From the NCBI GenBank assembly GCA_000252525.1, contig JH611156.1, forward strand, positions 578,109 through 642,108: a DNA stretch of 64,000 bases. Reading direction: 5' to 3'. The notes beneath the pieces are model-generated. The model had not been told where the DNA came from. It did not search any database and worked only from the letters and a program-made list of their open reading frames with translations. This document shows, piece after piece, positions 1 to 64,000 of this stretch. The translations under genes and the position numbers were made by a program. The stretch comes from SAR86 cluster bacterium SAR86A. GTDB taxonomy: Bacteria; Pseudomonadota; Gammaproteobacteria; Magnimaribacterales; D2472. Numbering within the stretch: the stretch's first letter is position 1; the number at the start of each line of letters is the position of its first letter.

Positions 1-356
1 CAGAATCAAATAATTTTATTCCATATGAAATGCATATTGTTTCTGAAGGTGATTCACTTTGGAGGCTAGCAAAAAAATATAACCTAGAGGTTATTGATTT
101 AGCTCGAATGAATAATATAGATGTAAATTCATACTTACAATTAGGTCAACAACTTACAATTGGAAATAAAAATATTCATAGGAATATGGAATCAAAAAAA
201 AGGACAATACTCTATTCTGTTAAACAAGGAGATAACCTATACAAGATATCGGAGTTGTTTGATGTATCCGTAAAAAGCATAAAGGATATTAATAAATTTA
301 AAGAAGAGACATTAAGACCAGGTCAAATTATTAAAATTGCTATTAAAGCTTTCTAG
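1..356 (+). CDS. LysM-repeat protein, C-terminal fragment (5' end outside window; MltD-like lytic transglycosylase C-terminus is plausible)
   Basis: Two LysM-like repeats (HIVSEGDSLWRLAKKYNL..., YSVKQGDNLYKISELFDV...). The frame is open from nt 3 to the first ATG at 30. Confidence 0.6.
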   Translation, partial: ESNNFIPYEMHIVSEGDSLWRLAKKYNLEVIDLARMNNIDVNSYLQLGQQLTIGNKNIHRNMESKKRTILYSVKQGDNLYKISELFDVSVKSIKDINKFKEETLRPGQIIKIAIKAF

Positions 357-1204
357 TTGTCTGAAGTTTTTGGATCAAGAGCATCTCTAAGACCATCACC
401 AAAAAAATTAAGAGCAAATAAAGTTATTGTAAAAGTAATACCAGGATAAATTAGTAACCAACTGTATTCCTCCATAGACTCTACGCCATCTTTAATTAAA
501 GTGCCCCAGCTGCTCATTGGCGGCTGAATACCGAGCCCAAGAAAGCTTAAAAAACCCTCTAGCAACATAACCTGAGGTATTGTGAGAGTTGCATATACTG
601 CAATTGGTCCAAGAATATTTGGTAATAAATGTCTTCTAAACATAGAAAAATTGCTAACTCCCATTGCCTTTGCAGCCATTACAAATTCTTGATTTTTTAA
701 ACCTATTACTTGACCACGAACAATACGAGCCATTGTCAGCCACTCCACTGCTCCAATTGCTCCAAACAATAACCATAAGTTTCTGCCAAAAATAACCATT
801 AAAAGAATGATGAAAATAATAAAAGGTAATCCATATAGAATATCTACTATTCTCATCATAATAGAGTCAACCCTGCCTCCAACATATCCAGCAACAATAC
901 CCCAAGACACTCCTATAACAAGAGCAACACCAGTTGCAACAAATCCTACAAGTAATGATATTCTTGCTCCGTATAATATTCGGCTTAATAGATCCCTACC
1001 TAGAATATCTGTTCCCAACAAATGTTCTCCAGATGGAGGACTTGCTCCCAAATTTAAATCTTGATATGAATAAGAATATGGAGCAATCCAAGGAGCTAAT
1101 ACTGCACAAATAATTAATAAAATTAAAATAAAGCCTCCCAACATAGCAGCCTTATTCCTAGTCAATCTATAGAGAGCATCAGACCAAAGAGAGTTATTAT
1201 TCAT
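353..1204 (-). CDS. ABC transporter permease, OppC/DppC family
   Basis: 283 aa, multi-TM, peptide-type permease pattern (AAKAMGVSNFSMFRRHLLPN). Overlaps the upstream permease gene by 4 nt. Confidence 0.85.
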   Translation of the reverse strand: MNNNSLWSDALYRLTRNKAAMLGGFILILLIICAVLAPWIAPYSYSYQDLNLGASPPSGEHLLGTDILGRDLLSRILYGARISLLVGFVATGVALVIGVSWGIVAGYVGGRVDSIMMRIVDILYGLPFIIFIILLMVIFGRNLWLLFGAIGAVEWLTMARIVRGQVIGLKNQEFVMAAKAMGVSNFSMFRRHLLPNILGPIAVYATLTIPQVMLLEGFLSFLGLGIQPPMSSWGTLIKDGVESMEEYSWLLIYPGITFTITLFALNFFGDGLRDALDPKTSDN

Positions 1205-2124
1205 GATGCATCCCTTGATCTTGGATTAAGCCATAATGCAGCTAAATCTGAAAGCAGATTGAAAAATACAATCATTGCTGAGAAAAAGATCGTTGTACCC
1301 AGAATCATTGTGTAATCCCGGTTAAAAGCTGCCTCTACGTAAAACCTTCCTAAACCAGGAATTTGAAATATAGTTTCTACTACAAATGAACCTGCTAACA
1401 GGCCTGCTATAGCAGGACCTAAAAATGATACAACAGGTATTAAGCCACCCTGCATAGCATGTTTAATCACAACCATTCGCTCAGTTAATCCTTTTGCTCT
1501 TGCGGTTCTTATAAAATCTTGATTAAGAACTTCAAGCATACCTCCTCTGCTTAATCTTGCGATATATGCTGCATAAGCAAAACCAAGTGTTAAAGAAGGC
1601 AAAATTTTGTCTCCAGGCAATTGTCCCCAGCCAGATACTGGTAGCACTTCTAAATTTATTCCAAAAATCAATACCAGCAGAGGTCCCATCAAAAATGTTG
1701 GTACACATATTCCTATCATTGCTATTGCCATTGGAATGAAATCAAAGACGGTGTTTCTTTTTAACGCAGCTAAAACGCCTGAAAATACTCCCATCATTAA
1801 TGCAATTAAGATTGCATAAAAAGCTAGTTCAAAAGTTACAGGCAAACCTGTAGCAATCATTTCAGTAACAGACCTACCTGGGAATCTAAAAGATGGCCCT
1901 AAATCTCCTTGAAGAAGTCCAGACATATAGTCTAAGTATTGCTCCCAATTTGAAGCGTCTAAGTTGTAAGCCTCATTCAAATTCTTTAATACTTGAGGAG
2001 AAACTGCTCTGTCAGCATCGAAAGGCCCACCTGGAGCGATCTTTATTAAAAAAAAGGTTATGCTTGCAACAGCAAAAAGAACTGGTACTGCAATAAGTAT
2101 TCTGCGAATGAAAATTGCTAGCAT
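1201..2124 (-). CDS. ABC transporter permease, OppB/DppB family
   Basis: 307 aa, 6-TM pattern, EAA-loop-like ARAKGLTERMVVIKHAMQG. Lies immediately downstream of the binding-protein gene. Confidence 0.85.
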   Translation of the reverse strand: MLAIFIRRILIAVPVLFAVASITFFLIKIAPGGPFDADRAVSPQVLKNLNEAYNLDASNWEQYLDYMSGLLQGDLGPSFRFPGRSVTEMIATGLPVTFELAFYAILIALMMGVFSGVLAALKRNTVFDFIPMAIAMIGICVPTFLMGPLLVLIFGINLEVLPVSGWGQLPGDKILPSLTLGFAYAAYIARLSRGGMLEVLNQDFIRTARAKGLTERMVVIKHAMQGGLIPVVSFLGPAIAGLLAGSFVVETIFQIPGLGRFYVEAAFNRDYTMILGTTIFFSAMIVFFNLLSDLAALWLNPRSRDAS

Positions 2125-2131
2125 ATTAAGA

Positions 2132-3745
2132 CTAGTCTCTTTCTAAATAAATAAATTTAGGATGATGATGATCTAGAATATGTGGATTAAATCCTTTTAC
2201 ATCTGATGAAAGTTGGTAAGCTCTAACATATGTATATAAGGGTATTACAGGCATATTCTCTATTAAGATCTCCTCCGCTTGATATAGAAGTTCATATCTC
2301 TGAGCCTGATCATTAATTGTGTTAGCCTTTTCAACCAGGGCATCATATTCCATGTTTTCCCAACCAGTTTTATTATTACCTCTATTGGGCCTCATAAGAT
2401 CTAAAAAGGTATTTGGATCCTCGTAATCACCTATCCATCCTGCTCTTGATATTTGGAAATCGCCTATCATTTCCCTATTAAGATAAACTTTCCAGTCCTG
2501 GTTGACTAATTCAACCTCAATTCCAAGATTTACCTGCCACATTTGTTGAACTGCAAGAGCAATTTTTCTGTGATCCTCATTTGTGTTAAATAAAATTTCT
2601 AATTTTGGAAACTCGTTTCCATTTGTAAAACCTGCTTCTTCAAGTAGCGACTTTGCCAATTCTGGGTCGAAAGGGATTTGTGTTTTTGGTTGATATCCAT
2701 TTGATCCTGGAGGAGTAAATGAATATGCTGGAATCTGCCCACACTTTGTAACTTTATCAACCAATAACTGTCTATCAATAGAATAAGCAAGTGCTTTTCT
2801 TACCCTTACATCATTTAAAACTTCATTTTCTGTATTTATTCTATAAAAGTACGTCCCCATATAAGGATCTATTCTTAAGTCTGGATTGCTTTCCATGTAG
2901 ATTGGGCATTTCTGAGATGGTAATGTACTTGTTAGGTGTAACTGTCCAGCCCTAAACATTCTATCTTCAGTCATTACATTTGATACAGGATAATAATGAA
3001 TTTCATTTAACCTAACCATAGAAGCATCGTAATAATGTGGATTCTTTTCTACAACAATCTTATTATTTAGTTCCCAAGTCTTTAGCTGGAATGGGCCATT
3101 GCAAACAAAATTTCCTGGTCTAGTCCATTCACCATTTCTATCATCGATGTCACCATGTTTTAAAACAGTTTCTTTATGAACAGGCCATGTGCTGTAATGA
3201 CTTAGAAGTCCTAAGAAAAAAGGTGTAGGATTCTTTAGATTAACTTTTAAGGTCTTGTCATCTAGAGCTTTAACACCTACTTTAGAAAAATCATCTATTA
3301 GGCCATTATGGTATTCATAAGCACCTTCTAAATAATAAAGCATATCAGGATATTGAGAGCCTAGGCTTGCTGTCAAGATTCTCATCCAAGACCAGACAAA
3401 ATCTTGAGCAGTTACAGGATCTCCATTAGACCATTTAGCATTTTTATTTATATTAAAAATATATTCTTTACCATCATCGCTAATTGACCAAGATTCAGCA
3501 GTACCTGCCATATATCCATTCATATCATTTGGATTTGGATTAGGAATAGTTAAACCCTCACATAAACTAATTAAAATATGATGTTCGGGCACACCTGTAA
3601 CAACATGAGGATCAATACCCTGAGGTTCGGATCCGTTGCCATGATGATAAATTTGATTTGCTAACCCTGAATCTACAGGTGAAATATTTTCTGAACACCC
3701 AAATAACAAAAAGAGTACTGGTATATATATAAATTTTTTATTCAT
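2132..3745 (-). CDS. ABC transporter substrate-binding lipoprotein, family 5 (oligopeptide/dipeptide type)
   Basis: 537 aa, lipobox LLFGC at the N-terminus, family-5 SBP length and composition. First gene of the SBP-permease-permease array. Confidence 0.8.
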   Translation of the reverse strand: MNKKFIYIPVLFLLFGCSENISPVDSGLANQIYHHGNGSEPQGIDPHVVTGVPEHHILISLCEGLTIPNPNPNDMNGYMAGTAESWSISDDGKEYIFNINKNAKWSNGDPVTAQDFVWSWMRILTASLGSQYPDMLYYLEGAYEYHNGLIDDFSKVGVKALDDKTLKVNLKNPTPFFLGLLSHYSTWPVHKETVLKHGDIDDRNGEWTRPGNFVCNGPFQLKTWELNNKIVVEKNPHYYDASMVRLNEIHYYPVSNVMTEDRMFRAGQLHLTSTLPSQKCPIYMESNPDLRIDPYMGTYFYRINTENEVLNDVRVRKALAYSIDRQLLVDKVTKCGQIPAYSFTPPGSNGYQPKTQIPFDPELAKSLLEEAGFTNGNEFPKLEILFNTNEDHRKIALAVQQMWQVNLGIEVELVNQDWKVYLNREMIGDFQISRAGWIGDYEDPNTFLDLMRPNRGNNKTGWENMEYDALVEKANTINDQAQRYELLYQAEEILIENMPVIPLYTYVRAYQLSSDVKGFNPHILDHHHPKFIYLERD

Positions 3746-3756
3746 TATTTCTTTCC

Positions 3757-5634
3757 TTAAAATTGAAGTAGATCATTTAGATTTTCATCAGCTTTCTGAA
3801 ATATATCTTCATTGATAATTTGTTGCATCTTAGTAGCAAAACTATCTTCACCAAATGCAGTATATTCATTAATAATTTCTTGTATATCTTCTTCAGAAGG
3901 CTTTGTGAAGCTATTCAGATTAATTATATATCTATCGCCGTTATTAGCGCTTAAATTTAAAGTAGACCCAGAAGAACTATCAAATATCTCTCGAAGTACT
4001 TCTCTTGGTAATAAAGATGAATATCGTTTCACATCAACATATGATTCTTGAGAAACATAACTGTAAGTATCCACAAAGGATTTTCTGTCATCTGTTTCAG
4101 AATTTTCAAGAATTTCCTCTTGTAAAAGCGAAATTTTTTCAATGGCTTTTGATTCAGATAAATAATCAGCAGTATCTTCTGCTACGTCTTGAAAGGTTTT
4201 TAAAGTTGGTTCTTCTAATCTATCGTATGCCATAAAAATAATCATCTCTCCAGACTCAATAGCTATAGGTTGATCAAGAGTTATTTCATTTGAAAAAAGG
4301 TTTTCTTTAATTGCAGGTTCATTAATTTCGAAATCGTAAGACTCAATTGAATATAGATCAGAGGAAAGTAATTCTTTAGAAATCTCATTTGCAATCTCTT
4401 CAATAGAGCTATTATCCAATAACATATCTTCTAAATTGCTGAAGTCATCATTCATTAATGCAAATGACTCTGTTTCAATTAATTCTTTTTTTAAATTATC
4501 TTTAATCTGATCTTCAGGCAAAGGATCTTGCTCAGTATATTCAGTTATTTTAAGAATATGATAAGTATCAGGCAACTCAATAATATCGCTATAGTCATTT
4601 AACTCCATCTGCTCAATTGCATTATCAAACTCTACTGGATAAATATCTTTCTCAAAGTATTCTAGGTCACCACCATTATCTTTGGTGATTAAGTCTTCAC
4701 TGAATTGATTTGCAAGGGATGAAAAATCATCACCTGCATCTAATTTACTTTCAATTGCCTTTATTGCATCAAAAGCAGCACCTGAATCATCATAGTTATT
4801 TTTATCAATCATGATATGTGCAAATCTAATTTCAGCTTGATTAACTGCTCTATCCAAATACTGCTGATAGGCAGTTTCAATATAGTCACTAGGGATCTCA
4901 ACTGAATCCTCGTAATCAGATTGTTCAACTATAAAATACTTGAATCCTCTTTTTTCATTGGTATAAAAGAGAACTTGATTTTCTTCATAGAAATTTTTTA
5001 ATTCATCGAGCGTATTTACAATCTCGCTTTTTAGACCCTCAAAACTTATTTTAGTAAAATCAAGATCGCTACTTTGTTCAAAAAGAGCTGTTAGTTCATA
5101 TATTTCTTTTTCAGTAACAAAATTGAATCTTGTCAGGGAATCTCGATATATCTCCGAAGCATAAAGTTCTGTCATAGCATCAAGATACCCTTCCTTGGTA
5201 AAACCATTGGAATTTACTTGGGCTTCATAAACATTTTCATCAAAAACACCGTCAATTTGAAATTGAGGTGTTCTGATAATCCCTTTTTGAGCTTCAATGT
5301 TTGAAACATCATTTACAAAACCTAATGATCTAGCCCCAGACAACAATACTTTTTGTAAGATAAGCTCTTGTTTGATTGCGTCTGATCTAATTTCCTCATC
5401 TAATGAATCAAAATCAAATTCATCACCATATATACTTTTAAATCTAGAAACCGCTGAGTTTGCGGCAATTTGAATATCATTTTCAGTAACATCTTCTCCA
5501 TTTATTGATCCGAATGAACCTGTAAATGCTGTTTGAAGTGAGCCAGTTCCAAGGAAAACAAAAGGTACTGCACATACTAGTACAACGAATATAAGTCTCG
5601 GCCCTGTGAGGAAATTTCTTAATGATTCCATCAT
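3757..5634 (-). CDS. ppiD: Periplasmic chaperone / peptidyl-prolyl isomerase PpiD
   Basis: 625 aa, N-terminal membrane anchor, parvulin-like segment (FAHIMID...GGDLEYFEKD). Position after lon-hupB matches E. coli. Confidence 0.85.
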   Translation of the reverse strand: MMESLRNFLTGPRLIFVVLVCAVPFVFLGTGSLQTAFTGSFGSINGEDVTENDIQIAANSAVSRFKSIYGDEFDFDSLDEEIRSDAIKQELILQKVLLSGARSLGFVNDVSNIEAQKGIIRTPQFQIDGVFDENVYEAQVNSNGFTKEGYLDAMTELYASEIYRDSLTRFNFVTEKEIYELTALFEQSSDLDFTKISFEGLKSEIVNTLDELKNFYEENQVLFYTNEKRGFKYFIVEQSDYEDSVEIPSDYIETAYQQYLDRAVNQAEIRFAHIMIDKNNYDDSGAAFDAIKAIESKLDAGDDFSSLANQFSEDLITKDNGGDLEYFEKDIYPVEFDNAIEQMELNDYSDIIELPDTYHILKITEYTEQDPLPEDQIKDNLKKELIETESFALMNDDFSNLEDMLLDNSSIEEIANEISKELLSSDLYSIESYDFEINEPAIKENLFSNEITLDQPIAIESGEMIIFMAYDRLEEPTLKTFQDVAEDTADYLSESKAIEKISLLQEEILENSETDDRKSFVDTYSYVSQESYVDVKRYSSLLPREVLREIFDSSSGSTLNLSANNGDRYIINLNSFTKPSEEDIQEIINEYTAFGEDSFATKMQQIINEDIFQKADENLNDLLQF

Positions 5635-5653
5635 GATGACGCTATTATAGAAT

Positions 5654-5681
5654 AAAAAAAAGGGTGCGTAAGCACCCTTTT
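5654..5681 (-). terminator. Rho-independent terminator downstream of hupB
   Basis: On the minus strand: GGGTGC-ttac-GCACCC followed by T8. Begins 15 nt after the hupB stop. Confidence 0.75.
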
Positions 5682-5696
5682 ATAAGTTAAAAATTC

Positions 5697-5975
5697 TTAG
5701 CTGTTCTTAACCTTATCTTTAAGGCCTTTACCAGCTTTAAAACCTGGAACCTTAGACGCTGGAATATGCATTGCAGCTCCTGTTTGAGGATTTCTACCCT
5801 CTCTAGCAGCTCTATGTCTTACTGAGAAAGTACCAAAGCCAACTAGCGATACTGAATCACCATTACCTAAAGCACCTGCAATCCCATCTAAAACTGCATC
5901 AACAGCTCTACCTGCTGAAGCTTTTGAAAGATCTGCGTCACCTGCTACTGCATCAATCAAGTCTGATTTATTCAT
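5697..5975 (-). CDS. hupB: DNA-binding protein HU-beta
   Basis: 92 aa; [11 protein letters not shown]...[21 protein letters not shown] is a canonical HU sequence. Confidence 0.95.
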
Positions 5976-6062
5976 ATTAATTACTCCTCTGTGATAATTT
6001 ATTTAATCAATACCCTTCTATGAAAAGCCTTTTAAGCCTAAAAGTCAAGCAAATAAAGGGTT

Positions 6063-8459
6063 TTAGTGGGCTGTCTTATTTTCAGTTTTTGTAGAAGTTT
6101 TAGATTTTTCAGTTTTTATTTTCTTAGTCTTTGGAGTTGGTTCTTCTACAAGCGCTGCTGAAATGACATCATCAATCCACTCAACTGGAATAATATTTAA
6201 TGATTTAGTTATCTGTTCAGGTATTTCCTGAAGGTCAGGTTCATTTTCTTTGGGAATTATTACATTCTTTATTCCACCTCGCTTAGCAGCAAGCAGTTTT
6301 TCTTTAAGGCCTCCAATTTTTAGAATCTGCCCTCTAAGCGTAATCTCACCGGTCATAGCTGTATCAGCTCTAACTGGTATTCCTGTAAAAATTGAAATTA
6401 AAGAGATTGCCATTGCACCTCCAGCACTAGGACCATCTTTGGGAGTTGCTCCCTCTGGAACATGAATATGGATGTCGTATTTTTCATAAAAATTAGGTTT
6501 TATTCCTAAAGAATCTGCTCTAGATCTAACAACTGTCATTGCAGCCTGAATTGATTCCTGCATAACATCTCCCAATGAACCAGTTTTAATTACTCTGCCT
6601 TTGCCATCAATGTTAGAAGCTTCAATAGTTAAAAGTTCTCCACCAACTTCTGTCCATGCCAGGCCAGTAACTTGCCCAACTGCATTATCTTTTTCAGCTA
6701 TGCCATATTTGAATTTTCTTACTCCTGAATATTTTTCAAGATTTCTTGCCGTAATGCTAGTGGCTTTTGAATTTGGTTTCTTCGCAATTAATCTTTCTTT
6801 AACTACCTTTCTTAAAATTTTGGCAATTTGTCTTTCAAGACCTCTAACACCAGCCTCCCTAGTGTAGTATCTAATTAAAGCTAAAATTACTTCTTTATTT
6901 AATTTGATTTCATTATCCTTTACGCCGTTACGAGACATTTGCTTGGGTAAAAGATATTTATTTGCAATATTCACTTTTTCATCTTCGATGTAGCCAGGTA
7001 TCCTTATAATCTCCATTCTGTCTAGTAAAGGAGTTGGAATGTTTAGGCTGTTAGCTGTACAAACAAACATCACTTCAGAAAGATCATAATCTACTTCAAG
7101 GTAATGATCGCTAAATGTATTATTTTGTTCAGGATCTAAAACTTCCAATAAAGCAGAAGCGGGATCACCTCTGTGATCCATGCCAATCTTATCGATTTCA
7201 TCTAAAAGAAATAATGGATTTTTTACTCCGACTTTACTAAGTTTTTGAACTATCTTACCTGGCATTGATCCAATATATGTTCTTCTGTGGCCTCGTATTT
7301 CTGACTCATCTCTTACTCCACCTAAGGACATCCTTACAAACTTTCTATTGGTCGCACGAGCAATTGATTCACCAAGTGAAGTTTTTCCAACACCTGGAGG
7401 GCCGACAAGACATAAAACTGGAGCTTTCATAGATTTAACTCTTTTTTGCACTGCAAGATACTCAACTATTCTTTCTTTAACTTCTTCGAGTCCGTAATGA
7501 TCTTCCTCTAATATATCCATCGAAGCTTTAATATCTGTTTTGATTTTTGATTTCTTTTTCCAAGGAACGTCTACAAGACAATCTAAATAAGTTCTTACAA
7601 CGGATGCTTCAGCCGAAGAAGGTGCCATATGTTTAAATTTTGCTAGTTCACTTTTAGCTTTTTTTAATGCCTCTTTAGTCATTCCAACTTCATGGATTTT
7701 CTTCTCAAGGTTTTCTAATTCATCACCCTCTTCTCCAATCTCTCCAAGCTCTTTTTGAGCAGCTTTTATTTGCTCGTTCAGATAATATTCTCTTTGAGAT
7801 TTCTCCATTTGTTTTTTAACTCTATCTCTAATCTTCTTCTCAACATCAACAACATCTAGTTGAGATTCAATAAAAGTTAGAATTTTTTCAGACCTTTCTT
7901 TTAAATCAATCGTTTCAAGTACATCTTGCTTTTTCGAAGTCTCAATTGGTAGATGCCCAGTGATTGTATCTATGAGTCTGGATAAATCATCTAAAGAATC
8001 AACGGTCGAAACTATTTCTGGAGGTATTCTCTTCGTTATACCAATGTAATCTTCAAATTTTGCTTTTATCAATCTGACCAGATTAGCCGATTCACTATCT
8101 TTCAAAACTGGATCTTCTAACTCGATAACTCTTGCCACTGTATATGAGTCTTTATCAATAATTTTGTTTATGGAACATCTTTTGTGCCCCTCTACCAAAA
8201 CCTTCATAGTCCCATCAGGTAATTTTATGAGTTGAAGTAAATTACTTACTGACGCGAATTCGTATATGTCAGAAATTTTTGGGTCTTCATTAGCGGCATC
8301 TTTTTGGCTAACTAATACAAGTTTTTTATTAGAAGACATAGCAACGTTAAGTGCTTCTACAGATTTTGGTCTTCCAACAAAAAGTGTTGTAACAATACCT
8401 GGAAAGACTACTACGTCTCTAAGAGGGATTAGGGGTAAATCAGTTTTAATTTCACTCAT
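6063..8459 (-). CDS. lon: ATP-dependent Lon protease
   Basis: 798 aa, Walker A GPPGVGKTS, catalytic-Ser context PKDGPSAG. Confidence 0.97.
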   Translation of the reverse strand: MSEIKTDLPLIPLRDVVVFPGIVTTLFVGRPKSVEALNVAMSSNKKLVLVSQKDAANEDPKISDIYEFASVSNLLQLIKLPDGTMKVLVEGHKRCSINKIIDKDSYTVARVIELEDPVLKDSESANLVRLIKAKFEDYIGITKRIPPEIVSTVDSLDDLSRLIDTITGHLPIETSKKQDVLETIDLKERSEKILTFIESQLDVVDVEKKIRDRVKKQMEKSQREYYLNEQIKAAQKELGEIGEEGDELENLEKKIHEVGMTKEALKKAKSELAKFKHMAPSSAEASVVRTYLDCLVDVPWKKKSKIKTDIKASMDILEEDHYGLEEVKERIVEYLAVQKRVKSMKAPVLCLVGPPGVGKTSLGESIARATNRKFVRMSLGGVRDESEIRGHRRTYIGSMPGKIVQKLSKVGVKNPLFLLDEIDKIGMDHRGDPASALLEVLDPEQNNTFSDHYLEVDYDLSEVMFVCTANSLNIPTPLLDRMEIIRIPGYIEDEKVNIANKYLLPKQMSRNGVKDNEIKLNKEVILALIRYYTREAGVRGLERQIAKILRKVVKERLIAKKPNSKATSITARNLEKYSGVRKFKYGIAEKDNAVGQVTGLAWTEVGGELLTIEASNIDGKGRVIKTGSLGDVMQESIQAAMTVVRSRADSLGIKPNFYEKYDIHIHVPEGATPKDGPSAGGAMAISLISIFTGIPVRADTAMTGEITLRGQILKIGGLKEKLLAAKRGGIKNVIIPKENEPDLQEIPEQITKSLNIIPVEWIDDVISAALVEEPTPKTKKIKTEKSKTSTKTENKTAH

Positions 8460-8489
8460 TATTTTAATATAGGGATATTAAAATAAATA

Positions 8490-9746
8490 TCAATTACCAG
8501 AAGATGTTTTTTTTCTTTTAGTTTTTAAAAGTTTTATTGGATCATTTTTTGATGCAACAGTCTTTTCGTCAATGATAACTTTCTCAAGATCATCATTTGG
8601 AAGTTCAAACATAGTTTCCATTAATAAATCTTCCATAATCGATCTCAATCCTCTTGCACCAGTTTTCCTGCTAATTGCTTGTTTAGCAATCTCTTTAAGA
8701 GCTTCGTCTCTGAAGTTAAGCTCAACATTATCGATTTCAAATAAATGTTTATATTGATTAACAAGTGCATTTTTTGGTTCTTTTAAAATCCTTACAAGAG
8801 CATCTTCATCTAATTCATGTAAATTTGAAATTACAGGAAGTCTTCCAACAAATTCAGGAATTAATCCATACTTTACAAGATCCTCTGGTTCAAGATCATC
8901 AATATTTTTGTTTAATGAGGTAATTTTTGATTTTGAATCGACCTCAGCGCTAAATCCAATACCTGTTTTGTTTGTTCTCTGTTCGATAACTTTGTTAAGG
9001 CCAGAAAAAGCACCACCACAAATGAACAAAATATTTGAGGTATCTATTTGTATAAATTCTTGTTGAGGATGCTTTCTTCCACCTTGTGGAGGAATTGATG
9101 CAATTGTGCCCTCAATTAACTTTAGTAAAGCCTGCTGGACTCCTTCTCCTGAAACATCTCTAGTTATAGATGGGTTATCAGATTTTCTTGCAATCTTATC
9201 TATCTCATCAATGTAGACTATTCCTAACTCAGCTTTCTCTGGATCATAATCTGCTTTTTGTAATAGTTTTTGAATTATATTCTCAACATCTTCACCAACA
9301 TAACCTGCTTCTGTAAGAGTTGTAGCATCAGCAATTGTAAATGGAACATTTAAAATTTTAGCAAGTGTTTGAGCAAGTAGAGTTTTTCCACTCCCAGTTG
9401 GACCAAGAAGTAAAACGTTACTTTTTTGTAATTCGACATCATCTTTGAGACCTGATCTTTTTAGTCTTTTGTAGTGATTGTATACCGCAACTGATAAGAC
9501 TTTTTTTGCTTTTTCTTGACCGATAACATATTCGTCTAATTGATTATAAATTTCTAGAGGAGATAAAAGCTCCTCGTATGGAGAATCTTCATCATTTTTG
9601 ATCTCTTCTTCAATAATATCATTACACAAGTCAACGCATTCATTACATATGTAAACACTTGGACCCGCAATTAATTTTTTTACTTCATCTTGAACTTTTC
9701 CACAAAATGAACAATTTAATTTATCTGTAGATGTTTCTTTTGACAT
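8490..9746 (-). CDS. clpX: ATP-dependent Clp protease ATP-binding subunit ClpX
   Basis: 418 aa, N-terminal zinc finger CSFCGK...CNEC, Walker A GPTGSGKT. Confidence 0.97.
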
Positions 9747-9747
9747 A

Positions 9748-10350
9748 TTAAGAATTCCTTACCTCTAGAATATTATCTATTATTCCATAAGTTTTAGCCG
9801 CTTTTGCATCAAGAAAATTATCTCTATCAGTATCTTTTTCGATTTTCTTAATAGTTTGGCCGGTATGCTTTGCCAAAATCTCATTGACAATTTTTTTCAT
9901 GTGTAAAATCTCTTTTGCATGAATTTCAAAATCAGATGCTTGGCCTTGGAAACCTCCTAAAGGCTGATGAATCATGATTCTAGAATTAGGTAAAGCAAAT
10001 CTTTTCTTTTCATCACCACCAGCAAGAAGTAAAGCTCCCATGCTCGCAGCCTGCCCAATACACATCGTAGAAATTGAAGGTTTAACAAATTGCATAGTAT
10101 CGTAAATAGCAAGTCCAGCAGAAATGCTGCCACCTGGTGAATTAATATAAATTGAGATATCTTTTTCAGGATTTTCAGATTCCAAAAATAAAAGCTGAGC
10201 GACAACTAAATTTGAAATGTAGTCATCAATGGGTCCTGACAAAAAAATTACTCTTTCTTTTAATAAACGAGAATAAATATCAAAAGATCTTTCACCTCTA
10301 GGTGTTTGCTCAATTACCATTGGTATTAAAGCTTGCTGGATATCATTCAT
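9748..10350 (-). CDS. clpP: ATP-dependent Clp protease proteolytic subunit ClpP
   Basis: 200 aa; [11 protein letters not shown] and MIHQP motifs. Confidence 0.97.
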
Positions 10351-10358
10351 TGTTAAAC

Positions 10359-11654
10359 CTATCTGTTTGCTAGTTCTGAAAATTTTATCACTTTCTTCTT
10401 AGATTTAAGTGCATTTTTTAATTTTTCAACCAATTGTTCTTCTAAAACAATCATTCTGAATTGTTCTAGCTGTTGTGGTTGTCCAGATATCCATTTTTTG
10501 TATTGTTCAGGATCCTTATATCTTGATGACTCTTTTTCAATAAAATTATCAACATCTTCTTTACTAACATTAATATCAAAATGTTTTATAAGTTCTGCGA
10601 ATAAAAGATCAAGCCTTACTCTTTTTTCAGCTTTTTCAGTAAAAGTACTGACAGGAAATAAGTCATCTCCTGCATTATCTTCAGTGTGACCTATTCTCAT
10701 AAGTGCATCTTTTCTCATCAAGTCTGCCTGTTCATTCACTGTTGATTTAGGAGCACTAAATTTATTCATATTTAAAAGAGTTTCATAAATAGATTCTTTT
10801 GTTAAATCTTTTTCTTGAATTTCAACTTCATTTTCCATCCTTTTAGCAATTTCATCTCTAAACTCTGATTTTTCCTTGATATCCATTTGGAGTTTATCAA
10901 ACAAATCTTTATCAACTTTTGCCTCTGTAATCTCCTGAACTTTTTTTAGATTAATTTCAAACTTTGCATCAACGTTAGCAAGATCTTTTTTAAAGTAGTC
11001 TTCAGGAAATTTACAATCAATAGTAAATTTTGATGGTTTTTTATCAACAAGCTGATCCTCAAATCCTGGAATCATAGATTTGCTTCCTAATATGAGATTA
11101 AAATCTGTAGCAGAATTCCCTTCAAACTCTTCATCGTTAATTTTTCCAAGAAAATCAATAACTACTTGGTCATCTAATTTAGATTTTCGGTCAACATCTT
11201 TCCACTCGCCATATCTTTTTTTTATGTCGTTGATTGCTAAGTCAATATCAGAATCCTCAATTTCTATGGAAAACTCCTCATAATTACTCCATCTTGAGAA
11301 TTTTGGTTTTATATCTGGAAATACTTCGATGACTGCTGAATATGTTAAAGGTTTCTTTGGATCTTCATTCTCAATTGTTACTTGAGGTGAGGAAGCTGGT
11401 CTAATTTTATTATCTGAGATTGCCTTTGGATATGAGTCTTGGATTAATTCATTAATAACTTCCGCATGAATTGATGGGCCATACCTTTGTTCTAGGACAT
11501 CATTTGGTACATTACCCTTCCTGAATCCATCAACTTTTGCTTTAGATTTAATGTTCCTTATCTTTGAGCTGAACTTTTCTTGATAGTCATCAACAGGAAC
11601 CGAAATAGTAATCTTTCTTTCTAAGTCTTTTAATTTTTTAATATTTACTTTCAT
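10359..11654 (-). CDS. tig: Trigger factor
   Basis: Start moved to the ATG at 11654 ([14 protein letters not shown]), which has AGGAA 8 nt upstream. The longer GTG-initiated ORF runs into tRNA-His. Confidence 0.9.
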
Positions 11655-11668
11655 TTTATTTCCTAAAT

Positions 11669-11746
11669 TGGGGCGAGCGATGGGGTTCGAACCCACGGCC
11701 TCCGGAGCCACAATCCAGCGCTCTAACCAACTGAGCTACGCCCGCC
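11669..11746 (-). tRNA. tRNA-His (anticodon GUG) with encoded G-1 and CCA
   Basis: Hand-folded cloverleaf: acceptor GCGGGCG/CGCTCGC, anticodon loop TTGTGGC, T-arm GTGGG-TTCGAAC-CCCAT, extra 5' G opposite discriminator C. Confidence 0.9.
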
Positions 11747-11830
11747 ACAAGACTGGCTATTATAGTTTAAATATAATTATTATCTATTTTTTTCTCAGTG
11801 ATATATGATTACAACTGAATTTTAAGAACA

Positions 11831-13231
11831 ATGAATAATTTCTTATCAGATACAACTAAGTACGTTAACAAAGCACTTAAATATTCTGATATGTCAGCAG
11901 GTCTTGCAAATAAAATAATAACTTGTAACTCAACTTACACAGTAAGGTTTGGCGTCAGACTTCGTGGACAAATTTATACCTTTGAGGGATGGAGGTCTGT
12001 GCATTCAGAGCATATGGAGCCTACCAAAGGTGGTATTAGGTTTGACCTTGCTACAAACGCAGATGAAGTTGAAGCTCTAGCAGCTTTGATGTCATATAAG
12101 TGTGCAATCATAAATGTTCCATATGGTGGATCAAAAGGAGCTCTTAAAATAAATCCAAATTCATGGGATGAGAAAGAGCTTGAGAAAATTACACGAAGAT
12201 TTGCACAAGAGCTTATAAAAAGAGATTTAATAAGTCCGTCTATGAATGTACCTGCTCCAGATATTGGAACCTCATCAAGGGAAATGGCATGGATTGCAGA
12301 CGAATATAGAAAAATTCATCCATCAGATATTAATGGATCTGCATGTGTTACTGGTAAACCAACGAGTAAAAATGGTCTTGTTGGGAGAGAGGAAGCTACT
12401 GGAAGAGGCGTACAGTTTATTGTAAGAGAATTTTTTAGAAATCCTGAATTACTAAAAAAAGTTAAGCTTGATGAAGATTTATCAACAAAGTCATTCATTC
12501 TTCAAGGTTTTGGAAATGTTGGTTATCATTTATCAAAATTTTTAACAGAAGATGATGGTTTAAATCTAATTGGAATTGCTGAATACAATGGCGGTATATT
12601 TAATGAAAATGGAATAAATGTTGAACACGCAAAAAAATATTTTGATAAACATAATTCTTTTGAAAATTATTCAAAAGCTACCTTTGTAAAAGATTCAACA
12701 TTACTTCTAAAAAGAAGATGTGACATTTTAATTCCTGCAGCAAGGGAAAATGTCATTACAGAAAAAAATGCTTCTGACATTCTTGCAAAACTAATTGTTG
12801 AGGCAGCCAATGGACCAATAAGTTATAAAGGCAACCAAATTTTGAATAAAAAAAAGGTTTTTGTAATACCTGATATTCTCGCAAATGGTGGAGGTGTTGC
12901 CGTGAGTTATTTTGAGTGGGTAAAAAATCTTAGGCATATTAGGTTTGGGAGACTTGAAAAAAGAAGAAATCAAATTCAATTAAACACACTTATTGAAGCT
13001 ATTGAGACAATGACAGGAAAATCTATGCCTGAAAAGTATAAAGAAAAATTTGTTGATGGTATTGAAGAAATAGATTTAATTAGATCAGGTCTTGATGACA
13101 TGATGATCGACGGTTTTCAAAACGTGAAAGAAGAATTTTTAAAAAATGAAAAAATACCAGATTTTAGGACTGCAGCATATAAAACTGCAATTGAAAAAAT
13201 TGCGCTATCTTATGAATTTATCGGTTTGTAA
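11831..13231 (+). CDS. Glu/Leu/Phe/Val dehydrogenase family enzyme (probable glutamate dehydrogenase)
   Basis: 466 aa; KGGIRF, PYGGSKG catalytic-Lys region, GFGNVG Rossmann motif. Confidence 0.85.
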   Translation: MNNFLSDTTKYVNKALKYSDMSAGLANKIITCNSTYTVRFGVRLRGQIYTFEGWRSVHSEHMEPTKGGIRFDLATNADEVEALAALMSYKCAIINVPYGGSKGALKINPNSWDEKELEKITRRFAQELIKRDLISPSMNVPAPDIGTSSREMAWIADEYRKIHPSDINGSACVTGKPTSKNGLVGREEATGRGVQFIVREFFRNPELLKKVKLDEDLSTKSFILQGFGNVGYHLSKFLTEDDGLNLIGIAEYNGGIFNENGINVEHAKKYFDKHNSFENYSKATFVKDSTLLLKRRCDILIPAARENVITEKNASDILAKLIVEAANGPISYKGNQILNKKKVFVIPDILANGGGVAVSYFEWVKNLRHIRFGRLEKRRNQIQLNTLIEAIETMTGKSMPEKYKEKFVDGIEEIDLIRSGLDDMMIDGFQNVKEEFLKNEKIPDFRTAAYKTAIEKIALSYEFIGL

Positions 13232-13871
13232 TTGGAAAGTAGGATATTTCTGATTCCTCTTTCCAAACATCATAATTAATCATTACGTCTTTAAGTATCT
13301 TAGAAGCAAGAAAATTATGTAAGTAATTTTTAACTTTTTTTAACCTTTTATGATTATCAAACCAATCAGCGTCAGCAATTCTAAATTGTCTTATAAAAGG
13401 AAGAATTGATATATCTAATTTATTTATTTTTTTTCCAAAGAACCACTCTTCATCAGAAATAATATCTTCGATCTCAAGTAAAATTTTCTCACACTTGTTT
13501 CTATGATGAATTTCATCAACATCTCCATATCTTGAAGCATATTTATATCTATCTAAATGGTATTTGAATTTATCATCAAATCTTTCTATTAATTCATCTG
13601 AAATTTTAATCTGATTTTCTTTTAAATTTCCTTCAAATACATTTTTTTGATTTAGAGCCCAATCGATAACTTCCATGCTTTCTTCTATAGTTCTGTCATT
13701 TAATATGAGCACTGGTACTGTTCCTTTTGGAGATACTTCCAACATATGCTTGGGTTTATTATTTAATCTTACTTCTCTTATTTCACACTTAATATTTGTA
13801 AGCTGTAACGCCATTCTGGCTCTCATTGCATAAGGACATCTTTTAAATGAGTATAAGATTGGATATTTCAT
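13218..13871 (-). CDS. Glutathione S-transferase-like / glutaredoxin-fold protein
   Basis: 217 aa; N-terminal thioredoxin-fold with CPYAMRAR and TVPVL motifs. Its 3' end overlaps the GDH gene by 14 nt (convergent). Confidence 0.65.
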   Translation of the reverse strand: MKYPILYSFKRCPYAMRARMALQLTNIKCEIREVRLNNKPKHMLEVSPKGTVPVLILNDRTIEESMEVIDWALNQKNVFEGNLKENQIKISDELIERFDDKFKYHLDRYKYASRYGDVDEIHHRNKCEKILLEIEDIISDEEWFFGKKINKLDISILPFIRQFRIADADWFDNHKRLKKVKNYLHNFLASKILKDVMINYDVWKEESEISYFPITNR

Positions 13872-13875
13872 TCTA

Positions 13876-14808
13876 TTAATTTAAAACCTCTTCTTTTGGA
13901 CCGATGTGATTTGTATTTCTTTTTTTTGCAAGTTCCACTTGTTTTTGTCTACTTTTGTATCTTTCTTTTTGTTTATCGCTTGTTGTTTTGTAGCATTTTG
14001 GACATGCAACGCCTTTAACATATTGCTTAGATTGTTTTTCAAATCTTGATAAAGGCATTCTGCAACCATGACACATATCATAAGATCCTTCTTTTAAGTT
14101 ATGCTTTAAAGAAACTCTGTCATCAAAGACAAAACATTCTCCATTCCAAAGCGATTTCTCAGCGGGAATGTTCTCAAGATATTTTAATATGCCACCCTTG
14201 AGGTGGTAAACATTTTCGAATCCTCTCATTTTCATTAAAGATGAAGCCTTTTCACATCGAATACCGCCAGTACAGAACATTGCAATTTTTTTATTTTTTC
14301 TTTCTTCATCAGAAAAATTTTGATTTTTTATCCATTCAGGAAAATCACTAAATTTATCTGTCTTGGGATTAATTGCATTTTTGAAAGTTCCTATAGAGCA
14401 TTCATAGTTATTTCTGGTATCAATGACAATTGTATCCTTGTCTTTAATGAGATCGTTCCAATCTTCAGGCATTACATATTCACCAACATCTTCATTAGGA
14501 TTTATTGACTGGTCTCCAATGGTGACTATTTCTTTTTTTAGCTTAACTTTAAGTCGAACAAATGGCTTTTTTTGTGATTGAGAGTATTTTAAATCAAGTT
14601 TCTTAAAGCCTTTGATAGACTCAATAAAGCTTACTGCTGAAGATAAATTCTCTGGATTATTTGAAGAAATAGTACCGTTGATACCCTCATGACTAATAAG
14701 AATGGTTCCATAAATATTTAAATATTTAAGCCTAGACTTTAATCTTTTTTGTAAATCAGTTGGGTTAGCAACATTAACAAATTTATACAGAGCTACAATT
14801 TCATTCAT
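13876..14808 (-). CDS. trhO: Rhodanese-domain tRNA U34 hydroxylase TrhO (YceA/UPF0176)
   Basis: 310 aa; rhodanese active-site loop CTGGIRCEK; C-terminal CHGC...CPKC pairs. Confidence 0.8.
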   Translation of the reverse strand: MNEIVALYKFVNVANPTDLQKRLKSRLKYLNIYGTILISHEGINGTISSNNPENLSSAVSFIESIKGFKKLDLKYSQSQKKPFVRLKVKLKKEIVTIGDQSINPNEDVGEYVMPEDWNDLIKDKDTIVIDTRNNYECSIGTFKNAINPKTDKFSDFPEWIKNQNFSDEERKNKKIAMFCTGGIRCEKASSLMKMRGFENVYHLKGGILKYLENIPAEKSLWNGECFVFDDRVSLKHNLKEGSYDMCHGCRMPLSRFEKQSKQYVKGVACPKCYKTTSDKQKERYKSRQKQVELAKKRNTNHIGPKEEVLN

Positions 14809-16615
14809 TATTAAAAAAGTTCTTTAAATATGCAGAATTAATTCTATTTTCTTCAGCAGCTATCACTTCGAATTGAGAGTTTTTTTTATTTTCTAGCAAA
14901 ATACAATATCCTTTATTTTTATTATTGTTAATAAATTTATTTATGAAAATCTTTTCACATTTATCAAGCCATATAAAATTAACATTTTTATTCAACCTAT
15001 TAACTTTATTGCTGAGGGGATTTGCATAATAAAAATCAAACATTATTTGGTCTACTTCATTAGATGAATTAAGCACTATAAGAGCAGGAAAATTTATATA
15101 CCTGTTTCCAAAAAATATTTTAAGCTGATCAATTGAAATACTAAATCCTTGATCAATCTTTGGGAAAGACCATAGCTCCAAGATTTTTCTTTTATTAGCG
15201 TCTATCACTTCATTAATATTTAAATCTAAAGACAAACTCTCATTAGTAATCAAATTTCTTCCCAGCCCTAAGCCATTAGTGTTTGCACCTAAAAAACTCA
15301 TTACAGTAGGTCCAATATCAAAAGAATTTCCAATATCATTAATTAACTGTGGTTTTGCATCTTTATCGAAAATCATAAAAAGATTTGATCTATTTGCATT
15401 TTTAAGAACTTCTGATGCAGTATTCTTAAGTGCTAGATGATCAGATAATAGAACAAGGGTCGTATTGTTGTAGATTTCAGAATTCAAAAATTTTTCCATG
15501 AACTTTCCAATAAGTTCATCTACACAATGAATAGAATTTAAAATAGAGTTTGTTCCATCACCGTATATCTTATTTTCACAAGATGCTGATATATAACCAT
15601 TTGGATGATGAGTGTCTAATGTTAATGCAAACAAACCAAAATTTTCATTAGCTTTAGATAGGATTTCAATGCGGTCATACACTATATCTAATAGTTCATC
15701 ATCATATACTCCCCATGGAGATCTATAATTTTTATCCTTTATCTTGTTTTGAAGTTCATACCATCCCTCTACAGAATCAAAATTATGAGTTTTGTAAAAA
15801 TTTCCTTTTCCAGCAAAGTCTAAGTCAGAACCTCCTATGTAATGTAATTTATAACTCTCCTCATTCAGTATATCTCCCATGCAATTCGCTAGTGGTAAAA
15901 ATTTATCCATTCCTGACATAGAATTTTCACTTGCTATTGGCGTTAAAAGCGGAACACCGCATTGAGTAGCTGCCATGCCTGCAATTGTCCAATTAGTTGC
16001 TCTTGGTGAATCAATATTTGTAAAACTTATAGATTGTTTTTCCAATGTTTTTAGATTCGGTAAAAGATTTGGGAAAAGGTCCTCGTTGAGATATGTTCTT
16101 TCTATTTGTTCTAAATAAATAAATACTATATTTTTTCTAGTATCACTAAAAATAATATCTTGTTCATAAAAAGAATTTTTATCTACTTGATAATTATTTG
16201 ATCTGTCAGATAAAAGCTCATAGATATCTTTATAAAATGGATTAAAAATAATAGATAAAACAAGAATTGTTAAAGAAAGAGTTCTATTTGTTATTAGTTT
16301 GCTTTTTTGATCAGTCAGATTTCTTAAAAATATTCTTGAGGAACTAAAAGCAATTAAGTTAAAAAATATAAATATTATAGAAGGAATAATGTATTCATTA
16401 ACTCCAAATCCATTGATTCCGAATTTAACATGGAAAATTATTGCATCATTAATGCCATCTCCTGATAAAAAATTGAATAAAACATAAACGGTTAACAAAA
16501 AATAATTAAGATAAAAAGTAATTAATATTACATACTTTTTGAGCTTGCTATCAGATTGTAAAATTCCTTTTAAAAGAAAAAAGCTGACCAAAATTAGTAG
16601 TAAAGATAAGTACAT
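14801..16615 (-). CDS. Membrane-anchored sulfatase-like hydrolase/transferase (LTA-synthase / MdoB-OpgB family)
   Basis: 604 aa; about 5 N-terminal TM helices followed by an alkaline-phosphatase-superfamily domain (TNWTIAGMAATQCG, LLSDHL). Confidence 0.65.
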   Translation of the reverse strand: MYLSLLLILVSFFLLKGILQSDSKLKKYVILITFYLNYFLLTVYVLFNFLSGDGINDAIIFHVKFGINGFGVNEYIIPSIIFIFFNLIAFSSSRIFLRNLTDQKSKLITNRTLSLTILVLSIIFNPFYKDIYELLSDRSNNYQVDKNSFYEQDIIFSDTRKNIVFIYLEQIERTYLNEDLFPNLLPNLKTLEKQSISFTNIDSPRATNWTIAGMAATQCGVPLLTPIASENSMSGMDKFLPLANCMGDILNEESYKLHYIGGSDLDFAGKGNFYKTHNFDSVEGWYELQNKIKDKNYRSPWGVYDDELLDIVYDRIEILSKANENFGLFALTLDTHHPNGYISASCENKIYGDGTNSILNSIHCVDELIGKFMEKFLNSEIYNNTTLVLLSDHLALKNTASEVLKNANRSNLFMIFDKDAKPQLINDIGNSFDIGPTVMSFLGANTNGLGLGRNLITNESLSLDLNINEVIDANKRKILELWSFPKIDQGFSISIDQLKIFFGNRYINFPALIVLNSSNEVDQIMFDFYYANPLSNKVNRLNKNVNFIWLDKCEKIFINKFINNNKNKGYCILLENKKNSQFEVIAAEENRINSAYLKNFFNNE

Positions 16616-16635
16616 ATTTGGATTATATAAAAAAA

Positions 16636-16712
<77 letters not shown>

Positions 16713-16713
16713 A

Positions 16714-16790
16714 TGGTCGGGGTAGTAAGATTCGAACTTACGACCACTCGCTCCCAAAGCGAGTGCGCTACCAGACTGCGCTATACCCCG
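16714..16790 (-). tRNA. tRNA-Pro (anticodon UGG)
   Basis: 77 nt cloverleaf: acceptor CGGGGTA/TACCCCG, anticodon loop TTTGGGA, encoded CCA. Confidence 0.9.
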
Positions 16791-16869
16791 AGGAAGCAAA
16801 TATTAAAGTTAATATAAAAAATAAGCAATCTTCGTGGGCATAAATATTGTTTAGTGAGATAATATTAGC

Positions 16870-17709
16870 ATGTCAGCGATTATTCTAGATGGAAAAGTTT
16901 TAGCTAAAATTAGTGAAGATTCTATTAAAGAAAGAGTTTCAAAGCTCTCTGAAAAAGGCATAAAGCCAACTCTAGCAACTATCCTTGTGGGAAACGATCC
17001 AGCCTCTGAAACCTACGTAAAAATGAAAAGAAATACTTGCTCCAAGGTTGGAATGGAGTCTATTGCCATTGAATTATCAGAAAATACAACGACAGATGAA
17101 TTATTAGACAAGATAAAATTACTTAATAATGACAAAAATGTCCATGGTATTCTTTTGCAGCACCCAGTTCCATCTCAAATTGATGAGAGAAAATGCTTTG
17201 ATGCAATACATATCGATAAAGATGTTGATGGTGTTACATGTCTAGGCTTCGGAAATATGTCTATGGGAATTGATGCATATGGTTCATGTACACCCGCTGG
17301 TATTATTAGATTAATAGAACATTATGAACTTGAAGTTGAAGGCCTGAATGCTGTTGTTATTGGTCGAAGTCCAATCCTAGGAAAGCCTATGGCAATGATG
17401 TTGTTAAATTTAAATGCCACTGTAACTATATGTCATTCCAGAACAAAAAATATTGAAAAAATCATTAGTGAAGCTGATTTGATTGTCGGCGCTGTTGGAA
17501 TACCAAAATTTATAAAAACTGAATGGATCAAAAAGGGTTCAATAGTTATAGACGCAGGATATCATCCAGAAAAATGCGGCGATATTGATTTAGATGGAAT
17601 AGAGGATATTGCTAAAGCTTATACACCAGTGCCAGGTGGAGTCGGACCAATGACGATAAACACGTTAATCTTACATACTTTGATTTCAGCAGAAAAAGCT
17701 TTTAATTAA
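16870..17709 (+). CDS. folD: Bifunctional methylenetetrahydrofolate dehydrogenase/cyclohydrolase FolD
   Basis: 279 aa; [13 protein letters not shown] and [10 protein letters not shown] motifs. Confidence 0.95.
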
Positions 17710-18056
17710 GATTTGTCTTGATCTTCGTTTTCCGTTGTACTTTCTACAACCTCTTCAGACTCAGCTTCAATAATAGAATTTTCTTCAGAAGTATCATTTT
17801 TAAAAGGAAATGGTTTTTCTTCTGTCTGAAACAATAAAAACTTTAGTGAATCATTAAAAAACTCAAGAACATGAGAATTAATACTTGATATTGATGTATT
17901 TACTTTTGAAGTGAATAGAACAAATAAAAATTGAATAAATGCTAATCCAATTGAGATTGTTAGCGCAAAGTTAATAATAAAAGCATACAAAACCATAAAT
18001 ATGAATCTTATCCATTTGCTGGTTTTTAAAATTTCTTCCTTATCGATTGTGTTCAT
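17706..18056 (-). CDS. Small membrane protein, DUF4389-like, with acidic C-terminal tail
   Basis: 116 aa; two TM helices and a TEEKPFPF motif typical of DUF4389 as I recall it. Confidence 0.45.
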
Positions 18057-18064
18057 TTTGATAC

Positions 18065-19075
18065 CTAATGTGTAAATTCTACATCAACTTCATGAGGATT
18101 TTTAATTAAATCTTCAATTAGTGAACTTGGAGATGATTTTTCATTGATAATCTTATAAAGAGATTCTACCAAAGGCATATTCAGACCTAACTTATCAGAT
18201 TCACTTTTAATAACTTCAAGCGTTCTTATCCCTTCTGCAACCTGACCTACTTTTAATTTTGAATCAGATAAATTTAAACCACTGCCTAAATAGTAACCAA
18301 GTTGATAATTTCTGGATAACTTTGAAGTACATGTTGCTACTAAATCACCCATTCCTGATAATCCAAGGAAAGTAATTGGATCGGCTCCTTTAGCAACAGC
18401 GAATCTGCTCATTTCCGCCATACTTCTTGTTAATATGAGACCGATTGCATTTTCACCAACTTTCATTGATTCTGCCATGCCACAAACTATTGCATATATA
18501 TTTTTTAATGCTCCTGCCAATTCAACTCCCTCCATATCTTGACTAGAATAAATTTTAAAAGTGTCGGATGACAAAATTGACTTTACAGATAATATTAGCT
18601 CTTTACTATGACTAGCAATAACAGTTCCAGCGACTTTGCTTTCAGCAATTTCCTTTGCTAAATTTGGACCACTTAGTACTCCAATGTCATTAGAAATCTG
18701 GCTTGAGATTACATCTGATAACAAACGAAAAGGTTTTGAAAGGATTCCTTTTGTACATGAAATTACATAAGCATTTTTATCGATCAAAGGTACTATTCGC
18801 TTAGTTATATTTTCAAAAATAGAACTTGGTGTTGCAATCAATACAACCGAAGCATCTTTGATAACTTTTTTTAGATCATCAGATGCTTCAATTTTATCTG
18901 AGAGTTTTAATTCTGGATGGTAATTAGTATTCGCTCCTTCTGAATTAATTCTTAATGCCTGTTCTGCGTCCCTCACCCATAAAGAAACTTCGTATCCATT
19001 TGATGCAGCTAAATTTGCTAGAACCGTGCCAAAGCTTCCTCCTCCAAGGACAACAACTTTATTATTTTCTTTCAT
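18065..19075 (-). CDS. gpsA: NAD(P)H-dependent glycerol-3-phosphate dehydrogenase
   Basis: 336 aa; VVVLGGGSFGT dinucleotide fold and a GpsA-like C-terminal domain. Confidence 0.92.
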   Translation of the reverse strand: MKENNKVVVLGGGSFGTVLANLAASNGYEVSLWVRDAEQALRINSEGANTNYHPELKLSDKIEASDDLKKVIKDASVVLIATPSSIFENITKRIVPLIDKNAYVISCTKGILSKPFRLLSDVISSQISNDIGVLSGPNLAKEIAESKVAGTVIASHSKELILSVKSILSSDTFKIYSSQDMEGVELAGALKNIYAIVCGMAESMKVGENAIGLILTRSMAEMSRFAVAKGADPITFLGLSGMGDLVATCTSKLSRNYQLGYYLGSGLNLSDSKLKVGQVAEGIRTLEVIKSESDKLGLNMPLVESLYKIINEKSSPSSLIEDLIKNPHEVDVEFTH

Positions 19076-19078
19076 TTG

Positions 19079-20905
19079 CTAAGACAGATATTTATCTAAT
19101 TGACGAAGGTATTTTGCTGGATCTTTTGGCGATCCACCTTCAGCTATTAGGGCATAATCATACAAAAAATCAACAAAAGAATTAAATTGCTTCCCTTTTA
19201 GATCTTTTAATTTCTTAAGTAATTTATGATTTTTATTAACTTCAAAAATTGGTTTAGTTGTACCAAAGCTTTGTCCGGATGCTTCTAAAATTTTTCTTAA
19301 CTGAGCTCCAGGTTCAGACTGAGGAAGAATCAAACAAGTTGCAGAATCTATCAATCTATCACTGATAACTACATCAGAGACACGATCATTTAAATGTTTC
19401 TTTATTTTTTTTGTAAGTTCACTATCTTTTTCGTTTAATTTATTATCATCATCATTTTTAGAAACACTTTCTTTTGAGACATTAACCAATTGTTTGCCTT
19501 TATATTCAAATATGCTTGTCATCAACCATTCATCTATTCGGTCAGTAAGGAGCAGCACTTCAATATTTTTTGATTTTAATTTCTCTATGTGAGGTGAATT
19601 CGTTGCGGCCTCAAAAGTATCAGCTACACAAAAATATATTTTGTCATCAGATTCATTCATATTTTCAACATAAGAATCGAGCGATGTATATTTAGAACTA
19701 TCACTTAAATTTGATGAATTAAAAAGCATTAGGCTTGCGATTAATTCTCTGTTTTCAATATCCTCAGCAGGACCTTCTTTTAAGACAAGTCCAAATTCTT
19801 TCCAAAATTCAAGATATTCTTCATAGGAATCGTCTTTTAATTTTTTCAGAGAGTCCAAAGTTCTTTTGGTAATAGATTTCTTTATAGTATCTACAAGTGG
19901 ATTTGATTGAAGTATTTCTCTTGACACATTTAAAGGTAGATCATTCGTGTCGATAACGCCTCTTAAAAAACGTAAATATAGTGGGAGAAAATTTGAAGCA
20001 TCATCCATAATGAAGACTCTTTGTATATATAGCTTTAGTCCTCTTGGAGACTCTCTATTCCAGAGATCAAATGGTGGTTTTGATGGAATATAAACTAGGT
20101 TTGTATATTCGTTTTTGCCCTCTACTTTATTATGAATCCATAAAAGTGGATCATCTTGATCAAAACTAATAAATTTATAGAATTCTTTATACTCTTCATC
20201 TTTTATAGATCTTTTTGATTTTAACCAAAGAGCCTCTGCCTCATTAACTCGTTCATTCGTCTCTTTACCATCAGAAATATAAAGTGGAAAATTTATATAT
20301 TGTGAATACTTTTCCAATAAAAATCTAACTCTACCAATGTCAGCAAATTCAGTATTATCATCATTTAAAAAAATGTGTATCTCTGTGCCATTATTGATTT
20401 TCTCTACTGATTTAATCTTATATTTATCTTCACCAGTGCTTTCCCAAAAAGTTCCCTCATCTTTATCATTTAATGCAGATTTAGAGATAACTTGAACTTT
20501 ATCAGCAACCATGAAAACAGAATAAAAACCCACTCCAAACTGTCCGATTAGATTTGAATCTTTTTTCTCATCACCTGTAATATTTTCTAGAAATGAAGCA
20601 GTTCCAGATCTAGCAATTGTTCCAATATTTTCAATGACCTCATCCTCACTCATACCAATACCATTATCAGAAATAATTATTTTATTTTCGTCACTTAAAA
20701 CCTGAACTTTGATAGAGGGATCTTTTGCAAATTTTGACAATTTTTTATTTTGAACTGAATTAAATCTGAGCTTATCAAGTGCGTCAGATGCATTGGATAC
20801 AAGCTCTCTTATAAATATCTCTTTATTTGAATATAGAGAATGGATCATCAGCTTTAACAGCTGCTTTGTCTCAGTTTGAAAAGATCTTGTTCTGGATTTA
20901 CTCAT
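19079..20905 (-). CDS. htpG: Molecular chaperone HtpG (Hsp90)
   Basis: 608 aa; [12 protein letters not shown] and GQFGVGFYS motifs. Confidence 0.97.
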
Positions 20906-20927
20906 ATTTTTATTTTATTTATAAGAC

Positions 20928-20956
20928 ATATTGGTGATTAAATTTTCTAATTCAAG
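20928..20956 (-). promoter_or_regulatory. Sigma-32-like heat-shock promoter upstream of htpG
   Basis: Minus strand CTTGAAT-N14-ACCAATAT, compared with consensus CTTGAA-N13-15-CCCCATNT. Ends 22 nt before the htpG ATG. Confidence 0.4.
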
Positions 20957-20964
20957 TAATTATA

Positions 20965-21372
20965 TTAAAGAGTAGTTACTCTAAAAATTTGTATAATTGC
21001 AATAATCATAATCACCAGAGTATTAAAAACACTAAAATTATGAAGCCATTTAAATAATTTGTCCCAGCCTCTATCCCTTGCACTGTTTGTAATAGGAATA
21101 ATTAAATAACCTAATATTGCAAAAACAGCTGCTACAGATGCCATATATACATCAAGTTTTTTAAAAAATAAGAATGATATTAACAAAGCAACAAGTGTTA
21201 TTAAAAATAATAATAAATAATATCTAGGAAAGACTTTTCTGAGAAATTTAGAAGCATTTTGACTATCTAAAACTTTAAATACTACTGGTGCCGTTAATAA
21301 TACTTGGGCAAAAATAATTCCCAATACTAATGAATAGCATAATATTAAAAGTGTCAGAATCATTGTATTCAT
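20965..21372 (-). CDS. Small 4-TM membrane protein of unknown function
   Basis: 135 aa with four hydrophobic helices and no recognisable catalytic motif. Confidence 0.5.
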   Translation of the reverse strand: MNTMILTLLILCYSLVLGIIFAQVLLTAPVVFKVLDSQNASKFLRKVFPRYYLLLFLITLVALLISFLFFKKLDVYMASVAAVFAILGYLIIPITNSARDRGWDKLFKWLHNFSVFNTLVIMIIAIIQIFRVTTL

Positions 21373-21380
21373 AACATAAG

Positions 21381-21455
21381 TGGCGGTCCGACGGGGAATC
21401 GAACCCCGAACGCCGCCGTGACAGGGCGGAATTATAACCGTTTAACTACCGGACC
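21381..21455 (-). tRNA. tRNA-Asp (anticodon GUC)
   Basis: 75 nt; acceptor GGTCCGG/TCGGACC, anticodon stem CCGCC/GGCGG with loop CTGTCAC, encoded CCA. Confidence 0.88.
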
Positions 21456-21504
21456 ACATTTTAGATTGCTTAATATATATATTATAAAAAAAACTGCAAC
21501 CTAA

Positions 21505-21581
21505 TGGTGGGTGATGACAGGTTCGAACTGCCGACCCTCTCGGTGTAAACGAGATGCTCTACCAAACTGAGCTAATCACCC
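21505..21581 (-). tRNA. tRNA-Val (anticodon UAC)
   Basis: 77 nt; acceptor GGGTGAT/ATCACCC, anticodon loop TTTACAC, encoded CCA. Confidence 0.9.
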
Positions 21582-21647
21582 TTTTATCTTAATAATTAAT
21601 TAAGGTTGCTAATAATACTATCATTAGAAAAAAAATAATATGCTTTA

Positions 21648-22544
21648 TTAGTTCTGTTTAATCTCTGATTTAGAAATATTTAGTCTAGCCAGATATATAC
21701 CAAACATACTTAGAACAGCAAAAGTAATTTGCATTACATTTAAAATCTCATTGAACAAGAAAATAGCCAGAATTGATGCAGTAAGTGGCTGCATCAATAA
21801 TCCAATTGAACCAACTGATGCCGGTATTTTCCCAATTCCATGGGTTATGAAGTATTGTCCTCCAAGCTGACACAATATAGCCAATGAAAAAAGGTTGATC
21901 CACTCTATTGATGAAGAAGGAATAAAATTTCCACCTTGTATTAACATAGGAATTGCAGAAAACAAGCAACAAAACAACGTAGTGTAAAAAATTATGTTTA
22001 GAGAGTCCTCACTACCTAATCTAGATATTACTAACAGATATATGCCATAAAACAGAGCTGCTACTAAACATAAAATATCTCCCAAAATTTTTCCGTTAAT
22101 GTAATTATTTGAAAAATAAACTAATCCAATTATTCCAATATATGTAATCAAAAATGAGCTGGCAAAGCCCTTAGATGGTTTTTCACTAAATACAATATAA
22201 GCAATGATTGCAACAAAAATAGGTGCTGAATTTACTATGATGGTTGCATTAGCAACTGAGGTAATATTCATGCTGAAATGCCACAGAGTAAGATCAGTTG
22301 TAAAAGCAAGTGAAGCAAGAGCTGAATAAAAAATAGTTTTTTTATTATTTACTGAAAATTTAAGAGTTTTATTTAAACTAAAATTCAAAATGAATAAAAA
22401 TGGAATTGCCAGAAACATCCTATAAAAAGATATCGCTGTTGGTGTCAAAGAACTCCATTTTACAAATATTGGAGCAAACCCAATTAAAGTTGCTCCTAAA
22501 GCAAGTATAAGAAAATAATTACTTCGCTGAAAATTAGTTTTCAT
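21648..22544 (-). CDS. DMT-superfamily (EamA) transporter
   Basis: 298 aa; about 10 TM helices in two EamA-like halves. Confidence 0.75.
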   Translation of the reverse strand: MKTNFQRSNYFLILALGATLIGFAPIFVKWSSLTPTAISFYRMFLAIPFLFILNFSLNKTLKFSVNNKKTIFYSALASLAFTTDLTLWHFSMNITSVANATIIVNSAPIFVAIIAYIVFSEKPSKGFASSFLITYIGIIGLVYFSNNYINGKILGDILCLVAALFYGIYLLVISRLGSEDSLNIIFYTTLFCCLFSAIPMLIQGGNFIPSSSIEWINLFSLAILCQLGGQYFITHGIGKIPASVGSIGLLMQPLTASILAIFLFNEILNVMQITFAVLSMFGIYLARLNISKSEIKQN

Positions 22545-22561
22545 AAAGTTATACTTTAAAA

Positions 22562-23926
22562 ATGCAAAATGACATTGTAAGTCAGAATGAAGAAATAATC
22601 TCAGTTGGAGAACTTAACAGATCAGCTAAATATCTGCTGGAAAATAACTTTAGCAACATTTCTGTTTTGGGTGAAATTTCTAATTTGGCTAAGCCAAGTT
22701 CTGGTCACATTTACTTCACATTAAAAGATGAAGATGGAGCAATTAGATGTGCCATGTTTAAAAACCAAAATTTAAAACTAAACTTTTCTCCTGAAAACGG
22801 AGACCAATGCGTTTTGAAAGGACAAGTTAGTCTCTATGCACCAAGAGGTGATTATCAATTGATCGTAAAGAGCATTCAACCTGCAGGAGCAGGTAATTTA
22901 ATGCAACAATTTGAAGCTTTAAAGAAGAAACTTGATCAAGAAGGTTTATTTAATCTAGATGAAAAATTTCAAATACCTGAATCTCCAAAACATATTGGAA
23001 TTATTACTTCATTATCTACTGCTGCCCTTCAAGATATTATCTCAACAGTTAAAAGGAGAGCACCGTCAACGCAAATCTCTGTAAGTGATGCATCTGTTCA
23101 GGGAGATAATGCTCATGTCTCTATCATTGCTGCTATGGAACGTATCCTTGAATTTAATAAAAAAACAGAATCTAGTCCTATTGATCTTGTAGTTTTTGCT
23201 AGAGGTGGTGGATCTATTGAAGATTTGTGGTGCTTTAACAATGAGGAACTTGCTAGAGAAATTTATAACTACCCTATTCCAACAATTTCTGGCGTTGGAC
23301 ATGAAATTGATTTTACAATTTGTGACTTTGTATCTGATATAAGAATGCCTACTCCCACTGCTGCTGCTGAACTATTCACAGAGTTTAATTATCAGCTACA
23401 AGATAAATTTATTGAATATAAAATGAAATTGGAAAGTGTGCTAAATAAAAAAATAGATGAACTCAAAAATTTGCTTCTTCAAAATCAATCAAAACTAAAA
23501 AACCCTATTACAAAGCTTAGAGAAATATCTCAAAGACTTGATAATGCAGATTTAAGACTTCAACAAAATCAAAAGTTAATAATTGCTAATTACAATAATA
23601 AGATCAATTTATTAATTGGTAATATAAATAATTTCAATCCAGAAAAAAGATTACAAGATTTAAGCGATAAGGTGAATTCACTAAATGAATTTCTTCAAAG
23701 AGGAATCTCGTCAAATGTAAAAAATATAAAGAATCAACTAATAAAGCTTCATAAAAATTTAGAAATTTTAAGCCCTTTATCAATCCTTGATAGAGGCTAT
23801 GCTATCTTGACTAACAAAACTGGGGCAGCTATTAAAAGTATAAAGGAAGTTTCAAAAGGAGAATCTTTGCGTGCTAGGTTAAGTGAAGGATCTTTAGATC
23901 TAGATGTTAAAAATAAAAATGAATAA
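22562..23926 (+). CDS. xseA: Exodeoxyribonuclease VII large subunit
   Basis: 454 aa; N-terminal OB fold (SVGELNRSAKYLLE...GEISN), ARGGGSIEDLW motif, C-terminal coiled coil. Confidence 0.92.
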   Translation: MQNDIVSQNEEIISVGELNRSAKYLLENNFSNISVLGEISNLAKPSSGHIYFTLKDEDGAIRCAMFKNQNLKLNFSPENGDQCVLKGQVSLYAPRGDYQLIVKSIQPAGAGNLMQQFEALKKKLDQEGLFNLDEKFQIPESPKHIGIITSLSTAALQDIISTVKRRAPSTQISVSDASVQGDNAHVSIIAAMERILEFNKKTESSPIDLVVFARGGGSIEDLWCFNNEELAREIYNYPIPTISGVGHEIDFTICDFVSDIRMPTPTAAAELFTEFNYQLQDKFIEYKMKLESVLNKKIDELKNLLLQNQSKLKNPITKLREISQRLDNADLRLQQNQKLIIANYNNKINLLIGNINNFNPEKRLQDLSDKVNSLNEFLQRGISSNVKNIKNQLIKLHKNLEILSPLSILDRGYAILTNKTGAAIKSIKEVSKGESLRARLSEGSLDLDVKNKNE

Positions 23927-24701
23927 ATTTGATATAAGAATTATTTTTTTATTTTTTTTTACTCTAGATGTTTTATCTGAAAACATTGGACAGCCAGGCG
24001 AATTGTTTCCTATAAAAGTAAATAAAGGTATTTTTACTAGTTCAAATGGATTAATAAAAATTGATAATAGTTATTACAAGCTTGTCCCTCTCTCATTCAG
24101 TAAACAAGGTCAATATGTAATGTTTGAGGATACGAAAATATTTATTCAAAATAAAGATTTTGGAGAATCAAGGATAACAATTACAAATAATGCTCTTGTT
24201 AACTTAAGTGATGAAGACAAAGACAGGACAATTAGAGAATCTAAAATCATAAATAAGGCTCTTCAAACATATTCAAAAAAAATGAAGCCAACATTTAGCT
24301 TTATTAGTCCAGTGGATGGAATTATCTCAAGCCGATATGGAAAAAAGAGGTTTATAAATAACTCTCCAAGATCTCCTCATTTAGCATTAGATATTGCAGC
24401 ACCTGAAGGTACAAAAGTATTATCACCTGAAGATGGGAAGGTAATTTTAATCGGTAATTTTTTCTACTCAGGTAACTATTTAATTATTGATCATGGTCAA
24501 GGGTTATTGAGTTCATACAGTCATTTGTCTTCAATTTCTGTCTCTGAAGACGATATTCTTAAGCAAGGTCAAGAAATTGGAAAAGTTGGCTCTACTGGAA
24601 GAGTAACTGGTCCTCATTTACATTGGACTGTTTATTATGAAAAAGTAAGAATAAATCCAGAATCTTTACTTAAAGATAATTATCTAGAAGCTCTCCTTTA
24701 A
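23919..24701 (+). CDS. M23 family metallopeptidase (secreted)
   Basis: HLALDIAAPEGT and GPHLHW zinc-ligand motifs. Start chosen at the ATG at 23919 (signal-peptide-like MNKFDIRIIFLFFF); an ATG at 23904 is also possible. Confidence 0.85.
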   Translation: MNKFDIRIIFLFFFTLDVLSENIGQPGELFPIKVNKGIFTSSNGLIKIDNSYYKLVPLSFSKQGQYVMFEDTKIFIQNKDFGESRITITNNALVNLSDEDKDRTIRESKIINKALQTYSKKMKPTFSFISPVDGIISSRYGKKRFINNSPRSPHLALDIAAPEGTKVLSPEDGKVILIGNFFYSGNYLIIDHGQGLLSSYSHLSSISVSEDDILKQGQEIGKVGSTGRVTGPHLHWTVYYEKVRINPESLLKDNYLEALL

Positions 24702-25136
24702 TTCTGAGAATATTTTATTTAGCTCGTCTTTAGTTTGAGGTCTAAAAAGTGATAAAGCCAACTCCCCATTAGGATTTATAAAAAAAGTTGCTGGCACTGC
24801 AGGTGGCGTTGAGATCCCCCATATATCTCTAGGATGTGAAATCAAAGAAGGTACTTCTATATTGAATTTTTTAGCGACTGGTTTTAGATCATCTATATCA
24901 AGCTCATCAAAATTGAATGTGTAAACAATCAAATCAGCATTTTCATCTGCAAACTCATTTAATTCAGGTATTTCCTTTATACAAGGCGCACACCAATCAG
25001 CCCAGTAATTTATTACAACCCAGTTGCCATTTAATCTATCAAGATTAGTATTGGGTCCGTTAAATACTTCAATATCATATTTTTGACATCCAACAAGAAT
25101 CATCAAACATAAAAGTTGTATAATCGTTCTTTTCAT
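24684..25136 (-). CDS. TlpA/ResA-like thiol:disulfide oxidoreductase lipoprotein
   Basis: WCAPC active site and lipobox ILVGC. Start at MKRTIIQ (25136) is preferred; an ATG at 25145 is also possible. Confidence 0.8.
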   Translation of the reverse strand: MKRTIIQLLCLMILVGCQKYDIEVFNGPNTNLDRLNGNWVVINYWADWCAPCIKEIPELNEFADENADLIVYTFNFDELDIDDLKPVAKKFNIEVPSLISHPRDIWGISTPPAVPATFFINPNGELALSLFRPQTKDELNKIFSELKESF

Positions 25137-25172
25137 CGCGTACATGATATAAACATTAATATAAAAGTAAAT

Positions 25173-25769
25173 ATGGATGATAAATTTTTATTAGTTTTAT
25201 TTTATTCTGCTTCAGGGTCTGTAAAAAATTTGGCGCACGCTATCAGCGATGGCGCTGAAGAACATGGTCTAAAAGTAAAAATAAGAACAGTACCAAAAGT
25301 CTCTTCAAATACTGAAAAAACTGAGCCTGATATTCCTGATTCAGGAGAAATTTATTGCACCAAAGAAGATCTTATTAATTCAAGTGGCATTGCAATAGGA
25401 TCACCAACAAGGTTTGGATCTATGGCTGCACCTCTAAAATATTTTCTTGATACAACTGGAGATCTTTGGGCGACGAATGCCCTTGAAAACAAACCAGGTC
25501 TTGCTTTTACCTCTACTGGTTCAATGCATGGCGGACAAGAAGTAACGCTATTTAATATTCTTACATTTATGTTGCATCATGGAATGATTATTCTTGGAAC
25601 ACCTTATTCATTGTCTCAATTAAATAAAACAAAGTCTGGTGGTACACCATATGGACCATCGCATGTTGAAAGTTTTAATTCCTCAAATGAACTTACTTTA
25701 GATGAGTATGAAATTGCAAAACAATGCGGTCAAAGACTTGCTAAGCTTATTTTAAAAGTAAGTGAATAG
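25173..25769 (+). CDS. wrbA: NAD(P)H:quinone oxidoreductase WrbA (flavodoxin-like)
   Basis: Start at MDDKFLLVLFYSASGS; flavodoxin-like fold motifs (GSPTRFGSMAAPLK). Confidence 0.85.
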   Translation: MDDKFLLVLFYSASGSVKNLAHAISDGAEEHGLKVKIRTVPKVSSNTEKTEPDIPDSGEIYCTKEDLINSSGIAIGSPTRFGSMAAPLKYFLDTTGDLWATNALENKPGLAFTSTGSMHGGQEVTLFNILTFMLHHGMIILGTPYSLSQLNKTKSGGTPYGPSHVESFNSSNELTLDEYEIAKQCGQRLAKLILKVSE

Positions 25770-26094
25770 CATTCAAAAATATCTTTTTGTTACTAATTCA
25801 TTATTTTTCTTTCTTATTGTTGTAAAAGTTTTAAATATTTTTCTTGAAAGAATAGATTTTGTTCTTTTTGTTGCTTGGCTCTTTCCAATCATATTTTTTA
25901 TTATTTATATAAATAAATTATCTATAAGAGCATATCAATGGTTTTGCTTCGTTCTTCTTATTTATTTTTTATTTTCCTCTTTGAGGATTTTTGGAACAGT
26001 GCCTTATTGGTTAGATGTTACTGAATTTGTTTTAATATGTTTATTATTTATTAATATTATGTTCGGGCCCAAAATTATAAGTAAAATGAACTAA
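25762..26094 (+). CDS. Small membrane protein, DUF2069-like
   Basis: 110 aa, 4 TM. Overlaps and follows wrbA, as DUF2069 genes do in other gammaproteobacteria (from memory). Confidence 0.5.
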   Translation: MNSIQKYLFVTNSLFFFLIVVKVLNIFLERIDFVLFVAWLFPIIFFIIYINKLSIRAYQWFCFVLLIYFLFSSLRIFGTVPYWLDVTEFVLICLLFINIMFGPKIISKMN

Positions 26095-26153
26095 AACCAA
26101 TTTACTTAGTCTGATTTATAGAATATTATCAATCCCCTTCTTGGAGAATTTAT

Positions 26154-27989
26154 ATGAGTAAAGTTAAGTCAATTTGGTCTAAAGCCGATGCATTTTTATC
26201 AACAACGAGAAAACTAATTCTTAACACATTTACAGTTTTAGTTTTGATCTTTGTAACAGTAGCAATTTTTGGAGCTTTCGGTGCAATGTTTACTGAAGAT
26301 GAAGAAATTGATACTGAAAATAAAGTCCTTTGGTTTAAACCAATAGGAGTTGTTGTAGATAACGCAACAAGTTCTGCGCCATCATTTGACGACATATTTG
26401 CAAGCAACTCTGTAAAGCAACATGAATTAGATGATTTACTTAAAGTTCTTGATAATGCTGCAACTGATGAATCATTAGCTGCTGTCTATATTAATGTTTC
26501 TGAACTTGGTATGTATTATGCTTCTGCATTTGAGATAGCAAACGCAGTAAAAAATATAAAAGATAATGGAAAAAGAGTAATCGCATATGCTGAAGATTAT
26601 GGCAACGCAGCATATTTGATAAGTTCTCAAGCTACTGATGTAATGATAAATAACTACGGTCAAGTCTCTGCATTTGGGTTCGCAAGAAAAAGAGAATATT
26701 ACAAAGATTTATATAAAAATATAAAACTTAATTATCACGTATTTGTTGCTGGTGACTATAAAAGCGGTCCCGAACCATATACAAGAACATCAATGTCTGA
26801 GGAAGATAAGCTTGCTTGGAATGAATATGCTAATCCACTTTGGGAGAAGATGACTAATATGATTGAAACAAGTAGAAATCTTCCAAAAGGTACGATGCAA
26901 CAATATGGAGACTCAATCTGGGATTTATCTATAGAAAATCCAGAAACTGCTGAAATTGCACTAAATGTTGGTTTAGTTGATCAAATTGTTACACGAGAGG
27001 AATTAAGGCATTGGATGTTTGAAGAATTTCCTAACGAAGAAAATGATAAAAACGAATATCCTGATGCAGTTTATATCTATGAATATCTCTCAACAATTGA
27101 AGAAGAAGAAAAAGTTTCAAAAAATAAAATTGCTGTTATCAATGTTGAGGGTGCAATAACAACTGGCGAAGCAACATATAATATTGCTGGATCAGACACC
27201 ATAGTTAGCAATATTCGTAAAGCAATAAAAGATGAGAATGTTAAAGCTCTTGTTCTGAGAGTTAATAGTCCTGGTGGAAGTGTTTTGGCAAGCGAACTTA
27301 TTATTAACTCACTCAATGAATTCAAAGAAACCGGAAGACCAATAGTTTCTTCAATGGGAGATATTGCAGCATCAGGCGGTGTTTGGGTCACAACCTTGTC
27401 TGATGAAATTTGGGCAAAGCCAGAAACACTCACAGGGTCAATAGGTGTTTATGGGTTAATTCCCACATTAGATGGCATATATGAATGGGCTGGAATTCAG
27501 GTCGATGGGGTTAGCACTACAAAAGCTGGTGAGTGGGATTCTAGGCTGGCAATGCCAGATTACGTAAATAAAGCAATCCAAGCAAGCATTGATAATTCCT
27601 ATGACAAGTTTGTTTCAAAAGTAGCTGAAAATAGAATGATGCCATACAAAGAAATACTAGCAGTTGCAGGTGGGAGAATTTGGTCAGGTCAAAAAGCTCT
27701 TGAATTAGGACTTGTTGACAGAATTGGAAATATTAAAGATGCCATAGAATCCTCTGCAGAACTTGCTGACATTGATGACTACGAAGTTGTTTCATATGAG
27801 AAGCCAATGGATCCATTTGAAATAATTCTTTCTGAACTTTTAGATAACCTAGATGTTAGAGTGAATGTTGACAAAAATATTGCATCTTTGTTGAAAATCA
27901 TTAATTCTGATTACAAATTTATTGATAAAGAAAAAGACATAAATATCGCATCATATTGTTTTCAATGCGAATTTTTAGAAGCTAAATAA
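26154..27989 (+). CDS. sppA: Signal peptide peptidase SppA, 67K type
   Basis: 611 aa; N-terminal TM and two tandem S49 domains (VNSPGGSV, DIAASGG). Confidence 0.9.
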   Translation: MSKVKSIWSKADAFLSTTRKLILNTFTVLVLIFVTVAIFGAFGAMFTEDEEIDTENKVLWFKPIGVVVDNATSSAPSFDDIFASNSVKQHELDDLLKVLDNAATDESLAAVYINVSELGMYYASAFEIANAVKNIKDNGKRVIAYAEDYGNAAYLISSQATDVMINNYGQVSAFGFARKREYYKDLYKNIKLNYHVFVAGDYKSGPEPYTRTSMSEEDKLAWNEYANPLWEKMTNMIETSRNLPKGTMQQYGDSIWDLSIENPETAEIALNVGLVDQIVTREELRHWMFEEFPNEENDKNEYPDAVYIYEYLSTIEEEEKVSKNKIAVINVEGAITTGEATYNIAGSDTIVSNIRKAIKDENVKALVLRVNSPGGSVLASELIINSLNEFKETGRPIVSSMGDIAASGGVWVTTLSDEIWAKPETLTGSIGVYGLIPTLDGIYEWAGIQVDGVSTTKAGEWDSRLAMPDYVNKAIQASIDNSYDKFVSKVAENRMMPYKEILAVAGGRIWSGQKALELGLVDRIGNIKDAIESSAELADIDDYEVVSYEKPMDPFEIILSELLDNLDVRVNVDKNIASLLKIINSDYKFIDKEKDINIASYCFQCEFLEAK

Positions 27990-28659
27990 TTTCTTTAATT
28001 AAAGGTATCGTTATTTTTCTTTTCTGCTGAATTGAAAGCTCATCAAGCTTATTTAGAATATTTGTGAGGCTTGATATGCTTCTTTCGGTATAAGTTAATA
28101 AATAATTTAACTCTTTATCCCCTATTATAATTGATCGATGTTTTGATATTTCCTCAAACGCTGATGATAAATTTGAATCACTAATTGGAAAAACTTCAAT
28201 CTGATCAATTTTTCTTACCCTGGATTTTAAATCATTAAGTGAAAAATTAATTGTAGATGAATTTTTTGAGGATCCAAAAATAAGCCTGCATCCTGATGTT
28301 TGACAATTATTAATTAAGTTAAAGATTGCAGTTTCCCAATTTTTAAATCCCTCAATTAAATCTATGTCATCAACACATATGATATCCATATGTTCAACGC
28401 CATCTAAAATTTTCGCATCTAGCTGACTGGCCTCAGCTAGGGGCAAATAAAGACTCATTTTGTCAATATCAGCATATTTATTACATAAAGCTTGTAAGAG
28501 ATAAGTCTTTCCAGTTTTTTTTATTCCATATAGAAAAGTATCATCATCTGTATCAAGTATCTTTTTAAGTTCATGGTTAGCCTCATCAAAGTAAAATTCA
28601 TCCAAGCTTGATTTATTTGGCTTACTCCATGGGAAAGTTAATTGTTTTGGTTTATTCAT
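27982..28659 (-). CDS. hda: DnaA regulatory inactivator Hda
   Basis: Start at MNKPKQLTFPW (clamp-binding-like QL[TS]F motif); AAA+ core GIKKTGKTYLLQA; linked to purMN as in other gammaproteobacteria. Confidence 0.8.
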   Translation of the reverse strand: MNKPKQLTFPWSKPNKSSLDEFYFDEANHELKKILDTDDDTFLYGIKKTGKTYLLQALCNKYADIDKMSLYLPLAEASQLDAKILDGVEHMDIICVDDIDLIEGFKNWETAIFNLINNCQTSGCRLIFGSSKNSSTINFSLNDLKSRVRKIDQIEVFPISDSNLSSAFEEISKHRSIIIGDKELNYLLTYTERSISSLTNILNKLDELSIQQKRKITIPLIKEII

Positions 28660-29203
28660 TATGATATTCACGAAGATCTTTATACCAATTAAATGTGTAT
28701 ACAAACAAACTTAAGATAGTTACAAAAACAATCAAAATATTTAAGAAATTAAAACTTATATCAAAATTAAATATCTCATTAATAAAAATGATTGAGATAT
28801 ATATAATTTGTAAGCCCGTTGTGAGTTTCCCTAGGAGGTTAGGAGATGGTGTGTCCGATTCAATTAAAGACATTTGAATTGCAGCACCAATAAGAATAGC
28901 CACATCTCTGCTAATAAAAATTACAAAAATATAAAATGGTATAAAGTTGTTAATCCAAAATATAAAAACTGTTCCAGATAGTAAAAGCTTATCAGCTACA
29001 GGATCAAGTATTCTTCCAAGTTCGGTCTGCCAGTCCATTTTTCTAGCTAAATAGCCATCTAAGGCATCAGTAAAAGATGCTATAAGAAAAAAAATAATAC
29101 TAGTTTCAAAATTCCCAACGTAAATATTGTTGAGAATTGGATAAACGAGAGCAATTCTTATTATTGAAAGTAAATTTGGAATAAAAATAAAATATTTAAT
29201 CAT
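28652..29203 (-). CDS. pgsA: CDP-alcohol phosphatidyltransferase, PgsA-like
   Basis: 183 aa; signature DALDGYLARK-X8-GRILDPVADK; size and TM pattern match PgsA. Confidence 0.6.
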   Translation of the reverse strand: MIKYFIFIPNLLSIIRIALVYPILNNIYVGNFETSIIFFLIASFTDALDGYLARKMDWQTELGRILDPVADKLLLSGTVFIFWINNFIPFYIFVIFISRDVAILIGAAIQMSLIESDTPSPNLLGKLTTGLQIIYISIIFINEIFNFDISFNFLNILIVFVTILSLFVYTFNWYKDLREYHNE

Positions 29204-30219
29204 TGTTTATATTCCAAACGTAAATATTTATCATTTAAAGAACCTTGGATAATTTCAAAAAAACTATTCTCAGTAATCTGTTTTTCAAGTGTTTTGAAAC
29301 CACCGAGCATTCTAACTTCAAATCCAATTTCATCTGTATCAAAAGAAATGATCTTCATTTGAATTGTTCCAACCATATTTTCGATTATGCGTCTTGATTC
29401 TTTATAATCTAATAAAGTATTAATATTGTTAATGTGTATTTTTATTAGTTCTTCTTTTGTTATATCAACAGCATTCTTGCTCAAAAGCATATCGATTTCT
29501 GATTCTATATAGTTATCAAAGTCCTCAAAAAAATCTTCATAAAATTCATCATTGCTATATTGATTATTAACATCTCCTGTGACCGACCAATTATTTAACC
29601 CCACTTTAGTTAAGTCTATAGTTACCACTTTGTCTGATAAATATTTTGAAGAAATAAAGTCTTTTGAATCAATGAGCTTTTCATATTTTAATAAATCAAA
29701 TCTATCAGTTAAATCTATATCAGGTAATTCAATAAAAATGCCTCTCGAATTTGAATAATTAAAAATAGCGTTTTGTATTAATTCATCTATAGAATTTTTT
29801 ATTTCATATGAGGTTATAAAGTAAGGGTCCATTGATCCAGAATCAACCTTCATTAGAATTAGTACAACGGGTCTTGAATTACCCACTACAGGAATTTTTA
29901 GCTCCTTAAAAACTTTAATTAGAGCATCTTTGTCAAAATTAACCTGTAAAAAACTTTTTTCATCAAAATTTTTAATTGAATAGCTTGATATAAAATCTTT
30001 TCTGGCATTACCAGCATTGATTATCTTCCAAATATTTGATGGAGATTCACTCCCACTTAATCTAAATACCATTGTATTAAATGAACTATTAATTGATTTT
30101 TCAATTGATGCAGGATCATTCAAAGGTTCATAAATTACAAAAAGTTCTTTAAAGTCCTTTCCAAAGCCTGTATTAGAAAAGATAATAAGTAGAATTAAGA
30201 AGTTTTTAATTAATCTCAT
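29200..30219 (-). CDS. Secreted protein, DUF2066-like
   Basis: 339 aa with a signal peptide. Divergent from purM and upstream of hda, the position occupied by DUF2066 genes in Pseudomonas (from memory). Confidence 0.45.
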   Translation of the reverse strand: MRLIKNFLILLIIFSNTGFGKDFKELFVIYEPLNDPASIEKSINSSFNTMVFRLSGSESPSNIWKIINAGNARKDFISSYSIKNFDEKSFLQVNFDKDALIKVFKELKIPVVGNSRPVVLILMKVDSGSMDPYFITSYEIKNSIDELIQNAIFNYSNSRGIFIELPDIDLTDRFDLLKYEKLIDSKDFISSKYLSDKVVTIDLTKVGLNNWSVTGDVNNQYSNDEFYEDFFEDFDNYIESEIDMLLSKNAVDITKEELIKIHINNINTLLDYKESRRIIENMVGTIQMKIISFDTDEIGFEVRMLGGFKTLEKQITENSFFEIIQGSLNDKYLRLEYKQ

Positions 30220-30247
30220 AGATTTTATCTCATTAATGATATTTTAA

Positions 30248-31279
30248 ATGACAAAAGAAATTATAGAAAATGATCCTTACAAGTCTGCGGGTGTTGATAT
30301 TGATGCAGGCAATGAACTTATTGAAAAAATTAAAGCAGATGTAGCATCTACACAAAATGTCAATGTTCTTGGAAATATTGGTGGGTTTGCAGGAATGTAC
30401 GAAATTGGCAAAGAATTTGAAGAGCCAATCCTGGTAGCTTGCACAGATGGTGTTGGAACAAAAGTTTCTCTTGCAATGGAATACAATTACATTGACGGTA
30501 TTGGACAAGATTTAGTGGCTATGTGTGTAAATGATCTAATTGTTACAGGTGCAAAGCCATTATTTTTTCTGGATTACTATGCTGCATCAAAATTAGATGT
30601 TGACCATGCCGCGCAAATAATAAAAAGTATTGCAGGAGCATGTAAAAATTCTGGATGTGCTCTTCTTGGTGGAGAAACTGCTGAGATGCCAGGCCATTAT
30701 ATAGATAATAACTTCGACCTAGCAGGATTTTCTGTTGGTTGTGTTGAAAAGAAAAATATAATTGACAAGAACAGCGTATGCGACGGAGATATATTAATCG
30801 GAATTGAATCAAGCGGACCCCACTCAAATGGGTTTTCTTTGATAAGAAAAATTCTAGCTGAATCAGATAAAAGTGTCGATGAAAAAAAAGCAGTTGCTAC
30901 TCAAGTGCTTGAGCCCACTATCTTATATCCAACATTAATATCATCATTACTAAAAAAACATGAGATAAAATCAATGTCTCACATAACTGGTGGTGGATTA
31001 ACGGAAAATTTGCCGCGTTCAATTCCTGAAAAACTTTGCATTGAATTGAGTGTGAATAGCTGGGATATTCCCCCGGTCTTCAAGTGGCTGCAGTCCGAAG
31101 GAAACATACATAACGATGATATGTACAAAATATTTAACTGCGGCATAGGAATGGTTTTATTTGTTGATTCAAGTCAAGAAGAAGATATAAGAAAATCTAT
31201 AACAGAGTTTAATTTTAAAAATTATAAAATTGGAACAGTTTCAAAAACATCTGGAAGTAAAGAAGTTATATTTTCTTAA
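30248..31279 (+). CDS. purM: Phosphoribosylformylglycinamidine cyclo-ligase
   Basis: 343 aa; DGVGTK and GGETAEMPG motifs. Confidence 0.97.
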   Translation: MTKEIIENDPYKSAGVDIDAGNELIEKIKADVASTQNVNVLGNIGGFAGMYEIGKEFEEPILVACTDGVGTKVSLAMEYNYIDGIGQDLVAMCVNDLIVTGAKPLFFLDYYAASKLDVDHAAQIIKSIAGACKNSGCALLGGETAEMPGHYIDNNFDLAGFSVGCVEKKNIIDKNSVCDGDILIGIESSGPHSNGFSLIRKILAESDKSVDEKKAVATQVLEPTILYPTLISSLLKKHEIKSMSHITGGGLTENLPRSIPEKLCIELSVNSWDIPPVFKWLQSEGNIHNDDMYKIFNCGIGMVLFVDSSQEEDIRKSITEFNFKNYKIGTVSKTSGSKEVIFS

Positions 31280-31282
31280 AAA

Positions 31283-31930
31283 ATGAAAAAAATAGCGGTC
31301 TTAATATCTGGGAGTGGCTCGAATTTAGAGGCAATTGCTGAAGCGTGTAGAGCTAATAGAATAAATGGAAAAATTGTTTGTGTAATATCAAATAATCCAG
31401 ATGCTTATGGCATTAAAAGGGCTCAAAAATTTAATTTACAGTCTGTTGTTATTGACCATAACTCATTTGCTTCAAGAACAGAATTTGAAAATAAGATTGA
31501 AAATTCCTTAGATAATTATGATGTCGATTTAATTGTTTTAGCGGGTTTTATGCGAATTCTTGGAGAAAATATTACTAAAAAATACTTTGGAAAAATGATA
31601 AATTTGCATCCATCACTACTTCCAAAATATCCTGGGCTGGACACACATAAAAAAGTTATACAAAATGGTGATGCAATTCATGGTATTTCAATACACTATG
31701 TGACGCCTGAACTTGATGCTGGCCCAATTATCGCTCAAGGAGCAATAAATATTACTCACGATGACAATATTGAAAGTATAGAAAAAAGAATTCATATGAT
31801 AGAACATCAATTATTGCCAGAAATTATTAATGAGATTTGTTTGGAGAATATATATCTAGATGTGAATACTGTTATGTATAACGATGAAATGGATGTGACT
31901 GATCATATATTAATTAACTACGATGAATAA
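31283..31930 (+). CDS. purN: Phosphoribosylglycinamide formyltransferase
   Basis: 215 aa; SGSGSNL, NLHPSLLP and HYV..ELDAGPII motifs. Confidence 0.95.
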   Translation: MKKIAVLISGSGSNLEAIAEACRANRINGKIVCVISNNPDAYGIKRAQKFNLQSVVIDHNSFASRTEFENKIENSLDNYDVDLIVLAGFMRILGENITKKYFGKMINLHPSLLPKYPGLDTHKKVIQNGDAIHGISIHYVTPELDAGPIIAQGAINITHDDNIESIEKRIHMIEHQLLPEIINEICLENIYLDVNTVMYNDEMDVTDHILINYDE

Positions 31931-32603
31931 ATTTTTATTTTTAATGTATTTTTTCTGCGGTGCAATGATTGCAACTGAAGTTACTCAATACAAAGCAAAA
32001 TATCAATTCGATTCTGAGGAAATATCAATATCGGGTATTCGTGAGTTCAAAAAGAACAATGATGGCTATGAATTAAAATTCAGAGCTTCAAATATTGTAG
32101 CAAGTATGTTTTTTATATCAGAGTTTGATATTGATGAAGTTGGGGTCAGATCTAACTCTTATCAAATAAAAATAAGGCCAAAATTCCTCAAAAGAGATCA
32201 GCTAATAGAATTTGATCGTCAAGAAAATATTATTAAGTCAAGTGGAAGAAATACATGGAAGAGCAGTTTTATAAGTGATGAAATAGCTGTAGATCCATTA
32301 AATGCTCAAATTATGATAAGAAAGTTTATAAAAGAAAATGTAAATCAATTTTCTCTTAATCTTATAAACATGCAGGAAGGTGGTATTGAAACATACAACT
32401 ATTCTGTTTCAAATAATATAAAGTGTGATTTTAATAACGAAAAATACAATTGTGTTGTATTAGATCGCATTCAACCAGGAAGTACTAGAAAAACAACATA
32501 CTATTTAGCAGAAGAATTAGATTATATGTTTCTAAAAATTATTGATGAAAGTGAAGAATGGACAAATAAGTTAGAACTTAAAGAGATTTTAAGTTTTGGG
32601 TAG
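31923..32603 (+). CDS. Secreted protein, DUF3108-like
   Basis: 226 aa with a signal peptide. Follows purN with an 8-nt overlap, the position of DUF3108 genes in Pseudomonas (from memory). Confidence 0.45.
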
Positions 32604-33158
32604 CGTGACTCCTGTTTGCCCTTGATATTTGCCACCTCGATCTTTATAACTTGTTTCACACTCCTCATCTGATTCAAAAAATAGCATCTGAGCAACACCC
32701 TCTCCAGCATAAATTTTTGCTGGCAAATTAGTTGTATTAGAAAACTCCAAAGTAACATGTCCTTCCCATTCTGGCTCAAGAGGTGTTACGTTTACAATTA
32801 TTCCACATCTTGCATACGTTGATTTTCCAAGACAAACAGTAAGAACATTTCTTGGTATTTTGAAATACTCTATTGTTCTTGCCAAAGCAAAAGAGTTAGG
32901 AGGTATTACACAAACGTCTGATTCAATATTCACAAAGCTTTTTTCATCAAATGATTTCGGATCGACAATAGCTGAATGTATATTTGTAAAAACTTTAAAC
33001 TCATTGGAGCATCTAACATCATATCCATAACTAGAAACTCCGTAAGATATAAGTTTATTGCCCGATTCATCAAGACGAACTTGATTCTCTGAGAAAGGAT
33101 TTATCATGTCCTCATTAATTGACATTTTTTTTATCCATTTATCTGACTTAATCGACAT
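32589..33158 (-). CDS. dcd: dCTP deaminase
   Basis: [12 protein letters not shown] start (ATG at 33158; the tracked ORF starts at an upstream TTG). Dcd-like core GHVTLEFSN. Confidence 0.92.
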
Positions 33159-33744
33159 TAATCTCAACCCTGCCTTCGATAGCGCGAGCTATCGTAGTTC
33201 CATCAACATACTCTAACTCGCCACCAATTGGAATACCATAAGAAATTCTTGAGACTTTTGCATTTTTGACATGATCCGTAATGTATATTGCTGTTGCGTC
33301 TCCCTCTACTGTGCTGCTTGTTGCTAGAATAATTTCTGCTATTTCTTCTTTTTCAATCATACTGAGAAGATCATTTATTCCAAGCTCCTCAGGCCCAATA
33401 CCATCGATTGGAGAAAGCCTGCCTAACAAAACAAAGTACTTTCCCCGATATCCCCCTGTTGATTCAATTGCTAAAACATCAGATGGACTTTCAACTACAC
33501 ATATTTTTTTTATGTCTCTAGCGGTATCCAGACAAATCTTGCACAAGTTATTTGATGTCAACATTCTGCAAGACTCACATCTCTGAATATTATCTAAAGC
33601 ATCACTTAAAGTATTTGCAAGAATACTTGCGCCATCCTTATTTCTATCAAGAAGATAAAGTGCCATTCTTTGAGCTGATTTTTTACCAACACCAGGAAGG
33701 ATAGTTAAAGCATTAATTAAATCAGCTACAAGATCTTGTTTCAT
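33148..33744 (-). CDS. recR: Recombination protein RecR
   Basis: 198 aa; [11 protein letters not shown] HhH motif, C4 zinc finger CESC...CKIC, Toprim domain. Confidence 0.95.
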
Positions 33745-35303
33745 TTGAGTGGTTTTATACTATCCTTTTTTATTGAGCCTTTGAATTTTTTAACAAAACT
33801 TTTAATAGATTCATCATTATTTATATTAGATTGAGCATTATTAATATTATCTTCCATTTTCTTATTTTCTAGAATAATTGGAGACTCATTAACATTTCCA
33901 TTTTCATAATTTATTTCAATATCTTTATTAAAAACAGAAGATATTGCTGACTTAAATTCACTCTCAATATTTTCTGGTACCTCGCCAGCAGATGAATCAG
34001 ACATTAGTGTTAACTTATTGTCGTTAAAATCAATAAACGACATATTGCCGAAATAATTTCTAGCAAAAGGACTTAACTCAATTGAATGAAAAAATCTTAC
34101 CCAATCATTATTATCTTTTAAGTGGAAGCTATTTTCTTTTTTTATAACAGTTTCTTCTTTTTTCTCAGTGTTTAGATTTTTTTTTTGAGCAATATCAGAT
34201 CCATTTTTCACACTTGACTCACTTAATTTTTGCAGTGGATTGAAAGTAAGCATTCTTAGTAAACATATTTCTAATGATTCTTTAGGACTTGGATGAACAT
34301 CAAATTTTGAAAAGGCATTAAGGCAGATTTCATAAAGCAACTGACAGAATTCTTGATCAATCTTAACTGCCAAATTTTTAATATCTTCATCGGATGAATT
34401 GTTTAATGCTTGCTCTAATGAGATTTTATGAAGTATAGATATCAAATTTTGTAAAATTACATCATATTCAGGTGATAATTCTTCAATTTTTGCCAAAATA
34501 TTGAAAGCCTTTTTTGCATCTCCTTCAATTACTGATTCGATTAATTCTAATACTAAAGAATTATCAATTGTGCCTAGCAAATTTCCAACATCATCTTTTG
34601 AGAGCATACCATTACCATAGGCAATCGCTTGATCAAGAAGAGTTAATCCGTCTCTAACAGAGCCATTAGCAGAATTCGCAATCATTATTAGAGACTCTTC
34701 ATCATGCTTAATTTTTTCATTCTTTAAAATTTTTTTAAAATGATCTATAAGTAACTCATCGCTTACAGTTTTAAGATTAAGCTGCAAACATCTTGATTGC
34801 ACTGTTTTTGGAATGTTTTCTGGATTGGTCGTTGCAAATAAAAATATAACATGAGGCGGAGGTTCTTCTAATGTTTTTAAAAGGGCATTAAAACTAGCTT
34901 TTGAAAGCATGTGAACTTCATCAATAAGATAAATCTTATATCTGCCTTTTGCTGGTTTATATTCAACTGTTTCTATTAACTCTCTTACTTTTTCAACTTG
35001 TGTATTAGATGCAGCGTCAATTTCAAGAAAATCAACACTTCTTCCAAGACTAATTTCCATTGTATTTGAGCATTTATTGCATGGATTTGGAGTTGGTTTA
35101 TCACTACTCTCACAATTAAGACATTTTGCCAGTATTCTTGCGATAGTAGTTTTACCTACACCTCTTGTTCCTGAAAAAATATAAGCTTGATGAACTTTTT
35201 CTTGCTCAATACTATTTATCAAAGCTTGGACAACATGTTTTTGTCCGATAACTTCTTTGAAGCTCTTTGGTCGATATTTTCTTGCTAAAACTTCATACGA
35301 CAT
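33741..35303 (-). CDS. dnaX: DNA polymerase III subunit tau/gamma
   Basis: 520 aa; Walker A GTRGVGKTT, zinc module CLNCES...CNKC, SRC motif (VQSRC). Confidence 0.95.
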   Translation of the reverse strand: MSYEVLARKYRPKSFKEVIGQKHVVQALINSIEQEKVHQAYIFSGTRGVGKTTIARILAKCLNCESSDKPTPNPCNKCSNTMEISLGRSVDFLEIDAASNTQVEKVRELIETVEYKPAKGRYKIYLIDEVHMLSKASFNALLKTLEEPPPHVIFLFATTNPENIPKTVQSRCLQLNLKTVSDELLIDHFKKILKNEKIKHDEESLIMIANSANGSVRDGLTLLDQAIAYGNGMLSKDDVGNLLGTIDNSLVLELIESVIEGDAKKAFNILAKIEELSPEYDVILQNLISILHKISLEQALNNSSDEDIKNLAVKIDQEFCQLLYEICLNAFSKFDVHPSPKESLEICLLRMLTFNPLQKLSESSVKNGSDIAQKKNLNTEKKEETVIKKENSFHLKDNNDWVRFFHSIELSPFARNYFGNMSFIDFNDNKLTLMSDSSAGEVPENIESEFKSAISSVFNKDIEINYENGNVNESPIILENKKMEDNINNAQSNINNDESIKSFVKKFKGSIKKDSIKPLK

Positions 35304-35312
35304 AACGAAGAA

Positions 35313-35762
35313 TCATAACATGTCGTCAGAGAAAACTGATTCAATTTCTTGAAAAGTAAATCCTCTATTCTTCATAAAACTCTTTTGCTTAAGTTTTTCA
35401 TTAGTTTCTTCTGATGGGCCATTTTTAAATTTTTTATCAAATGCTTTTTTTGCAGCCTTCTTCCATCCACCTTCTTCGTTTAAAACCTTATGTATATCAC
35501 TTTCATCTATACCTTTAGATAACAGCTCAAACTTAATTTTTTTTGGGCCAAATCCTTTCCTTTTTCGAGCTACTACATATGCCTCTGCATACCTGAAATC
35601 ATTTAGAAGATTATTTTTCTTTAATTTTGATACAGTTAAGGAAATTTCTTCTGTAGAGTCAAACTTTTTTTCTAATTTAAAAATAAGCTCCTTAGCAGAG
35701 TGCTCTCTTCTTGATAATATATCTAGGGCTTTATTATAAATTAATGATGATTCTTCACTCAT
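35313..35762 (-). CDS. recX: Recombination regulator RecX
   Basis: 149 aa; three-repeat helical RecX pattern (ALDILSRREHSAKEL..., YAEAYVVARKRKGFGPKKIKFELLSKGI). Confidence 0.75.
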   Translation of the reverse strand: MSEESSLIYNKALDILSRREHSAKELIFKLEKKFDSTEEISLTVSKLKKNNLLNDFRYAEAYVVARKRKGFGPKKIKFELLSKGIDESDIHKVLNEEGGWKKAAKKAFDKKFKNGPSEETNEKLKQKSFMKNRGFTFQEIESVFSDDML

Positions 35763-36220
35763 TAATCAAAAGGTATTACTCTTGATTTGCCATTTCTTTT
35801 TATAATTCTAACTTTCTGGTCAACTCTAAAATCATATTTCCCAACTTCCTGAATGATCGATATCATTCTTCCACCATTAGTTTCAATTAATAATTCAATA
35901 CCATTTTTTTGGGTAAGATTTGACCCCAGTTCTGCTCCAACTGCAGATCCAACTATACCCCCAATAATTGCGGCAATATCAGATTCGGGTTCAGAGTCTG
36001 TAACATTCTTACCAACCGAACCTCCAATCAGGGCACCAGCAGCTGCACCGGTTTCTCTATCACCCTCTATGGTTACGCTTGATACATCTAAAATTGTGCC
36101 AATCACAACATATTGTTGTTTTTGAACATCTGATTTTCTCACCACCTCAGGTGTTAAAGACATATTAGAACAAGAAATTAAAAATAAAGTTGTTATTAAA
36201 ATAAAATGTTTGAAGTTCAT
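35762..36220 (-). CDS. Glycine-zipper outer-membrane lipoprotein (SlyB/PCP-like)
   Basis: 152 aa; lipobox FLISC; Gly-zipper GAAAGALIGGSVG...IIGGIVGSAVGAELG. Confidence 0.7.
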   Translation of the reverse strand: MNFKHFILITTLFLISCSNMSLTPEVVRKSDVQKQQYVVIGTILDVSSVTIEGDRETGAAAGALIGGSVGKNVTDSEPESDIAAIIGGIVGSAVGAELGSNLTQKNGIELLIETNGGRMISIIQEVGKYDFRVDQKVRIIKRNGKSRVIPFD

Positions 36221-36221
36221 C

Positions 36222-36614
36222 CTATATCTCCATTAAAGAAAAATCTAAAAAAAGATCTTCCTTAATAACATAGTATTTTTTGTTTTTTTCAAATCCATCT
36301 AAAAGCTCAACTTCATATATCTCTTCTTGATGCTTGGGCTTTATAATTTTGATTCTATCGCCTTTATTTAATCTAACTAAATTTCTCCCATCTACAATAG
36401 AAAATTGATCCCAATCATTAAATTTTCTTGCTTGATAGGTATTAAATGCATCAATAGAAAAATAATATAAAACTTTAGAATTAGTTGGAGAAAACTTTGT
36501 GCTTCTTTTCTCTAAGGCCCATGTTTGCCCTTCTTCAATAACTGTTTCATTATTTTCAGAATTTACATCAAGTATTAGAAGCATGGTTGATAAAGCTATA
36601 AGTGTAATTTTCAT
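36222..36614 (-). CDS. Small secreted protein of unknown function
   Basis: 130 aa with a signal peptide and no recognisable motif. Confidence 0.5.
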   Translation of the reverse strand: MKITLIALSTMLLILDVNSENNETVIEEGQTWALEKRSTKFSPTNSKVLYYFSIDAFNTYQARKFNDWDQFSIVDGRNLVRLNKGDRIKIIKPKHQEEIYEVELLDGFEKNKKYYVIKEDLFLDFSLMEI

Positions 36615-36690
36615 AATATTATTGACAGATTAAGTAATAAAAAGTTCTGGTCATTAATGAAGATTATTACATAATTATTTATTACTAACG

Positions 36691-36718
36691 ATTGAAAATT
36701 CATAAAATATCCATATAT
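36691..36718 (+). promoter_or_regulatory. Sigma-32-like promoter upstream of ibpA
   Basis: ATTGAAA...tatCCATATAT compared with CTTGAAA-N13-15-CCCCATNT. The spacer is about 12 nt, slightly short. Confidence 0.4.
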
Positions 36719-36783
36719 ATAATGTGAAGGAAATGCCATAACGGATTTCCATTTAACCAGTGCAGTCTGAAAAGATGCACATA

Positions 36784-36811
36784 TTTAGTCGCTATAAGGA
36801 GGACTATTATG
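36784..36811 (+). promoter_or_regulatory. ROSE-like RNA thermometer hairpin masking the ibpA Shine-Dalgarno sequence
   Basis: UAGUC(G)CU-AUAAGG-AGGACUA: the ROSE signature U(U/C)GCU (here UCGCU, with a bulged G) pairs with AGGA of the SD. Two further hairpins lie upstream at 36729-36750 and 36760-36780. Confidence 0.5.
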
Positions 36812-37261
36812 ATACTTAATTTTACAGATCCATTTTTCACAACGCGTGTACTTGGTTTTGAACCTTTATTTGATAGGTTGCAGAGACTCTCTGAATCTAA
36901 TGAGCGCTCTTCAAGTTATCCACCATATAACATTAGTAAAGATGGTAATTTATTTGCTATCGAAATTGCTGTTGCTGGTCTATCTAAAGAAGATATACAA
37001 ATAGAGCTTGCAGATGGTGTTCTAACAATTAGTTATGACGGACCAAATACTGAAGTTATCAATGGTGAAAACAAGGTTGTGTATCAAGGAATTGCTCAAA
37101 GAGCTTTTAAACAACAATTCACTCTATCTGAAGATGTGGTTGTTCAAGGTGCAGAGCTAATCAATGGTTTACTTACAGTAAATCTTGAAAAAATTATTCC
37201 TGATGAGAAAAAGCCTAGAATAATTGAGATAAAATCACCAAAGAGAATCTCAAGTAAGTAG
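36809..37261 (+). CDS. ibpA: Small heat-shock protein (IbpA/Hsp20 family)
   Basis: 150 aa; alpha-crystallin domain (YPPYNISK...AIEIAVAGLSKEDIQIEL...GLLTVNLEK). Confidence 0.9.
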   Translation: MILNFTDPFFTTRVLGFEPLFDRLQRLSESNERSSSYPPYNISKDGNLFAIEIAVAGLSKEDIQIELADGVLTISYDGPNTEVINGENKVVYQGIAQRAFKQQFTLSEDVVVQGAELINGLLTVNLEKIIPDEKKPRIIEIKSPKRISSK

Positions 37262-37276
37262 TACACATCAAGTGAA

Positions 37277-37306
37277 ATGGGGTGCATAATGCACCCCATA
37301 TGTTTT
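37277..37306 (+). terminator. Rho-independent terminator downstream of ibpA
   Basis: ATGGGGTGCAT-A-ATGCACCCCAT perfect palindrome followed by ATGTTTTAT. Confidence 0.7.
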
Positions 37307-37326
37307 ATAGGATAAAATTACATTTT

Positions 37327-39306
37327 ATGAAATTTCTCAAAATATCCTATCTATTATTCTTTTGCTTGGCCTTAGAAGCAGTCATAGTAGATACAGGTCA
37401 TGCAAATGTCTCGTTAGTTAAGTTTGAAAGCCTAGAAGGAGATCGTAGTAAAACTCTTTTAGGAATTAAAATGGATATGCAAGAAAATTGGCATACCTAT
37501 TGGAAAAATCCCGGTGATTCAGGCGGTCCTATAAAGGTTAAGTGGTCTCACGATAACAATATATCCATCAGTAAAATATATTGGCCAACTCCAACTTTAA
37601 TCCCATATGAACCTTTAATGACATATGGATACAAAAATTTTGTAATTTTTCCTTTTGAAATCACTAACTCAAATAATAAAAATTCATACATTGAAGCAAA
37701 CATAGACTTTTTAATTTGTGATGATATTTGTGTTCCTGAAAAGGCATTGATCAAGACAAATCTAGATGAAATAAAGAGTGATCCCTCTCTTAATGATTGG
37801 TTTTTAAAAGTTCCAGATCAAATACTACCTGTTAAAGCTTCAGTAGACAGTGAGTATATTAATATTCGGTTTTCTTCACCATTTGACGTGAGTTCCGCAA
37901 TATTTTTTGTTGATGAACAAGATATTGTAGAACATGCTGAAAACCAAAAACTTTCTAAAGAGGAGAATAATTACTTACTTTCGATAAAAAAAGTGGATTA
38001 TTTGGAATCTTTTGAGAATCTATCTGGAGTATTATCAATTAATAATAATGAAAGTTTTATCATAGATGCTGAAATTGAAAATATAACTCAAAACTCTTTC
38101 AATATTTCATTCTTTCAAGCATTAATTTTTGCTTTTGTTGGTGGTCTAATTTTAAATTTAATGCCATGCGTTTTTCCAATAATTTCTTTAAAAGTACTAA
38201 GTTTCGTTTCAATGAGCAATCAATCACCGTCAAAAATTAGAGCACATGCCTTATCATTTTGCGCAGGAGTAATGATTTCATTTCTTCTAATTGGATTTGC
38301 AATGATTCTTCTTAAACAAGCCGGTTTATTTTTAGGTTGGGGATTTCAATTGCAGTCTCCAACTATTGTAGGATTGCTTAGTTTGCTGATGTTTGTAATC
38401 GGTTTAGTCTTACTCAGCGATATAAATATAGGTTCATCACTTACTAGGCTTGGTGGATTTGGTTCTAGCGGAAGTCTAGCTGGTTCCTTTTCAACAGGCA
38501 TCTTAGCTGTTGTCGTAGCCTCGCCTTGCACTGCACCTTTTATGGGGGCAGCACTTGGATATGCCTTAATACAACCATCGGGATTAACTTTACCAATCTT
38601 TTCAGCGCTTGGTTTAGGTTTTGCATTTCCATATTTTGTCTTATCAGCATCGCCAAGTTTAATAAATTATTTACCAAAACCAGGTAATTGGATGGTCACA
38701 TTAAAAGAATTTTTTGCATTCCCAATGTTTGCTACATCAATATGGTTAATATGGGTATTTAGCGTTCAAACATCTTCTAACGAAGTAATTTTTCTGTTAA
38801 TTACAATTTTATTGATCTCATTATTAATTTGGATAGGCTCAAGACTAAACAAATCTAGCTACAGAATAATTATTTTAGCTATTGCAGTTTTTGTAATTTT
38901 CTTTCAATTTAAAGATATCCCATCAAATGAAATGCAAGCTACAAAGTCCTTAAAACTTGAGAATTATGATTATGTTGAGTGGAATAAAAATATAGAAAAT
39001 GAATATCAGAGTAAAAATCAAGCGTATTTGATTAATTTCACAGCTGCGTGGTGTATTACATGTCAAACAAATGACAAAATTGCATTGTCAAGACCAGCAG
39101 TTAAAGAATATATTTTTGAAAACAATATTGAGTATATCGTTGCAGATTGGACCAACAAAAATGATGAAATTCTAAAAACTCTTGAAACCTACAATAGAAA
39201 TGGTGTTCCACTATATATTTTTTGGAAGCCTGGTATGAGTGAATCTAAAATTTTACCAGCGATTTTAACTGAGCAAGTTTTGCTTGATAGTTTCAACAAC
39301 TCATAA
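37327..39306 (+). CDS. DsbD-family protein-disulfide reductase (N-terminal DsbD-alpha-like domain, CcdA-like TM core, C-terminal thioredoxin)
   Basis: Start at MKFLKISYLL; LICDDICVPE; TM core with LMPCVFP and ASPCTAPF; C-terminal WCITC. Confidence 0.8.
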   Translation: MKFLKISYLLFFCLALEAVIVDTGHANVSLVKFESLEGDRSKTLLGIKMDMQENWHTYWKNPGDSGGPIKVKWSHDNNISISKIYWPTPTLIPYEPLMTYGYKNFVIFPFEITNSNNKNSYIEANIDFLICDDICVPEKALIKTNLDEIKSDPSLNDWFLKVPDQILPVKASVDSEYINIRFSSPFDVSSAIFFVDEQDIVEHAENQKLSKEENNYLLSIKKVDYLESFENLSGVLSINNNESFIIDAEIENITQNSFNISFFQALIFAFVGGLILNLMPCVFPIISLKVLSFVSMSNQSPSKIRAHALSFCAGVMISFLLIGFAMILLKQAGLFLGWGFQLQSPTIVGLLSLLMFVIGLVLLSDINIGSSLTRLGGFGSSGSLAGSFSTGILAVVVASPCTAPFMGAALGYALIQPSGLTLPIFSALGLGFAFPYFVLSASPSLINYLPKPGNWMVTLKEFFAFPMFATSIWLIWVFSVQTSSNEVIFLLITILLISLLIWIGSRLNKSSYRIIILAIAVFVIFFQFKDIPSNEMQATKSLKLENYDYVEWNKNIENEYQSKNQAYLINFTAAWCITCQTNDKIALSRPAVKEYIFENNIEYIVADWTNKNDEILKTLETYNRNGVPLYIFWKPGMSESKILPAILTEQVLLDSFNNS

Positions 39307-39344
39307 TTAATAATATAATCGTGGATTAATTAATAGGAAGTTTT

Positions 39345-40046
39345 ATGTTTGGGACACCTTTTGAAATTTTTGGAACAGTTCATGTCATAACTATTGTTGT
39401 GATTGCATTTGTTTCAATATTTTTACCAAAATTTTATAAAGGTAAGGCGGATGAACAAATTTCCCTTATGAAAAAAATTATTGCCGGTGTAATTGCCGCC
39501 CACGTAATCATTTCACCATACAAAGATTTATATCTACTAGCTAACCCTTATGACTGGAGAGAAACAATTCCTCTTCACATGTGCGATTTATCAGAAATTT
39601 TTCTTATATGGTTTTTACTTGGTGGGCCTAAAATATTATATTTATGCGCATTCTTTTGGGGTCTTGGGGGAGCAACAATGGCAATACTTACTCCTGATAT
39701 AAGTCATCATGATTTAGATTACATATTTTTTATGATAGGTCATGGAATGATTATTGTTGGAATTATGTTTGCAACTGTTACCCTTGGAAACAGGCCTTAT
39801 GCAAAGGATATTATTAAAGTTTCTTTAATTACAGCATTTGTTTTACTTCCAATTGTCTATGTAATTAATTTAATTCTTGGAGAGCCTGCTAATTTTTGGT
39901 ATCTAATGGCTAAACCAGATGGAGCTTCTTTGATGGATGTATTTCCAGATCCGCCATATCATCTTCTGTATACAACTCCTTTGGCTATTGCAGTATTCTA
40001 CTTAATATATTTGCCATATTTTATAAAAGATAACTTTGCTAAATAG
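39345..40046 (+). CDS. Integral membrane protein, TIGR02206/YwaF-like
   Basis: 233 aa, about 7 TM, IPLHMCDL motif. Confidence 0.45.
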   Translation: MFGTPFEIFGTVHVITIVVIAFVSIFLPKFYKGKADEQISLMKKIIAGVIAAHVIISPYKDLYLLANPYDWRETIPLHMCDLSEIFLIWFLLGGPKILYLCAFFWGLGGATMAILTPDISHHDLDYIFFMIGHGMIIVGIMFATVTLGNRPYAKDIIKVSLITAFVLLPIVYVINLILGEPANFWYLMAKPDGASLMDVFPDPPYHLLYTTPLAIAVFYLIYLPYFIKDNFAK

Positions 40047-40102
40047 CTTGCTGTTTTTGATTTAATTATCTAAATAACTTTAAAATAAAGATACAATTAG
40101 TT

Positions 40103-41188
40103 ATGCAAAATTTTTTTGATTTATTAAAAGAGGTTTGGACTTCAGGATTCCTAGGCATCGATTTGGGTTCTTTGATATCATCACTGCTTGTACTTCTAGC
40201 AGCTTTTCTATTTAGAGGCTTTATCATATCAGTAATACTTAATGCCCTAGGCAGGCTTGCTGAAAGCACAGAATCAAAAATAGATGATGAAATTCTGAAT
40301 GCTTTAAGAAGGCCTATTGGATTGGTTCCAGTAACTATTGCACTTTATATTTGTACCTTAATACTTCCATTAAGTGGCCTTATTGGTGATATAGCAACAA
40401 ACGTAGTAAAGGCTTTTGTTATATTCACAATATTTAGTGCGCTTGCGAACGCTGTTAAACCTGTTTTTGCAGCATTATCTACAAGTACATGGTTAACAGC
40501 ATCAATGCAGATGTGGCTTGAAAGAGCTTCTAAATTTATAGTTTGGGTCATTGGTGTTGCAATAATACTAGATATATTTGGAATTCAAATAGGTCCATTG
40601 ATAGCAGGTTTAGGGTTATTTTCAGTAGCAGTGGCTTTAGGTGCTCAAGATTTTTTTAAGAATTTAATATCTGGCATATTAATTATTGGAGAGCACAGAT
40701 TCCAGCCTGGTGATAGGATTGAAGTATCAGGTCAACTTCATGGAATTGTCGAGAGTATTGGTTTTAGATCGACTGTTATTAGAACTTTTGATACAGCTCC
40801 AATGGTAATACCAAATAAAGATCTATCAGATGTAAAAGTTATTAATCACGGAGAAATGATTAATAGAAGAATTAATTGGAAAATAAACCTAATATATTCA
40901 ACGTCTGTAGAGCAATTAGAATCTATTAGAAATCAGATAAAAGAATATATTATTGATTCAAATGACTTTGCTACAGATGGAGATCTTGATCCTGTAGTTA
41001 GGGTTGTTGAACTCGGTGGAAGCTCAATTGATATGATGATAGTTGCTTATGCAGATCCTATGGGTTTTGCTGCATTTAATAAAGTAAAAGAAAATTTAAT
41101 TTTTAACATTATGAAGATTGTTAAAAATAATAAATCTGAGTTTGCATATCCATCAACTTCACTTTATGTTGAGTCAATGCCTAAATAA
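40103..41188 (+). CDS. MscS-family mechanosensitive channel
   Basis: 361 aa; TM3-like GLGLFSVAVALGAQDFFKNLISG followed by a beta-domain (FQPGDRIEV). Confidence 0.85.
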   Translation: MQNFFDLLKEVWTSGFLGIDLGSLISSLLVLLAAFLFRGFIISVILNALGRLAESTESKIDDEILNALRRPIGLVPVTIALYICTLILPLSGLIGDIATNVVKAFVIFTIFSALANAVKPVFAALSTSTWLTASMQMWLERASKFIVWVIGVAIILDIFGIQIGPLIAGLGLFSVAVALGAQDFFKNLISGILIIGEHRFQPGDRIEVSGQLHGIVESIGFRSTVIRTFDTAPMVIPNKDLSDVKVINHGEMINRRINWKINLIYSTSVEQLESIRNQIKEYIIDSNDFATDGDLDPVVRVVELGGSSIDMMIVAYADPMGFAAFNKVKENLIFNIMKIVKNNKSEFAYPSTSLYVESMPK

Positions 41189-41200
41189 TATTGATGTATT

Positions 41201-42967
41201 ATGAGCGATCAGATAATACTCTCATCAACATTAATTGCTCTACTTTGCTTATTTATATGGGGTAAGGTTAGATATGATGCTCTAGCTGTAGGCGCCCTAT
41301 TTATCTTAGTTGTATTAGAAATTATTCCTGCTAATGAAGCATTTGCTGGATTTGCTCATCCGGCAGTTATTACAGTTGCTCTTGTTTTGATTATCAGTCA
41401 AGGTTTAACGAATTCTGGTATTGCTGGTCTTGTTGGTAAATTGATTGGAGGTCGCGAATTTACAGAAATTCAATTTATGGTTTCTTTACTATTTATAGCT
41501 GCAATTTTGTCTTCATTTATAAACAATATTGGCGCATTAGCTATCTTGTTACCAATAACATTAAATATATGTCAAAAAATGGAATGGCATCCATCAAAAT
41601 TTCTAATGCCTTTAGCTTTCGCATGTATCTTGGGAGGCATGAATACTGCAATTGGAACTCCGCCAAATATTATTATTTCAGAATATAAAGCATCGATATC
41701 TAATGCTGGTTTCAATTTTTTTGATTTTTCATATGTAGGATTAATGATTACTGTTATATGTATATTGTTTATTGCATTTATTGGTAATAAATTAATTTTT
41801 TTAAGGAAAGAGATTCCATCAAACGAAAATCTTATAGATCTAAAAGGATATTTATTTGAAGTTATTGTAAATGAAAATAGTTCTTCAATCGGCATGACCT
41901 TATATGCTTTCAAAAAAAGGGCTGGAGAAGATACTGAGATACTTGGGATAGTTTCTGAGAGTGGTGCTGTTCGTAAGGTACAAAATAATATGCGAATTAA
42001 AGCAGGACAAATATTAGTCATCAAAACACCGCCTGATGATATTGGAAACATTTTAGATATTTTTGATTTCTCAATACCAAAAGAATTGCATTCATTTGAT
42101 GAAGATGATCTTGAAGAAATTGAGGTAATGATTACTCCTGGATCAAGACTGATTGGAAGAAAATATGAATTTTTTTTAAAGTTAGCCTTTGAAGAACTTA
42201 ACTTATTAGGTCTATGGAGAAAAGGTTCTAAATATAGAACTAGATTAACACGCGAAACGTTTAGAGCTGGAGATGTATTGCTCTTAGGAGTGAGAGATCT
42301 TGCTGAAGAAGATGTCTCGAATAAAATTAAACACCTTGGATTAATGCCTCTTAGACAAAGAGAACTCCAAACAATTCCAAGTAGAAGTAGGCTTATAAAA
42401 GGATTGGCATTCTTTTTATTGTCAATTTTTTTAGTCTCATTTAATTATCTTAGTGCTGCACCTGCATTTCTTTTATGTGTCTTAGGCTTTGCAAGAATTA
42501 AAATTATTGATAATGATTTTTATAGAAAAATTGATTGGCCAATAATAGTGATGTTAGCGGCAATGATTCCTATCGGAACTGCATTGCAAACTACTGGCGT
42601 GAGTGCTGAAATTGCATCATTTATTTCTCAATATGCATCCGATTTAGGTTTGTTTTGGATACTCTTCATAATTTTAATTGTAACCATGGCTACTACAGAT
42701 ATTATCAATAATGCTGCAACTGCTGTCATTATGGCGCCAATCTCAGTAGGTATTGGTTTAGAGCTTGGTTACGCAATTGAGCCATTTCTAATGGTTGTCG
42801 CTGTTGGTGCCAGTTGTGCATTCTTAACTCCAATTGGACATCAATGTAATACTGTTGTGATGGGTCCTGGTAACTATAAGTTTACTGATTACTGGCGAAT
42901 GGGTTTACCAATGGATATCTTAATAATATTGGCCTCTATACCGATGATATTGTTTGTGTGGACTTGA
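41201..42967 (+). CDS. SLC13/DASS-type permease with two central TrkA-C (RCK_C) domains
   Basis: 588 aa; TM bundles flank two soluble RCK_C-like repeats (LFEVIVNENSSSIG..., IEVMITPGSRLIGRK...). Confidence 0.75.
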   Translation: MSDQIILSSTLIALLCLFIWGKVRYDALAVGALFILVVLEIIPANEAFAGFAHPAVITVALVLIISQGLTNSGIAGLVGKLIGGREFTEIQFMVSLLFIAAILSSFINNIGALAILLPITLNICQKMEWHPSKFLMPLAFACILGGMNTAIGTPPNIIISEYKASISNAGFNFFDFSYVGLMITVICILFIAFIGNKLIFLRKEIPSNENLIDLKGYLFEVIVNENSSSIGMTLYAFKKRAGEDTEILGIVSESGAVRKVQNNMRIKAGQILVIKTPPDDIGNILDIFDFSIPKELHSFDEDDLEEIEVMITPGSRLIGRKYEFFLKLAFEELNLLGLWRKGSKYRTRLTRETFRAGDVLLLGVRDLAEEDVSNKIKHLGLMPLRQRELQTIPSRSRLIKGLAFFLLSIFLVSFNYLSAAPAFLLCVLGFARIKIIDNDFYRKIDWPIIVMLAAMIPIGTALQTTGVSAEIASFISQYASDLGLFWILFIILIVTMATTDIINNAATAVIMAPISVGIGLELGYAIEPFLMVVAVGASCAFLTPIGHQCNTVVMGPGNYKFTDYWRMGLPMDILIILASIPMILFVWT

Positions 42968-42970
42968 TAA

Positions 42971-43186
42971 ATGGATGAAAGGTACAAAAGATTAAATAAA
43001 TCAACTGGAGAGCCATTCCATGCGGGTTATCAAGATGAGGATGGTAGAATTTTTCTGAGATACCTAAGCAAACAAGGTAATGATGGATATTATCTTGAAG
43101 AGTGGAAAAAAGACATCAAAAGCTTCAAAAATAAAGCTAGAGAATTAAATATTAATTACGACTTAAATCAGCAATCGAATCAATAA
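42971..43186 (+). CDS. Hypothetical small protein (71 aa)
   Basis: ATG lies 3 nt after the permease stop. No recognisable motif. The last 35 nt overlap the convergent hydrolase gene. Confidence 0.35.
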   Translation: MDERYKRLNKSTGEPFHAGYQDEDGRIFLRYLSKQGNDGYYLEEWKKDIKSFKNKARELNINYDLNQQSNQ

Positions 43187-44357
43187 TTTCAGGATACTTC
43201 ACATAGAATTCGTATGATTCTCCCTCCTCTTCTGTAAATGGAGTAATTACATCTGAACCAGATTCTATAGTTCCTGAAGCTATCAACATCCTACCAATAG
43301 CAATAGCATTGTCTATGCCTGCCCATCTAAGATATTTCATGATGCCCCATTTCTGAGTAGAGCCATTGTCTTGTTCTGAATATTTTGAAATTCTTGTTAC
43401 AACAACGTCATTTTCTCTGTCTACAAAAGTGTATTGCCCAAACTTTCCACTTGTATTAAATATTTTTGATTCTTCATCATACTTTGATACCCACCAATGC
43501 AGAGAATAATATCGTTTATAGTCTGAGAATCTACTTGGCGTTTCCCATACAACCTGAAAAGTTTCGTCTACAAATTCTTTTGACACAATCTGTTTATCAT
43601 TCCACTTACCATCTCTAGCAAATAATAAGCCTAGCTTTGAATAATCCCTTGCCGACATATCCACACAACAATATGTCATCACGTTACCCATTTCATCTTT
43701 CCATAATTTATAATCCCCTATACCCAGAGGTTCTAGAATTCTCTCTTCAAAAAGCACATCAGCTTTTTTTCCAGTTGCTTGAAATAAAATATCACCTAAA
43801 AGCATAGAATTGACATTGTTATATTCGAACTTTTCGCCAGCATTTTTTTCAACACCAACTTTTTTAGCGTATTGAAGATGATCTGCTTGAAAAAACATTT
43901 TTTCATGTTCATGAGTCGGGAAATCAAGACCACTAGACATATCGAGAAGATCTCTCAAAGTAATATCTGATCTTTCGTCATCAAAGTAATCAAGATAAAC
44001 AGAAACTTTATCATCAAGACTGTTAATTTCTCCACGATCAATTGAAATTCCAATTAATGCAGCATAATAGCTCTTTGCCATCGACCAGGATGTGCCATGA
44101 GAATTTAGATCATATCCATTAGCATATTTTTCTGAAATTATTTTGCCATTCTTAATTACAACAACTGCTTGAGTTGCATCATCTGAAAATGATAAATCCA
44201 TTAATTTGTCAATTTTATTAGGACTCACACCCTCCGCTTCAGGCGATGAAATGTCCCAATTTTCATTATTAGGAAAATAATCCGCTAGTGTGTTTGATGC
44301 ATAGGGAAATAATAAGAATGACAGAATAAAAGCTCGAATGTGCATTTCTAAATTCAT
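43152..44357 (-). CDS. Serine hydrolase, beta-lactamase/PBP4-like family (secreted)
   Basis: 401 aa with a signal peptide and SxxK motif (SWSMAKS). Confidence 0.75.
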   Translation of the reverse strand: MNLEMHIRAFILSFLLFPYASNTLADYFPNNENWDISSPEAEGVSPNKIDKLMDLSFSDDATQAVVVIKNGKIISEKYANGYDLNSHGTSWSMAKSYYAALIGISIDRGEINSLDDKVSVYLDYFDDERSDITLRDLLDMSSGLDFPTHEHEKMFFQADHLQYAKKVGVEKNAGEKFEYNNVNSMLLGDILFQATGKKADVLFEERILEPLGIGDYKLWKDEMGNVMTYCCVDMSARDYSKLGLLFARDGKWNDKQIVSKEFVDETFQVVWETPSRFSDYKRYYSLHWWVSKYDEESKIFNTSGKFGQYTFVDRENDVVVTRISKYSEQDNGSTQKWGIMKYLRWAGIDNAIAIGRMLIASGTIESGSDVITPFTEEEGESYEFYVKYPEIIDSIADLSRN

Positions 44358-44479
44358 AATAAAAAGTTTTAAAAATATTGTTGAAATATACTGTTAATAT
44401 AGCCTTTTTTATCTCTTAAGCAAATAATTAATGATATAAATTTCATTGATATTCAATTATAAGTATTTATAATAATGGC

Positions 44480-44935
44480 ATGCATATTTTATTAAAAAAA
44501 TTATCTTTTTCTTTAATACTATCTTTCATATGTATAGATTTAACTTCAGAAGCATATACTGTAAAGATGCTTAATCAAGGTGCAACTGGTGTTATGGTTT
44601 TTGAGCCTGCGTTTTTAAAAATTAATGTTGGTGATACTGTTACATTTGAGTCAACTGACGCTGCGCATAACTCTGCATCTATACCTGGCATGATTCCATC
44701 TGGTGCTTCACCTTGGAATGGACAGTTAAGCAGAGATATTTCAGTAACTTTTGAAATTCCTGGAGTATATGGATATCAATGTACACCTCATGCAATGATG
44801 GCTATGGTTGGTGTAATACAAGTAGGTGATGATAATTCAAACATAGAAACTGCTAAAAATGTTGCAACACAATTCAAGTCTTCATTTGTTATGAATCAAA
44901 CCAGACTTGATGAATATCTATCTAAAATTAATTAA
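44480..44935 (+). CDS. Pseudoazurin (type-1 blue copper protein)
   Basis: 151 aa with a signal peptide. Copper ligands at pseudoazurin spacing: AAHN ... C-T-P-H-A-M-M-A-M. Confidence 0.85.
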   Translation: MHILLKKLSFSLILSFICIDLTSEAYTVKMLNQGATGVMVFEPAFLKINVGDTVTFESTDAAHNSASIPGMIPSGASPWNGQLSRDISVTFEIPGVYGYQCTPHAMMAMVGVIQVGDDNSNIETAKNVATQFKSSFVMNQTRLDEYLSKIN

Positions 44936-44977
44936 TATTATTTAATAAATTTTTTGTGTAAAATTACTCCTCTCTAA

Positions 44978-45054
44978 GGGCGAGTAACTCAGTTGGTTAG
45001 AGTGTCTGCTCGACACGCAGGAAGTCGGGAGTTCGAATCTCTCCTCGCCCACCA
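44978..45054 (+). tRNA. tRNA-Val (anticodon GAC)
   Basis: 77 nt; acceptor GGGCGAG/CTCGCCC, anticodon loop TCGACAC, encoded CCA. Confidence 0.9.
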
Positions 45055-45060
45055 ATATAA

Positions 45061-45807
45061 TTATTTTTTAAGTTGGTCTGCGACCCAACTTATCGACCAG
45101 TTATGACCAAGTCTTCTTCCATTATAGGTTTTAGGTAATCTTGTGACTTTACTTCCATCAACTTCTATAATTTGAGGATCATAATCTAAATTATTAAATG
45201 CTCCATCTAGTTCTTTAATTGTTCTCCACTGGTAGAGAGAAACGTTATCTCTGACAAATTTAGGTGCAGAATAATTACACATATTTTTGAAAAGACCTGA
45301 TCTTAGATCAGACGACACAGGCCCGGTTAGTGGCCCTGCCACTGTATGCAAAGTTAATGGTACTTCGTTGATCCATGCCTCTGAAAACATTGCTATGATC
45401 ATAGCGCCATAACTATGCCCCATTAAAACTACCTGTTCAATGTTTTTGTTTTGATCTAATAAACGATTAATTTCATTAGAAAGATTTGCGAATGCTCTGT
45501 TAGGACACAAATTGTCGTTATAACGAAAGAAACTCATTAAATTTTGATTATCATTTATTGTTATTAATGGATATATCCATTCATATCCCTCGCTGTCACT
45601 GCCGTGAACACCAATAAAAAGTACTTTTTGTGAATCAGATTCCTCCTCAAGATAATGCAAACCATTATCAAGAGACATCAAACTTCTTCCACTCTTAAAT
45701 ACCTCTTTTAAATCAAGCTCTTTGACAGAGATATCAGATTTTGTATCAAAAGAAATTATTAATATGATCCAAAAAAATATTTTTAAACCTGAATTTAATA
45801 TTTTCAT
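45061..45807 (-). CDS. Secreted alpha/beta hydrolase (lipase/esterase-like)
   Basis: 248 aa with a signal peptide and nucleophile elbow GHSYG. Confidence 0.7.
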   Translation of the reverse strand: MKILNSGLKIFFWIILIISFDTKSDISVKELDLKEVFKSGRSLMSLDNGLHYLEEESDSQKVLFIGVHGSDSEGYEWIYPLITINDNQNLMSFFRYNDNLCPNRAFANLSNEINRLLDQNKNIEQVVLMGHSYGAMIIAMFSEAWINEVPLTLHTVAGPLTGPVSSDLRSGLFKNMCNYSAPKFVRDNVSLYQWRTIKELDGAFNNLDYDPQIIEVDGSKVTRLPKTYNGRRLGHNWSISWVADQLKK

Positions 45808-45809
45808 CT

Positions 45810-47204
45810 TTACTGTTGCATTGAAAGCAGTTGTTCTTTTGTTGCAAGGAGAATGGATTGATCTTCTTTATTATTTTTTTCATCTAAAAGTTTTTCAATT
45901 TCATTAAGCGCCTTATCAACAGAGCCCCATTTACCCTCGGAGTGAACTCGCTCATTTATTAAATCGTCATATCTACTTTTAATATCTTCAGGAATATTTG
46001 TTGAGTATTTATTACAAATTATTCGTTCGGCTAAAAGACGAAATCTCTCATCTTCAAAATTTCTGGAAATTTTTATTAGCTGCTCTAAATCATCTGTTAT
46101 ATGGAATTCTTTCATTAAATCTTGATCTCTATATGAAGGGAATCCACCTGAATAGATAGTTCCCTCAATATAATCAGGTTCAGGAAAATTCATTATCCTA
46201 TCTTCCATAGCTTGTGAAACCTTAGTAAAAAAATCTTTATTAGATCTAACTATGTCTGCACGTCTTTGGAGTTCATCATGGGTTATATCAAAGTGGTTAT
46301 TTTTCTTTAAAAGCTTACTTGAGCAAATAGGTATAGTTTTGTTGATCTTATATTTTTTAAGGGGTAGATCTCTTTTACCAGACTGAATCATTTTATTAAT
46401 TTCAGTGAAATCTAAATTAATAATGTCATCGGGATCAAAACTTAAATCAAAAAAACAGATCTCGTTAGGTCTAGAATTATCAGCACCACAAATAACAACC
46501 GGATATTTAAAAGGATGTCTTCTATAGACTTCACCAAGAGCTAAGAATTCGTTTGAATACAAAAGATTTTTAATGCCCTCTTTTGTTGATATGTTCAAAA
46601 ATGAATCAAAAACTTCAGGTATTTTATCTTTAATAACTTTGCAAAGACCTATCATAAATTTACAGTCTGAAATTGCATCATGAGCATCGCTTACGTCAAT
46701 TCCATGCTCATCTGCTAAATGTTCAAGTTTGATACTCAAGGCAGGGCCATCTTCAAAATAAGGTATTGATATCTCTTCGGAAAAGAAAGGAGCTATGTTA
46801 TGGATCATTAACATTAAATCTAGTCTTCCATTTTGATTGGTGTTTGTTATGTATGGCTCAAGAAGATTGCACCAAAACTGTCTTCTTATTAATTCTTCAT
46901 CAAAGGCATGTCCGTTATAAGTAATAAAAATTGCTGGTAAGTCTAAGCACCACTCTTTCCACTGATTTTGAATTTCTTTCATCATTTGATAATGCGAAAT
47001 ATTAGATGAAAAGGAATTAATCTTCTTATTTGTAAGCATTGCTTTTGGTTGCGGGATAACCCAAGGTAAAGGAGCACTACCTATATTTTGTTCAGACTTT
47101 TGATTTAAGTTGATATCCGTAAATATGGAACCACATTGTATGATTTGACTAAAATCTTTATGAATTCCTGTAGTTTCAGTATCGTAGAATATTAAATTAT
47201 TCAA
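45810..47204 (-). CDS. sbcB: Exodeoxyribonuclease I
   Basis: 464 aa; DEDDh exonuclease motifs FYDTETTG and HDAISD. Confidence 0.9.
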   Translation of the reverse strand: MNNLIFYDTETTGIHKDFSQIIQCGSIFTDINLNQKSEQNIGSAPLPWVIPQPKAMLTNKKINSFSSNISHYQMMKEIQNQWKEWCLDLPAIFITYNGHAFDEELIRRQFWCNLLEPYITNTNQNGRLDLMLMIHNIAPFFSEEISIPYFEDGPALSIKLEHLADEHGIDVSDAHDAISDCKFMIGLCKVIKDKIPEVFDSFLNISTKEGIKNLLYSNEFLALGEVYRRHPFKYPVVICGADNSRPNEICFFDLSFDPDDIINLDFTEINKMIQSGKRDLPLKKYKINKTIPICSSKLLKKNNHFDITHDELQRRADIVRSNKDFFTKVSQAMEDRIMNFPEPDYIEGTIYSGGFPSYRDQDLMKEFHITDDLEQLIKISRNFEDERFRLLAERIICNKYSTNIPEDIKSRYDDLINERVHSEGKWGSVDKALNEIEKLLDEKNNKEDQSILLATKEQLLSMQQ

Positions 47205-47208
47205 ACTG

Positions 47209-48426
47209 TTAGCTCATATATTTACCAAGCTCATATCTAGCAACAGCTCTTCTATGAACTTCATCAGGTCCATCAGCTAATCTTAGTGTTCGCATGTGAG
47301 CATACATACTTGCAAGAGGTGTTAATTGAGAAACGCCTTCTCCACCATGAATTTGAATTGCTCGATCAATTATTTTTAGAGCGACATTTGGAGCAAAAAC
47401 TTTTATTTGTGCAATCTCACTTGCTGCAACTTTATTACCAACTGTATCCATTTTTACTGCTGCGTCCAATGTTAGAAATCTCGCAGCATTAAGCTCAATT
47501 CTTGATTCTGCAATATAATCAAAATTAGCCCCTAATTGAGCAAGATTTTTACCAAATGCTACTTTGTTGGGATCTATGCCTCTTTTACACATAAGCTCGA
47601 GTGCTACTTCGCCTGCACCAATTGCCCTCATACAATGATGAATTCTTCCAGGCCCTAATCTTCCTTGTGCGATTTCAAAACCTCTACCTTCTCCAAGTAA
47701 CAGGTTTTCTTTTGGAACTCTAACGTTTGTAAATTTCATATGAGCATGTCCATGTGGTGCATCATCATATCCGAACACATGCATCATTTTTTTTATTTCT
47801 ACTCCCTCAGTTTCCATTGGAACAAGTATCATTGAATGACGTTGATGTTTTGGATTATCTGGGTTTGTTACACACATAAAAATGATAATTTTACATCTTG
47901 GATCACCAGCACCTGAAGTCCACCACTTTTCACCATTTATGACATATTCATCCCCATCAAGAACTGCAGTTGCTTGCATGTTAGTTGCATCACTTGAGGC
48001 TGTTCCCGGCTCAGTCATACCAAAAGCAGATCTTATTTTTCCATCTAACAATGGTTGCAACCATTCCTCTTGATGTTGTTCGTTACCGTACCTTGCAATT
48101 ACTTCCATATTTCCAGTATCCGGAGCACTGCAGTTCATTGCCTCTGATGCTATATGACATTTACCCATCTGTTCAGCTAAATGAGCATACTCATAGTTAG
48201 TTAGGCCTGCACCAAACTCACTTTCTGGTAAGAATAAATTCCATAAACCTGAAGCTTTTGCTTTATCTTTTAGCTCATCAATTACTTCAGGATATTGATT
48301 CCATCTATCTTCGCCTTCCTTTATTTGATCATGAAAAACGTGTTCTTTTGGTTTTACTTCATCATTTATGAAGTTTTTTACTCTATCAAGTAAGTCGATA
48401 GCTTCTGGTCTTAATTCAGGCATCAT
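47209..48426 (-). CDS. Acyl-CoA dehydrogenase (FadE2/ACAD10-11-like)
   Basis: 405 aa; [22 protein letters not shown] and LADGPDEVH motifs. Confidence 0.85.
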
Positions 48427-48587
48427 GTGATAAGGTCTCCCGTTATATCAAAAATTTTGTTACTATTATAAATATGGTGAATAGTATGTATGTATCTATC
48501 TCTATGATAGCTGTATGTAGAGTACAAATCTAGACGAAATTTACACATATAGTTTGCTAAAAAAATAACGTAAGGGGAATCGTTAAA

Positions 48588-49490
48588 ATGAAAATAAGTT
48601 CTTTTGATTTAAATTTATTCGTAATTTTAAATGCTATTTATACTGAAGGTAGTCTAACAAAAGCTGCTGAAGTGGTTGGTATTACTCAACCCGCTGTTAG
48701 TAATGCTTTGTCGCGTTTGAGAGAAAAATTTAATGATGATCTGTTTGTAAGAACAGGCTCAGGAATGATTCCAACGCAAAAGACTGAGAATATGATTACT
48801 GATGTTCAAAATGCGCTTACATTAATCCAACAAAGTGTGAATGAGCCAGATACGTTTGATCCAAAATCATCAAAAAGAAATTTTAAACTTTCTTTAGGAG
48901 ATGTTTCTGAGGGAAGAGTGCTGCCATTTATCATGAAAGAAATATACGCAGATTCTAAAAATATTTCTGTTGGAAGTTTCGCTTATCAAAGAAGTGATCA
49001 AGTTCATGCTCTTGCAACCAATAATTTAGACTTTGTTGTTGATCCAATAATACCTAGATCAGATGAAATTAATTCAGAAAAAGTCTTCGAAGATGATTTT
49101 GTAGTGATGTATCGTGAAGGTCACGATCTTTCTAAAATTAAAGATGTTTCTGTCGATGATATTCTTGATCAAAAACATCTTCATGTTTCTAATAGAAGAA
49201 GAGGTCTTCATTTAATAGACACAGAATTAGAAAAAATTGGCTACAGAAGAGAGGTAGCACTAAGGTGTCAGCACTTTCTCATAGCACCAACTATCATTCA
49301 GTCAACAGATTTGGTGCTCATGGGTACTAGAAGTTTTGCAAATAGAAATAATTTACCCTTTGCTGAAATTCCTCTAGATATTCCATCCATGGAATATTTC
49401 TTAATATGGCATAAAAATGACGAAGGTGACGGTGGTCATATATGGATGAAAGATTTAATCGTTAGAGCCTTCAAACACGCTCAAAGATAA
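48588..49490 (+). CDS. LysR-family transcriptional regulator
   Basis: 300 aa; N-terminal wHTH LTKAAEVVGITQPAVSNALSRLR. Divergent from the acyl-CoA dehydrogenase gene. Confidence 0.9.
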   Translation: MKISSFDLNLFVILNAIYTEGSLTKAAEVVGITQPAVSNALSRLREKFNDDLFVRTGSGMIPTQKTENMITDVQNALTLIQQSVNEPDTFDPKSSKRNFKLSLGDVSEGRVLPFIMKEIYADSKNISVGSFAYQRSDQVHALATNNLDFVVDPIIPRSDEINSEKVFEDDFVVMYREGHDLSKIKDVSVDDILDQKHLHVSNRRRGLHLIDTELEKIGYRREVALRCQHFLIAPTIIQSTDLVLMGTRSFANRNNLPFAEIPLDIPSMEYFLIWHKNDEGDGGHIWMKDLIVRAFKHAQR

Positions 49491-49496
49491 ATATAG

Positions 49497-50300
49497 TCAA
49501 CTTAGATTGTGACTTGATGTTTTCACAATCCCTCCATCTGAAGTTATTGTCTCACCAACGGTGTATGCTCCAGCTCTAGAACAAAGAAATATGGCTAAAC
49601 CAGCCATATCCTCTGGAGTGCCAACCCTATTCCTTGGATTTCTTTTTGCAATTTCGCTATAGTCATGATTTACAGCTGCACCAAGCATATTGCTTGGATA
49701 AGGACCAGGTGCAATAGCATTAACCAAAATATTTTCACTAACTAGCCTTGCAGCCAAGACTCTGGTCAGATGATGAACCGCTGCCTTTGAAGCTCCATAA
49801 GGATATGTTTCCATTGATGGAACATTTAAGCCATCAATAGAACCTATATTAATCACCCTGCTAGGATCATCTTCAGTAGCCCTTTCTGAGAGAAGCTCTC
49901 TAAGCTGCTGAGTTATAAAAAATATGGACTTAACGTTAAGGTCCATAACTTTATCCCACCCTTGTTCAGAAAAGCTTTCTAATGGCTCACCCCATGCTGC
50001 TCCTGCATTATTTATCAAAAAATCAATACCATCTTCATTTTCTTTCAAGACTTCTACAAAATCTTTTATGCCCTCCATCGAGCTTAAATCACATGGAATT
50101 GGAATACATTCATTTTGATATTTATCAGACAACTCTTTCGCTTTATCAATTAGAGCAGGAGCTTTTCTGGCAGAAATATATACTTTTACTCCGTTTGCAA
50201 GAAAACCAGCAGTAATCATTTCACCAATACCCCTTGAACCACCAGTAACAACTGCTATTTTATTTTCAATATTAAATAAATTTTCTATTTTCATATTCAA
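49497..50300 (-). CDS. Short-chain dehydrogenase/reductase (SDR)
   Basis: 267 aa; TGGSRGIG cofactor motif, NNAG, YGASKAAV catalytic YxxxK. Confidence 0.88.
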   Translation of the reverse strand: MNMKIENLFNIENKIAVVTGGSRGIGEMITAGFLANGVKVYISARKAPALIDKAKELSDKYQNECIPIPCDLSSMEGIKDFVEVLKENEDGIDFLINNAGAAWGEPLESFSEQGWDKVMDLNVKSIFFITQQLRELLSERATEDDPSRVINIGSIDGLNVPSMETYPYGASKAAVHHLTRVLAARLVSENILVNAIAPGPYPSNMLGAAVNHDYSEIAKRNPRNRVGTPEDMAGLAIFLCSRAGAYTVGETITSDGGIVKTSSHNLS

Positions 50301-50386
50301 CTTCTCATAATTAAGTTACCAGATATATTGTAATGTAAATTAAAGAAACTTAATTTAATTAATTGTTATCTAGGGTAGAATAATTT

Positions 50387-51340
50387 ATGGATTTTTTAAT
50401 AAATTTCCTTCTATTAGGCCTATCTTTGTCAATATTGATATGGGGAGCTGACAAATTTGTAGATAGTGCTTCAATAATTGCAAAGCAACTTGGCATTAAT
50501 GAATTAACTATAGGCCTAACAGTTGTTGCTTTAGGAACTTCTGCTCCAGAAATTTTTGTTGGCATCTCATCAATTATTAATGAGAGTGAATCTTTAGCAA
50601 TGGGCGCTGTTGTTGGGTCAAATATTTCTAACATTGCTTTAATTTTTGGTGTTTCTTGCATAGGTATTGCTGCTAAACCCAAAAAAACTCCATTAGTACA
50701 ATTTGTTCCATTTTTATTATCATCATTTATTCTCGGTTATGCACTAATTGATTTATCAATTTCAAAATTTGAAAGTGTTTTACTTCTAATAATTTTTTTA
50801 TATTTTATATATGTTACATATCAAAACAGGTCTAATGATGATCAAATGCAAGAAGATTCTTTTCCTGAAGAAGGTTCAATTTATACAATTTTCGCACTTT
50901 TATTTGGATTAATTGCTCTTGTAGCTGGATCAAATTATGCAGTGGTATATGCTGAAAAAATTGCAGTTCTTTTAAAAATTTCAGAGCTTGTTATTGGACT
51001 AACCATCATAGCTATTGGAACTAGCTTGCCTGAATTAGCAGCTACGATTAGTGCAGTAATTAAAAAGAAAACTGATATGGTTGTTGGAAATGTAATTGGT
51101 TCAAACGTCTTAAATATAACTCTGGTCGTTCCAATTATCGGATTTTTCTCAAATGTTCAGCTTGATAGCTTAATTCTATCAAGAGACTTTTTTGTAATGA
51201 TTATTGCAACAATCTTGTTTGTGATTATTGGTATATCCTATTCGTCTAAAGCATTTGGCATTAATTCAATTAAACTAGTTGGACTGATCTTAGTATCTGG
51301 TTATTTGATGTATATTCTTAGTTTGAGTAGCTTAATCTAA
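50387..51340 (+). CDS. CaCA-family Na+/Ca2+ exchanger (YrbG-like)
   Basis: 317 aa; two alpha-repeats, GTSAPE and GTSLPE. Confidence 0.85.
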   Translation: MDFLINFLLLGLSLSILIWGADKFVDSASIIAKQLGINELTIGLTVVALGTSAPEIFVGISSIINESESLAMGAVVGSNISNIALIFGVSCIGIAAKPKKTPLVQFVPFLLSSFILGYALIDLSISKFESVLLLIIFLYFIYVTYQNRSNDDQMQEDSFPEEGSIYTIFALLFGLIALVAGSNYAVVYAEKIAVLLKISELVIGLTIIAIGTSLPELAATISAVIKKKTDMVVGNVIGSNVLNITLVVPIIGFFSNVQLDSLILSRDFFVMIIATILFVIIGISYSSKAFGINSIKLVGLILVSGYLMYILSLSSLI

Positions 51341-51777
51341 GCTTTTCTTAAATAAAGGAGAATTATTCCAACAAAGAAAGCACAAACTTCAAAAACAAAA
51401 AAAGTATTATAGAATCCAGGAGTGGTCGGCAGCATCGAAAAAATAACTCTGCCCAATGCAATTGACCCTACAATAAAAGTTATTAACTTGATTGAAAATA
51501 TTCCAATATTTTCTTTAAAAATTCCCACTAAACACATAATACCTATACAAAGATTAAGACCTCCGTATATTCCTGCAATTTCAGAATAACCAATCTGAGA
51601 AGTTACTGATAGTCCTACTGCTTCCAAAAAACTTGGGTAGCCCAGTTCTAACGCTCCAAGCAAAGGATCTAAAATTGCCCATACACCAATAGTTCCGTAG
51701 ATTACTGCCATGAACAACAAATAAATTCTATTTATCCAAATCAAGTCATATTCTCCATTTTGTAATAAAATTAGCAT
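51337..51777 (-). CDS. Small 4-TM membrane protein (DUF4345-like)
   Basis: 146 aa with four TM helices; family assignment is from memory only. Confidence 0.4.
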   Translation of the reverse strand: MLILLQNGEYDLIWINRIYLLFMAVIYGTIGVWAILDPLLGALELGYPSFLEAVGLSVTSQIGYSEIAGIYGGLNLCIGIMCLVGIFKENIGIFSIKLITFIVGSIALGRVIFSMLPTTPGFYNTFFVFEVCAFFVGIILLYLRKA

Positions 51778-51797
51778 TCATTATATATATATTTCAT

Positions 51798-52301
51798 ATG
51801 AATACCGATTTAATAAAATATATTACATTTTTTAGTTTGTTTATTGTTTGTATTAATATTAATGGGAAAATTATGCTTGATGAAAATGACAAATTAGTGT
51901 CACCCCTACCAAAACCTTATGATGGTTTAGTATATTCTGTCGACGACCTGAAGTCTTTTATCGTCTCTACTGTGAAATCAAACAAACAACCAATTATTAT
52001 ATTTGGTGCAAACTGGTGTCCTGACTGCAGAATATTTTCTGGAACAATGGACATACCAAAAATTAAATCATACATAGATGATCATTTTGCAATCTTGTAC
52101 ATAGATGTAAAAAGATATGAAATAAACATGCAGTTAATGGAAGAATTTGGAATTCCATCTGCAGAGGGGATTCCAAGAGTTTTAGTATTTGATAAAAGAA
52201 TGAATCTTATAAATAATTCAAATACAACTGAATGGAGAACTGCTAGGGAACGATCAAGTCAAGAAATTTTTGATTTCTTTCAAAACATGACTACTAATTA
52301 A
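51798..52301 (+). CDS. Secreted thioredoxin-fold protein
   Basis: 167 aa with a signal peptide and WCPDC active site. Confidence 0.7.
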   Translation: MNTDLIKYITFFSLFIVCININGKIMLDENDKLVSPLPKPYDGLVYSVDDLKSFIVSTVKSNKQPIIIFGANWCPDCRIFSGTMDIPKIKSYIDDHFAILYIDVKRYEINMQLMEEFGIPSAEGIPRVLVFDKRMNLINNSNTTEWRTARERSSQEIFDFFQNMTTN

Positions 52302-53568
52302 ATTGTCTACTTGCACTTGCAAATATTAGATAAAAAATTCCACCAAAAATTAAAACAAAGGAGCATATGTAAAAAATTGAGCTCCATGAATTAGTTATCT
52401 CAAGAATAAATCCTGCAACTATAGGTGCAAGAATTGCAGCAATCATTCCGATGCTTCCTGCAATTCCAACTAACGAACCAGTATATTTTGGACCAAGGTC
52501 TGCATGATTTACTCCAAATCCACCAGCACAAATACCTGAACAAATGTTAATTAAGCAGAGCAAAATTACAGCATTTAAGAGAGAGTCCTCAAAAGAAATT
52601 AAATATAAGAAAAATGCAGATCCAAAAAATCCTATTGAATTGACAGTTTTTCTAACCTTGATAACTTCATAACCTTTTTTAATTAAGTTATCAGCCAGAA
52701 AGCCTCCCAATATCAGCGCAATCATTGCGACTAAACACGGAATTACAATTGAATATATAAATGCATTTGAGCCTAAATCTATTCCCATACCGCCTTGAGA
52801 GACAGGAGCGTTAACATATTTTGGTAAATAAGATAAAAATGTGTAAAGAGACCAATTATTACAAAATGTAGCAACAGTGATTGCCATAAATGGCTTATTT
52901 TGTATAAGTTTGAGAAATGGTATCGATGAAGCAGAAGTTTTTGCAGGTGCCTCTGATTGTATTAATTCTAATTCGTTTTTAGATAAATTTTTATTGCTTT
53001 CAGGAAAAGATGTAACAGTTGTGTTCCAAAAAAAATACCAAAAAAAGCCTAAAGCTCCAAAGGTATAAAACACCCATTCCCATGAATAATTGGCTATGAT
53101 TAAGGCAGCAACTGCATATCCAAACAAAGTTCCAGCAGCAATTCCGCTATTTGTGAAACCTACAGCTCTAGTCCTTTCTTTAAAAGGTATCCATCTTGCA
53201 TATATAGCATGCCATGATGGGAAAGTTACGCCCTCTCCAAGCCCCATTAATATTCGAATTAAAATCAGCCACCACAATCCTTGATATGAGAAAAAAGGAG
53301 TAATTATTGTAAAAAATGACCATATTAATAGAGCATATCCGAGAACTTTTTTACCGCCATATCTGTCTGCTAAATATCCTCCAACTATCATAGTAATCAT
53401 ATATCCAAAGTAAAAAGATCCTAAAATAATTCCAACTTGAGATTCAGACCAGCCAAATTGCTCTTGCATTGGAATTATTGCTACAGAAATGTTTACTCTA
53501 TCGATGTAACAGATAAATACAGCTAAAAATGATAAAAAGATAATCTTAAATCGGTATGGAATAATCAT
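52294..53568 (-). CDS. MFS transporter, anion:cation symporter (ACS/SLC17-like) family
   Basis: 424 aa, 12 TM; N-terminal DRVNISVAI and GGYLADRYGGKK motifs. Start overlaps the P450 stop (ATGA). Confidence 0.8.
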   Translation of the reverse strand: MIIPYRFKIIFLSFLAVFICYIDRVNISVAIIPMQEQFGWSESQVGIILGSFYFGYMITMIVGGYLADRYGGKKVLGYALLIWSFFTIITPFFSYQGLWWLILIRILMGLGEGVTFPSWHAIYARWIPFKERTRAVGFTNSGIAAGTLFGYAVAALIIANYSWEWVFYTFGALGFFWYFFWNTTVTSFPESNKNLSKNELELIQSEAPAKTSASSIPFLKLIQNKPFMAITVATFCNNWSLYTFLSYLPKYVNAPVSQGGMGIDLGSNAFIYSIVIPCLVAMIALILGGFLADNLIKKGYEVIKVRKTVNSIGFFGSAFFLYLISFEDSLLNAVILLCLINICSGICAGGFGVNHADLGPKYTGSLVGIAGSIGMIAAILAPIVAGFILEITNSWSSIFYICSFVLIFGGIFYLIFASASRQFN

Positions 53569-54950
53569 TCAGGAGTAAATTTTATTGGCATCTCTTGAAT
53601 TGCATGTACAAAATTATTTGGTGCTACTTTCCAGTCACCATTCACTTCAAAATCACTAAAACGAGTCAAAAACTGTTTATAAAACTCTCTTAATTGCATC
53701 AATGCAACAGGCTTGCCTAAGCAAGTATGTCTTCCAATACCAAATGCTAAGTGTTTTTCAGCATTTTCTCTGAGAATATCAAACTTGTCTGGATCTTTGA
53801 AAATTTCTGGATCTCTGTTAGCAGCTCCATACCACAAAGAAATTTTTTCGTATGGGCCTATCATCTGTCCATTTATTTCAGTTTCCTCTAAAGATGTTCT
53901 TCGCATATGGATAACCGGTGATACACATCTTACAGTTTCATTTATAAAGTTTGGTAAGAGCTCATAATTCTCTAATAAAATTTCTTTTTGTTTTGGGTTG
54001 TCATGAAGTAACTTAATTCCGCCACTCATAGTATTTCGAGTTGTATCATTTCCTGCAAAAATTATTAGCAGCCAAGAACCATCAAGAAATTCATCTGAGA
54101 GTTGTTGACCTTCGATTTCTGCATTGGCAATTGCACTCAACAAATCGTCGGATGGATTTTCTCTTTTATTTTTTAAAATGAATCTCCCATATTCAAACAT
54201 TTCGTCAACCATTGCATTAAACATATCAACCATTGCTGGATCTGGTGTACTGTCAGTTTTTCCTTCGTTCTGTTCTTTTATCATTTCATAGGTAAAGTAT
54301 TGAGCCAATTCTAGAAATTCCATCCAAGAAACAAGTTTTTGCCTATCTGCTTCTGGTATGCCAAGGATCTCTGATAACGTAAATATTGGTAATTGCTGAG
54401 AGACTTGCTGTACTAGATTGCATTCACCCATAGGAGCGATGACATCTAATAATTCGCCAACTTTAACAGACACTTTTTTTTGTAATTCATCTACGTAACC
54501 AGATTTAAAAAATGGCATGTGTTCCTTACGAAGCCCAAGATGCATTTCTCCATCTAAATTTAGCATATGGTCGATGGTAGATTTAAAAAGTTTTGGGTGT
54601 CTATTTTCTTCAGTGCCTAAAGTTAATAAATTTCCAGTAGAGTATTGTGAGGAGAAGATCTTAGGATTCATAGATACATGTTTTATGTCGTTATATGAAG
54701 TTAAGACCCAGTAACCAGGCTCAGGATCTGTTGGCATTGGGTCATGGAAGAATACTGGAGATTTCTCTCTAAGTTCTTTATATAAACTAATTGGTTGTCC
54801 TTTAGTAAATAAGTCAAGGTCGTTCAAAGAGCCTGAAGGCTTATGAGGATATGAAATATTGTGTTTTGGATGATTAATCTTATTACTTAAAATTTCATCA
54901 GATAATATGTATCCTGGGTTTGGATTAGTCACCTCCACCTCCTCCAGCAT
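53565..54950 (-). CDS. Cytochrome P450 monooxygenase (I-helix resembles the CYP153/CYP125 omega-hydroxylase type)
   Basis: Heme loop FGIGRHTCLG, I-helix AGNDTTRN, ExxR (ETVR). Start is ambiguous: ATG at 54950, or GTG at 54932 which has AGGAGG-N5. The tracked TTG at 55031 is unlikely. Confidence 0.9.
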   Translation of the reverse strand: MLEEVEVTNPNPGYILSDEILSNKINHPKHNISYPHKPSGSLNDLDLFTKGQPISLYKELREKSPVFFHDPMPTDPEPGYWVLTSYNDIKHVSMNPKIFSSQYSTGNLLTLGTEENRHPKLFKSTIDHMLNLDGEMHLGLRKEHMPFFKSGYVDELQKKVSVKVGELLDVIAPMGECNLVQQVSQQLPIFTLSEILGIPEADRQKLVSWMEFLELAQYFTYEMIKEQNEGKTDSTPDPAMVDMFNAMVDEMFEYGRFILKNKRENPSDDLLSAIANAEIEGQQLSDEFLDGSWLLIIFAGNDTTRNTMSGGIKLLHDNPKQKEILLENYELLPNFINETVRCVSPVIHMRRTSLEETEINGQMIGPYEKISLWYGAANRDPEIFKDPDKFDILRENAEKHLAFGIGRHTCLGKPVALMQLREFYKQFLTRFSDFEVNGDWKVAPNNFVHAIQEMPIKFTPE

Positions 54951-55548
54951 CTCCACCTGCAACTGTTCCATCTGAGGAAGGATTTGGATGAGTAAGATAT
55001 ATGCTAGACATAAACGCTGTACCGTCTCCAAGAGCTGCAGTTATTTCTTTGAGATTTAGTTTTTCACCCAAATCAGAGTAAGGCTGCACATCTCCAGAGT
55101 CTTTATCTACAATAAGTGCATCTTTTTTTGATACTAAAATAATATCTCCAGAAATTATTACTAAGAAGTATTGATTAAAATTGAACATAGATTTTTTGAA
55201 TCTTTTTCGAAATTTAATCTTGCCAGTCTTCCATGACATTTTTGATATTTCTCTTGAGGAAGAAAGAAAGTACATGTATCCATCATGTGAACTTGGTATA
55301 AATGGAATCATTGAGCTATGAAGATAATCTTGATAATGAGACCATAAAAAATCTCCATTATCACTTTTAAAACAATGAACCATTTTAGAGCTCCATGACG
55401 AGCTAAAAACAATAATATAATCTTCGAATTGTCCTATGATGTTTGGCTTGTAACCTGGAGAAATGTCTCCAACCCATACTGGTTTATTTTTAACTAGGTC
55501 GTATTTTGCAATAGATCCTTTTTTGCCAAAAATTGCTACTTTATCCAT
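54925..55548 (-). CDS. Hypothetical cytoplasmic protein with PQQ/BamB-like beta-propeller-type repeats and a Gly-rich C-terminal tail
   Basis: 207 aa; no signal peptide. A motif recurs four times at about 40-50 aa spacing (YDLVKNKPVW, FKSDNGDFLW, MSWKTGKIKF, VDKDSGDVQP). Tail is AGGDAGGGGGD. Confidence 0.55.
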   Translation of the reverse strand: MDKVAIFGKKGSIAKYDLVKNKPVWVGDISPGYKPNIIGQFEDYIIVFSSSWSSKMVHCFKSDNGDFLWSHYQDYLHSSMIPFIPSSHDGYMYFLSSSREISKMSWKTGKIKFRKRFKKSMFNFNQYFLVIISGDIILVSKKDALIVDKDSGDVQPYSDLGEKLNLKEITAALGDGTAFMSSIYLTHPNPSSDGTVAGGDAGGGGGD

Positions 55549-55565
55549 GAGTGCAATTATATATG

Positions 55566-55602
55566 TTTCAGATATGAGGAGTCGAACTCCTCATATCTGA
55601 AA
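55566..55602 (-). terminator. Perfect 17-bp hairpin between the TBDR gene and the downstream genes (partial terminator or RNA-stabilising stem)
   Basis: TTTCAGATATGAGGAGT-CGA-ACTCCTCATATCTGAAA. No strong T-tract follows on the minus strand. Confidence 0.5.
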
Positions 55603-55607
55603 TAAAA

Positions 55608-57983
55608 TTAGAAGCTATAGGTATATCTCAGCGCTATAGTTCTTGGAGGTATCCACTGCATCCAGTTTCTTGGTCTCCATGATGTGTCATCAACTGCATA
55701 AATATATGCCTCAGTTCTCTTATCAGTTAAGTTATCTATTGATAGTTGAAGCATAGAATTTTCACTCAAGTCTAATCCTAGATTAAAGTTTAGCTTAGTA
55801 TAATCAGGTGAACTTGAATTAGGATTCTCAGCAAAAGTATTAAAGCTATCTCCGTAGTAATTTACGTCCAGTCTTGCATATGTAGGATATGACATTATGG
55901 TCGTGTCATAGACAAGACCAAGATTCCACTGGGTTTCTACAGTATTTGGAAGTCTATCTCCAGCAGAAGCACCTAGAGAATCAATATCAATTGAAGTTTC
56001 TGCAGTCATAGAGCTTCCTGCAAAATCTAAGGAAACTGAATCATTAATAGCGTAAGTAAAGTCGACCTCCCAACCAGAAGTCTCTGCTTTACCTCCATTA
56101 AAGTTATATCTCCAACCACAACCAGGTGTGACTTGGATTATTATTCCGTCCCAATCAACATCAAAATAAGTAACATTAGCCGTATAGTTTTCACCTCTAG
56201 CTTTTACTCCGAATTCAGTTGTCTCAGCCTCATCAGAATTGAATCTTCTTGAGAAGTTTGCTTGTGCTGCTTCATCACTGCTACAGAATGGAGGAAGTGG
56301 TGCCTGATTTCCACCAGGTCTATACCCTGCTGCTTGAGTTGCATACAAGGTCAAGTCCTCGTTTACTAAATAACTAACAGCATATTTCATTCTAGTATCA
56401 GACTCTGAACCAGATAATTCAGCACAGTCAGTTCCTGCCGGATCAGTACCGTCACAGCCAGTGCTATCCATATAAAAAATACCGTATTGATATGTTTTTG
56501 ATGCATCTTCAATTTCATAATCTCTAATGCCTAATGTAAGCGTTAATTTGTCATTTACGTTGTAGTCAAACTGACCATAAAGAGATGTCTCTTCTTGCTC
56601 ATTAAATTCAGTATATGAAGCATAATACAAGTAAGGATAGCCTAAATGATCCGAACAAAATGGTGGACAATATGCTGTAGCATCATAAACAGCCGGATCA
56701 ACTCCAGCAGCAATCGAAGTAACATAATCTAGCCAATATGCATCGACTGCATATTGAGTTTGTGAAATTGAATTAGGTTGTTCCTCAAATTTATAGTTAT
56801 AGTAACCAATAGTCCACTCAAATTTTCCAGGTTTTGAAACTAGTCTCAATTCTGTAGTATCTTCATAATATTTGTCACCATCCACAATAAGCGGTGCAGG
56901 AACATAATCATCCATATCAATTCTAGCCCAGTCAGTCACAGCATCTTCTTCTACTGTTCTATCAGAGATAATTAAATTTGCATCGAAAGCACCAAAATCA
57001 TATTTAATATTTGCTATTAGTGTTTCTCTTGTAATATCTTCAGACTCATCTGCTGCTAAAGCATGAGCATATTTTGGGTCATAGTTTGTAAGTACCGAGC
57101 TTCCATTAGGATAATCAGCTTCAGTTGCTGCAAATCCCGATATCGCACTCAAACGCGAACATGTTGGATCACCGTCCCAGTTATACCACCAACTTGATGC
57201 TTGAGGACAGCCTTCAACATAAACGTCAGCACTACCAGGCTTGCTCTGACCTGGTTCTAAAATACCATATGCTTTGTTATTAAAATTAACATACCTCAAA
57301 CTTCCAGTTAATTTGCCCCCATTATTGAATCCTAGTGTGATCATAAGTTGAGAATCATCTTCTTCACCAACAGTATTGCCTGTCTGAATATTTTTATAGA
57401 TACCTGGAGAAACAAGCTGCGAATATACAGCTCTAACAGCAAGACTGTCAGTTAGAGGCATGTTGTACATCATTTCGATGCTAGTCTCAGGATCATTAGC
57501 TTTAACTTTATCACCATAACCAAGCCTAATTTTTCCATAAGCTGCGCTTGAATCTGGTTTATTAGTTATGTATCTGATTGTTCCACCAATAGCATTAGAT
57601 CCATAGAGTGTGCCCTGTGGCCCTCTAAGTACTTCAATTCTTTCAATATCAAATAAACTCATTAGTGAGCCGTTTATTTCATCAATATAAGTAGAAGAAG
57701 TTCCTGATGATCTTTGCGAAGTAGATGTATTTAGCCCCCTGAAAGTATAGTAATTTGATCCGCCAGGTGTCGACACACCAGCAATTGATCGCAAATAGTC
57801 TTCAGGATTAGTTATACCTCTCTCTTCTATTGTAGCTTCTGTAATTACAGATATGTTCATAGGTATTTCTTGAACAGTTTCAGCTTTCTTATTTGCAGTA
57901 ACAATCACTTCTTCAACTTCTTGAGAAATCAAGACGAATGGAGCCAAAATTAGTGCGCATAAAATTGTCTTCAAATTTTTCAT
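55608..57983 (-). CDS. TonB-dependent outer-membrane receptor
   Basis: 791 aa; signal peptide, TonB box/plug (EEVIVTANKK...IPMNISVIT), C-terminal beta-barrel ending RYTYSF. Confidence 0.92.
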   Translation of the reverse strand: MKNLKTILCALILAPFVLISQEVEEVIVTANKKAETVQEIPMNISVITEATIEERGITNPEDYLRSIAGVSTPGGSNYYTFRGLNTSTSQRSSGTSSTYIDEINGSLMSLFDIERIEVLRGPQGTLYGSNAIGGTIRYITNKPDSSAAYGKIRLGYGDKVKANDPETSIEMMYNMPLTDSLAVRAVYSQLVSPGIYKNIQTGNTVGEEDDSQLMITLGFNNGGKLTGSLRYVNFNNKAYGILEPGQSKPGSADVYVEGCPQASSWWYNWDGDPTCSRLSAISGFAATEADYPNGSSVLTNYDPKYAHALAADESEDITRETLIANIKYDFGAFDANLIISDRTVEEDAVTDWARIDMDDYVPAPLIVDGDKYYEDTTELRLVSKPGKFEWTIGYYNYKFEEQPNSISQTQYAVDAYWLDYVTSIAAGVDPAVYDATAYCPPFCSDHLGYPYLYYASYTEFNEQEETSLYGQFDYNVNDKLTLTLGIRDYEIEDASKTYQYGIFYMDSTGCDGTDPAGTDCAELSGSESDTRMKYAVSYLVNEDLTLYATQAAGYRPGGNQAPLPPFCSSDEAAQANFSRRFNSDEAETTEFGVKARGENYTANVTYFDVDWDGIIIQVTPGCGWRYNFNGGKAETSGWEVDFTYAINDSVSLDFAGSSMTAETSIDIDSLGASAGDRLPNTVETQWNLGLVYDTTIMSYPTYARLDVNYYGDSFNTFAENPNSSSPDYTKLNFNLGLDLSENSMLQLSIDNLTDKRTEAYIYAVDDTSWRPRNWMQWIPPRTIALRYTYSF

Positions 57984-57998
57984 AATTTATATCCTCTC

Positions 57999-58025
57999 AA
58001 ACAAAAAACCCAGCAAAAGCTGGGT
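57999..58025 (-). terminator. Intrinsic terminator inside the TBDR leader (attenuator)
   Basis: Minus strand ACCCAGC-UUUU-GCUGGGU followed by UUUUUUGUUU. Ends about 15 nt before the TBDR SD and ATG. Confidence 0.75.
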
Positions 58026-58032
58026 CAATTCA

Positions 58033-58075
58033 ATAAAAGCAGGTCCCAGCTATGCTGCTACTCCCCGGCTTTTAT
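58033..58075 (-). promoter_or_regulatory. GC-rich 43-nt structured element (candidate aptamer/antiterminator) in the TBDR leader
   Basis: A perfect 8-bp closing helix AUAAAAGC/GCUUUUAU encloses CGGGGAGUAGCAGCAUAGCUGGGACCU. The internal AGCUGGG can alternatively pair with the terminator 5' arm CCCAGCU. Confidence 0.45.
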
Positions 58076-58089
58076 GTAAGTTAATTTTT

Positions 58090-58117
58090 AACATACTTAA
58101 GTGAGTATATATGTAAA
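58090..58117 (-). promoter_or_regulatory. Candidate sigma-70 promoter for the TBDR operon
   Basis: Minus strand TTTACA-N16-TATGTT. Confidence 0.3.
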
Positions 58118-58172
58118 AAAGAATTAAACTAGTAATTTAAGAAAAAAAGTATCTATTTTTTATATCCAATAT

Positions 58173-58257
58173 TGGTAGGGATGGAGGGAGTCGAACCCCC
58201 ACGCCTTGCGGCACTTGGTTCTAAGCCAAGCGTGTCTACCAGTTCCACCACATCCCC
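58173..58257 (-). tRNA. tRNA-Leu (anticodon UAG), class II with long variable arm
   Basis: 85 nt; acceptor GGGGATG/CATCCCT, anticodon loop CTTAGAA, variable arm TGCCGCAAGGCGT, encoded CCA. Confidence 0.9.
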
Positions 58258-58303
58258 AGGCATTGGCATTATATATAGATAAATTGTATTAGTGGAGTTT
58301 TTT

Positions 58304-58702
58304 TTAAAGGTCGTAGTTTATTAAATCTTTTCTTTTTTTATGAACGTATGTAAGACCTATAAGCGTTATGACTCCTAAAATTGAAGCTACAATATCGTGA
58401 AAGTGATATCCTTCATATACTAAACCACATACTTTTCCAAGAAGCATAAATACGCACAGATAGATCAGAACAGTACCTAATTGAACTTTTGAAGATGAAA
58501 AAATAAACCTTATCAAAATATAACCTGAAGCTACAAAAACTCCCGACATTGTTCTAATAAAGTTCGCTAATGGTGTATATCTCTCAACGCCATCAAAAGC
58601 CGGATACCATGAAACAAAATTAGGTCCCAGCATAGCCCAAAGACCCATTACGCAAGATGTGATGCCTATAATTAATAAATAGCCTTTAAAAATTGTATTC
58701 AT
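58304..58702 (-). CDS. 4-TM membrane protein of unknown function
   Basis: Start at the ATG at 58702 (MNTIFKGYLL), overlapping the upstream small ORF stop (ATGA). Architecture is similar to the protein at 51337-51777. Confidence 0.5.
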   Translation of the reverse strand: MNTIFKGYLLIIGITSCVMGLWAMLGPNFVSWYPAFDGVERYTPLANFIRTMSGVFVASGYILIRFIFSSSKVQLGTVLIYLCVFMLLGKVCGLVYEGYHFHDIVASILGVITLIGLTYVHKKRKDLINYDL

Positions 58703-58911
58703 ATCACTCCCAACATATAAAGTGCTAATAAAAAAGATAAGACTCCAATGCCCATCCAAGTGTACATTTCCTTATAATTGTTAAATTTATATGAATTAAT
58801 TGCAAGAAAACAACAAAAAATTGGCGCGACAACTAAAACACCATAACCAATTAAAATTGCTAATGGAATAAAAGCCAAGAACAAAAATAATTGCAAGATA
58901 AATTTATTCAT
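58699..58911 (-). CDS. Small 2-3-TM membrane protein (70 aa)
   Basis: Hydrophobic throughout and translationally coupled to the downstream gene. Confidence 0.4.
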   Translation of the reverse strand: MNKFILQLFLFLAFIPLAILIGYGVLVVAPIFCCFLAINSYKFNNYKEMYTWMGIGVLSFLLALYMLGVI

Positions 58912-58942
58912 ATAACTATAAAACTATTAATTATCATTTGTG

Positions 58943-59581
58943 TCAATTTTCATTCGCCTGGACTGAATTTAGGTCTTCAGATGAACTGATTTGGGTTTGT
59001 ATCTCAAGAATGGTTTGATTTAGCTGATTTTTATAATTATTAAGAGCTTGTACAGTATCATCAAGTAACATTAATTGAGTATCAATTGAGCTGATATTCA
59101 TTCTTATTGAATTTAAATCTTCCTCAGATAGTCCTAGATTTTCAATATTCTGCATATTTGTTTCAATGCTATTTCGCATCTTTAATAAATTTGTTTGATT
59201 GTTATCAACATCTGTTTGTAGTTTTTGAAGTATTTCTTCTATTTTAATGGCTTGATCCGATAATTTTTGAATATTAACTTTATTTCTTTTATTACTTAAA
59301 TCCCAAAGTTTCCTAACTTCCTTATCTAAAAATTGAATTGAAGATGAAATATCAGTAATCGTGTCATTATTTGTCTCATCAACAATATTAATTTGTTCCT
59401 CAATGAGATTAAGTCTTTCATCGATGGTGTTTAATAATGATTTGTCGTTTTCAGTTTCAAAGGTTTGCCATATCCATAAAAATAAAATACTCATAAAAAC
59501 CAATACATATATAAAACCTACCAAAAGACCACCATTATTTGCTCTTTTCAAATATTCAGGAAATTTTCTTTCAACTTTCAT
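58943..59581 (-). CDS. Membrane-anchored coiled-coil protein
   Basis: 212 aa; a single N-terminal TM (LLVGFIYVLVFMSILFLWIW) followed by about 160 aa of heptad-like N/Q/E/L-rich sequence. Confidence 0.5.
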   Translation of the reverse strand: MKVERKFPEYLKRANNGGLLVGFIYVLVFMSILFLWIWQTFETENDKSLLNTIDERLNLIEEQINIVDETNNDTITDISSSIQFLDKEVRKLWDLSNKRNKVNIQKLSDQAIKIEEILQKLQTDVDNNQTNLLKMRNSIETNMQNIENLGLSEEDLNSIRMNISSIDTQLMLLDDTVQALNNYKNQLNQTILEIQTQISSSEDLNSVQANEN

Positions 59582-59661
59582 ATCTAGTTTTTTATAATTA
59601 AAAATATTAATTATTTAGCTTATAATGGTTATCTATTTTACCTTAACTTAAAGACGTATTT

Positions 59662-60774
59662 ATGAATTTAGACTTTTCAGATGATCAAAAGTTCCTTCAA
59701 GAGGAAGCTAGAAAGTTCCTAGAGAAAGAAAATGCACTTTCTCGCAACAGGTCTGTTTTAGAAAATAATGCAAATGTTGATGTTGAGCTTTGGAACAAAA
59801 TTGTTGAATTGGGATGGACAGGTATTAGAATCCCTGAAGAATATAGTGGATTAGGTCTTGGCCATTTAGAGCTTTGTGTAATTGCTGAAGAATTAGGGAG
59901 ATTTTTAGCACCTGTGCCATTTTCATCATCAGTTTATTTATTTACTGAGGCCATAATTAATTATGCTAATGACGATATTAAAAAAGAAATACTGCCTAAA
60001 CTAGTGTCAGGCGAAGTTATAGGAACACTTGCAGTTGCTGAAGATTTACAGGCTCCTACTGCTGAAAATATTACATTACAAAGTGATAACAATATTTTAA
60101 ATGGAAAAAAGATAGCTGTACCTGATGCCGAAATTGCTACGCATGCAATTGTGGTTGCAAAAACATCTTCAGGGATCTCTCTTCAGCTTGTTGACCTAAA
60201 TGCTGAAGGTGTAAAAATCGAAAAACAAGAAAATATTGATGAGAGCAGAGGTTATTTTTCTATCTTATTTGAAAATTCTCCAAGCAAATTGATAGGTGAT
60301 GAAACTGGCGGCTGGGACTTATATGAAGCTTTGATGAATCAAGCTGCCGTATTGTTTGGTTATGAACAAATAGGTGGATCTCAAGCAGCCTTAGATATGG
60401 CTATTAATTATTCTAAAGAGAGGTATGCGTTTGGAAGACAAATAGGATCATTTCAAGCAATAAAACATAAACTAGCTGATATGTATATTGCCTTAACACT
60501 TGCAAAATCTAATTGTTATTACGCTGCATGGGCGCTTTCGACTAACTCAGCTGACTTACCTTCGGCGTCTGCTACAGCTAGAGTAAGCGCAACAAAAGCA
60601 TATCAACTCTGCTCAAAAGAAAATATTCAAACTCATGGTGGTAATGGTTTTACATGGGAATATGATTGTCATATGTTCTATAGGCGATCAAAACTATTAT
60701 CTTTAAATATAGGCTCACTAAGTAACTGGAGAGAAAAACTGGTTACCAGCCTTGAACAATCAAATATTAATTAG
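59662..60774 (+). CDS. Acyl-CoA dehydrogenase family protein lacking both catalytic-base positions (beta-like subunit)
   Basis: 370 aa ACAD fold (HGGNGFTWEY). Where MCAD has YEGT this protein has LNIGS, and where IVD has LERL it has MNQAAV, so no catalytic Glu is present. Confidence 0.8.
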   Translation: MNLDFSDDQKFLQEEARKFLEKENALSRNRSVLENNANVDVELWNKIVELGWTGIRIPEEYSGLGLGHLELCVIAEELGRFLAPVPFSSSVYLFTEAIINYANDDIKKEILPKLVSGEVIGTLAVAEDLQAPTAENITLQSDNNILNGKKIAVPDAEIATHAIVVAKTSSGISLQLVDLNAEGVKIEKQENIDESRGYFSILFENSPSKLIGDETGGWDLYEALMNQAAVLFGYEQIGGSQAALDMAINYSKERYAFGRQIGSFQAIKHKLADMYIALTLAKSNCYYAAWALSTNSADLPSASATARVSATKAYQLCSKENIQTHGGNGFTWEYDCHMFYRRSKLLSLNIGSLSNWREKLVTSLEQSNIN

Positions 60775-60782
60775 GAAAAATT

Positions 60783-62003
60783 ATGGATTTTAACGACACC
60801 CCCGAACAAGCTAAATTTAGAAAAACATGTAGAGATTGGCTAGAAAAAAATGCACAGCTTAAAGATAGTTCACCATCTGAGTCTAATTTCGCTAACAAAG
60901 ACATAATTAAAGAAGCGAAAGCATGGCAAAAAAAGAAATATGATGCAGGTTGGGCCATGCTCCACTGGCCTAAAGAATATGGAGGTATTGGCGCATCTCC
61001 AATAGAAAGAATTATTTGGGCTAATGAAGAATCAAAGTTCAATGTACCAAAAGGTATTTTTGAAATTGGGTTAGGTATGTGCGGACCAGTAATGATGCAG
61101 TATGCTTCTGAGGAACAAAAAGAAAGATACTTACCTCCGATGGCTGAGGGTAAGGAAATTTGGTGTCAATTATTCTCAGAACCTTCAGCTGGATCTGACG
61201 TTGCTGGCCTAAGAAGTAAAGCAGTTCAAGATGGGGATAAATGGATAATAAATGGTCAAAAAGTTTGGACATCTGGTGCACACTTCTCTGATTATGGAAT
61301 TCTTGTAGTTAGGCATGATCCAAATCTTGAAAAGCACAAAGGTTTAACATTCTTTTTTGTTGATATGAAATCTCCAGGAATTGAAGTAAAGCCAATAAAA
61401 CAAATTACAGGTGGATCAAGTTTTAATGAGGTTTATTTCACAGATGTAGAAATACCTGATTCACAAAGACTTGGAGAAATTGGTGACGGCTGGAAAGTGG
61501 CGATTACAACCCTTATGAATGAAAGGTTGGCTGTTGGAGACGCGGATGGATGTGATGTTGAGGATGCATTCAAATGGGCTAAAACACAAGATAATCAGGG
61601 TGAACCCCTCCTTAATGATAAAGCTGCAAGAGAATCTATTGCTGATTGGTACTGCGAAGCAAGTGGACTTAAAAATACTAAACTCAGAACAATGTCTGCT
61701 TTATCAAAAGGCGATACACCAGGACCAGAAGCATCTATTACAAAAATCGTTAGTGCTGGAAAACTTCAAGATATAGGAAATTTTGGAATTGATTCAATGG
61801 ATATGACTGGTATGTTAAAAACTGATGATCCAGATATAAGAAGATTCCAAAATGCATGGCTTGGTGCTCCCGGACTAAGAATTGCTGGTGGAACTGATGA
61901 AATTCTGAGAAATATTATTGCTGAGAGAGTTTTGGGCCTTCCACAAGATCCTAGGGCAGACAAAGGAGTTGCATACAAAGATATTCCATCAGGAAAGTCT
62001 TAA
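60783..62003 (+). CDS. Acyl-CoA dehydrogenase family protein with IVD-type catalytic Glu (alpha-like subunit)
   Basis: 406 aa; CQLFSEPSAGSDVAG, WTSGAHFSD, MNERLAVG (Glu at the IVD/LCAD position) and IAGGTDEILRN motifs. Confidence 0.85.
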   Translation: MDFNDTPEQAKFRKTCRDWLEKNAQLKDSSPSESNFANKDIIKEAKAWQKKKYDAGWAMLHWPKEYGGIGASPIERIIWANEESKFNVPKGIFEIGLGMCGPVMMQYASEEQKERYLPPMAEGKEIWCQLFSEPSAGSDVAGLRSKAVQDGDKWIINGQKVWTSGAHFSDYGILVVRHDPNLEKHKGLTFFFVDMKSPGIEVKPIKQITGGSSFNEVYFTDVEIPDSQRLGEIGDGWKVAITTLMNERLAVGDADGCDVEDAFKWAKTQDNQGEPLLNDKAARESIADWYCEASGLKNTKLRTMSALSKGDTPGPEASITKIVSAGKLQDIGNFGIDSMDMTGMLKTDDPDIRRFQNAWLGAPGLRIAGGTDEILRNIIAERVLGLPQDPRADKGVAYKDIPSGKS

Positions 62004-62004
62004 G

Positions 62005-63711
62005 TTATCTAAAAATAGCTAGGAATTTAAGAAATTCTGTATTGCCTCCTTGCACAACTATTTCTCCAGATGAAATAGATGAAACAGGGTTTTTTAGTCC
62101 AGTAAGAACTCTTTTTAATTCAATTTCTTGTGTTAGTACCTCTAGATCACAATTATTTTGCGCTTCATTAGAGATAACAGCAACACCATTCCTAAGAGTA
62201 ATACTTCTTACTAATCCTGAACTAAAATTAAAGCATACCTTGTATAGAGACCCATCATGATCTTCAGGGTTAAACCTTACGGAAAGAACATTAAATAGGG
62301 TGTCAATCGATAAATTATTTAAAAAGGTGTCATCAATATTCATTAAATTAGTCAGCTCAAATTCATCATTAAGCTCTAAGGCAGATGATAAAAAATAATT
62401 CCTTTTGTTTGGATTGGAAGATTTAGCACCTTCATGTATAAGTGCTTTTTGTCTCAAAGTTTTAACCTCTGAATTAAAGAGGTCTAGCGAAATAAGATAA
62501 TCACTTAATTCAAGAGCCCATTGCATATCTTCTTTATCCACAGCTAGTCTAAGCTCTTTTATCAATTCATTTTCTCCGCCAGCTAATTTTGATATCCTTT
62601 TTGCTTTCTCTTTTCTTGATAAAGGATCTAATTCAGCGGGATTTCCATTAAACCATCCTAAATATCCATTAAATATGCTTTTCACGGACCACCTAACTGT
62701 TCCATAGAATTCGTATAAAAAAGGAGAGCTTGACAGGTTTTGAGGTAACTCTATCATTTCAGATATTTCATCAGGATAATAACCTGCATTCATAAGTCTA
62801 ATTGTTTGATCGTGAATATATTGGATTGCATCTCTGTATGTAATAAAAATATTGTTTATTTCATTTTTTCCAATAACAGGTCTTGTATGACTGGGAAATA
62901 AATATTCAGGATAAAATGATTTCATTAGGTCAAGACTTTCTATCCATCCTGTTACGTCGCGATGCGTGGTGCCTCTAATGGTATATAGATTAGGGAACGT
63001 TTTATAAATATTATCTCCAGGCATGAGCGATTTATGTTTCGGAAGCCACACAAATATTTGATCATTTGTTTCTCCTGGAGCATGATAAAGTTCAATTTCA
63101 ATACCTGAAATTGTAATTTTTAATTCATCACTAAATGTAAGGTCTGGTTTTACATAACCATTTGGAGATTTTGAGACATTTAAACGGGGCCCTATTCCAA
63201 CATTTATGAGCTCTTCTTCTGGTAAAAAAGTTCCAAACATTCTCGCACTTCTTTGAGTGATGATTGGGTTTAAAATCCCAATAATTCTTTGAACGTAATA
63301 ATCAGTATCCTCATGAGCAATTATTTGAGGTTTATAATCTTGTATATCTAAATAATAAGCAGCACCAAAGGTATGATCACCATGATTATGGGTGTAAATG
63401 ATTGCTTTGACAGGATTTGAATTCTTTTTTCTAAATAGTTCATATATTTTTTCAGCATCATATCTACTATCAGCAGCATCAATGATGATATTCCCATCTT
63501 GACCCTCTACCATGATTGAATTTGCAATACCAAAACCAATAGCAAAATGAATTTTTCCACCAGGGGTATCAAATGTAATTACCTCTTGGTTAAATTCATC
63601 TGAATGTTTTATGAGTTTTTCTACTTCAGATGTAGTTGGAACATTAAACTCAAGGTTTTCTTTTGAGCAGGAAGTTAATATTAAAAAAGTTAATATTGCG
63701 TATTTATACAA
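62005..63711 (-). CDS. Alkyl/aryl-sulfatase lipoprotein (MBL-fold, SdsA1/BDS1/YjcS family)
   Basis: 568 aa; lipobox LILTSC, MBL motif HNHGDH, dimerisation-domain motif GYLGWFNGNPAELDPL, SCP2-like C-terminus. Confidence 0.8.
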   Translation of the reverse strand: MYKYAILTFLILTSCSKENLEFNVPTTSEVEKLIKHSDEFNQEVITFDTPGGKIHFAIGFGIANSIMVEGQDGNIIIDAADSRYDAEKIYELFRKKNSNPVKAIIYTHNHGDHTFGAAYYLDIQDYKPQIIAHEDTDYYVQRIIGILNPIITQRSARMFGTFLPEEELINVGIGPRLNVSKSPNGYVKPDLTFSDELKITISGIEIELYHAPGETNDQIFVWLPKHKSLMPGDNIYKTFPNLYTIRGTTHRDVTGWIESLDLMKSFYPEYLFPSHTRPVIGKNEINNIFITYRDAIQYIHDQTIRLMNAGYYPDEISEMIELPQNLSSSPFLYEFYGTVRWSVKSIFNGYLGWFNGNPAELDPLSRKEKAKRISKLAGGENELIKELRLAVDKEDMQWALELSDYLISLDLFNSEVKTLRQKALIHEGAKSSNPNKRNYFLSSALELNDEFELTNLMNIDDTFLNNLSIDTLFNVLSVRFNPEDHDGSLYKVCFNFSSGLVRSITLRNGVAVISNEAQNNCDLEVLTQEIELKRVLTGLKNPVSSISSGEIVVQGGNTEFLKFLAIFR

Positions 63712-63721
63712 AATAAATTGC

Positions 63722-64000
63722 CTATAAAAAACTAAGCATTATTTCATCTACAAGAATAGCTGAAGCATCATCAGACGATATTGATCTTTTTGAACCATCT
63801 CGCCACACAGTTACAACTGTCCAAACTGTTCTCTCTTTTTCAAGGTCTTTTAAATTAATTCTTAGTATATTTTCAGTAACTGTGTAAACATCGTCTCTAA
63901 ACCTATAATAATCCCAATAATATCTTGAATAGTAATAGTCCATCCTGTCTGATTCTACAGATTCTTTAGTGGTAAAATTTATCTCAAAAATTAGATTTGA
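63722..64000 (-). CDS. Hypothetical protein, 3' part only (5' end outside window; possibly DUF4136-like)
   Basis: The frame is open from 63943 to the window end. ILRINLKDLEKERTVW resembles a DUF4136-type motif (weak, from memory). Confidence 0.35.
   Translation of the reverse strand, partial: SNLIFEINFTTKESVESDRMDYYYSRYYWDYYRFRDDVYTVTENILRINLKDLEKERTVWTVVTVWRDGSKRSISSDDASAILVDEIMLSFL

Follow-up and report, generated by a model that had tools for sequence, protein, structure and literature searches.

This locus raises the question of whether the gene-dense right-hand 19 kb of a 64,000-nucleotide stretch of SAR86A DNA (the window) encodes one catabolic pathway or several that happen to be neighbours. 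An earlier note had read it as a single coherent route for sulfated lipids. We consider it likely that the 19 kb consists of several independent catabolic units, vertically inherited and tightly packed on a streamlined chromosome, and not of one pathway.

Comparisons with Pfam, NCBIfam and the PDB recovered every gene family that had been named, each at its proposed position in this SAR86 genome. The left 45 kb of the window is housekeeping, and the suggested concentration of lipid- or sterol-type catabolic genes on the right was borne out, with 7 of 17 genes on theme compared with 1 of 42 on the left (Fisher p = 4e-4, computed post hoc). Three acyl-CoA dehydrogenase (ACAD) genes lie within 18.65 kb, a density with a Poisson value of 4e-4 to 8e-4, or 0.008-0.012 if they are treated as two loci, given the 12-13 ACADs carried by each SAR86 genome (Dupont 2012, PMC3358033). 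As a counterpoint to independence, ACAD, P450 and sulfatase genes are packed more densely here than in the genome on average. The genes of the 19 kb fall into no fewer than 11 transcription units, distributed over both strands and interspersed with unrelated genes. In the annotated neighbourhood, neither CoA ligase, hydratase nor thiolase was found, nor ferredoxin or another P450 redox partner.

About 130 related loci were compared. A set anchored on the P450 comprised 42 loci, counted at species level and extending at least 9 kb to either side of this gene, namely a near clade of 24 SAR86 species (P450 at least 80% identical) and 18 distant species (P450 64-77% identical). The left part of the block contains the following features:

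44978..45054, forward strand: tRNA-Val(GAC), found by ARAGORN and Rfam; left edge of the block, its position unchanged in relatives.
45061..45807, reverse strand: secreted alpha/beta-hydrolase-like protein with a GHSYG nucleophile elbow; terminal gene of the string that it forms with ACAD1 and sbcB.
45810..47204, reverse strand: exonuclease I (SbcB), housekeeping, with Exonuc_X-T_C and RNase_T domains.
47209..48426, reverse strand: ACAD1, an ACAD11/FadE2-type acyl-CoA dehydrogenase, from PDB matches.
48588..49490, forward strand: LysR-family regulator with HTH_1 and LysR_substrate domains, separated by 161 nt from the divergent ACAD1.
49497..50300, reverse strand: classical SDR oxidoreductase with adh_short domains.
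50387..51340, forward strand: CaCA Na/Ca exchanger, off-theme, with two Na_Ca_ex domains.
51337..51777, reverse strand: DUF4345 membrane protein, copy a (PF14248, 23.6 bits, slightly under the gathering score).
51798..52301, forward strand: secreted thioredoxin-like protein with a WCPDC motif and Thioredoxin_7 and Thioredoxin_2 domains.

The first unit would be a LysR-controlled ACAD11/FadE2-type dehydrogenase in one string with sbcB and the small secreted hydrolase, sbcB being spaced 2-4 nt from each of its two neighbours. ACAD1 closely resembles, along its entire length, ACAD10/ACAD11 and the mycobacterial FadE2-type enzymes (473 bits to 4hr3 and about 430 to ACAD11, 2wbi and 8v3u), while ordinary ACADs score at most 146. 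In contrast to ACAD10/ACAD11, it consists of the ACAD domain alone, and its annotated neighbourhood shows no gene for an aminoglycoside-phosphotransferase-like kinase. The hydrolase gene, found in only some relatives, encodes a protein with sub-threshold Pfam matches (Lipase_3, PGAP1, Abhydrolase_1) and no match in the NCBIfam search. The top NCBIfam matches of the LysR regulator (BsrA, LeuO) and of the SDR (gluconate-5-dehydrogenase subfamily, 217 bits for a cut-off of 279) also remain under their cut-offs.

The second unit would be a flexible cassette just downstream of tRNA-Leu(UAG), represented here by a TonB-dependent receptor (TBDR), the orphan U207, a CYP125-like P450 and an anion-family MFS transporter:

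52294..53568, reverse strand: MFS transporter of the anion:cation-symporter (ACS/SLC17-like) group, with an MFS_1 domain.
53565..54950, reverse strand: class-I, CYP125-like cytochrome P450, with a p450 domain.
54925..55548, reverse strand: U207, a SAR86-restricted, cytoplasmic orphan of 207 aa between TBDR and P450.
55608..57983, reverse strand: TBDR with plug and barrel domains, heading the TBDR-U207-P450-MFS string.
58007..58026, reverse strand: terminator-like hairpin between tRNA-Leu and TBDR (8-bp stem with 5 GC pairs, then a T-run).
58173..58257, reverse strand: tRNA-Leu(UAG); the variable cassette begins immediately downstream in all lineages.
58304..58759, reverse strand: DUF4345 membrane protein, copy b (PF14248, 23.8 bits), conserved beside tRNA-Leu; copies a and b share 33% identity over 40 aa only.

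The identities of the CYP125-like P450 and of the anion-family MFS are solid; the earlier note had proposed an omega-oxidising P450 and an anion-type MFS. The P450, whose start codon may be at 54950, 54971 or 55031, displays the FGIGRHTCLG, AGNDTT and ETVR motifs and belongs to the terminal-hydroxylase group. Its top match is the reconstructed CYP125 ancestor (CYP125MRCA, 255 bits), followed by CYP153-type enzymes (184-200) and extant CYP125/124/142 (157-171), and it is 98% identical to the P450 of SAR86 SAG AH-321-O14. Its most likely role is terminal hydroxylation of a sterol, isoprenoid or long-alkyl chain. The start of the MFS gene and the stop codon of the P450 overlap in an ATGA, a junction read directly in the DNA. 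The transporter matches TIGR00894 (274 bits) and TIGR00893 (218 bits), both under their cut-offs, and most likely imports an organic anion. U207 has just 154 homologues among 5.8e9 proteins. AlphaFold2 (pLDDT 79.8) predicts half a beta-propeller, of four blades, and a disordered Gly/Asp tail; for this model Foldseek returned BamB/PQQ propellers at TM ~0.45-0.5 and 10-12% identity. The tRNA-Leu, U207 and two genes to its right, encoding a coiled-coil and a DUF4136 protein, are omitted from the earlier note.

The near clade keeps the whole gene order, with MFS and CaCA exchanger retained in all 24 loci, ACADb and sulfatase in 22, TBDR in 21 and SbcB in 17; off-theme genes are equally well conserved within this sub-clade. 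The earlier note had proposed co-localisation in relatives as a check, and co-localisation breaks down beyond the sub-clade: in 17 of the 18 distant species, the P450 orthologue lies elsewhere among unrelated genes, with none of the window's genes within 10 kb, and only one distant locus (L044) keeps them. The supposed TBDR/P450/MFS operon proved to be a mosaic beside tRNA-Leu, where TBDR, U207, a GH16 laminarinase and the P450 have been gained or lost. More than 8 arrangements occupy this slot across relatives, among them TBDR-GH16-P450-MFS, GH16-P450-MFS, P450-MFS alone, U207-P450-MFS-TBDR and P450-[argF/G/AB/C/H]-MFS, and strain-specific inserts of 2.6-8.5 kb are found at tRNA-Leu in L023, L047 and L055. 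U207 varies in both presence and position, and the TBDR may be absent, moved or paired with GH16. When metagenome loci were anchored on ACADa, only 3 of the 12 spanning the slot had the P450; other slots hold a Rieske oxygenase together with an arg operon, or else DUF3604 and a PQQ alcohol dehydrogenase along with another TBDR. The units are therefore gained, lost and moved independently among relatives. As a further counterpoint, the TBDR stays near P450/MFS through several rearrangements (21/24 species), which could reflect selection for linkage.

To the right of the tRNA lie a coiled-coil gene and the ACAD pair:

58943..59581, reverse strand: membrane-anchored coiled-coil protein, divergent from ACADa.
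59662..60774, forward strand: ACADa, non-catalytic beta-type subunit, with Q226 at the position of ACADb's catalytic Glu.
60783..62003, forward strand: ACADb, catalytic alpha-type subunit, with E246 in LMNERLAVG and the FAD motifs.

The third unit would be a heteromeric acyl-CoA dehydrogenase in which ACADb is catalytic and ACADa a scaffold. The heteromeric type assigned earlier is well founded, and the sequences show an alpha/beta division of roles. E246 and the FAD motifs do not vary among 27 ACADb orthologues, whereas ACADa lacks the FAD motifs SEPxxGSD and WTSGA, both missing in 28/28 orthologues, whose position 226 is mostly Q and in some H. A bulky or dicarboxylic acyl-CoA is the probable substrate of the pair. 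Its steadiest neighbour is the coiled-coil gene, for which the family search gave no significant match and which lies beside ACADa in nearly all of 80 metagenome loci; the P450 is not nearby in most ACAD-pair loci.

It could be argued that P450 and ACAD pair serve one dispersed sterol or isoprenoid side-chain route, free of sulfate esters and with its other steps encoded elsewhere, as for cyp125 with chsE4-chsE5 (fadE26-27). We regard this as doubtful. The best P450 match, the CYP125 ancestor, hydroxylates cholesterol and phytosterols, and ACADb best matches the steroid ACAD alpha subunits Tcur3483 (173 bits) and ChsE4 (164 bits; next best 121). The window thus shares with the actinobacterial cyp125 and chsE4-chsE5 or Tcur3481-Tcur3483 genes a terminal-hydroxylase-type P450 and an adjacent ACAD pair of one catalytic FAD-binding and one degenerate subunit, and steroid side-chain or ring catabolism is predicted in SAR86 (Freel 2024, PMC11582366; Bergstrand 2016). 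However, the P450 scores lower against extant CYP125 than against CYP153 alkane hydroxylases, being about equally close to both, and ACADa scores equally with isovaleryl-CoA dehydrogenase and its top PDB match Tcur3481 (125 bits). Unlike in Actinobacteria, about 4.7 kb and a change of strand lie between P450 and ACAD pair, the two are found apart in most lineages, and CoA ligase, MaoC hydratase, Ltp2 aldolase/thiolase, Mce4 transporter and ring-degradation genes are absent nearby; no further steroid gene occurs in the 64 kb. Moreover, fadE26/27 homologues are broader in SAR86 than cyp125 homologues (Freel 2024, PMC11582366). In NCBIfam, ACADb best matches the large subunit of pimeloyl-CoA dehydrogenase (pimC_large), and pimD_small also matches ACADa, where IpdE2 tops. 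The two-gene large/small layout is indeed that of PimC/PimD of Rhodopseudomonas palustris dicarboxylate beta-oxidation, but the scores are far under the equivalog cut-offs (226 vs 624; 115 vs 653) and adjacent pimA/B/F-type ligase, hydratase and thiolase genes are lacking. Since the genes of one pathway need not cluster, their positional dissociation does not disprove a shared substrate.

Regarding the cassette, TBDR and MFS, with GH16 where present, might form a laminarin or beta-glucan uptake module in which the P450 is a mere slot neighbour; we judge this unlikely. The co-directional string of 11 genome loci and 5 metagenome loci includes a secreted GH16 of laminarinase type (PF00722, scoring 135 bits against 3azx and 4dfs), in three different positions, and slots free of P450 exist as TBDR-GH16-MFS (L089) or TBDR-MFS (L100, L113), with TBDRs 73-97% identical to that of the window. 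GH16 is nevertheless absent from the window, and the association between TBDR and GH16 presence is not significant (Fisher p = 0.64). Characterised bacterial ACS-family MFS (TC 2.A.1.14) carry organic anions, not neutral gluco-oligosaccharides. Laminarin clusters are reported in some SAR86, and the window's relatives, which pair this TBDR with laminarinase-type GH16 and MFS, recall the TBDR-GH16 laminarin loci of marine Gammaproteobacteria and Bacteroidota (Francis 2021, PMC8371827), but the SusD, GH17, GH30 and GH3 partners were not found, nor were further glycoside hydrolases nearby.

The right end of the window is occupied by two lipoprotein genes:

62005..63711, reverse strand: alkyl-sulfatase-like lipoprotein (COG2015) of the metallo-beta-lactamase (MBL) fold, 'Pro-type' clade, with Lactamase_B, Alkyl_sulf_dimr and Alkyl_sulf_C domains.
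63721..64000, reverse strand: C-terminal part of a DUF4136 lipoprotein gene, from translation; it runs past the window end.

The fourth unit would be the DUF4136 gene followed by the periplasmic Pro-type MBL lipoprotein. The two are co-directional and 9 nt apart, and the DUF4136 protein is 71% identical to that of locus L012. The lipoprotein alkyl-sulfatase call made earlier holds, given the three domains and a conserved lipobox. With the type III alkylsulfatases SdsA1, SdsAP, Pisa1 and YjcS, the enzyme shares the MBL, dimerisation and SCP2-like architecture, the HxHxDH motif and the two acidic and one histidine metal ligands, all metal ligands being retained together with the sulfate-binding Asn/Thr/Arg/Arg residues. 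It differs in being about 90 residues shorter, in its lipoprotein signal and in the replacement by proline of the histidine preceding Asn (Pisa1 His317), as in 103/106 nearest representative clusters. His317 is the proposed general acid, believed to donate a proton to the departing sulfate in the characterised enzymes, all of which lie outside the Pro-type clade and are more distant. The sulfatase gene converges on ACADb, leaving 1 nt between them, and abuts it in 32 of 49 independent loci; it is missing in the other 17, and both states share one housekeeping backbone (PreP, SLT, LigA-like, or LysS/PrfB). A counterpoint here is that it stays beside the ACAD pair down to 64% ACADa identity, which could reflect selection for linkage. 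As SAR86 is incapable of sulfate assimilation (Dupont 2012, PMC3358033), the sulfatase would serve carbon access and not sulfur supply; sulfate-ester use by the locus is speculation.

The single route proposed in the earlier note, whereby sulfated long-chain or sterol lipids would be taken up by the TBDR, desulfated in the periplasm, imported by the anion MFS, omega-oxidised by the P450 and beta-oxidised by the ACAD pair, is highly improbable: all the required families are present, the sulfatase keeps its ligands, lipobox and frequent place beside the ACAD pair, desulfation would serve carbon use and diatoms produce sterol sulfates (PMC5670183, PMC6356472), but a neutral alcohol released in the periplasm fits anion import poorly, the P450 is dissociated in 17/18 distant species and apart from ACAD pair and sulfatase in most lineages, several species have lost the TBDR and others pair it with the laminarinase, the sulfatase is missing in 17/49 loci and has Pro for the proposed general acid, and the ligase, hydratase, thiolase and ferredoxin are not nearby.

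The lipid and steroid side-chain theme in SAR86 is already published: SAR86 TBDR loci differ in catabolic enzyme content (Dupont 2012, PMC3358033), and an inventory of beta-oxidation and steroid side-chain genes in Magnimaribacterales reports fadE26/27 and cyp125 homologues in SAR86 (Freel 2024, PMC11582366). Those loci share with ours the organism group and a TBDR beside hydrophobic-substrate catabolic enzymes, and were described from annotations and gene copy numbers. The two papers do not cover the block, the cassette turnover at tRNA-Leu, or the alkyl-sulfatase-like lipoprotein with its neighbourhood. If the 19 kb is, as we favour, a set of independent units, its common hydrophobic-substrate flavour would reflect a genome-wide specialisation of SAR86, and the adjacency of its genes an order inherited by descent combined with cassette turnover at the tRNA.

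The earlier note had described the right-hand 19 kb of the window (45061-63711) as a hydrophobic-compound catabolic neighbourhood in which one pathway leads from uptake by a TBDR, through periplasmic desulfation, MFS import and P450 oxidation, to a pair of ACAD enzymes. Pfam, NCBIfam and PDB sequence searches recovered every gene family it had named, each in its place, and the enrichment was confirmed, with seven of the 17 genes in this block belonging to the theme versus one of 42 in the left part (p = 4e-4, post hoc). The left 45 kb encodes housekeeping functions (Opp permease, PpiD-like chaperone, ClpXP, trigger factor, GDH, HtpG, GpsA, FolD, DnaX, RecR, DsbD and MscS, together with Lon, assigned from gene order and size only), so that the contrast between the two parts is real. 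An exact-sequence look-up of the DsbD-like protein yielded no entry. Three ACAD genes within 18.65 kb are unlikely at the 12-13 ACADs found per SAR86 genome (Dupont 2012, PMC3358033). The window, with a G+C content of about 32%, belongs to a SAR86 (Magnimaribacterales) genome. The P450 it encodes shares 98% identity with that of the single-cell genome AH-321-O14 and has orthologues in 60 further SAR86 species. Left of the block, a secreted beta-lactamase-family serine hydrolase (43152-44357) and a pseudoazurin-like cupredoxin (44480-44935) belong to the same gene order kept in relatives.

Features of the right-hand block discussed here; "added" marks those absent from the list of the earlier note
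47209-48426, minus strand: ACAD1
52294-53568, minus strand: MFS transporter
53565-54950, minus strand: P450
54925-55548, minus strand: U207, conserved 207-aa gene in the TBDR/P450 interval (added)
55608-57983, minus strand: TBDR
58173-58257: tRNA-Leu(UAG) (added)
58943-59581: coiled-coil gene, transcribed away from the ACAD pair (added)
59662-60774, plus strand: ACADa
60783-62003, plus strand: ACADb
62005-63711, minus strand: alkyl-sulfatase-like lipoprotein
Upstream of the sulfatase gene, incomplete at the window edge: DUF4136 gene (added)

Both strands of the block carry genes, in at least 11 transcription units. ACAD1, sbcB and the GHSYG hydrolase gene are co-directional, with spacers of 4 and 2 nt, and a LysR gene is divergent from them. 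As an exonuclease gene thus lies inside the tightest string, close spacing is no sign of shared function in this streamlined genome. The SDR, CaCA exchanger, DUF4345a and thioredoxin-like genes alternate in orientation. Beyond a terminator-like hairpin that follows tRNA-Leu begins the co-directional string TBDR-U207-P450-MFS, with a 59-nt gap, an overlap and then an ATGA overlap. ACADa and ACADb are separated by 8 nt; the sulfatase gene, preceded by the DUF4136 gene, lies tail to tail with ACADb, 1 nt away. A promoter scan returned 60 consensus sites compared with 86 in shuffled sequence, which makes it uninformative in an AT-rich genome, and only the hairpin was used.

To follow the block through relatives, species-level genomes were anchored on the P450, with 10 kb taken to either side, giving 42 loci in which each flank reaches at least 9 kb. 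Where the P450 was at least 80% identical (n = 24), MFS and CaCA were present in all 24 loci, ACADb and the sulfatase in 22, the TBDR in 21 and SbcB in 17. Where it was 64-77% identical (n = 18), MFS, CaCA, ACADb and the sulfatase were each found once, and the TBDR and SbcB never. A single locus of this second group (L044) keeps any of these neighbours; the others place the P450 beside a beta-lactamase-family protein, phospholipid synthesis genes, an M16 peptidase and Fur. Within the near clade, genes unrelated to the theme (CaCA 24/24, SbcB 17/24) are retained equally with the themed ones. The pattern of a dedicated cluster, with members kept while unrelated neighbours change, was not found in these loci, since outside the sub-clade all neighbours change together. 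Common descent of the gene order thus accounts for the co-localisation, rather than selection acting on a cluster; the co-localisation in relatives expected from the earlier note is lost outside one sub-clade, with 1/18 loci keeping any of the neighbours. The presence or absence of the P450, TBDR, U207 and sulfatase genes is independent for each.

A second set, anchored on ACADa, contained 80 loci from metagenomes, in which the identity of ACADa ranges from 64 to 99%. It revealed a conserved backbone formed by the coiled-coil gene, ACADa, ACADb, the sulfatase, an MnmC-like gene (in some loci), DUF4136, PreP and SLT. In 49 loci the flank is long enough to include the sulfatase; it adjoins ACADb in 32 of these and is absent from 17. 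Among 12 loci spanning the variable segment next to tRNA-Leu (52294-57983 in the window), three carry the P450, the others showing TBDR-MFS, TBDR-GH16-MFS, or a Rieske oxygenase with the arg operon and MFS. The TBDR-P450, P450-MFS, P450-ACAD and ACAD-sulfatase pairings, all of them required by the pathway of the earlier note, are each broken in some lineages. In more distant loci (L127, L130, L138, L141 and L157, the last at about 1800-9200), a different TBDR (22-25% identical) stands beside the coiled-coil gene and ACAD pair, along with a DUF3604 protein, a DUF4345 protein and a PQQ alcohol dehydrogenase that is a lipoprotein and carries a cytochrome c domain.

Even within the syntenic clade, the gene content immediately downstream of tRNA-Leu forms a mosaic. 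What had been called a TBDR/P450/MFS operon is indeed a co-directional string in the window, but its composition varies between lineages.

Gene orders observed in the segment next to tRNA-Leu
TBDR-U207-P450-MFS (window)
U207-x-TBDR-P450-MFS
TBDR-GH16-P450-MFS
GH16-TBDR-U207-P450-MFS
TBDR-U207-P450-GH16-MFS
GH16-P450-MFS
U207-P450-MFS
P450-MFS
U207-P450-MFS-TBDR

In L044, an arginine operon separates the P450 from the MFS gene, and strain-specific inserts of 2.6-8.5 kb are found at the tRNA in L023, L047 and L055; L047 retains no more than a partial tRNA copy. In some lineages a DNA methylase-HNH gene or an arginine operon lies downstream of tRNA-Leu, and tRNA-Leu(UAG) marks a hot spot of cassette swapping, seen in L005, L012-L016, L023, L044, L047, L055, L083, L089, L095 and L100. 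Two highly divergent DUF4345 membrane-protein genes (51337-51777 and 58304-58759) flank the variable cassette, and a third copy lies within the L014 insert. Their reading as duplicated flanks of a mobile module was ruled out, the identity being 33% over just 40 residues (E = 0.005).

Regarding U207, 154 homologues were found in 5.8e9 sequences, all from SAR86. The protein is cytoplasmic; structure prediction confidently gives a four-bladed half beta-propeller, with a disordered Gly/Asp-rich tail, and provided no functional lead. U207 is a real conserved gene that overlaps the P450 start; its BamB label from JGI is wrong, and some public gene calls erroneously extend the ORF across the tRNA-Leu gene (250-aa versions).

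Taken together, these comparisons indicate that the block probably consists of a conserved backbone and a flexible, tRNA-adjacent uptake cassette, and that it carries independent units sharing the genome-wide bias of SAR86 toward hydrophobic substrates. This bias, fadE26/27- and cyp125-like genes and variable TBDR loci have already been published (Dupont 2012, PMC3358033; Bergstrand 2016; Freel 2024, PMC11582366). The observation of gene families and of their density thus stands, but the interpretation as one pathway is supported only in part.

A tentative alternative is that the P450 and the ACAD pair serve a dispersed route for sterol or isoprenoid side chains. The P450 fold is matched by PF00067, and the Cys-ligand loop FGIGRHTCLG, the acid-alcohol pair AGNDTT and the ExxR motif ETVR were read in the translation. 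Its top match is a reconstructed CYP125 ancestor that hydroxylates cholesterol and phytosterols (255 bits), compared with 157-161 bits for extant CYP125 enzymes, 184-200 for alkane hydroxylases of the CYP153 type and 188 for CYP268. Among the PDB matches with a specific name, the highest-scoring are hydroxylases of lipids, sterols, alkanes or terpenes. No association of the P450 with sterol catabolic genes was found among SAR86 lineages, where it has varying neighbours with no relation to sterol catabolism. A Rieske/KshA_C-type oxygenase gene (L052 3742-4704) of the complete SAR86 genome CP097973 lies about 5 kb from the relocated P450 orthologue, in surroundings that also contain amidohydrolase and DDAH genes.

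The ACAD genes bear on the same route. ACADa and ACADb are adjacent co-directional paralogues, 24% identical, and stand side by side in every locus carrying both. The motif positions and roles (IVD/LCAD-type base) follow in part established ACAD knowledge. ACADb displays SEPSAGSD, WTSGA and E246, a glutamate at the IVD/ChsE4 base position, while ACADa has AEDLQAPTAEN, KIAVPDA and Q226 at the corresponding positions and degenerate FAD motifs. This asymmetry is common to 27-28 species, although in some of them His replaces the Gln found at the base position of most ACADa orthologues. As only ACADb keeps the catalytic base and FAD motifs, the pair corresponds to a heteromeric alpha/beta ACAD, as the earlier note had proposed. 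In PDB searches, ACADb is clearly of the alpha type, its best matches being the steroid-ACAD alpha subunits Tcur3483 (173 bits) and ChsE4 (164 bits; next match 121), whereas ACADa scored nearly alike with Tcur3481 (125 bits) and isovaleryl-CoA dehydrogenase (121.6). The best NCBIfam models for the pair are PimC/PimD and IpdE2, with scores far below cut-offs. A search of the genes annotated in the 64-kb window, and of the backbone that relatives conserve, found no ligase, hydratase or thiolase gene of steroid or dicarboxylate beta-oxidation. Across SAR86, no neighbour of the pair is more constant than the coiled-coil gene, which encodes a membrane-anchored protein without family assignment and diverges from ACADa across an 80-nt spacer.

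ACAD1, announced as a FadE2/ACAD10-like dehydrogenase with a divergent LysR gene, proved to be of the ACAD11/FadE2 type, with full-length similarity to 4hr3 (473 bits) and ACAD11 (about 430 bits) and at most 146 bits to other ACADs. In one metagenome lineage (L131 573-5232), the ACAD pair is directly followed by LysR and ACAD11-like genes (38% and 56% identical, respectively); the same three kinds of gene stand 11 kb apart in the window. This arrangement was set aside as support, a single locus being too thin.

A glycan role for the TBDR and MFS is a further, less likely alternative. A secreted laminarinase-type GH16 (L016 8988-9968) occupies three positions in the TBDR/P450/MFS string of 16 related loci (the others being L006-L009, L013, L017, L018, L020, L043, L047, L083, L084, L086, L089 and L110), and its presence in the same string suggests that the receptor may handle a beta-glucan. 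GH16 is absent from the window, and the TBDR-GH16 association in related loci was not significant (p = 0.64). A P450 acting as a carbohydrate O-demethylase, as described for algal-glycan loci (Reisky 2018, as reported in a citing paper), is retained solely within this alternative; as an assignment for the P450 it was rejected, no such enzyme being recognisable among the 60 best PDB matches, part of which carry generic titles. The transporter, described as an anion-type MFS, does have models of the anion:cation symporter family (ACS, TC 2.A.1.14) as top matches, but at 274 bits for TIGR00894 (cut-off 626) and 218 bits for TIGR00893 (cut-off 395).

Regarding the lipoprotein, described as an alkyl-sulfatase with an SCP2-like C-terminus, the architecture was borne out, but a histidine conserved in characterised enzymes is replaced. 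Three domains exceed gathering scores (PF00753, metallo-beta-lactamase, 69 bits; PF14863, dimerisation, 136; PF14864, SCP2-like, 39), the lipobox is conserved, and YTHNHGDH, PGE, GDN and FPSH align with the metal ligands of YjcS, SdsA1, PSdsA and Pisa1. All seven ligands, corresponding to the binuclear-zinc ligands H192, H194, D196, H197, E303, E322 and H367 of SdsAP (PMC5426288), are present and kept in 25/25 SAR86 orthologues. The Asn/Thr/Arg/Arg positions of Pisa1 are also retained, and in the alignment the His preceding this Asn is conserved in YjcS, SdsA1, SdsAP and Pisa1. In Pisa1 this His is His317 (reportedly so numbered in Knaus 2012), in agreement with the alignment numbering. Its role is given as protonation of the leaving sulfate (PMC3920027). 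At this position the window protein has a Pro (TFPNLYTIRG, residues 238-247), as do all 25 SAR86 orthologues, and the 106 nearest representative clusters with a readable motif, all nearer to it than any characterised enzyme, have Pro (103) or Ala (3) and never His. The homologues listed (at least 120) are all from SAR86 and at least 69% identical, and so carry no information about distant contexts. "Alkyl sulfatase" is thus a family-level label for an uncharacterised clade, and we know of no characterised Pro-type member. A type I (PF00884) sulfatase-family gene, unrelated to this one, lies 46 kb away in the housekeeping part (14801-16615, minus strand), followed by rhodanese-like (13876-14808) and GST (13218-13871) genes.

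That the Pro-type lipoprotein is a genuine periplasmic esterase for marine sulfate esters (diatom sterol sulfates, algal alkyl sulfates), acting purely for carbon and passing the freed alcohol to a dispersed route of CYP125-like P450 and alpha/beta ACAD, is unlikely; if true, the recurrent sulfatase-ACAD adjacency (32/49 loci) would be a trace of functional linkage. The sulfated-lipid pathway of the earlier note is less probable still: SAR86 is unable to assimilate sulfate (Dupont 2012, PMC3358033), so that the role of a sulfatase would be to provide carbon, and sterol sulfates are made by diatoms (PMC5670183, PMC6356472), but the neutral product of periplasmic desulfation mismatches an anion importer, ligase, hydratase, thiolase and redox-partner genes were not found nearby, the genes are inherited independently and the sulfatase clade is uncharacterised.

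As this case illustrates, adjacency and tight spacing argue only weakly for a shared pathway in streamlined genomes such as this one: exonuclease I sits in an "operon" with a lipid dehydrogenase and an arginine operon is able to split the P450 from the transporter. For the large alkyl-sulfatase-like clade, SdsA1 and Pisa1 are no safe guide to the chemistry. The slot adjacent to tRNA-Leu is a place where SAR86 lineages exchange uptake cassettes built around a receptor, in keeping with the view that diversification of transport drives the diversity of SAR86.

Follow-up and report, generated by a model that had tools for sequence, protein, structure and literature searches.

The region downstream of tRNA-Leu(UAG) in the 64-kb stretch of DNA analyzed here (the window) is probably a mosaic located in a slot that is hypervariable among SAR86 genomes, and not a dedicated P450 utilization operon. 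This assessment is a joint one, covering the mosaic slot, an arginine-type attenuator on the gene of a TonB-dependent receptor (TBDR), and the assignment of the window to a lineage without the arginine (arg) operon. The notable point is an outer-membrane importer that would stand behind an arginine-sensing switch which elsewhere governs arginine-synthesis genes. The organism belongs to SAR86 (Magnimaribacterales). A sequence-only reading had proposed a two-membrane operon centered on the P450 and comprising tRNA-Leu, an attenuator leader, the TBDR, an orphan protein, the P450 and an MFS transporter. All of these features exist where it had placed them, on the minus strand, and the genes were recognized correctly as TBDR, propeller-like orphan, P450 of the CYP125/CYP153 clan, and ACS/SLC17-type MFS. 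The attenuator leader is likewise real, with uORF, antiterminator strand and intrinsic terminator conserved. It was the operon as a unit that failed in the comparison with related genomes.

Gene content of the slot

The P450 orthologue stands alone in 25 of 64 species-level loci; the other 39 carry it in the slot that follows tRNA-Leu(UAG), with at least 13 different gene orders among them. Nearly all of the related genome loci were SAR86-type (63 of 65, a count that includes unclassified marine MAGs), the closest being AH-321-O14 (98%). In distant clades, the P450 neighbors are a peptidase M16, DUF2237 or a beta-lactamase. A lack of conservation of the four-gene order in relatives had been named beforehand as refuting the proposed operon, and the order was found not to be conserved.

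The tRNA-Leu(UAG) gene (58173..58257, minus strand; ARAGORN; Rfam, 57.9 bits), counted as an operon element by the earlier reading, is the fixed left border of the hypervariable slot: it occupies the same position in 36 loci and in those arg-type metagenome contigs that were inspected, and the content downstream of it varies. Arg-type SAR86 contigs carry, in this order, tRNA-Leu, the leader, argF-argG-argA/B-argC-argH and an MFS gene, and in some of them an orthologous TBDR gene (71–85% identity) is found between tRNA-Leu and the leader, upstream of the arg operon. These contigs and the window have a common frame, with acyl-CoA dehydrogenase (ACAD), ORF212, DUF4345 and tRNA-Leu on the left and the SLC17-like MFS on the right. 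The slot of the window lineage has no arg genes; here the arg-type leader is located directly 5′ of the TBDR gene, and the orphan and P450 genes lie between TBDR and MFS. The homology of the leaders extends from tRNA-Leu into the first codons of the following gene. In one locus (L136), the leader, an argF(1–62)/argH(333–422) remnant and the MFS gene are all retained, which indicates that the arg operon was deleted in place.

The leader common to argF and TBDR, together with the missing operon, therefore suggests that the window represents the arg-operon-lacking SAR86 type, with an arginine sensor before the TBDR gene. SAR86A was reported to be without arginine synthesis, SAR86B to have the genes on contigs that are otherwise syntenic, and many natural SAR86 to be arginine auxotrophs (Dupont 2012; PMC3358033). 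Given this report and the synteny, the arg genes would be missing elsewhere in this genome too, and the organism is a probable arginine auxotroph.

The 59-nt spacer between the TBDR and orphan genes contains a perfect 17-bp hairpin (55566..55602, minus strand; folding energy −26.4 kcal/mol, z −5.9). It has no U-tract, and in its core, GAGTTCGACTCC, it is similar to the T-arm of the neighboring tRNA-Leu; homologous spacers before the orphan gene (L012, L013, and L027) align with the 3′ half of tRNA-Leu. The hairpin probably arose as a degenerate copy of the 3′ end of this tRNA and would then be a recombination scar.

The ACAD gene pair (59662..62003, plus strand) has its best PDB matches in the steroid side-chain heterotetramers Tcur3481/3483 (6wy8) and ChsE4-ChsE5 (4x28). 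The two are conserved frame genes left of the slot and outside the cassette, adjoining it in arg-type and P450-type loci.

The attenuator leader

The elements of the leader identify it as a transcription attenuator of the leader-peptide type. A −10-like box of the leader promoter, TATACT (58104..58109, minus strand), precedes the uORF ATG by 9 nt; it is kept in leaders before TBDR and before argF, always 6–9 nt 5′ of the ATG, and in L096 TTTACA lies ~17 nt ahead of it. This spacing suggests leaderless or near-leaderless translation of the uORF (58050..58094, minus strand), which has 14 codons and reads MLKINLHKSRGVAA up to its stop. An ORF of 14–16 codons with an identical TAG end was found in all 23 distinct leaders, starting with ATG in 19 (by script) and in L005 (by hand), and with GTG in three. 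Stops are absent from the uORF frame, whereas the two remaining frames contain 29 and 41, and a 6-nt indel in the alignment preserves the uORF frame.

The proposed sensing codon is an Arg codon, CGG (58065..58067, minus strand), invariant in the alignment and always 12 nt before the stop. Nearly all leaders of argF and TBDR have it; the spacing differs in L137, and the divergent argF leaders L086, L092, L115, and L145 have other Arg codons in its place. Among the 680 Arg codons in the genes of the window, only 3 (0.44%) are CGG. Arg leaders carry the codons AGA CGG, of which AGA is lost in many TBDR leaders, leaving K-x-R, and several retain one Arg codon only.

The antiterminator strand AGCUGGG (58045..58051, minus strand) overlaps the uORF stop and shows complementarity to the 5′ terminator arm. 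All 20 of the leaders compared retain pairing of its 5-bp core, changes in the terminator arm being accommodated by G-U; covariation was not seen among these 20, because both strands are nearly invariant. The intrinsic terminator identified by a terminator scan (GACCCAGC, loop UUUU, GCUGGGUU, and U-run; 58002..58026, minus strand) lies 23 nt ahead of the TBDR ATG, directly 5′ of the ribosome-binding site (57992–57998, minus strand). It is paired in 98.7% of cells, with one compensatory change from C-G to U-A.

The leader is conserved and tied to argF, TBDR and dapB. It moves with the TBDR gene regardless of what stands upstream, and the covariance model finds the terminator only before TBDR or argF; covariance model R1 matches L051, ahead of argF-argG-argA/B-argC-argH. 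A metagenome pattern scan yielded at least 80 loci, with the leader before argF in at least 44, before this TBDR in at least 16, and, in a Lys-rich version with the peptide MKILRNNKAKLKPAI, before dapB in at least 4; as the scan demanded the exact terminator sequence, these counts are lower bounds and biased. The TBDR gene has a promoter and an arginine-type attenuator of its own, which speaks against its being part of a P450 unit.

By comparative logic, the leader would sense arginine as follows. Transcription would begin a few bases 5′ of the uORF. With charged Arg-tRNA(CCG) available, the ribosome would reach the stop and cover AGCUGGG, so that the terminator forms and TBDR is off. When Arg-tRNA is scarce, the ribosome would stall at the rare CGG, leaving AGCUGGG free to pair with CCCAGC; the terminator would be pre-empted and TBDR transcribed, possibly along with those that follow it. 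In this model, the TBDR would be an importer induced by arginine starvation, in an organism that is probably auxotrophic for arginine.

Alternatively, the leader might be left over from the lost arg operon and no longer sense arginine, being kept only as a promoter with a leaky terminator or as an insulator against tRNA read-through, and the TBDR unrelated to arginine. Loss of the first Arg codon in many TBDR leaders would fit this explanation, as would the arg-containing relatives, in which a plain promoter precedes the orthologous TBDR and a search for an attenuator found none. However, a decaying relic should show disruptions, whereas start codon, open frame, stop position and terminator are kept in 23 genome and at least 16 metagenome leaders, and CGG is kept at its 12-nt spacing in all of them except L137. 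These features persist while divergence at the surrounding positions reaches up to about half, and a relic therefore appears quite unlikely.

The TonB-dependent receptor

The TBDR (791 aa; 55608..57983, minus strand) matches the Pfam Plug (3e-19) and barrel (2.6e-26) domains. A signal peptide and a TonB-box-like EEVIVTA were read from the sequence, PDB matches cover the plug only, and none of the NCBIfam models matched at cutoff. In about 10 species loci, a gene for a GH16 glycoside hydrolase (Pfam, 1.3e-12), with an N-terminal signal sequence, directly precedes or follows TBDR, which might suggest laminarin-type beta-glucan uptake by this pair, with P450, MFS and orphan unrelated to it. We consider such a function very unlikely: the window has no GH16 gene, the gene occupies three different positions in relatives, one of them between P450 and MFS, and in L120, L121, and L142 it stands before the arg leader with TBDR absent. 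The arginine-type attenuator would also be left unexplained.

Orphan protein, P450, and MFS

The orphan (207 aa; 54925..55548, minus strand) is a cytoplasmic protein. Its AlphaFold2 model (pLDDT 78, pTM 0.72, 16 strands) is a four-blade half-propeller with PQQ/BamB-type blades, to which a C-terminal helix and an acidic tail rich in Gly are added. BamB was the top Foldseek match (E 5.5e-8, TM 0.47 over half of the target), a Pfam PQQ_2 match stayed below cutoff, and no signal peptide was found. Its 154 homologues, as far as named matches and loci carrying the orphan are concerned, are all from SAR86 or marine metagenomes. A role as redox partner was rejected, since the protein has one Cys and no cofactor motif. 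A TATAAT box (55556..55561, minus strand; promoter scan TCGACT-18-TATAAT) 7 nt 5′ of the orphan ATG is a candidate separate promoter for orphan, P450 and MFS, and ATATATAATTG is kept before the orphan gene in most relatives having the TBDR-orphan spacer. The three genes are probably co-transcribed, from this box or via read-through. In L001-type loci, only 18 nt separate TBDR and orphan, so that a single transcript under the attenuator is possible there.

The P450 (455 aa from a GTG start; 53565..54932, minus strand; Pfam p450, 1.1e-25) overlaps the orphan gene by 8 nt if it starts at GTG 54932 and by 26 nt if it starts at ATG 54950. Its translation contains the I-helix FAGNDTTRN, ExxR (ETVR) and the heme loop FGIGRHTCLG. 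The resemblance to CYP125 and CYP153 noted earlier was borne out by PDB matches to CYP125MRCA, the reconstructed CYP125 ancestor (256 bits, 35.6% identity), CYP153-like 6hqw (201), CYP268A2 (188), CYP153A7 (184) and natural CYP125 (~157), which by sequence place it in the CYP125/CYP153/CYP124 terminal-hydroxylase clan. As a soluble class I-type enzyme, it would have to draw electrons from partners encoded elsewhere. The sequence-only reading had seen no redox partner, and indeed no ferredoxin, flavodoxin or ferredoxin reductase was found within the 64 kb by Pfam (ORFs ≥90 aa, scanned directly or via precomputed matches on identical or syntenic orthologous contigs) and Cys-motif scans (ORFs ≥50 aa). 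Bacterial P450s are commonly without a nearby ferredoxin or reductase. The sole small flavoprotein in the window is an FMN_red family protein (25116–25769).

The SLC17-like (anion:cation symporter family) MFS (424 aa; 52294..53568, minus strand; MFS_1, 4e-59) has an ATG that overlaps the P450 stop as ATGA. Its PDB matches are sialin (1.3e-73), VGLUT2 (5e-58) and DgoT (1e-37); NCBIfam TIGR00894 and TIGR00893 were both below cutoff. Orthologues with 65–75% identity lie directly 3′ of argH in L076, L096, and L136, and the gene forms the right-hand frame of the slot.

A single TBDR-orphan-P450-MFS operon would import an organic anion or lipid (e.g., a sterol, isoprenoid acid or fatty acid) across both membranes and hydroxylate it, with the orphan as P450 accessory. 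The genes are co-directional and overlapping, as had been claimed, but their packing does not exceed the background: co-directional neighbors across the window lie a median of 5.5 nt apart, 12 of the 38 pairs share nucleotides and coding sequence makes up 95.6%, so that overlaps, normal for this genome, are weak evidence for a functional link. P450 and MFS are direct neighbors in 37 of the 39 slot loci, the short TBDR-orphan gap of L001-type loci would suit an operon, and the P450 clan acts on terminal methyl groups of lipids and sterols. The ChsE4/5-like ACADs close by would also fit, but belong to the frame and occur in arg-type loci as well. Orphan, P450, MFS and TBDR co-occur in two orders, that of the window and, in a second clade, orphan-PEMT-P450-MFS followed by a TBDR paralogue (50% identical), which would be compatible with a real functional link between these genes. 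Against an operon stand the loci with a solitary P450, the absence of TBDR from L010, L017, L018, and L062 and of the orphan from about 10 slot loci, and L077, in which the orphan precedes the arg leader with no adjacent P450. Furthermore, TBDR and MFS, taken earlier for the transporters of a P450 locus, bracket the arg operon in contigs showing no P450, the attenuator governing TBDR is of the arginine type, and the orphan is no redox partner. Overall, a dedicated operon seems unlikely, and we favor the mosaic slot.

Comparison with known systems

The earlier reading knew of no described TBDR locus built around a P450. The edc estrogen-degradation cluster of Novosphingobium tardaugens, however, combines the P450 EdcA with the TBDR EdcT, implicated in substrate uptake, and has neither ferredoxin nor ferredoxin reductase in the cluster (PMC7793797); it would be a precedent for a dedicated operon. 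Whereas the edc genes are co-induced by substrate and genetically supported (PMC7793797), the TBDR-P450 linkage of the window is not conserved, its TBDR has an arginine-type attenuator, and its P450 is from a different family. The P450 is most similar to CYP125/CYP142/CYP124/CYP153 hydroxylases in best matches, I-helix AGNDTTRN, heme loop and soluble class I architecture, and SAR86 homologues were previously reported with a cyp125 annotation (PMC11582366). Nevertheless, natural CYP125 scores below CYP153-like and CYP268 enzymes, mce4, igr or kstR context is missing, and, unlike in CYP153 operons, there is no adjacent Fdx/FdR.

The slot resembles tRNA-linked genomic islands and flexible genomic islets in its fixed tRNA border, its content differing among close relatives and the putative degenerate tRNA 3′-end copy, but the window has no integrase, and the cassettes comprise between one and five ordinary metabolic genes. 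A DNA methylase-HNH gene beside the tRNA in L019 is the only mobile-looking element. As in CUT loci and PULs, an outer-membrane TBDR lies beside an inner-membrane MFS, and relatives of the window also have a secreted GH16; in contrast to such loci, the slot has no SusD, dedicated regulator or conserved enzyme set, and in related genomes TBDR and MFS bracket a biosynthetic operon.

In Gammaproteobacteria, amino-acid biosynthetic operons are attenuated by the trpL, hisL, pheL, leuL, thrL and ilv leaders. Like trpL/hisL-type attenuators, the SAR86 leader has a short uORF with codons for the regulated amino acid, a uORF stop adjoining the antiterminator and a terminator just before the first structural gene, and in relatives it precedes argF (Arg codons) or dapB (Lys codons). 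A published leader-peptide attenuator of an arg operon was not found in the literature searched. The Salmonella speF leader orf34 is likewise reported to couple arginine availability to downstream expression via alternative mRNA structures that depend on arginine codons, but this enteric leader targets ornithine decarboxylase and is unrelated in sequence (PMC6386406). The SAR86 leader matches no Rfam model and showed no conserved aptamer-like structure. Compared to trpL/hisL-type attenuators, it is minimal, with two helices and an apparently leaderless uORF. It would be arginine-specific, using one or two Arg codons including the very rare CGG in place of a codon run, and in the window it is predicted to control an outer-membrane TBDR instead of a biosynthetic gene.

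Locus layout

All elements listed in the sequence-only reading, which had proposed a four-gene P450-centred operon, were found on the minus strand. After the tRNA-Leu(tag) gene (58173-58257; ARAGORN and Rfam tRNA, 57.9 bits) comes a 189-nt spacer, closed by a canonical intrinsic terminator (58002-58026). The TonB-dependent receptor (TBDR) gene (55608-57983), which encodes Plug and barrel domains, starts 23 nt further on. A 59-nt spacer with a perfect 17-bp hairpin (55566-55602, -26.4 kcal/mol, z -5.9) separates the TBDR gene from the orphan ORF (54925-55548, 207 aa). The P450 gene ends at 53565 and starts at GTG 54932, preceded by GGAGG, or at ATG 54950, overlapping the orphan ORF by 8 or 26 nt, respectively. 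The ATG of the MFS transporter gene (52294-53568) shares ATGA with the P450 stop codon.

The tight packing and overlaps noted in the earlier reading are present, but they equal the genome background. The genome (32% G+C) is 95.6% coding; between co-directional neighbours the median gap is 5.5 nt, with overlaps in 12 of 38 such pairs. Because these values are the background here, packing is weak evidence of a functional link, and P450 'operons' proposed on this basis in streamlined genomes can be accidental mosaics.

The leader of the TBDR gene

The ~130 nt before the TBDR gene, hereafter the leader, travel with the TBDR orthologue whether it stands after a tRNA, the orphan gene, a GH16 gene, or another ORF. 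The leader comprises, in order, a -10-like TATACT, an ATG 6-9 nt further on (GTG in three leaders), and an upstream ORF (uORF) of 14-16 codons, whose stop is without exception the TAG within an invariant TAGCTGG. The window's uORF encodes the leader peptide MLKINLHKSRGVAA (58050-58094). In an alignment of 20 leaders, stop codons number 0 in the uORF frame, against 29 and 41 in the two alternative frames. The uORF frame also survives a 6-nt indel, and the chance of such a uORF is ~2% per sequence; on these grounds, the uORF is probably translated. One codon, CGG (Arg), never varies among the aligned leaders and stands at a constant 12 nt upstream of the stop. No other Arg codon is used as rarely in this genome (3/680).

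The heptamer AGCUGGG starts inside the uORF stop codon, repeats the terminator's 3' arm, and can pair with the terminator 5' arm CCCAGC in 20/20 leaders (core of 5 bp, without covariation). Within the terminator, pairing reaches 98.7%, and one C-G pair is replaced by U-A in a compensatory change. The leader thereby combines the parts of a leader-peptide attenuator, namely a uORF with sensed codons and a terminator with a mutually exclusive antiterminator overlapping the uORF end. From this arrangement we infer a mechanism in which arginine would be sensed through a terminator switched by ribosome stalling. A ribosome at the uORF stop would cover AGCUGGG, and the terminator would form; if the ribosome stalled 12 nt earlier, on CGG, AGCUGGG would stay free, and the antiterminator would form instead. 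The strict spacing between CGG and the stop would be explained by this ribosome-stalling model.

Other explanations of the leader were considered. A riboswitch was rejected, as Rfam gave no match at E values up to 1 and RNAalifold revealed no conserved structure beyond the terminator. Nor does the terminator belong to tRNA-Leu: the hairpin travels with the TBDR gene and is absent where other genes follow the tRNA (L005, L011, L017, L018, and L051; L-numbers denote loci from relatives' genomes or metagenome contigs). A macrolide-type '+x+' stalling motif in the leader peptide was dropped once the associations with argF and dapB had been seen.

The starts of the uORF (58104-58094) and of the orphan gene (55561-55548) lie 7-9 nt past a -10-like box and are not preceded by a Shine-Dalgarno sequence. 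The same spacing from -10 box to start was found in arg and dapB leaders. This suggests that leaderless mRNAs are in regular use in this SAR86 lineage.

Leader homologues before biosynthetic genes

A covariance model of the TBDR leaders found one more place in the genome loci, directly before the arginine operon of L051. This operon encodes ornithine carbamoyltransferase, argininosuccinate synthase, N-acetylglutamate synthase/kinase, N-acetyl-gamma-glutamyl-phosphate reductase, and argininosuccinate lyase, and its leader peptide is MNNLSLQNRRGTAL. Metagenomes were scanned with an exact pattern that included the exact terminator sequence, which yielded at least 80 loci. Among the matches listed, argF followed the leader in 44 of 80 loci, the window's TBDR in 16 of 80, and dapB in 4 of 80 (L079, L107, L134, and L148). 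The leader peptides before argF include MINTNTRLRRVPAI and MNNYLTQERRVSAL, with AGA CGG. DapB is a 221-aa dihydrodipicolinate reductase (PDB 1vm6, 3.5e-19); in L134, its leader occupies 4239-4377 and its ORF 4375-5040. The dapB leader peptide is rich in lysine, MKILRNNKAKLKPAI, and is built on the same TAGCTGGG/CCCAGC/GCTGGG module as the arginine leader.

Leader-peptide attenuation is a classical mechanism, and a match between codons and pathway is its classical signature. As the regulatory codons match the pathway (Arg for the arg genes, Lys for dapB), the data argue for ribosome-mediated attenuation. SAR86-type marine genomes seem to share a minimal attenuator family with exchangeable sensing codons. 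The leader is thus associated with cognate biosynthetic genes at argF and dapB, and in the window it precedes a non-biosynthetic gene, the TBDR. Taken together, the conserved uORF, antiterminator, and terminator and the associations with argF and dapB bear out the attenuator leader proposed earlier.

Gene order across relatives

The window proteins were mapped onto 64 species-level loci carrying a P450 orthologue; the loci were picked by P450 similarity. In 25/64 loci the P450 stands alone in unrelated contexts, e.g., beside peptidase M16, DUF2237, or beta-lactamase genes. The remaining 39/64 loci have it in a slot that runs from tRNA-Leu(UAG) to the MFS gene and a convergent thioredoxin-like gene, with at least 13 arrangements among these 39 loci. 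With L for leader, T for TBDR, O for orphan, P for P450, G for GH16, M for MFS, E for a PEMT-like methyltransferase, and T2 for a 50%-identical TBDR paralogue, the window's order L-T-O-P-M occurs in 6-7 loci. G-L-T-O-P-M and O-L-T-P-M were found in 3 loci each, L-T-G-P-M in about 6, and L-T-O-P-G-M in 1 locus and four Tara contigs. The orders L-T-P-M, O-P-M, P-M, G-P-M, O-E-P-M-T2, and P-L-arg operon-M also occur.

The proposed four-gene unit is therefore not conserved in order, with the P450 alone in 25/64 loci and at least 13 orders in the rest. A genuine functional link between the orphan, the P450, the MFS, and a TBDR would be favoured by their recurrence in two different orders, and in some genomes the four may share one transcript under the attenuator; given the variable orders and the background packing, we regard such a link as unlikely. 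A conserved functional core of P450 and MFS is likewise weakened, since the MFS gene also follows argH in contigs showing no P450.

Of the hallmarks of a tRNA-linked island, the slot has the tRNA border and content that varies among relatives; the tRNA-3'-like repeat before the orphan gene is degenerate, and no integrase was found in the window with Pfam. The only mobile-looking element in any slot version is a DNA methylase-HNH endonuclease fusion directly after tRNA-Leu in L019 (5034-6449), a member of the O-E-P-M-T2 clade.

In several genomes, only 7-26 nt separate the 3' end of tRNA-Leu from the start of a coding gene (orphan, GH16, or P450), and the terminator is absent (L005 6634-6740; L011 3631-3725; L017 7891-8005; L051 7886-8000). 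This spacing implies that the mRNA would be co-transcribed with tRNA-Leu in those genomes. In the public gene call P0214, the tRNA is even read as coding sequence that lengthens the orphan protein at its N-terminus.

The slot as a probable site of arginine operon loss

Arg-type metagenome contigs with sufficient flanking sequence have the left flank of the window's cassette (ACAD-b, ACAD-a, ORF212, DUF4345, and tRNA-Leu), and on the right the same MFS (65-75% identity) directly after argH (L076 and L096). Five contigs among those listed carry an orthologous TBDR (71-85% identity) in the interval from the tRNA to the arg leader; its promoter in these contigs is a plain TTGCAG-N17-TATAAT, and an attenuator is absent. 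The order P450-leader-arg operon was found in L051, L073, and L100, with the MFS gene after argH in L051, and orphan-leader-argF in L077. L136 (8522-10339) contains tRNA-Leu, TBDR, the Arg leader, a fusion of argF(1-62) with argH(333-422), and the MFS gene. It appears to be an arg operon deleted in place, an intermediate towards arginine auxotrophy.

Homology between the window leader and the L096 arg leader begins at the tRNA and extends over the first codons of the gene that follows (ATGAAAAAT). Much of the natural SAR86 population is auxotrophic for arginine (Dupont et al. 2012, PMC3358033). The window fits the arg-lacking type, because its slot is devoid of arg genes and the presumed arginine sensor now stands before the TBDR gene; we infer that this genome is probably auxotrophic. 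The locus appears to be the site of a polymorphism between arginine prototrophs and auxotrophs.

The hairpin region downstream of the TBDR gene (window 55543-55602) and the spacers preceding the orphan gene in L012 (7355-7412), L013 (7333-7390), and L027 (7295-7352) can be aligned to the 3' half of tRNA-Leu, with GGGAGTTCGACTCCCTaCATCaCC..CCA in the spacer and GGGGGTTCGACTCCCTCCATCCCTACCA in tRNA-Leu. The resemblance consists of the GAGTTCGACTCC T-loop and an acceptor-like tail, and the repeat has the appearance of a degenerate att-like duplicate. It is followed by a conserved ATATATAATTG at a distance of 5-7 nt from the orphan ATG. Elsewhere, the orphan gene begins ~10 nt past the real tRNA. 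Given this position and the alignment of the spacer with the tRNA 3' half, the simplest, albeit only suggestive, reading is that the leader and TBDR gene were inserted between the tRNA and the orphan gene, leaving a degenerate copy of the tRNA end. Equally suggestive is the TATAAT 7 nt before the orphan ATG, which may be a separate, leaderless-type promoter for orphan, P450, and MFS.

Cytochrome P450 and redox partners

Membership in the cytochrome P450 superfamily is evident from Pfam (PF00067, 1.1e-25) together with the heme-thiolate loop FGIGRHTCLG, the ExxR motif ETVR, and the I-helix FAGNDTTRN in the translation. The best PDB match was CYP125MRCA, a reconstructed CYP125 ancestor (256 bits; 35.6% identity, 142/399 aligned residues), in which AGNETTRN aligns with AGNDTTRN of the I-helix. 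CYP153-like chains (201 bits for 6hqw, and 183), CYP268A2 (188), and CYP153A7 (184) followed. Natural CYP125 chains reached only 155-161 bits, below 6hqw, CYP268A2, and CYP153A7. Further solved relatives are P450terp, CYP126, CYP142, and CYP124. Members of one P450 family share at least 40% amino-acid identity by nomenclature, and the 35.6% to the best PDB match falls below this value for CYP125. The clan named in the sequence-only reading, i.e., the CYP125/CYP153 terminal hydroxylases, agrees with these matches. By its sequence, the P450 is a member of this clan, not demonstrably CYP125, and represents an uncharacterised family within it. Homologues labelled 'cyp125' have been reported in most Magnimaribacteraceae (Freel et al. 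2024, PMC11582366), and SAR86 genomes encode at least one P450 each (Dupont et al. 2012, PMC3358033).

Close relatives of the enzyme number thousands in marine metagenomes. Among related loci in species-representative genomes, 63/65 are SAR86-type, the closest being SAG AH-321-O14 (98%). Outside SAR86, the closest relatives in species genomes belong to Caulobacterales (46-48% identity; L065 8001-9347 and L066 8001-9320); in Caulobacter ginsengisoli, the gene adjoins an enoyl-CoA hydratase gene.

Neither ferredoxin, flavodoxin, nor ferredoxin reductase was found in the 64-kb window, as had been observed from the sequence. The search applied Pfam to window ORFs of at least 90 aa, directly or via precomputed hits of identical or syntenic orthologous contigs, and a Cys-motif scan that included ORFs as short as 50 aa likewise yielded no such partner. 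The locus is thus no class I three-component operon of the CYP153 type, adjacent ferredoxin and reductase genes being absent in the window. In the inspected flanks of nine relatives' loci, no ferredoxin or reductase gene was seen beside the P450 (motif scan; Pfam for selected neighbours). Most bacterial P450 genes, including mycobacterial CYP125, have no adjacent redox partners; the missing partners are therefore unremarkable here. EdcA of N. tardaugens (PMC7793797) is likewise a P450 without adjacent partners. The P450 is most likely, judged from its sequence, a soluble terminal-hydroxylase-type enzyme that would need redox partners encoded elsewhere. The sole small flavoprotein in the 64 kb is a protein of the FMN_red-type NADPH-dependent FMN reductase family (PF03358; 25116-25769, plus strand), which adjoins a DUF2069 gene, lies 28 kb from the P450, and is not a canonical partner.

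The substrate of the P450 cannot be read from its neighbours. A sugar O-demethylase (CYP236-type, 6-O-methyl-galactose) was considered because GH16 adjoins the P450 in relatives, and was rejected as 60/60 best PDB matches were CYP125, CYP153, CYP268, CYP108, CYP124, CYP142, and similar. A ChsE4/ChsE5-like ACAD pair, 4.6 kb from the P450, belongs to the conserved frame and also stands beside arg-type slots. Since it is conserved beside every slot version, it is not specifically tied to the P450, and it says little about sterol catabolism by the P450. The context expected for CYP125 is one of sterol import and side-chain breakdown (mce4, igr, kstR regulon); no mce genes were found in the window by Pfam annotation. 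The two ACAD genes (59662-60774 and 60783-62003, plus strand) match, subunit by subunit, Tcur3481/Tcur3483 (6wy8/6wy9) and ChsE4-ChsE5 (4x28), partners in heterotetrameric steroid side-chain dehydrogenases. The window also encodes an SdsA-type alkyl sulfatase (62005-63711, minus strand; Lactamase_B, Alkyl_sulf_dimr, and Alkyl_sulf_C) and a separate Sulfatase-family protein (14801-16615, minus strand), which fit the use of sulfolipids and sulfate esters proposed for SAR86.

Orphan protein, receptor, and transporter

The orphan family has 154 detectable members, and the named hits and carrying loci are all SAR86 or marine metagenome. The AlphaFold2 model is confident (pLDDT 78, pTM 0.72) and all-beta; it comprises about four blades of four strands each, plus a helix at the C-terminus and a disordered tail rich in Gly. 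Foldseek matched it to half of the eight-bladed BamB/PQQ propellers (E 5.5e-8, TM 0.47), and the earlier description as propeller-like was right. The name BamB, used in some sources, does not apply, given about four blades in 207 aa versus eight and a TM-score of 0.47 to half of BamB; the PQQ_2 score was 19.7 bits (cutoff 27.6). BamB is a lipoprotein with signal peptide and lipobox, and none of 28 aligned homologues of the orphan has a signal peptide. A role as redox partner was excluded by the single Cys, the absence of a cofactor motif, and the all-beta propeller fold. In one SAR86 clade, a 147-aa PEMT/ICMT membrane methyltransferase is encoded between the orphan and the P450 (L019 7545-7988; L032 148-591), a hint that the substrate of this clade is lipid-like or a carboxyl compound.

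The receptor was identified as a TBDR by its Plug (3e-19) and barrel (2.6e-26) domains in Pfam; a signal-like N-terminus, MKNLKTILCALILAPFVLIS, and the TonB-box-like EEVIVTA were read from the sequence. No substrate-specific NCBIfam model reached its cutoff, and no informative close relative appeared among NCBIfam models or PDB matches.

Against models of the TC 2.A.1.14 type, the MFS protein scored below the curated cutoffs of TIGR00894 (274 bits; cutoff 626) and TIGR00893 (218 bits; cutoff 395). Its best solved relatives are sialin (1.3e-73), VGLUT2 (5e-58), and DgoT (1e-37), SLC17-like matches in agreement with the 'ACS-type' assigned previously. Because of these relatives, we speculate that the transporter, conserved beside the arg operon, could carry an acidic or N-acyl amino acid.

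Discussion

SAR86 accounts for several percent of surface-ocean bacteria, and it has many TBDRs of unknown substrate and patchy auxotrophy for methionine, histidine, and arginine. The five features are most likely a mosaic of a frame (tRNA-Leu and MFS), an arginine-attenuated TBDR, and a variable cassette (orphan and P450). The best-supported functional statement is that transcription of the TBDR gene would be gated by the charging of a minor Arg-tRNA. The receptor is therefore probably induced by arginine starvation, and it may import an arginine source. Going further, we tentatively propose that SAR86 from which the arg operon was deleted kept and re-used its arginine attenuator, so that the TBDR, and possibly orphan, P450, and MFS, would be switched on at low Arg-tRNA.

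If true, a biosynthetic sensor has been re-wired onto an uptake system in an auxotroph, which would single out the receptor supplying arginine or an arginine-rich compound to a very abundant surface-ocean bacterium. The locus reveals a putative family of minimal leader-peptide attenuators in Arg and Lys versions, and one receptor bears the presumed arginine sensor. The leader offers a signal of regulation accessible to metatranscriptomics, and the TBDR is a candidate for the importer through which auxotrophic SAR86 obtain their arginine source.

With regard to known systems, the logic of a TBDR-centred utilisation locus did not hold: the gene set is not conserved, a regulator and SusD are absent, and in relatives TBDR and MFS bracket an arg operon, which sets the locus apart from PUL and CUT loci. 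Catabolic clusters with a TBDR and a P450 but without redox partners are already known from the edc cluster (PMC7793797), and variation in the enzymes that accompany SAR86 TBDR loci was noted in 2012. The P450 'operon' is unexceptional and in part an accident. Literature searches for an arginine-operon leader peptide, SAR86 attenuators, and an attenuator on a TonB-dependent receptor returned no description. PMC6386406 includes a description of an arginine-responsive leader at Salmonella speF. The interesting and testable part is that, where an arg operon was lost, its arginine attenuator appears to have been co-opted by an outer-membrane receptor gene.

Follow-up and report, generated by a model that had tools for sequence, protein, structure and literature searches.

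What decides whether the TonB-dependent receptor (TBDR) gene at this SAR86A locus is transcribed, and what signal might its leader read? Within the window, by which we mean the whole 64,000-nucleotide stretch of DNA analysed, the gene has a tRNA-Leu gene before it and, after it on the same strand, ORF207 and then genes for a cytochrome P450 and an MFS transporter. An earlier note on this DNA had proposed that the spacer between tRNA and receptor gene holds a riboswitch-like element acting on a conditional terminator. The minus-strand spacer has the 189 nt that it described (tRNA-Leu to the TBDR ATG at 57983), and the leader element is, as also described, locally GC-rich (0.40-0.43 vs 0.18-0.27 in the flanks). 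A composite leader pattern has a single match in the window and none in 100 shuffles, and a covariance model of the leader family returned a single copy at 92.8 bits (runner-up 16 bits), with no second copy found when this model was run on the window with filters off. A relaxed regular expression over all loci likewise gave no locus with two leaders.

Beyond the window, the leader element was found in 82 distinct versions across SAR86 genomes and marine metagenomes. It is kept 5' of TBDR orthologues down to ~68% amino acid identity in 27 other SAR86 genomes, and a metagenome scan whose criteria demanded neither an ORF nor a CGG added ~70 further copies. The features discussed below are collected in Table 1.

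Table 1. Features of the leader and its neighbours in the window; all leader coordinates are given on the minus strand.
Feature	Position	Strand	Remark
tRNA-Leu(tag)	58257-58173	-	5' neighbour of leader
-35-like hexamer TAGTTT	58126..58131	-	16 nt 5' of -10; weak consensus match
-10 box TATACT	58104..58109	-	present in all aligned orthologous leaders
Leader small ORF	58050..58094	-	ATG 58094, 13 further codons and TAG 58052-58050; encodes MLKINLHKSRGVAA, then stop
P1 5' strand AUAAAAGC (codons 7-9)	58068..58075	-	pairs with 58040-58033, closing the protector hairpin
CGG arginine codon (codon 10), proposed sensor	58065..58067	-	in every leader
P2 5' strand UAGC (codons 12-13)	58057..58060	-	pairs with GCUG 58050-58047 within the antiterminator strand
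Antiterminator strand AGCUGGG	58045..58051	-	overlaps the UAG stop by 2 nt
P1 3' strand GCUUUUAU	58033..58040	-	in MFE folds
Intrinsic terminator hairpin GACCCAGC-UUUU-GCUGGGUU	58007..58026	-	5' arm CCCAGCU (58024-58018) is also the antiterminator partner
Terminator U-tract U6 G U3	57999..58008	-	first two U inside the hairpin 3' arm
TBDR Shine-Dalgarno GAGAGGA	57992..57998	-	directly 3' of terminator; AGAGGA conserved
TonB-dependent receptor (TBDR), 791 aa; regulated gene	55608..57983	-	

A conditional terminator with a competing upstream strand

The intrinsic terminator that had been placed before the TBDR gene is present, and it is the sole terminator-like site in 57500-58800, a region in which shuffles yield 0.6. 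Across the aligned leaders 98.7% of its cells are paired, and the distance from terminator to gene start ranges from 15 to 39 nt. The gap is occupied by the Shine-Dalgarno sequence and has no room for a further promoter, which upholds the earlier argument that the terminator is conditional and that TBDR transcripts must read through it.

The proposed alternative partner of the terminator is equally well founded, as AGCUGGG is an exact complement of the terminator 5' arm and its core AGYUGG is invariant across leaders. The terminator arms and AGCUGG are nearly invariant while the loop sequence varies, in 21 kinds, and the core pairs of the antiterminator are kept in ~100% of the homologous leaders, the variants being only wobble-preserving or compensated. 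The sole arm variants, those of leaders L009 and L029, of L014, of L018 and L020, and of L016, L019 and L026, all preserve both pairings, and the last three retain the GC needed by the antiterminator alone. Column-wise covariation of the antiterminator was no better than in shuffle controls.

Upstream, the 8-bp helix reported by the earlier note, here called P1, forms in the minimum free energy fold, and the fold of the 189-nt spacer has z = -2.76. The hairpin closed by P1, which we refer to as the protector, is predicted in most leaders (mean z = -2.4 vs shuffles, 11 lineages), with L015 and L025 having hairpins no more stable than shuffles. The columns of the inner helix P2 are 73% paired, and L018 and L020 show a compensatory G-C to A-U change there. 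Covariation of P1 across homologues, the check suggested for it, did not exceed shuffled controls column by column, and neither did that of P2 or the terminator; A/U-rich columns pair by composition. Cognate P1 duplexes differed from non-cognate ones by -1.4 kcal/mol in a weak test in which 33% of foreign partners were equally good, and the corresponding permutation test carries no meaning since its single-linkage clustering collapsed. From a MAFFT alignment of 56 sequences, RNAalifold recovered no structure beyond the terminator and a 3-bp pairing of the invariant CGG with CUG, and the register of P1 and P2 shifts between subfamilies.

In the window the predicted energies are -16.2 kcal/mol for the hairpin, -9.9 for the antiterminator and -13.7 for the terminator. 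The antiterminator is thus weaker than the terminator here, and read-through would rely on kinetics. Constrained folding of five divergent leaders reproduced all three states.

A conserved small reading frame traverses the proposed aptamer

A small ORF that the earlier note had overlooked traverses the proposed aptamer. Its frame is open in 82/82 distinct leaders, compared with stops in 71 of the 82 in frame +1 and in 68 in frame +2, and the probability that the frame is open by chance in all of 11 lineages (<72% similar) is ~9e-6. The ORF is 14 codons long in 73/82 leaders, and indels within it among aligned orthologous leaders are multiples of three. The interval from the CGG codon to the stop is four codons in 79/82 leaders and three in the other 3, and the stop overlaps AGYUGG in 75/82 and otherwise lies within a few nt of it.

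The start of the ORF is tied to a conserved promoter. The -10 box reads TATACT in 68/79 distinct promoters (TATAAT, TATCAT or TATTAT in the others), the -35/-10 spacer is 16 nt in 73/79, and the start codon follows the -10 by 6-9 nt in all 79, none of which has a Shine-Dalgarno-like motif; in the window the distance is 9 nt and a Shine-Dalgarno sequence is again absent. The -35 is TTTACA in 41/79 promoters and in the arg-operon versions described below, and reads TAGTTA, TAGCCA or TAGTTT at that position in TBDR-type leaders. The promoter favoured by the earlier note, TTTACA-N16-TATGTT (58117-58090), does exist as sequence; it is not conserved, and transcripts made from it would begin within the ORF. 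We rejected it in favour of the conserved TATACT at 58109-58104. Transcription would start ~7 nt 3' of TATACT, on ATG 58094 or no more than a few nt away. A start codon this near the -10, without a Shine-Dalgarno sequence, points to a leaderless ORF, and translation of the 14 codons is probably leaderless. GTG is the start codon in eight of the 82 leaders; in E. coli, leaderless messages are poorly translated from GTG.

These observations bear directly on the reading of the element as a metabolite riboswitch, in which a P1-closed 43-nt aptamer, perhaps for arginine or the TBDR substrate, would let its ligand decide between antiterminator and terminator with no translation involved. The competition between the two structures is real, the leader hairpin exceeds shuffles in stability, and the invariant unpaired CGG could in principle touch a ligand. 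A new class would also be compatible with Rfam, as cmscan against Rfam 15 (the leader at E <= 10, the whole window at gathering thresholds, and an arg-type leader) matched no riboswitch family and gave nothing but tRNA and sub-threshold sRNA hits due to the terminator, which agrees with the earlier impression that the element resembles no familiar riboswitch class. What a riboswitch leaves unexplained is the universally open frame, its fixed start relative to the -10, the indels in threes, and a stop fixed relative to both CGG and AGCUGG. The invariant triplet, moreover, stands in frame and codes the amino acid of the arg operon that the leader would regulate, and helix covariation does not rise above controls. 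The ligand-binding aptamer of the earlier note is not supported by this comparison, for its 43-nt interior varies except at CGG and UAGCUGG, and we consider a riboswitch very unlikely.

An invariant, rare CGG codon as candidate sensor

The one codon common to every leader is CGG, found at codon 10 in 74/82 and at codon 11 in 8 longer versions. It is the rarest sense codon, used 2 times in 17,490 codons of the window and 33 times in 197,701 codons of 129 related loci, or 0.3% and 0.5% of Arg codons, respectively. A search of the window and 50 loci found no tRNA-Arg(CCG) gene, with only Arg-TCT and Arg-CCT appearing. CGG follows AGA in tandem in 39/82 leaders, and the number of Arg codons is one in the window's leader and usually two or three in arg-operon versions. 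The distance from CGG to AGYUGG is 16 nt in 77/82 leaders. This spacing fits the footprint of a ribosome, which shields about 12-15 nt 3' of its P-site codon.

The encoded peptides (for example MLKINLHKSRGVAA, MINTNTRLRRVPAI, MNFFNQINTRRQLI and MHNLSLQNRRGTAF) share a single residue, the Arg encoded by CGG, and are otherwise unconserved. K/R-x-R patterns are frequent among TBDR-type peptides; a macrolide-type +x+ arrest motif was considered and rejected, as the arg-type peptides do not preserve it.

The same leader heads an arginine-biosynthesis operon

The gene 3' of the leader is of two kinds, either the TBDR gene or argF' (N-acetylornithine carbamoyltransferase; identified at 531 bits with NCBIfam NF003384, whose cutoff is 288). 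In sister lineages argF' is the first gene of an argF'-argG-(argE)-argB-argC-argH operon, and the arg operon and TBDR arrangements occupy the same chromosomal site, from tRNA-Leu to the MFS gene. Where inserted cassettes or other genes part the element from the tRNA, its own promoter stays with it.

This last arrangement speaks against a constitutive feature, in which the hairpin would be no more than a tRNA-Leu terminator, the alternative that the earlier note had itself raised, or an independent sRNA gene, and a promoter elsewhere would serve the TBDR. Such a feature would suit the position of the element directly 3' of tRNA-Leu in the window and the weak resemblance to RyhB (21.5 bits), PrrF (22.4) and SorY (19.4), all at E ~0.2. 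However, the element and its promoter persist away from the tRNA and still precede the TBDR gene or arg operon, which excludes a mere tRNA-Leu terminator, and the gap from terminator to gene start, a mere 15-25 nt, is filled by the Shine-Dalgarno sequence. Membership in the three sRNA families was rejected, as the scores are far below gathering (55, 90 and 111 bits, respectively) and the alignments lie mainly on the terminator. We give this explanation almost no weight.

A protein or trans-acting RNA that binds CGG and AGCUGGG, in the manner of TRAP, PyrR or Bgl-type regulators and with the ORF incidental, would make sense of short invariant motifs in an otherwise variable leader. It would leave the conservation of frame, start and stop unaccounted for, repeated binding motifs are absent, and the conserved neighbourhood has no linked candidate regulator gene; we judge it highly improbable.

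Proposed attenuation by a ribosome at CGG

The sequences compared here directly show the ORF with its invariant CGG, as well as the geometry, the alternative pairings and the arg-operon link, and the leader is likely a ribosome-mediated transcription attenuator of the trp/his type, sensing arginine via charged tRNA-Arg. Two observations lead to this reading, namely that the invariant CGG is an Arg codon and that the same leader heads an arginine-biosynthesis operon. With no ribosome on the leader, codons 7-9 would pair 3' of AGCUGGG (P1) and codons 12-13 with (U)AGCUG (P2), so that AGCUGGG is locked up, the terminator forms and transcription stops short of the TBDR gene. With arginine plentiful, the ribosome would reach the UAG at 58052-58050, its footprint would mask AGCUGGG, and the terminator would again form. 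With arginine scarce, charged tRNA for CGG would become limiting and the ribosome would stall with CGG in its A site, covering the 5' strands of both P1 and P2 and leaving AGCUGGG, 16 nt downstream, exposed. The exposed strand could then pair with CCCAGCU before the 3' arm of the terminator is made, giving read-through into the TBDR gene and probably on to ORF207, P450 and MFS. One point against such a scheme is that classical attenuators have several regulatory codons and the leader of the window a single Arg codon.

A translation-dependent attenuator might also answer to a signal other than tRNA-Arg charging, either through pyrBI-like timing by a slow CGG, which would report overall translation capacity or the coupling of RNAP and ribosome, or through nascent-peptide arrest with arginine or a small molecule (as in fungal AAP, TnaC and SpeFL). 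It would draw on the same ORF and geometry, and the single Arg codon of the window's leader and the K/R-x-R patterns of many TBDR-type peptides would suit it. Against it, the peptides are highly diverse apart from Arg, unlike known arrest peptides, and the arg-operon link, the identity of the codon as Arg and the frequent AGA-CGG favour arginine specificity. We regard such a signal as unlikely, and retain charged tRNA-Arg as the preferred one.

For the receptor gene of the window, a connection to arginine is suggested by leader homology; the TBDR, P450 and MFS proteins themselves showed no evident arginine link. SAR86A lacks arginine synthesis, and SAR86B has the genes in otherwise syntenic contigs (Dupont et al., PMC3358033). 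That report, the finding of no arg gene within the 64-kb window, and the identical chromosomal frame in which arg operon and TBDR cassette are interchanged raise the possibility that the attenuator of a lost arg operon was kept in place and rewired to the TBDR gene (with P450 and MFS) in SAR86 lineages that lost arginine biosynthesis, a ribosome stalled on the rarest codon serving as a starvation sensor and scavenging replacing synthesis. We put this forward tentatively, at somewhat less than an even chance. If true, it would represent an attenuator of uptake in a natural auxotroph, built on a single, nearly unassigned sensor codon and a leaderless mRNA, and it would point to an arginine or nitrogen source as substrate of the receptor.

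Significance and comparison with known systems

Leader-peptide attenuation as such is textbook; what would be new here is arginine as the amino acid, one invariant codon that is also the rarest, and an apparently leaderless ORF. We found no arginine leader-peptide attenuator, and no attenuator from SAR86, in the literature searched, and no arginine leader-peptide attenuator in Rfam 15. The element offers a candidate signal for the TBDR gene, arginine starvation as read by the ribosome, and would connect the receptor with the arginine auxotrophy already known from some of the SAR86 population, illustrating how a regulatory leader can outlast the operon that it formerly controlled. It also carries a caution: candidates for orphan riboswitches should, in AT-rich genomes, be checked for tiny ORFs.

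Among known leaders, the cobalamin and TPP riboswitches that precede TBDR genes resemble the SAR86 element in having a conditional intrinsic terminator and a competing antiterminator. They differ from it in that the SAR86 leader matches no Rfam riboswitch and its sensor region appears to be an ORF frame with no conserved aptamer. In mycobacteria, leaderless polycysteine small ORFs act as cysteine-responsive attenuators, and there, too, translation of a leaderless ORF reports on one amino acid and controls a downstream operon; the phylum is another, the codons are Cys runs, and the terminator/antiterminator architecture is different.

In Salmonella, control by the speF leader involves Rho and mRNA dynamics, and the SAR86 leader has a compact intrinsic terminator instead. 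The speF leader ORF (orf34/SpeFL) contains consecutive arginine codons, and as in our proposal a ribosome at arginine codons, at low or high arginine, alters mRNA conformation and downstream expression (PMC6386406). The speF leader differs in its longer ORF with a Shine-Dalgarno sequence, in its polyamine gene, and in sharing no sequence similarity with the SAR86 element. An upstream ORF in Bordetella is reported to control post-transcriptionally an operon that includes a TonB-dependent receptor gene (PMC9426467); it differs from the SAR86 leader in signal, which is copper, and in organism and sequence.

The closest counterparts are the classical attenuators of Gammaproteobacteria (trpL, hisL, leuL, thrL, pheL and ilvL). 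Like them, the SAR86 leader has a short ORF with cognate amino-acid codons, a 2:3 antiterminator, a 3:4 terminator and a predicted 1:2 protector directly before the first structural gene, and a stop placed so that a terminating ribosome would mask strand 2, and in sister lineages it heads a biosynthetic operon (argF'GEBCH). A rare codon as sensor is also shared, the sensor of leuL being the rare CUA codon. Unlike them, the SAR86 leader has between one and three regulatory codons, of which only the single CGG is invariant, in place of a run, its ORF lacks a Shine-Dalgarno sequence, lies 6-9 nt from the -10 and is probably leaderless, the amino acid is arginine, and the element of the window would control a TonB-dependent receptor in place of a biosynthetic gene.

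Layout of the leader

The 189-nt spacer that separates tRNA-Leu(tag) from the TonB-dependent receptor (TBDR) gene holds the leader features listed in the table, and its fold has a z of -2.76. The terminator, Shine-Dalgarno sequence (SD), 8-bp helix, AGCUGGG complementarity and local rise in GC that the earlier note had described are all present, with the terminator hairpin being the region's sole terminator-like site and the composite pattern occurring once in the window and in 0 of 100 shuffles. The promoter it had proposed (TTTACA-N16-TATGTT), however, lacks conservation among orthologous leaders. The Rfam scan it had called for found no family reaching the gathering threshold in Rfam 15, and at E <= 10 gave only weak sRNA matches resting on the terminator.

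Features of the leader and its flanking genes, in window positions
Feature	Position	Strand	Remark
tRNA-Leu(tag)	58257-58173	minus	
-10 box TATACT	58109-58104	minus	conserved block
Small ORF	ATG 58094 to TAG 58052-58050	minus	encodes MLKINLHKSRGVAA
P1, 8-bp helix AUAAAAGC/GCUUUUAU	58075-58068 with 58040-58033	minus	present in MFE fold
Antiterminator strand AGCUGGG	58051-58045	minus	exact complement of CCCAGCU
Terminator hairpin GACCCAGC-UUUU-GCUGGGUU	58026-58007, U-tract to 57999	minus	
Terminator 5' arm CCCAGCU	58024-58018	minus	
SD GAGAGGA	immediately 3' of terminator	minus	
TBDR gene	start 57983	minus	791-aa product

A conserved leader with a small ORF

Searching with the TBDR protein, we recovered 55 SAR86 loci, and the leader is kept upstream of TBDR orthologues down to ~68% identity (27 further distinct versions), independently of tRNA-Leu adjacency. 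The conserved blocks are the -10 box TATACT, CGG(G), (U)AGCUGG, the terminator arms and the SD. A metagenome scan for AGCTGG, a gap and a terminator, which demanded neither ORF nor CGG, returned 120 loci, ~70 of them the same element and every one of these with the small ORF.

Every version of this ORF starts with ATG or GTG 6-9 nt past the -10 box, carries CGG in frame, and stops at, or a few nt from, AGCUGG. Its frame is open in 82/82 distinct leaders (stops interrupt frame +1 in 71 and frame +2 in 68), and 11 dissimilar lineages would all keep it open by chance with a probability of ~9e-6. The ORF has 14 codons in 73/82 leaders, CGG as codon 10 in 74, four codons from CGG to stop in 79, and a TAG stop overlapping AGYUGG in 75. 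Of 79 promoters, 68 have TATACT as their -10 box; the -35/-10 spacer is 16 nt, and none of the 79 shows an SD-like motif ahead of the ORF. Taking TATACT as the -10 box would make the ORF leaderless or nearly so, and it is probably translated from a leaderless message.

Two further promoter features were seen. Where TBDR-type leaders mostly have a conserved CTAG-containing hexamer (TAGTTA, TAGCCA or TAGTTT; window 58126-58133, same place in homologous loci L003-L030), arginine-operon leaders have a -35 TTTACA; the hexamer could serve either as a weak -35 or as an additional regulator's site. An inverted repeat, ATACT-CACTTA-AGTAT, spans the -10 box and ORF start (58093-58108, minus), recurs in the closest relatives only (L003 and L008, ATACTC-AAAA-GAGTAT), and could be an operator or 5' hairpin.

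CGG and the arginine operon

No sense codon is used less often in the window's long ORFs than CGG (2/17,490 codons; 0.3% of Arg codons vs 71% for AGA), which accounts for 33/197,701 codons in 129 related loci; tRNA-Arg(CCG) is absent from the window's 7 tRNA genes. CGC is also rare there (8 of 17,490). Despite its rarity CGG occurs in all leaders, frequently as AGA-CGG, and apart from the Arg it encodes the leader peptide is not conserved.

Genes downstream of the leader in the metagenome set were of two kinds only, a TBDR orthologue or a 333-aa N-acetylornithine carbamoyltransferase, ArgF' (NF003384, 531 bits vs cutoff 288), whose gene heads the operon argF'-argG-(argE)-argB-argC-argH. Classical attenuation is recognised by just this arrangement, in which a leader ORF containing an Arg codon and a terminator/antiterminator precede an arginine operon, and the window element is homologous to this arg-operon leader. 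In place of the riboswitch read by the earlier note, we interpret the element as an arginine-responsive leader-peptide attenuator, an assignment we consider likely.

Folding and proposed switching

In predicted folds, the free leader RNA forms a long imperfect hairpin, with the terminator formed too; its helix P1 joins codons 7-9 to sequence 3' of AGCUGGG, and in P2 the partners are codons 12-13 and (U)AGCUG. In constrained folds of five divergent leaders, masking the bases that a ribosome would cover while CGG occupies its A site gave AGCUGGG:CCCAGCU as the antiterminator, at a stage when the 3' arm is not yet made, and masking those covered at the stop codon gave the terminator alone. In the proposed mechanism, a ribosome stalled at CGG would favour the antiterminator, and one at the stop codon the terminator. 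The CGG-AGYUGG spacing is 16 nt in 77/82 leaders, which matches the ribosome footprint as judged by its established size. Hairpin, antiterminator and terminator energies are -16.2, -9.9 and -13.7 kcal/mol in the window and average -14.4, -12.2 and -13.0 kcal/mol over 82 leaders.

The terminator loop takes 21 sequences, whereas the arms and AGCUGG are almost invariant, as expected if each arm base must serve two partners. Rare arm variants preserve both pairings: a C to U change (L009, L029) is compensated by a 3'-arm G to A change and gives the antiterminator a G.U pair, A to G (L014) wobbles in both structures, and AGUUGG (L018, L020) combines an antiterminator wobble with a compensating G-C to A-U in P2. 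Where a 3'-arm G is lost (L016, L019, L026), the 5' GC required by the antiterminator only is retained. The hairpin is more stable than shuffles (mean z = -2.4 over 11 lineages; exceptions L015, L025). P1 and P2, for which neither column-wise covariation nor a cognate-strand test was convincing, are more weakly supported than the terminator/antiterminator pairing.

Genomic site

The conserved frame is acyl-CoA dehydrogenases-ORF212-DUF4345-tRNA-Leu(tag)-variable part-MFS-ORF167. In most TBDR loci, the window included, the variable part is leader-TBDR-(ORF207)-(P450), and elsewhere it is leader-arg operon, alone or preceded by a TBDR without leader, a P450 or a Rieske oxygenase. Across SAR86 the tRNA-Leu to MFS segment is a variable cassette site (window 52294-58257; L022, L058, L061, L067, L088, L090, L094, L125), with TBDR, ORF207, P450, Rieske-type oxygenase and arg operon in at least five orders.

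No arg genes lie within the 64-kb window, and Dupont et al. report Arg synthesis missing from SAR86A, present in SAR86B on otherwise syntenic contigs, and much of the natural population Arg-auxotrophic (PMC3358033), making it plausible that an arg attenuator survives here ahead of a transporter gene. The TBDR, P450 and anion:cation-symporter-type MFS proteins themselves reveal no apparent arginine link.

Copies of the tRNA-Leu(tag) 3' end recur at this site: three direct copies (TTCGACTCCCTCCATCCCTACCA) in L009 (383-2804) bracket two ~1.2 kb cassettes between intact tRNA and leader, L008 (1470-2816) has two, and in L003 (~2790) a fragment adjoins the leader (equivalent to window 58173-58200). 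The tRNA gene looks like an integration hot spot. At one metagenome locus (L140) the leader is followed by ATA replacing the argF' ATG, no ArgF' match, and then MFS; this locus may represent an arg operon in the course of decay or deletion.

Downstream in the window (53565-55548, minus), the listed P450 ORF (TTG 55031) overlaps ORF207; as homology starts near 54914, the actual P450 start probably lies at about that point. The P450 stop and the MFS start share 4 nt (53565-53568), an overlap that suggests the two genes are translationally coupled and form part of a single TBDR-ORF207-P450-MFS operon.

Comparison with known attenuators

Rfam holds no arginine leader-peptide attenuator family, and the literature we searched yielded no description of one. 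The proposed mechanism is the same as that of trpL, hisL and leuL; the window leader differs from them in that it would sense arginine, and would do so through a single invariant rarest codon, in having an ORF that lacks an SD and is probably leaderless, and in targeting a TBDR.
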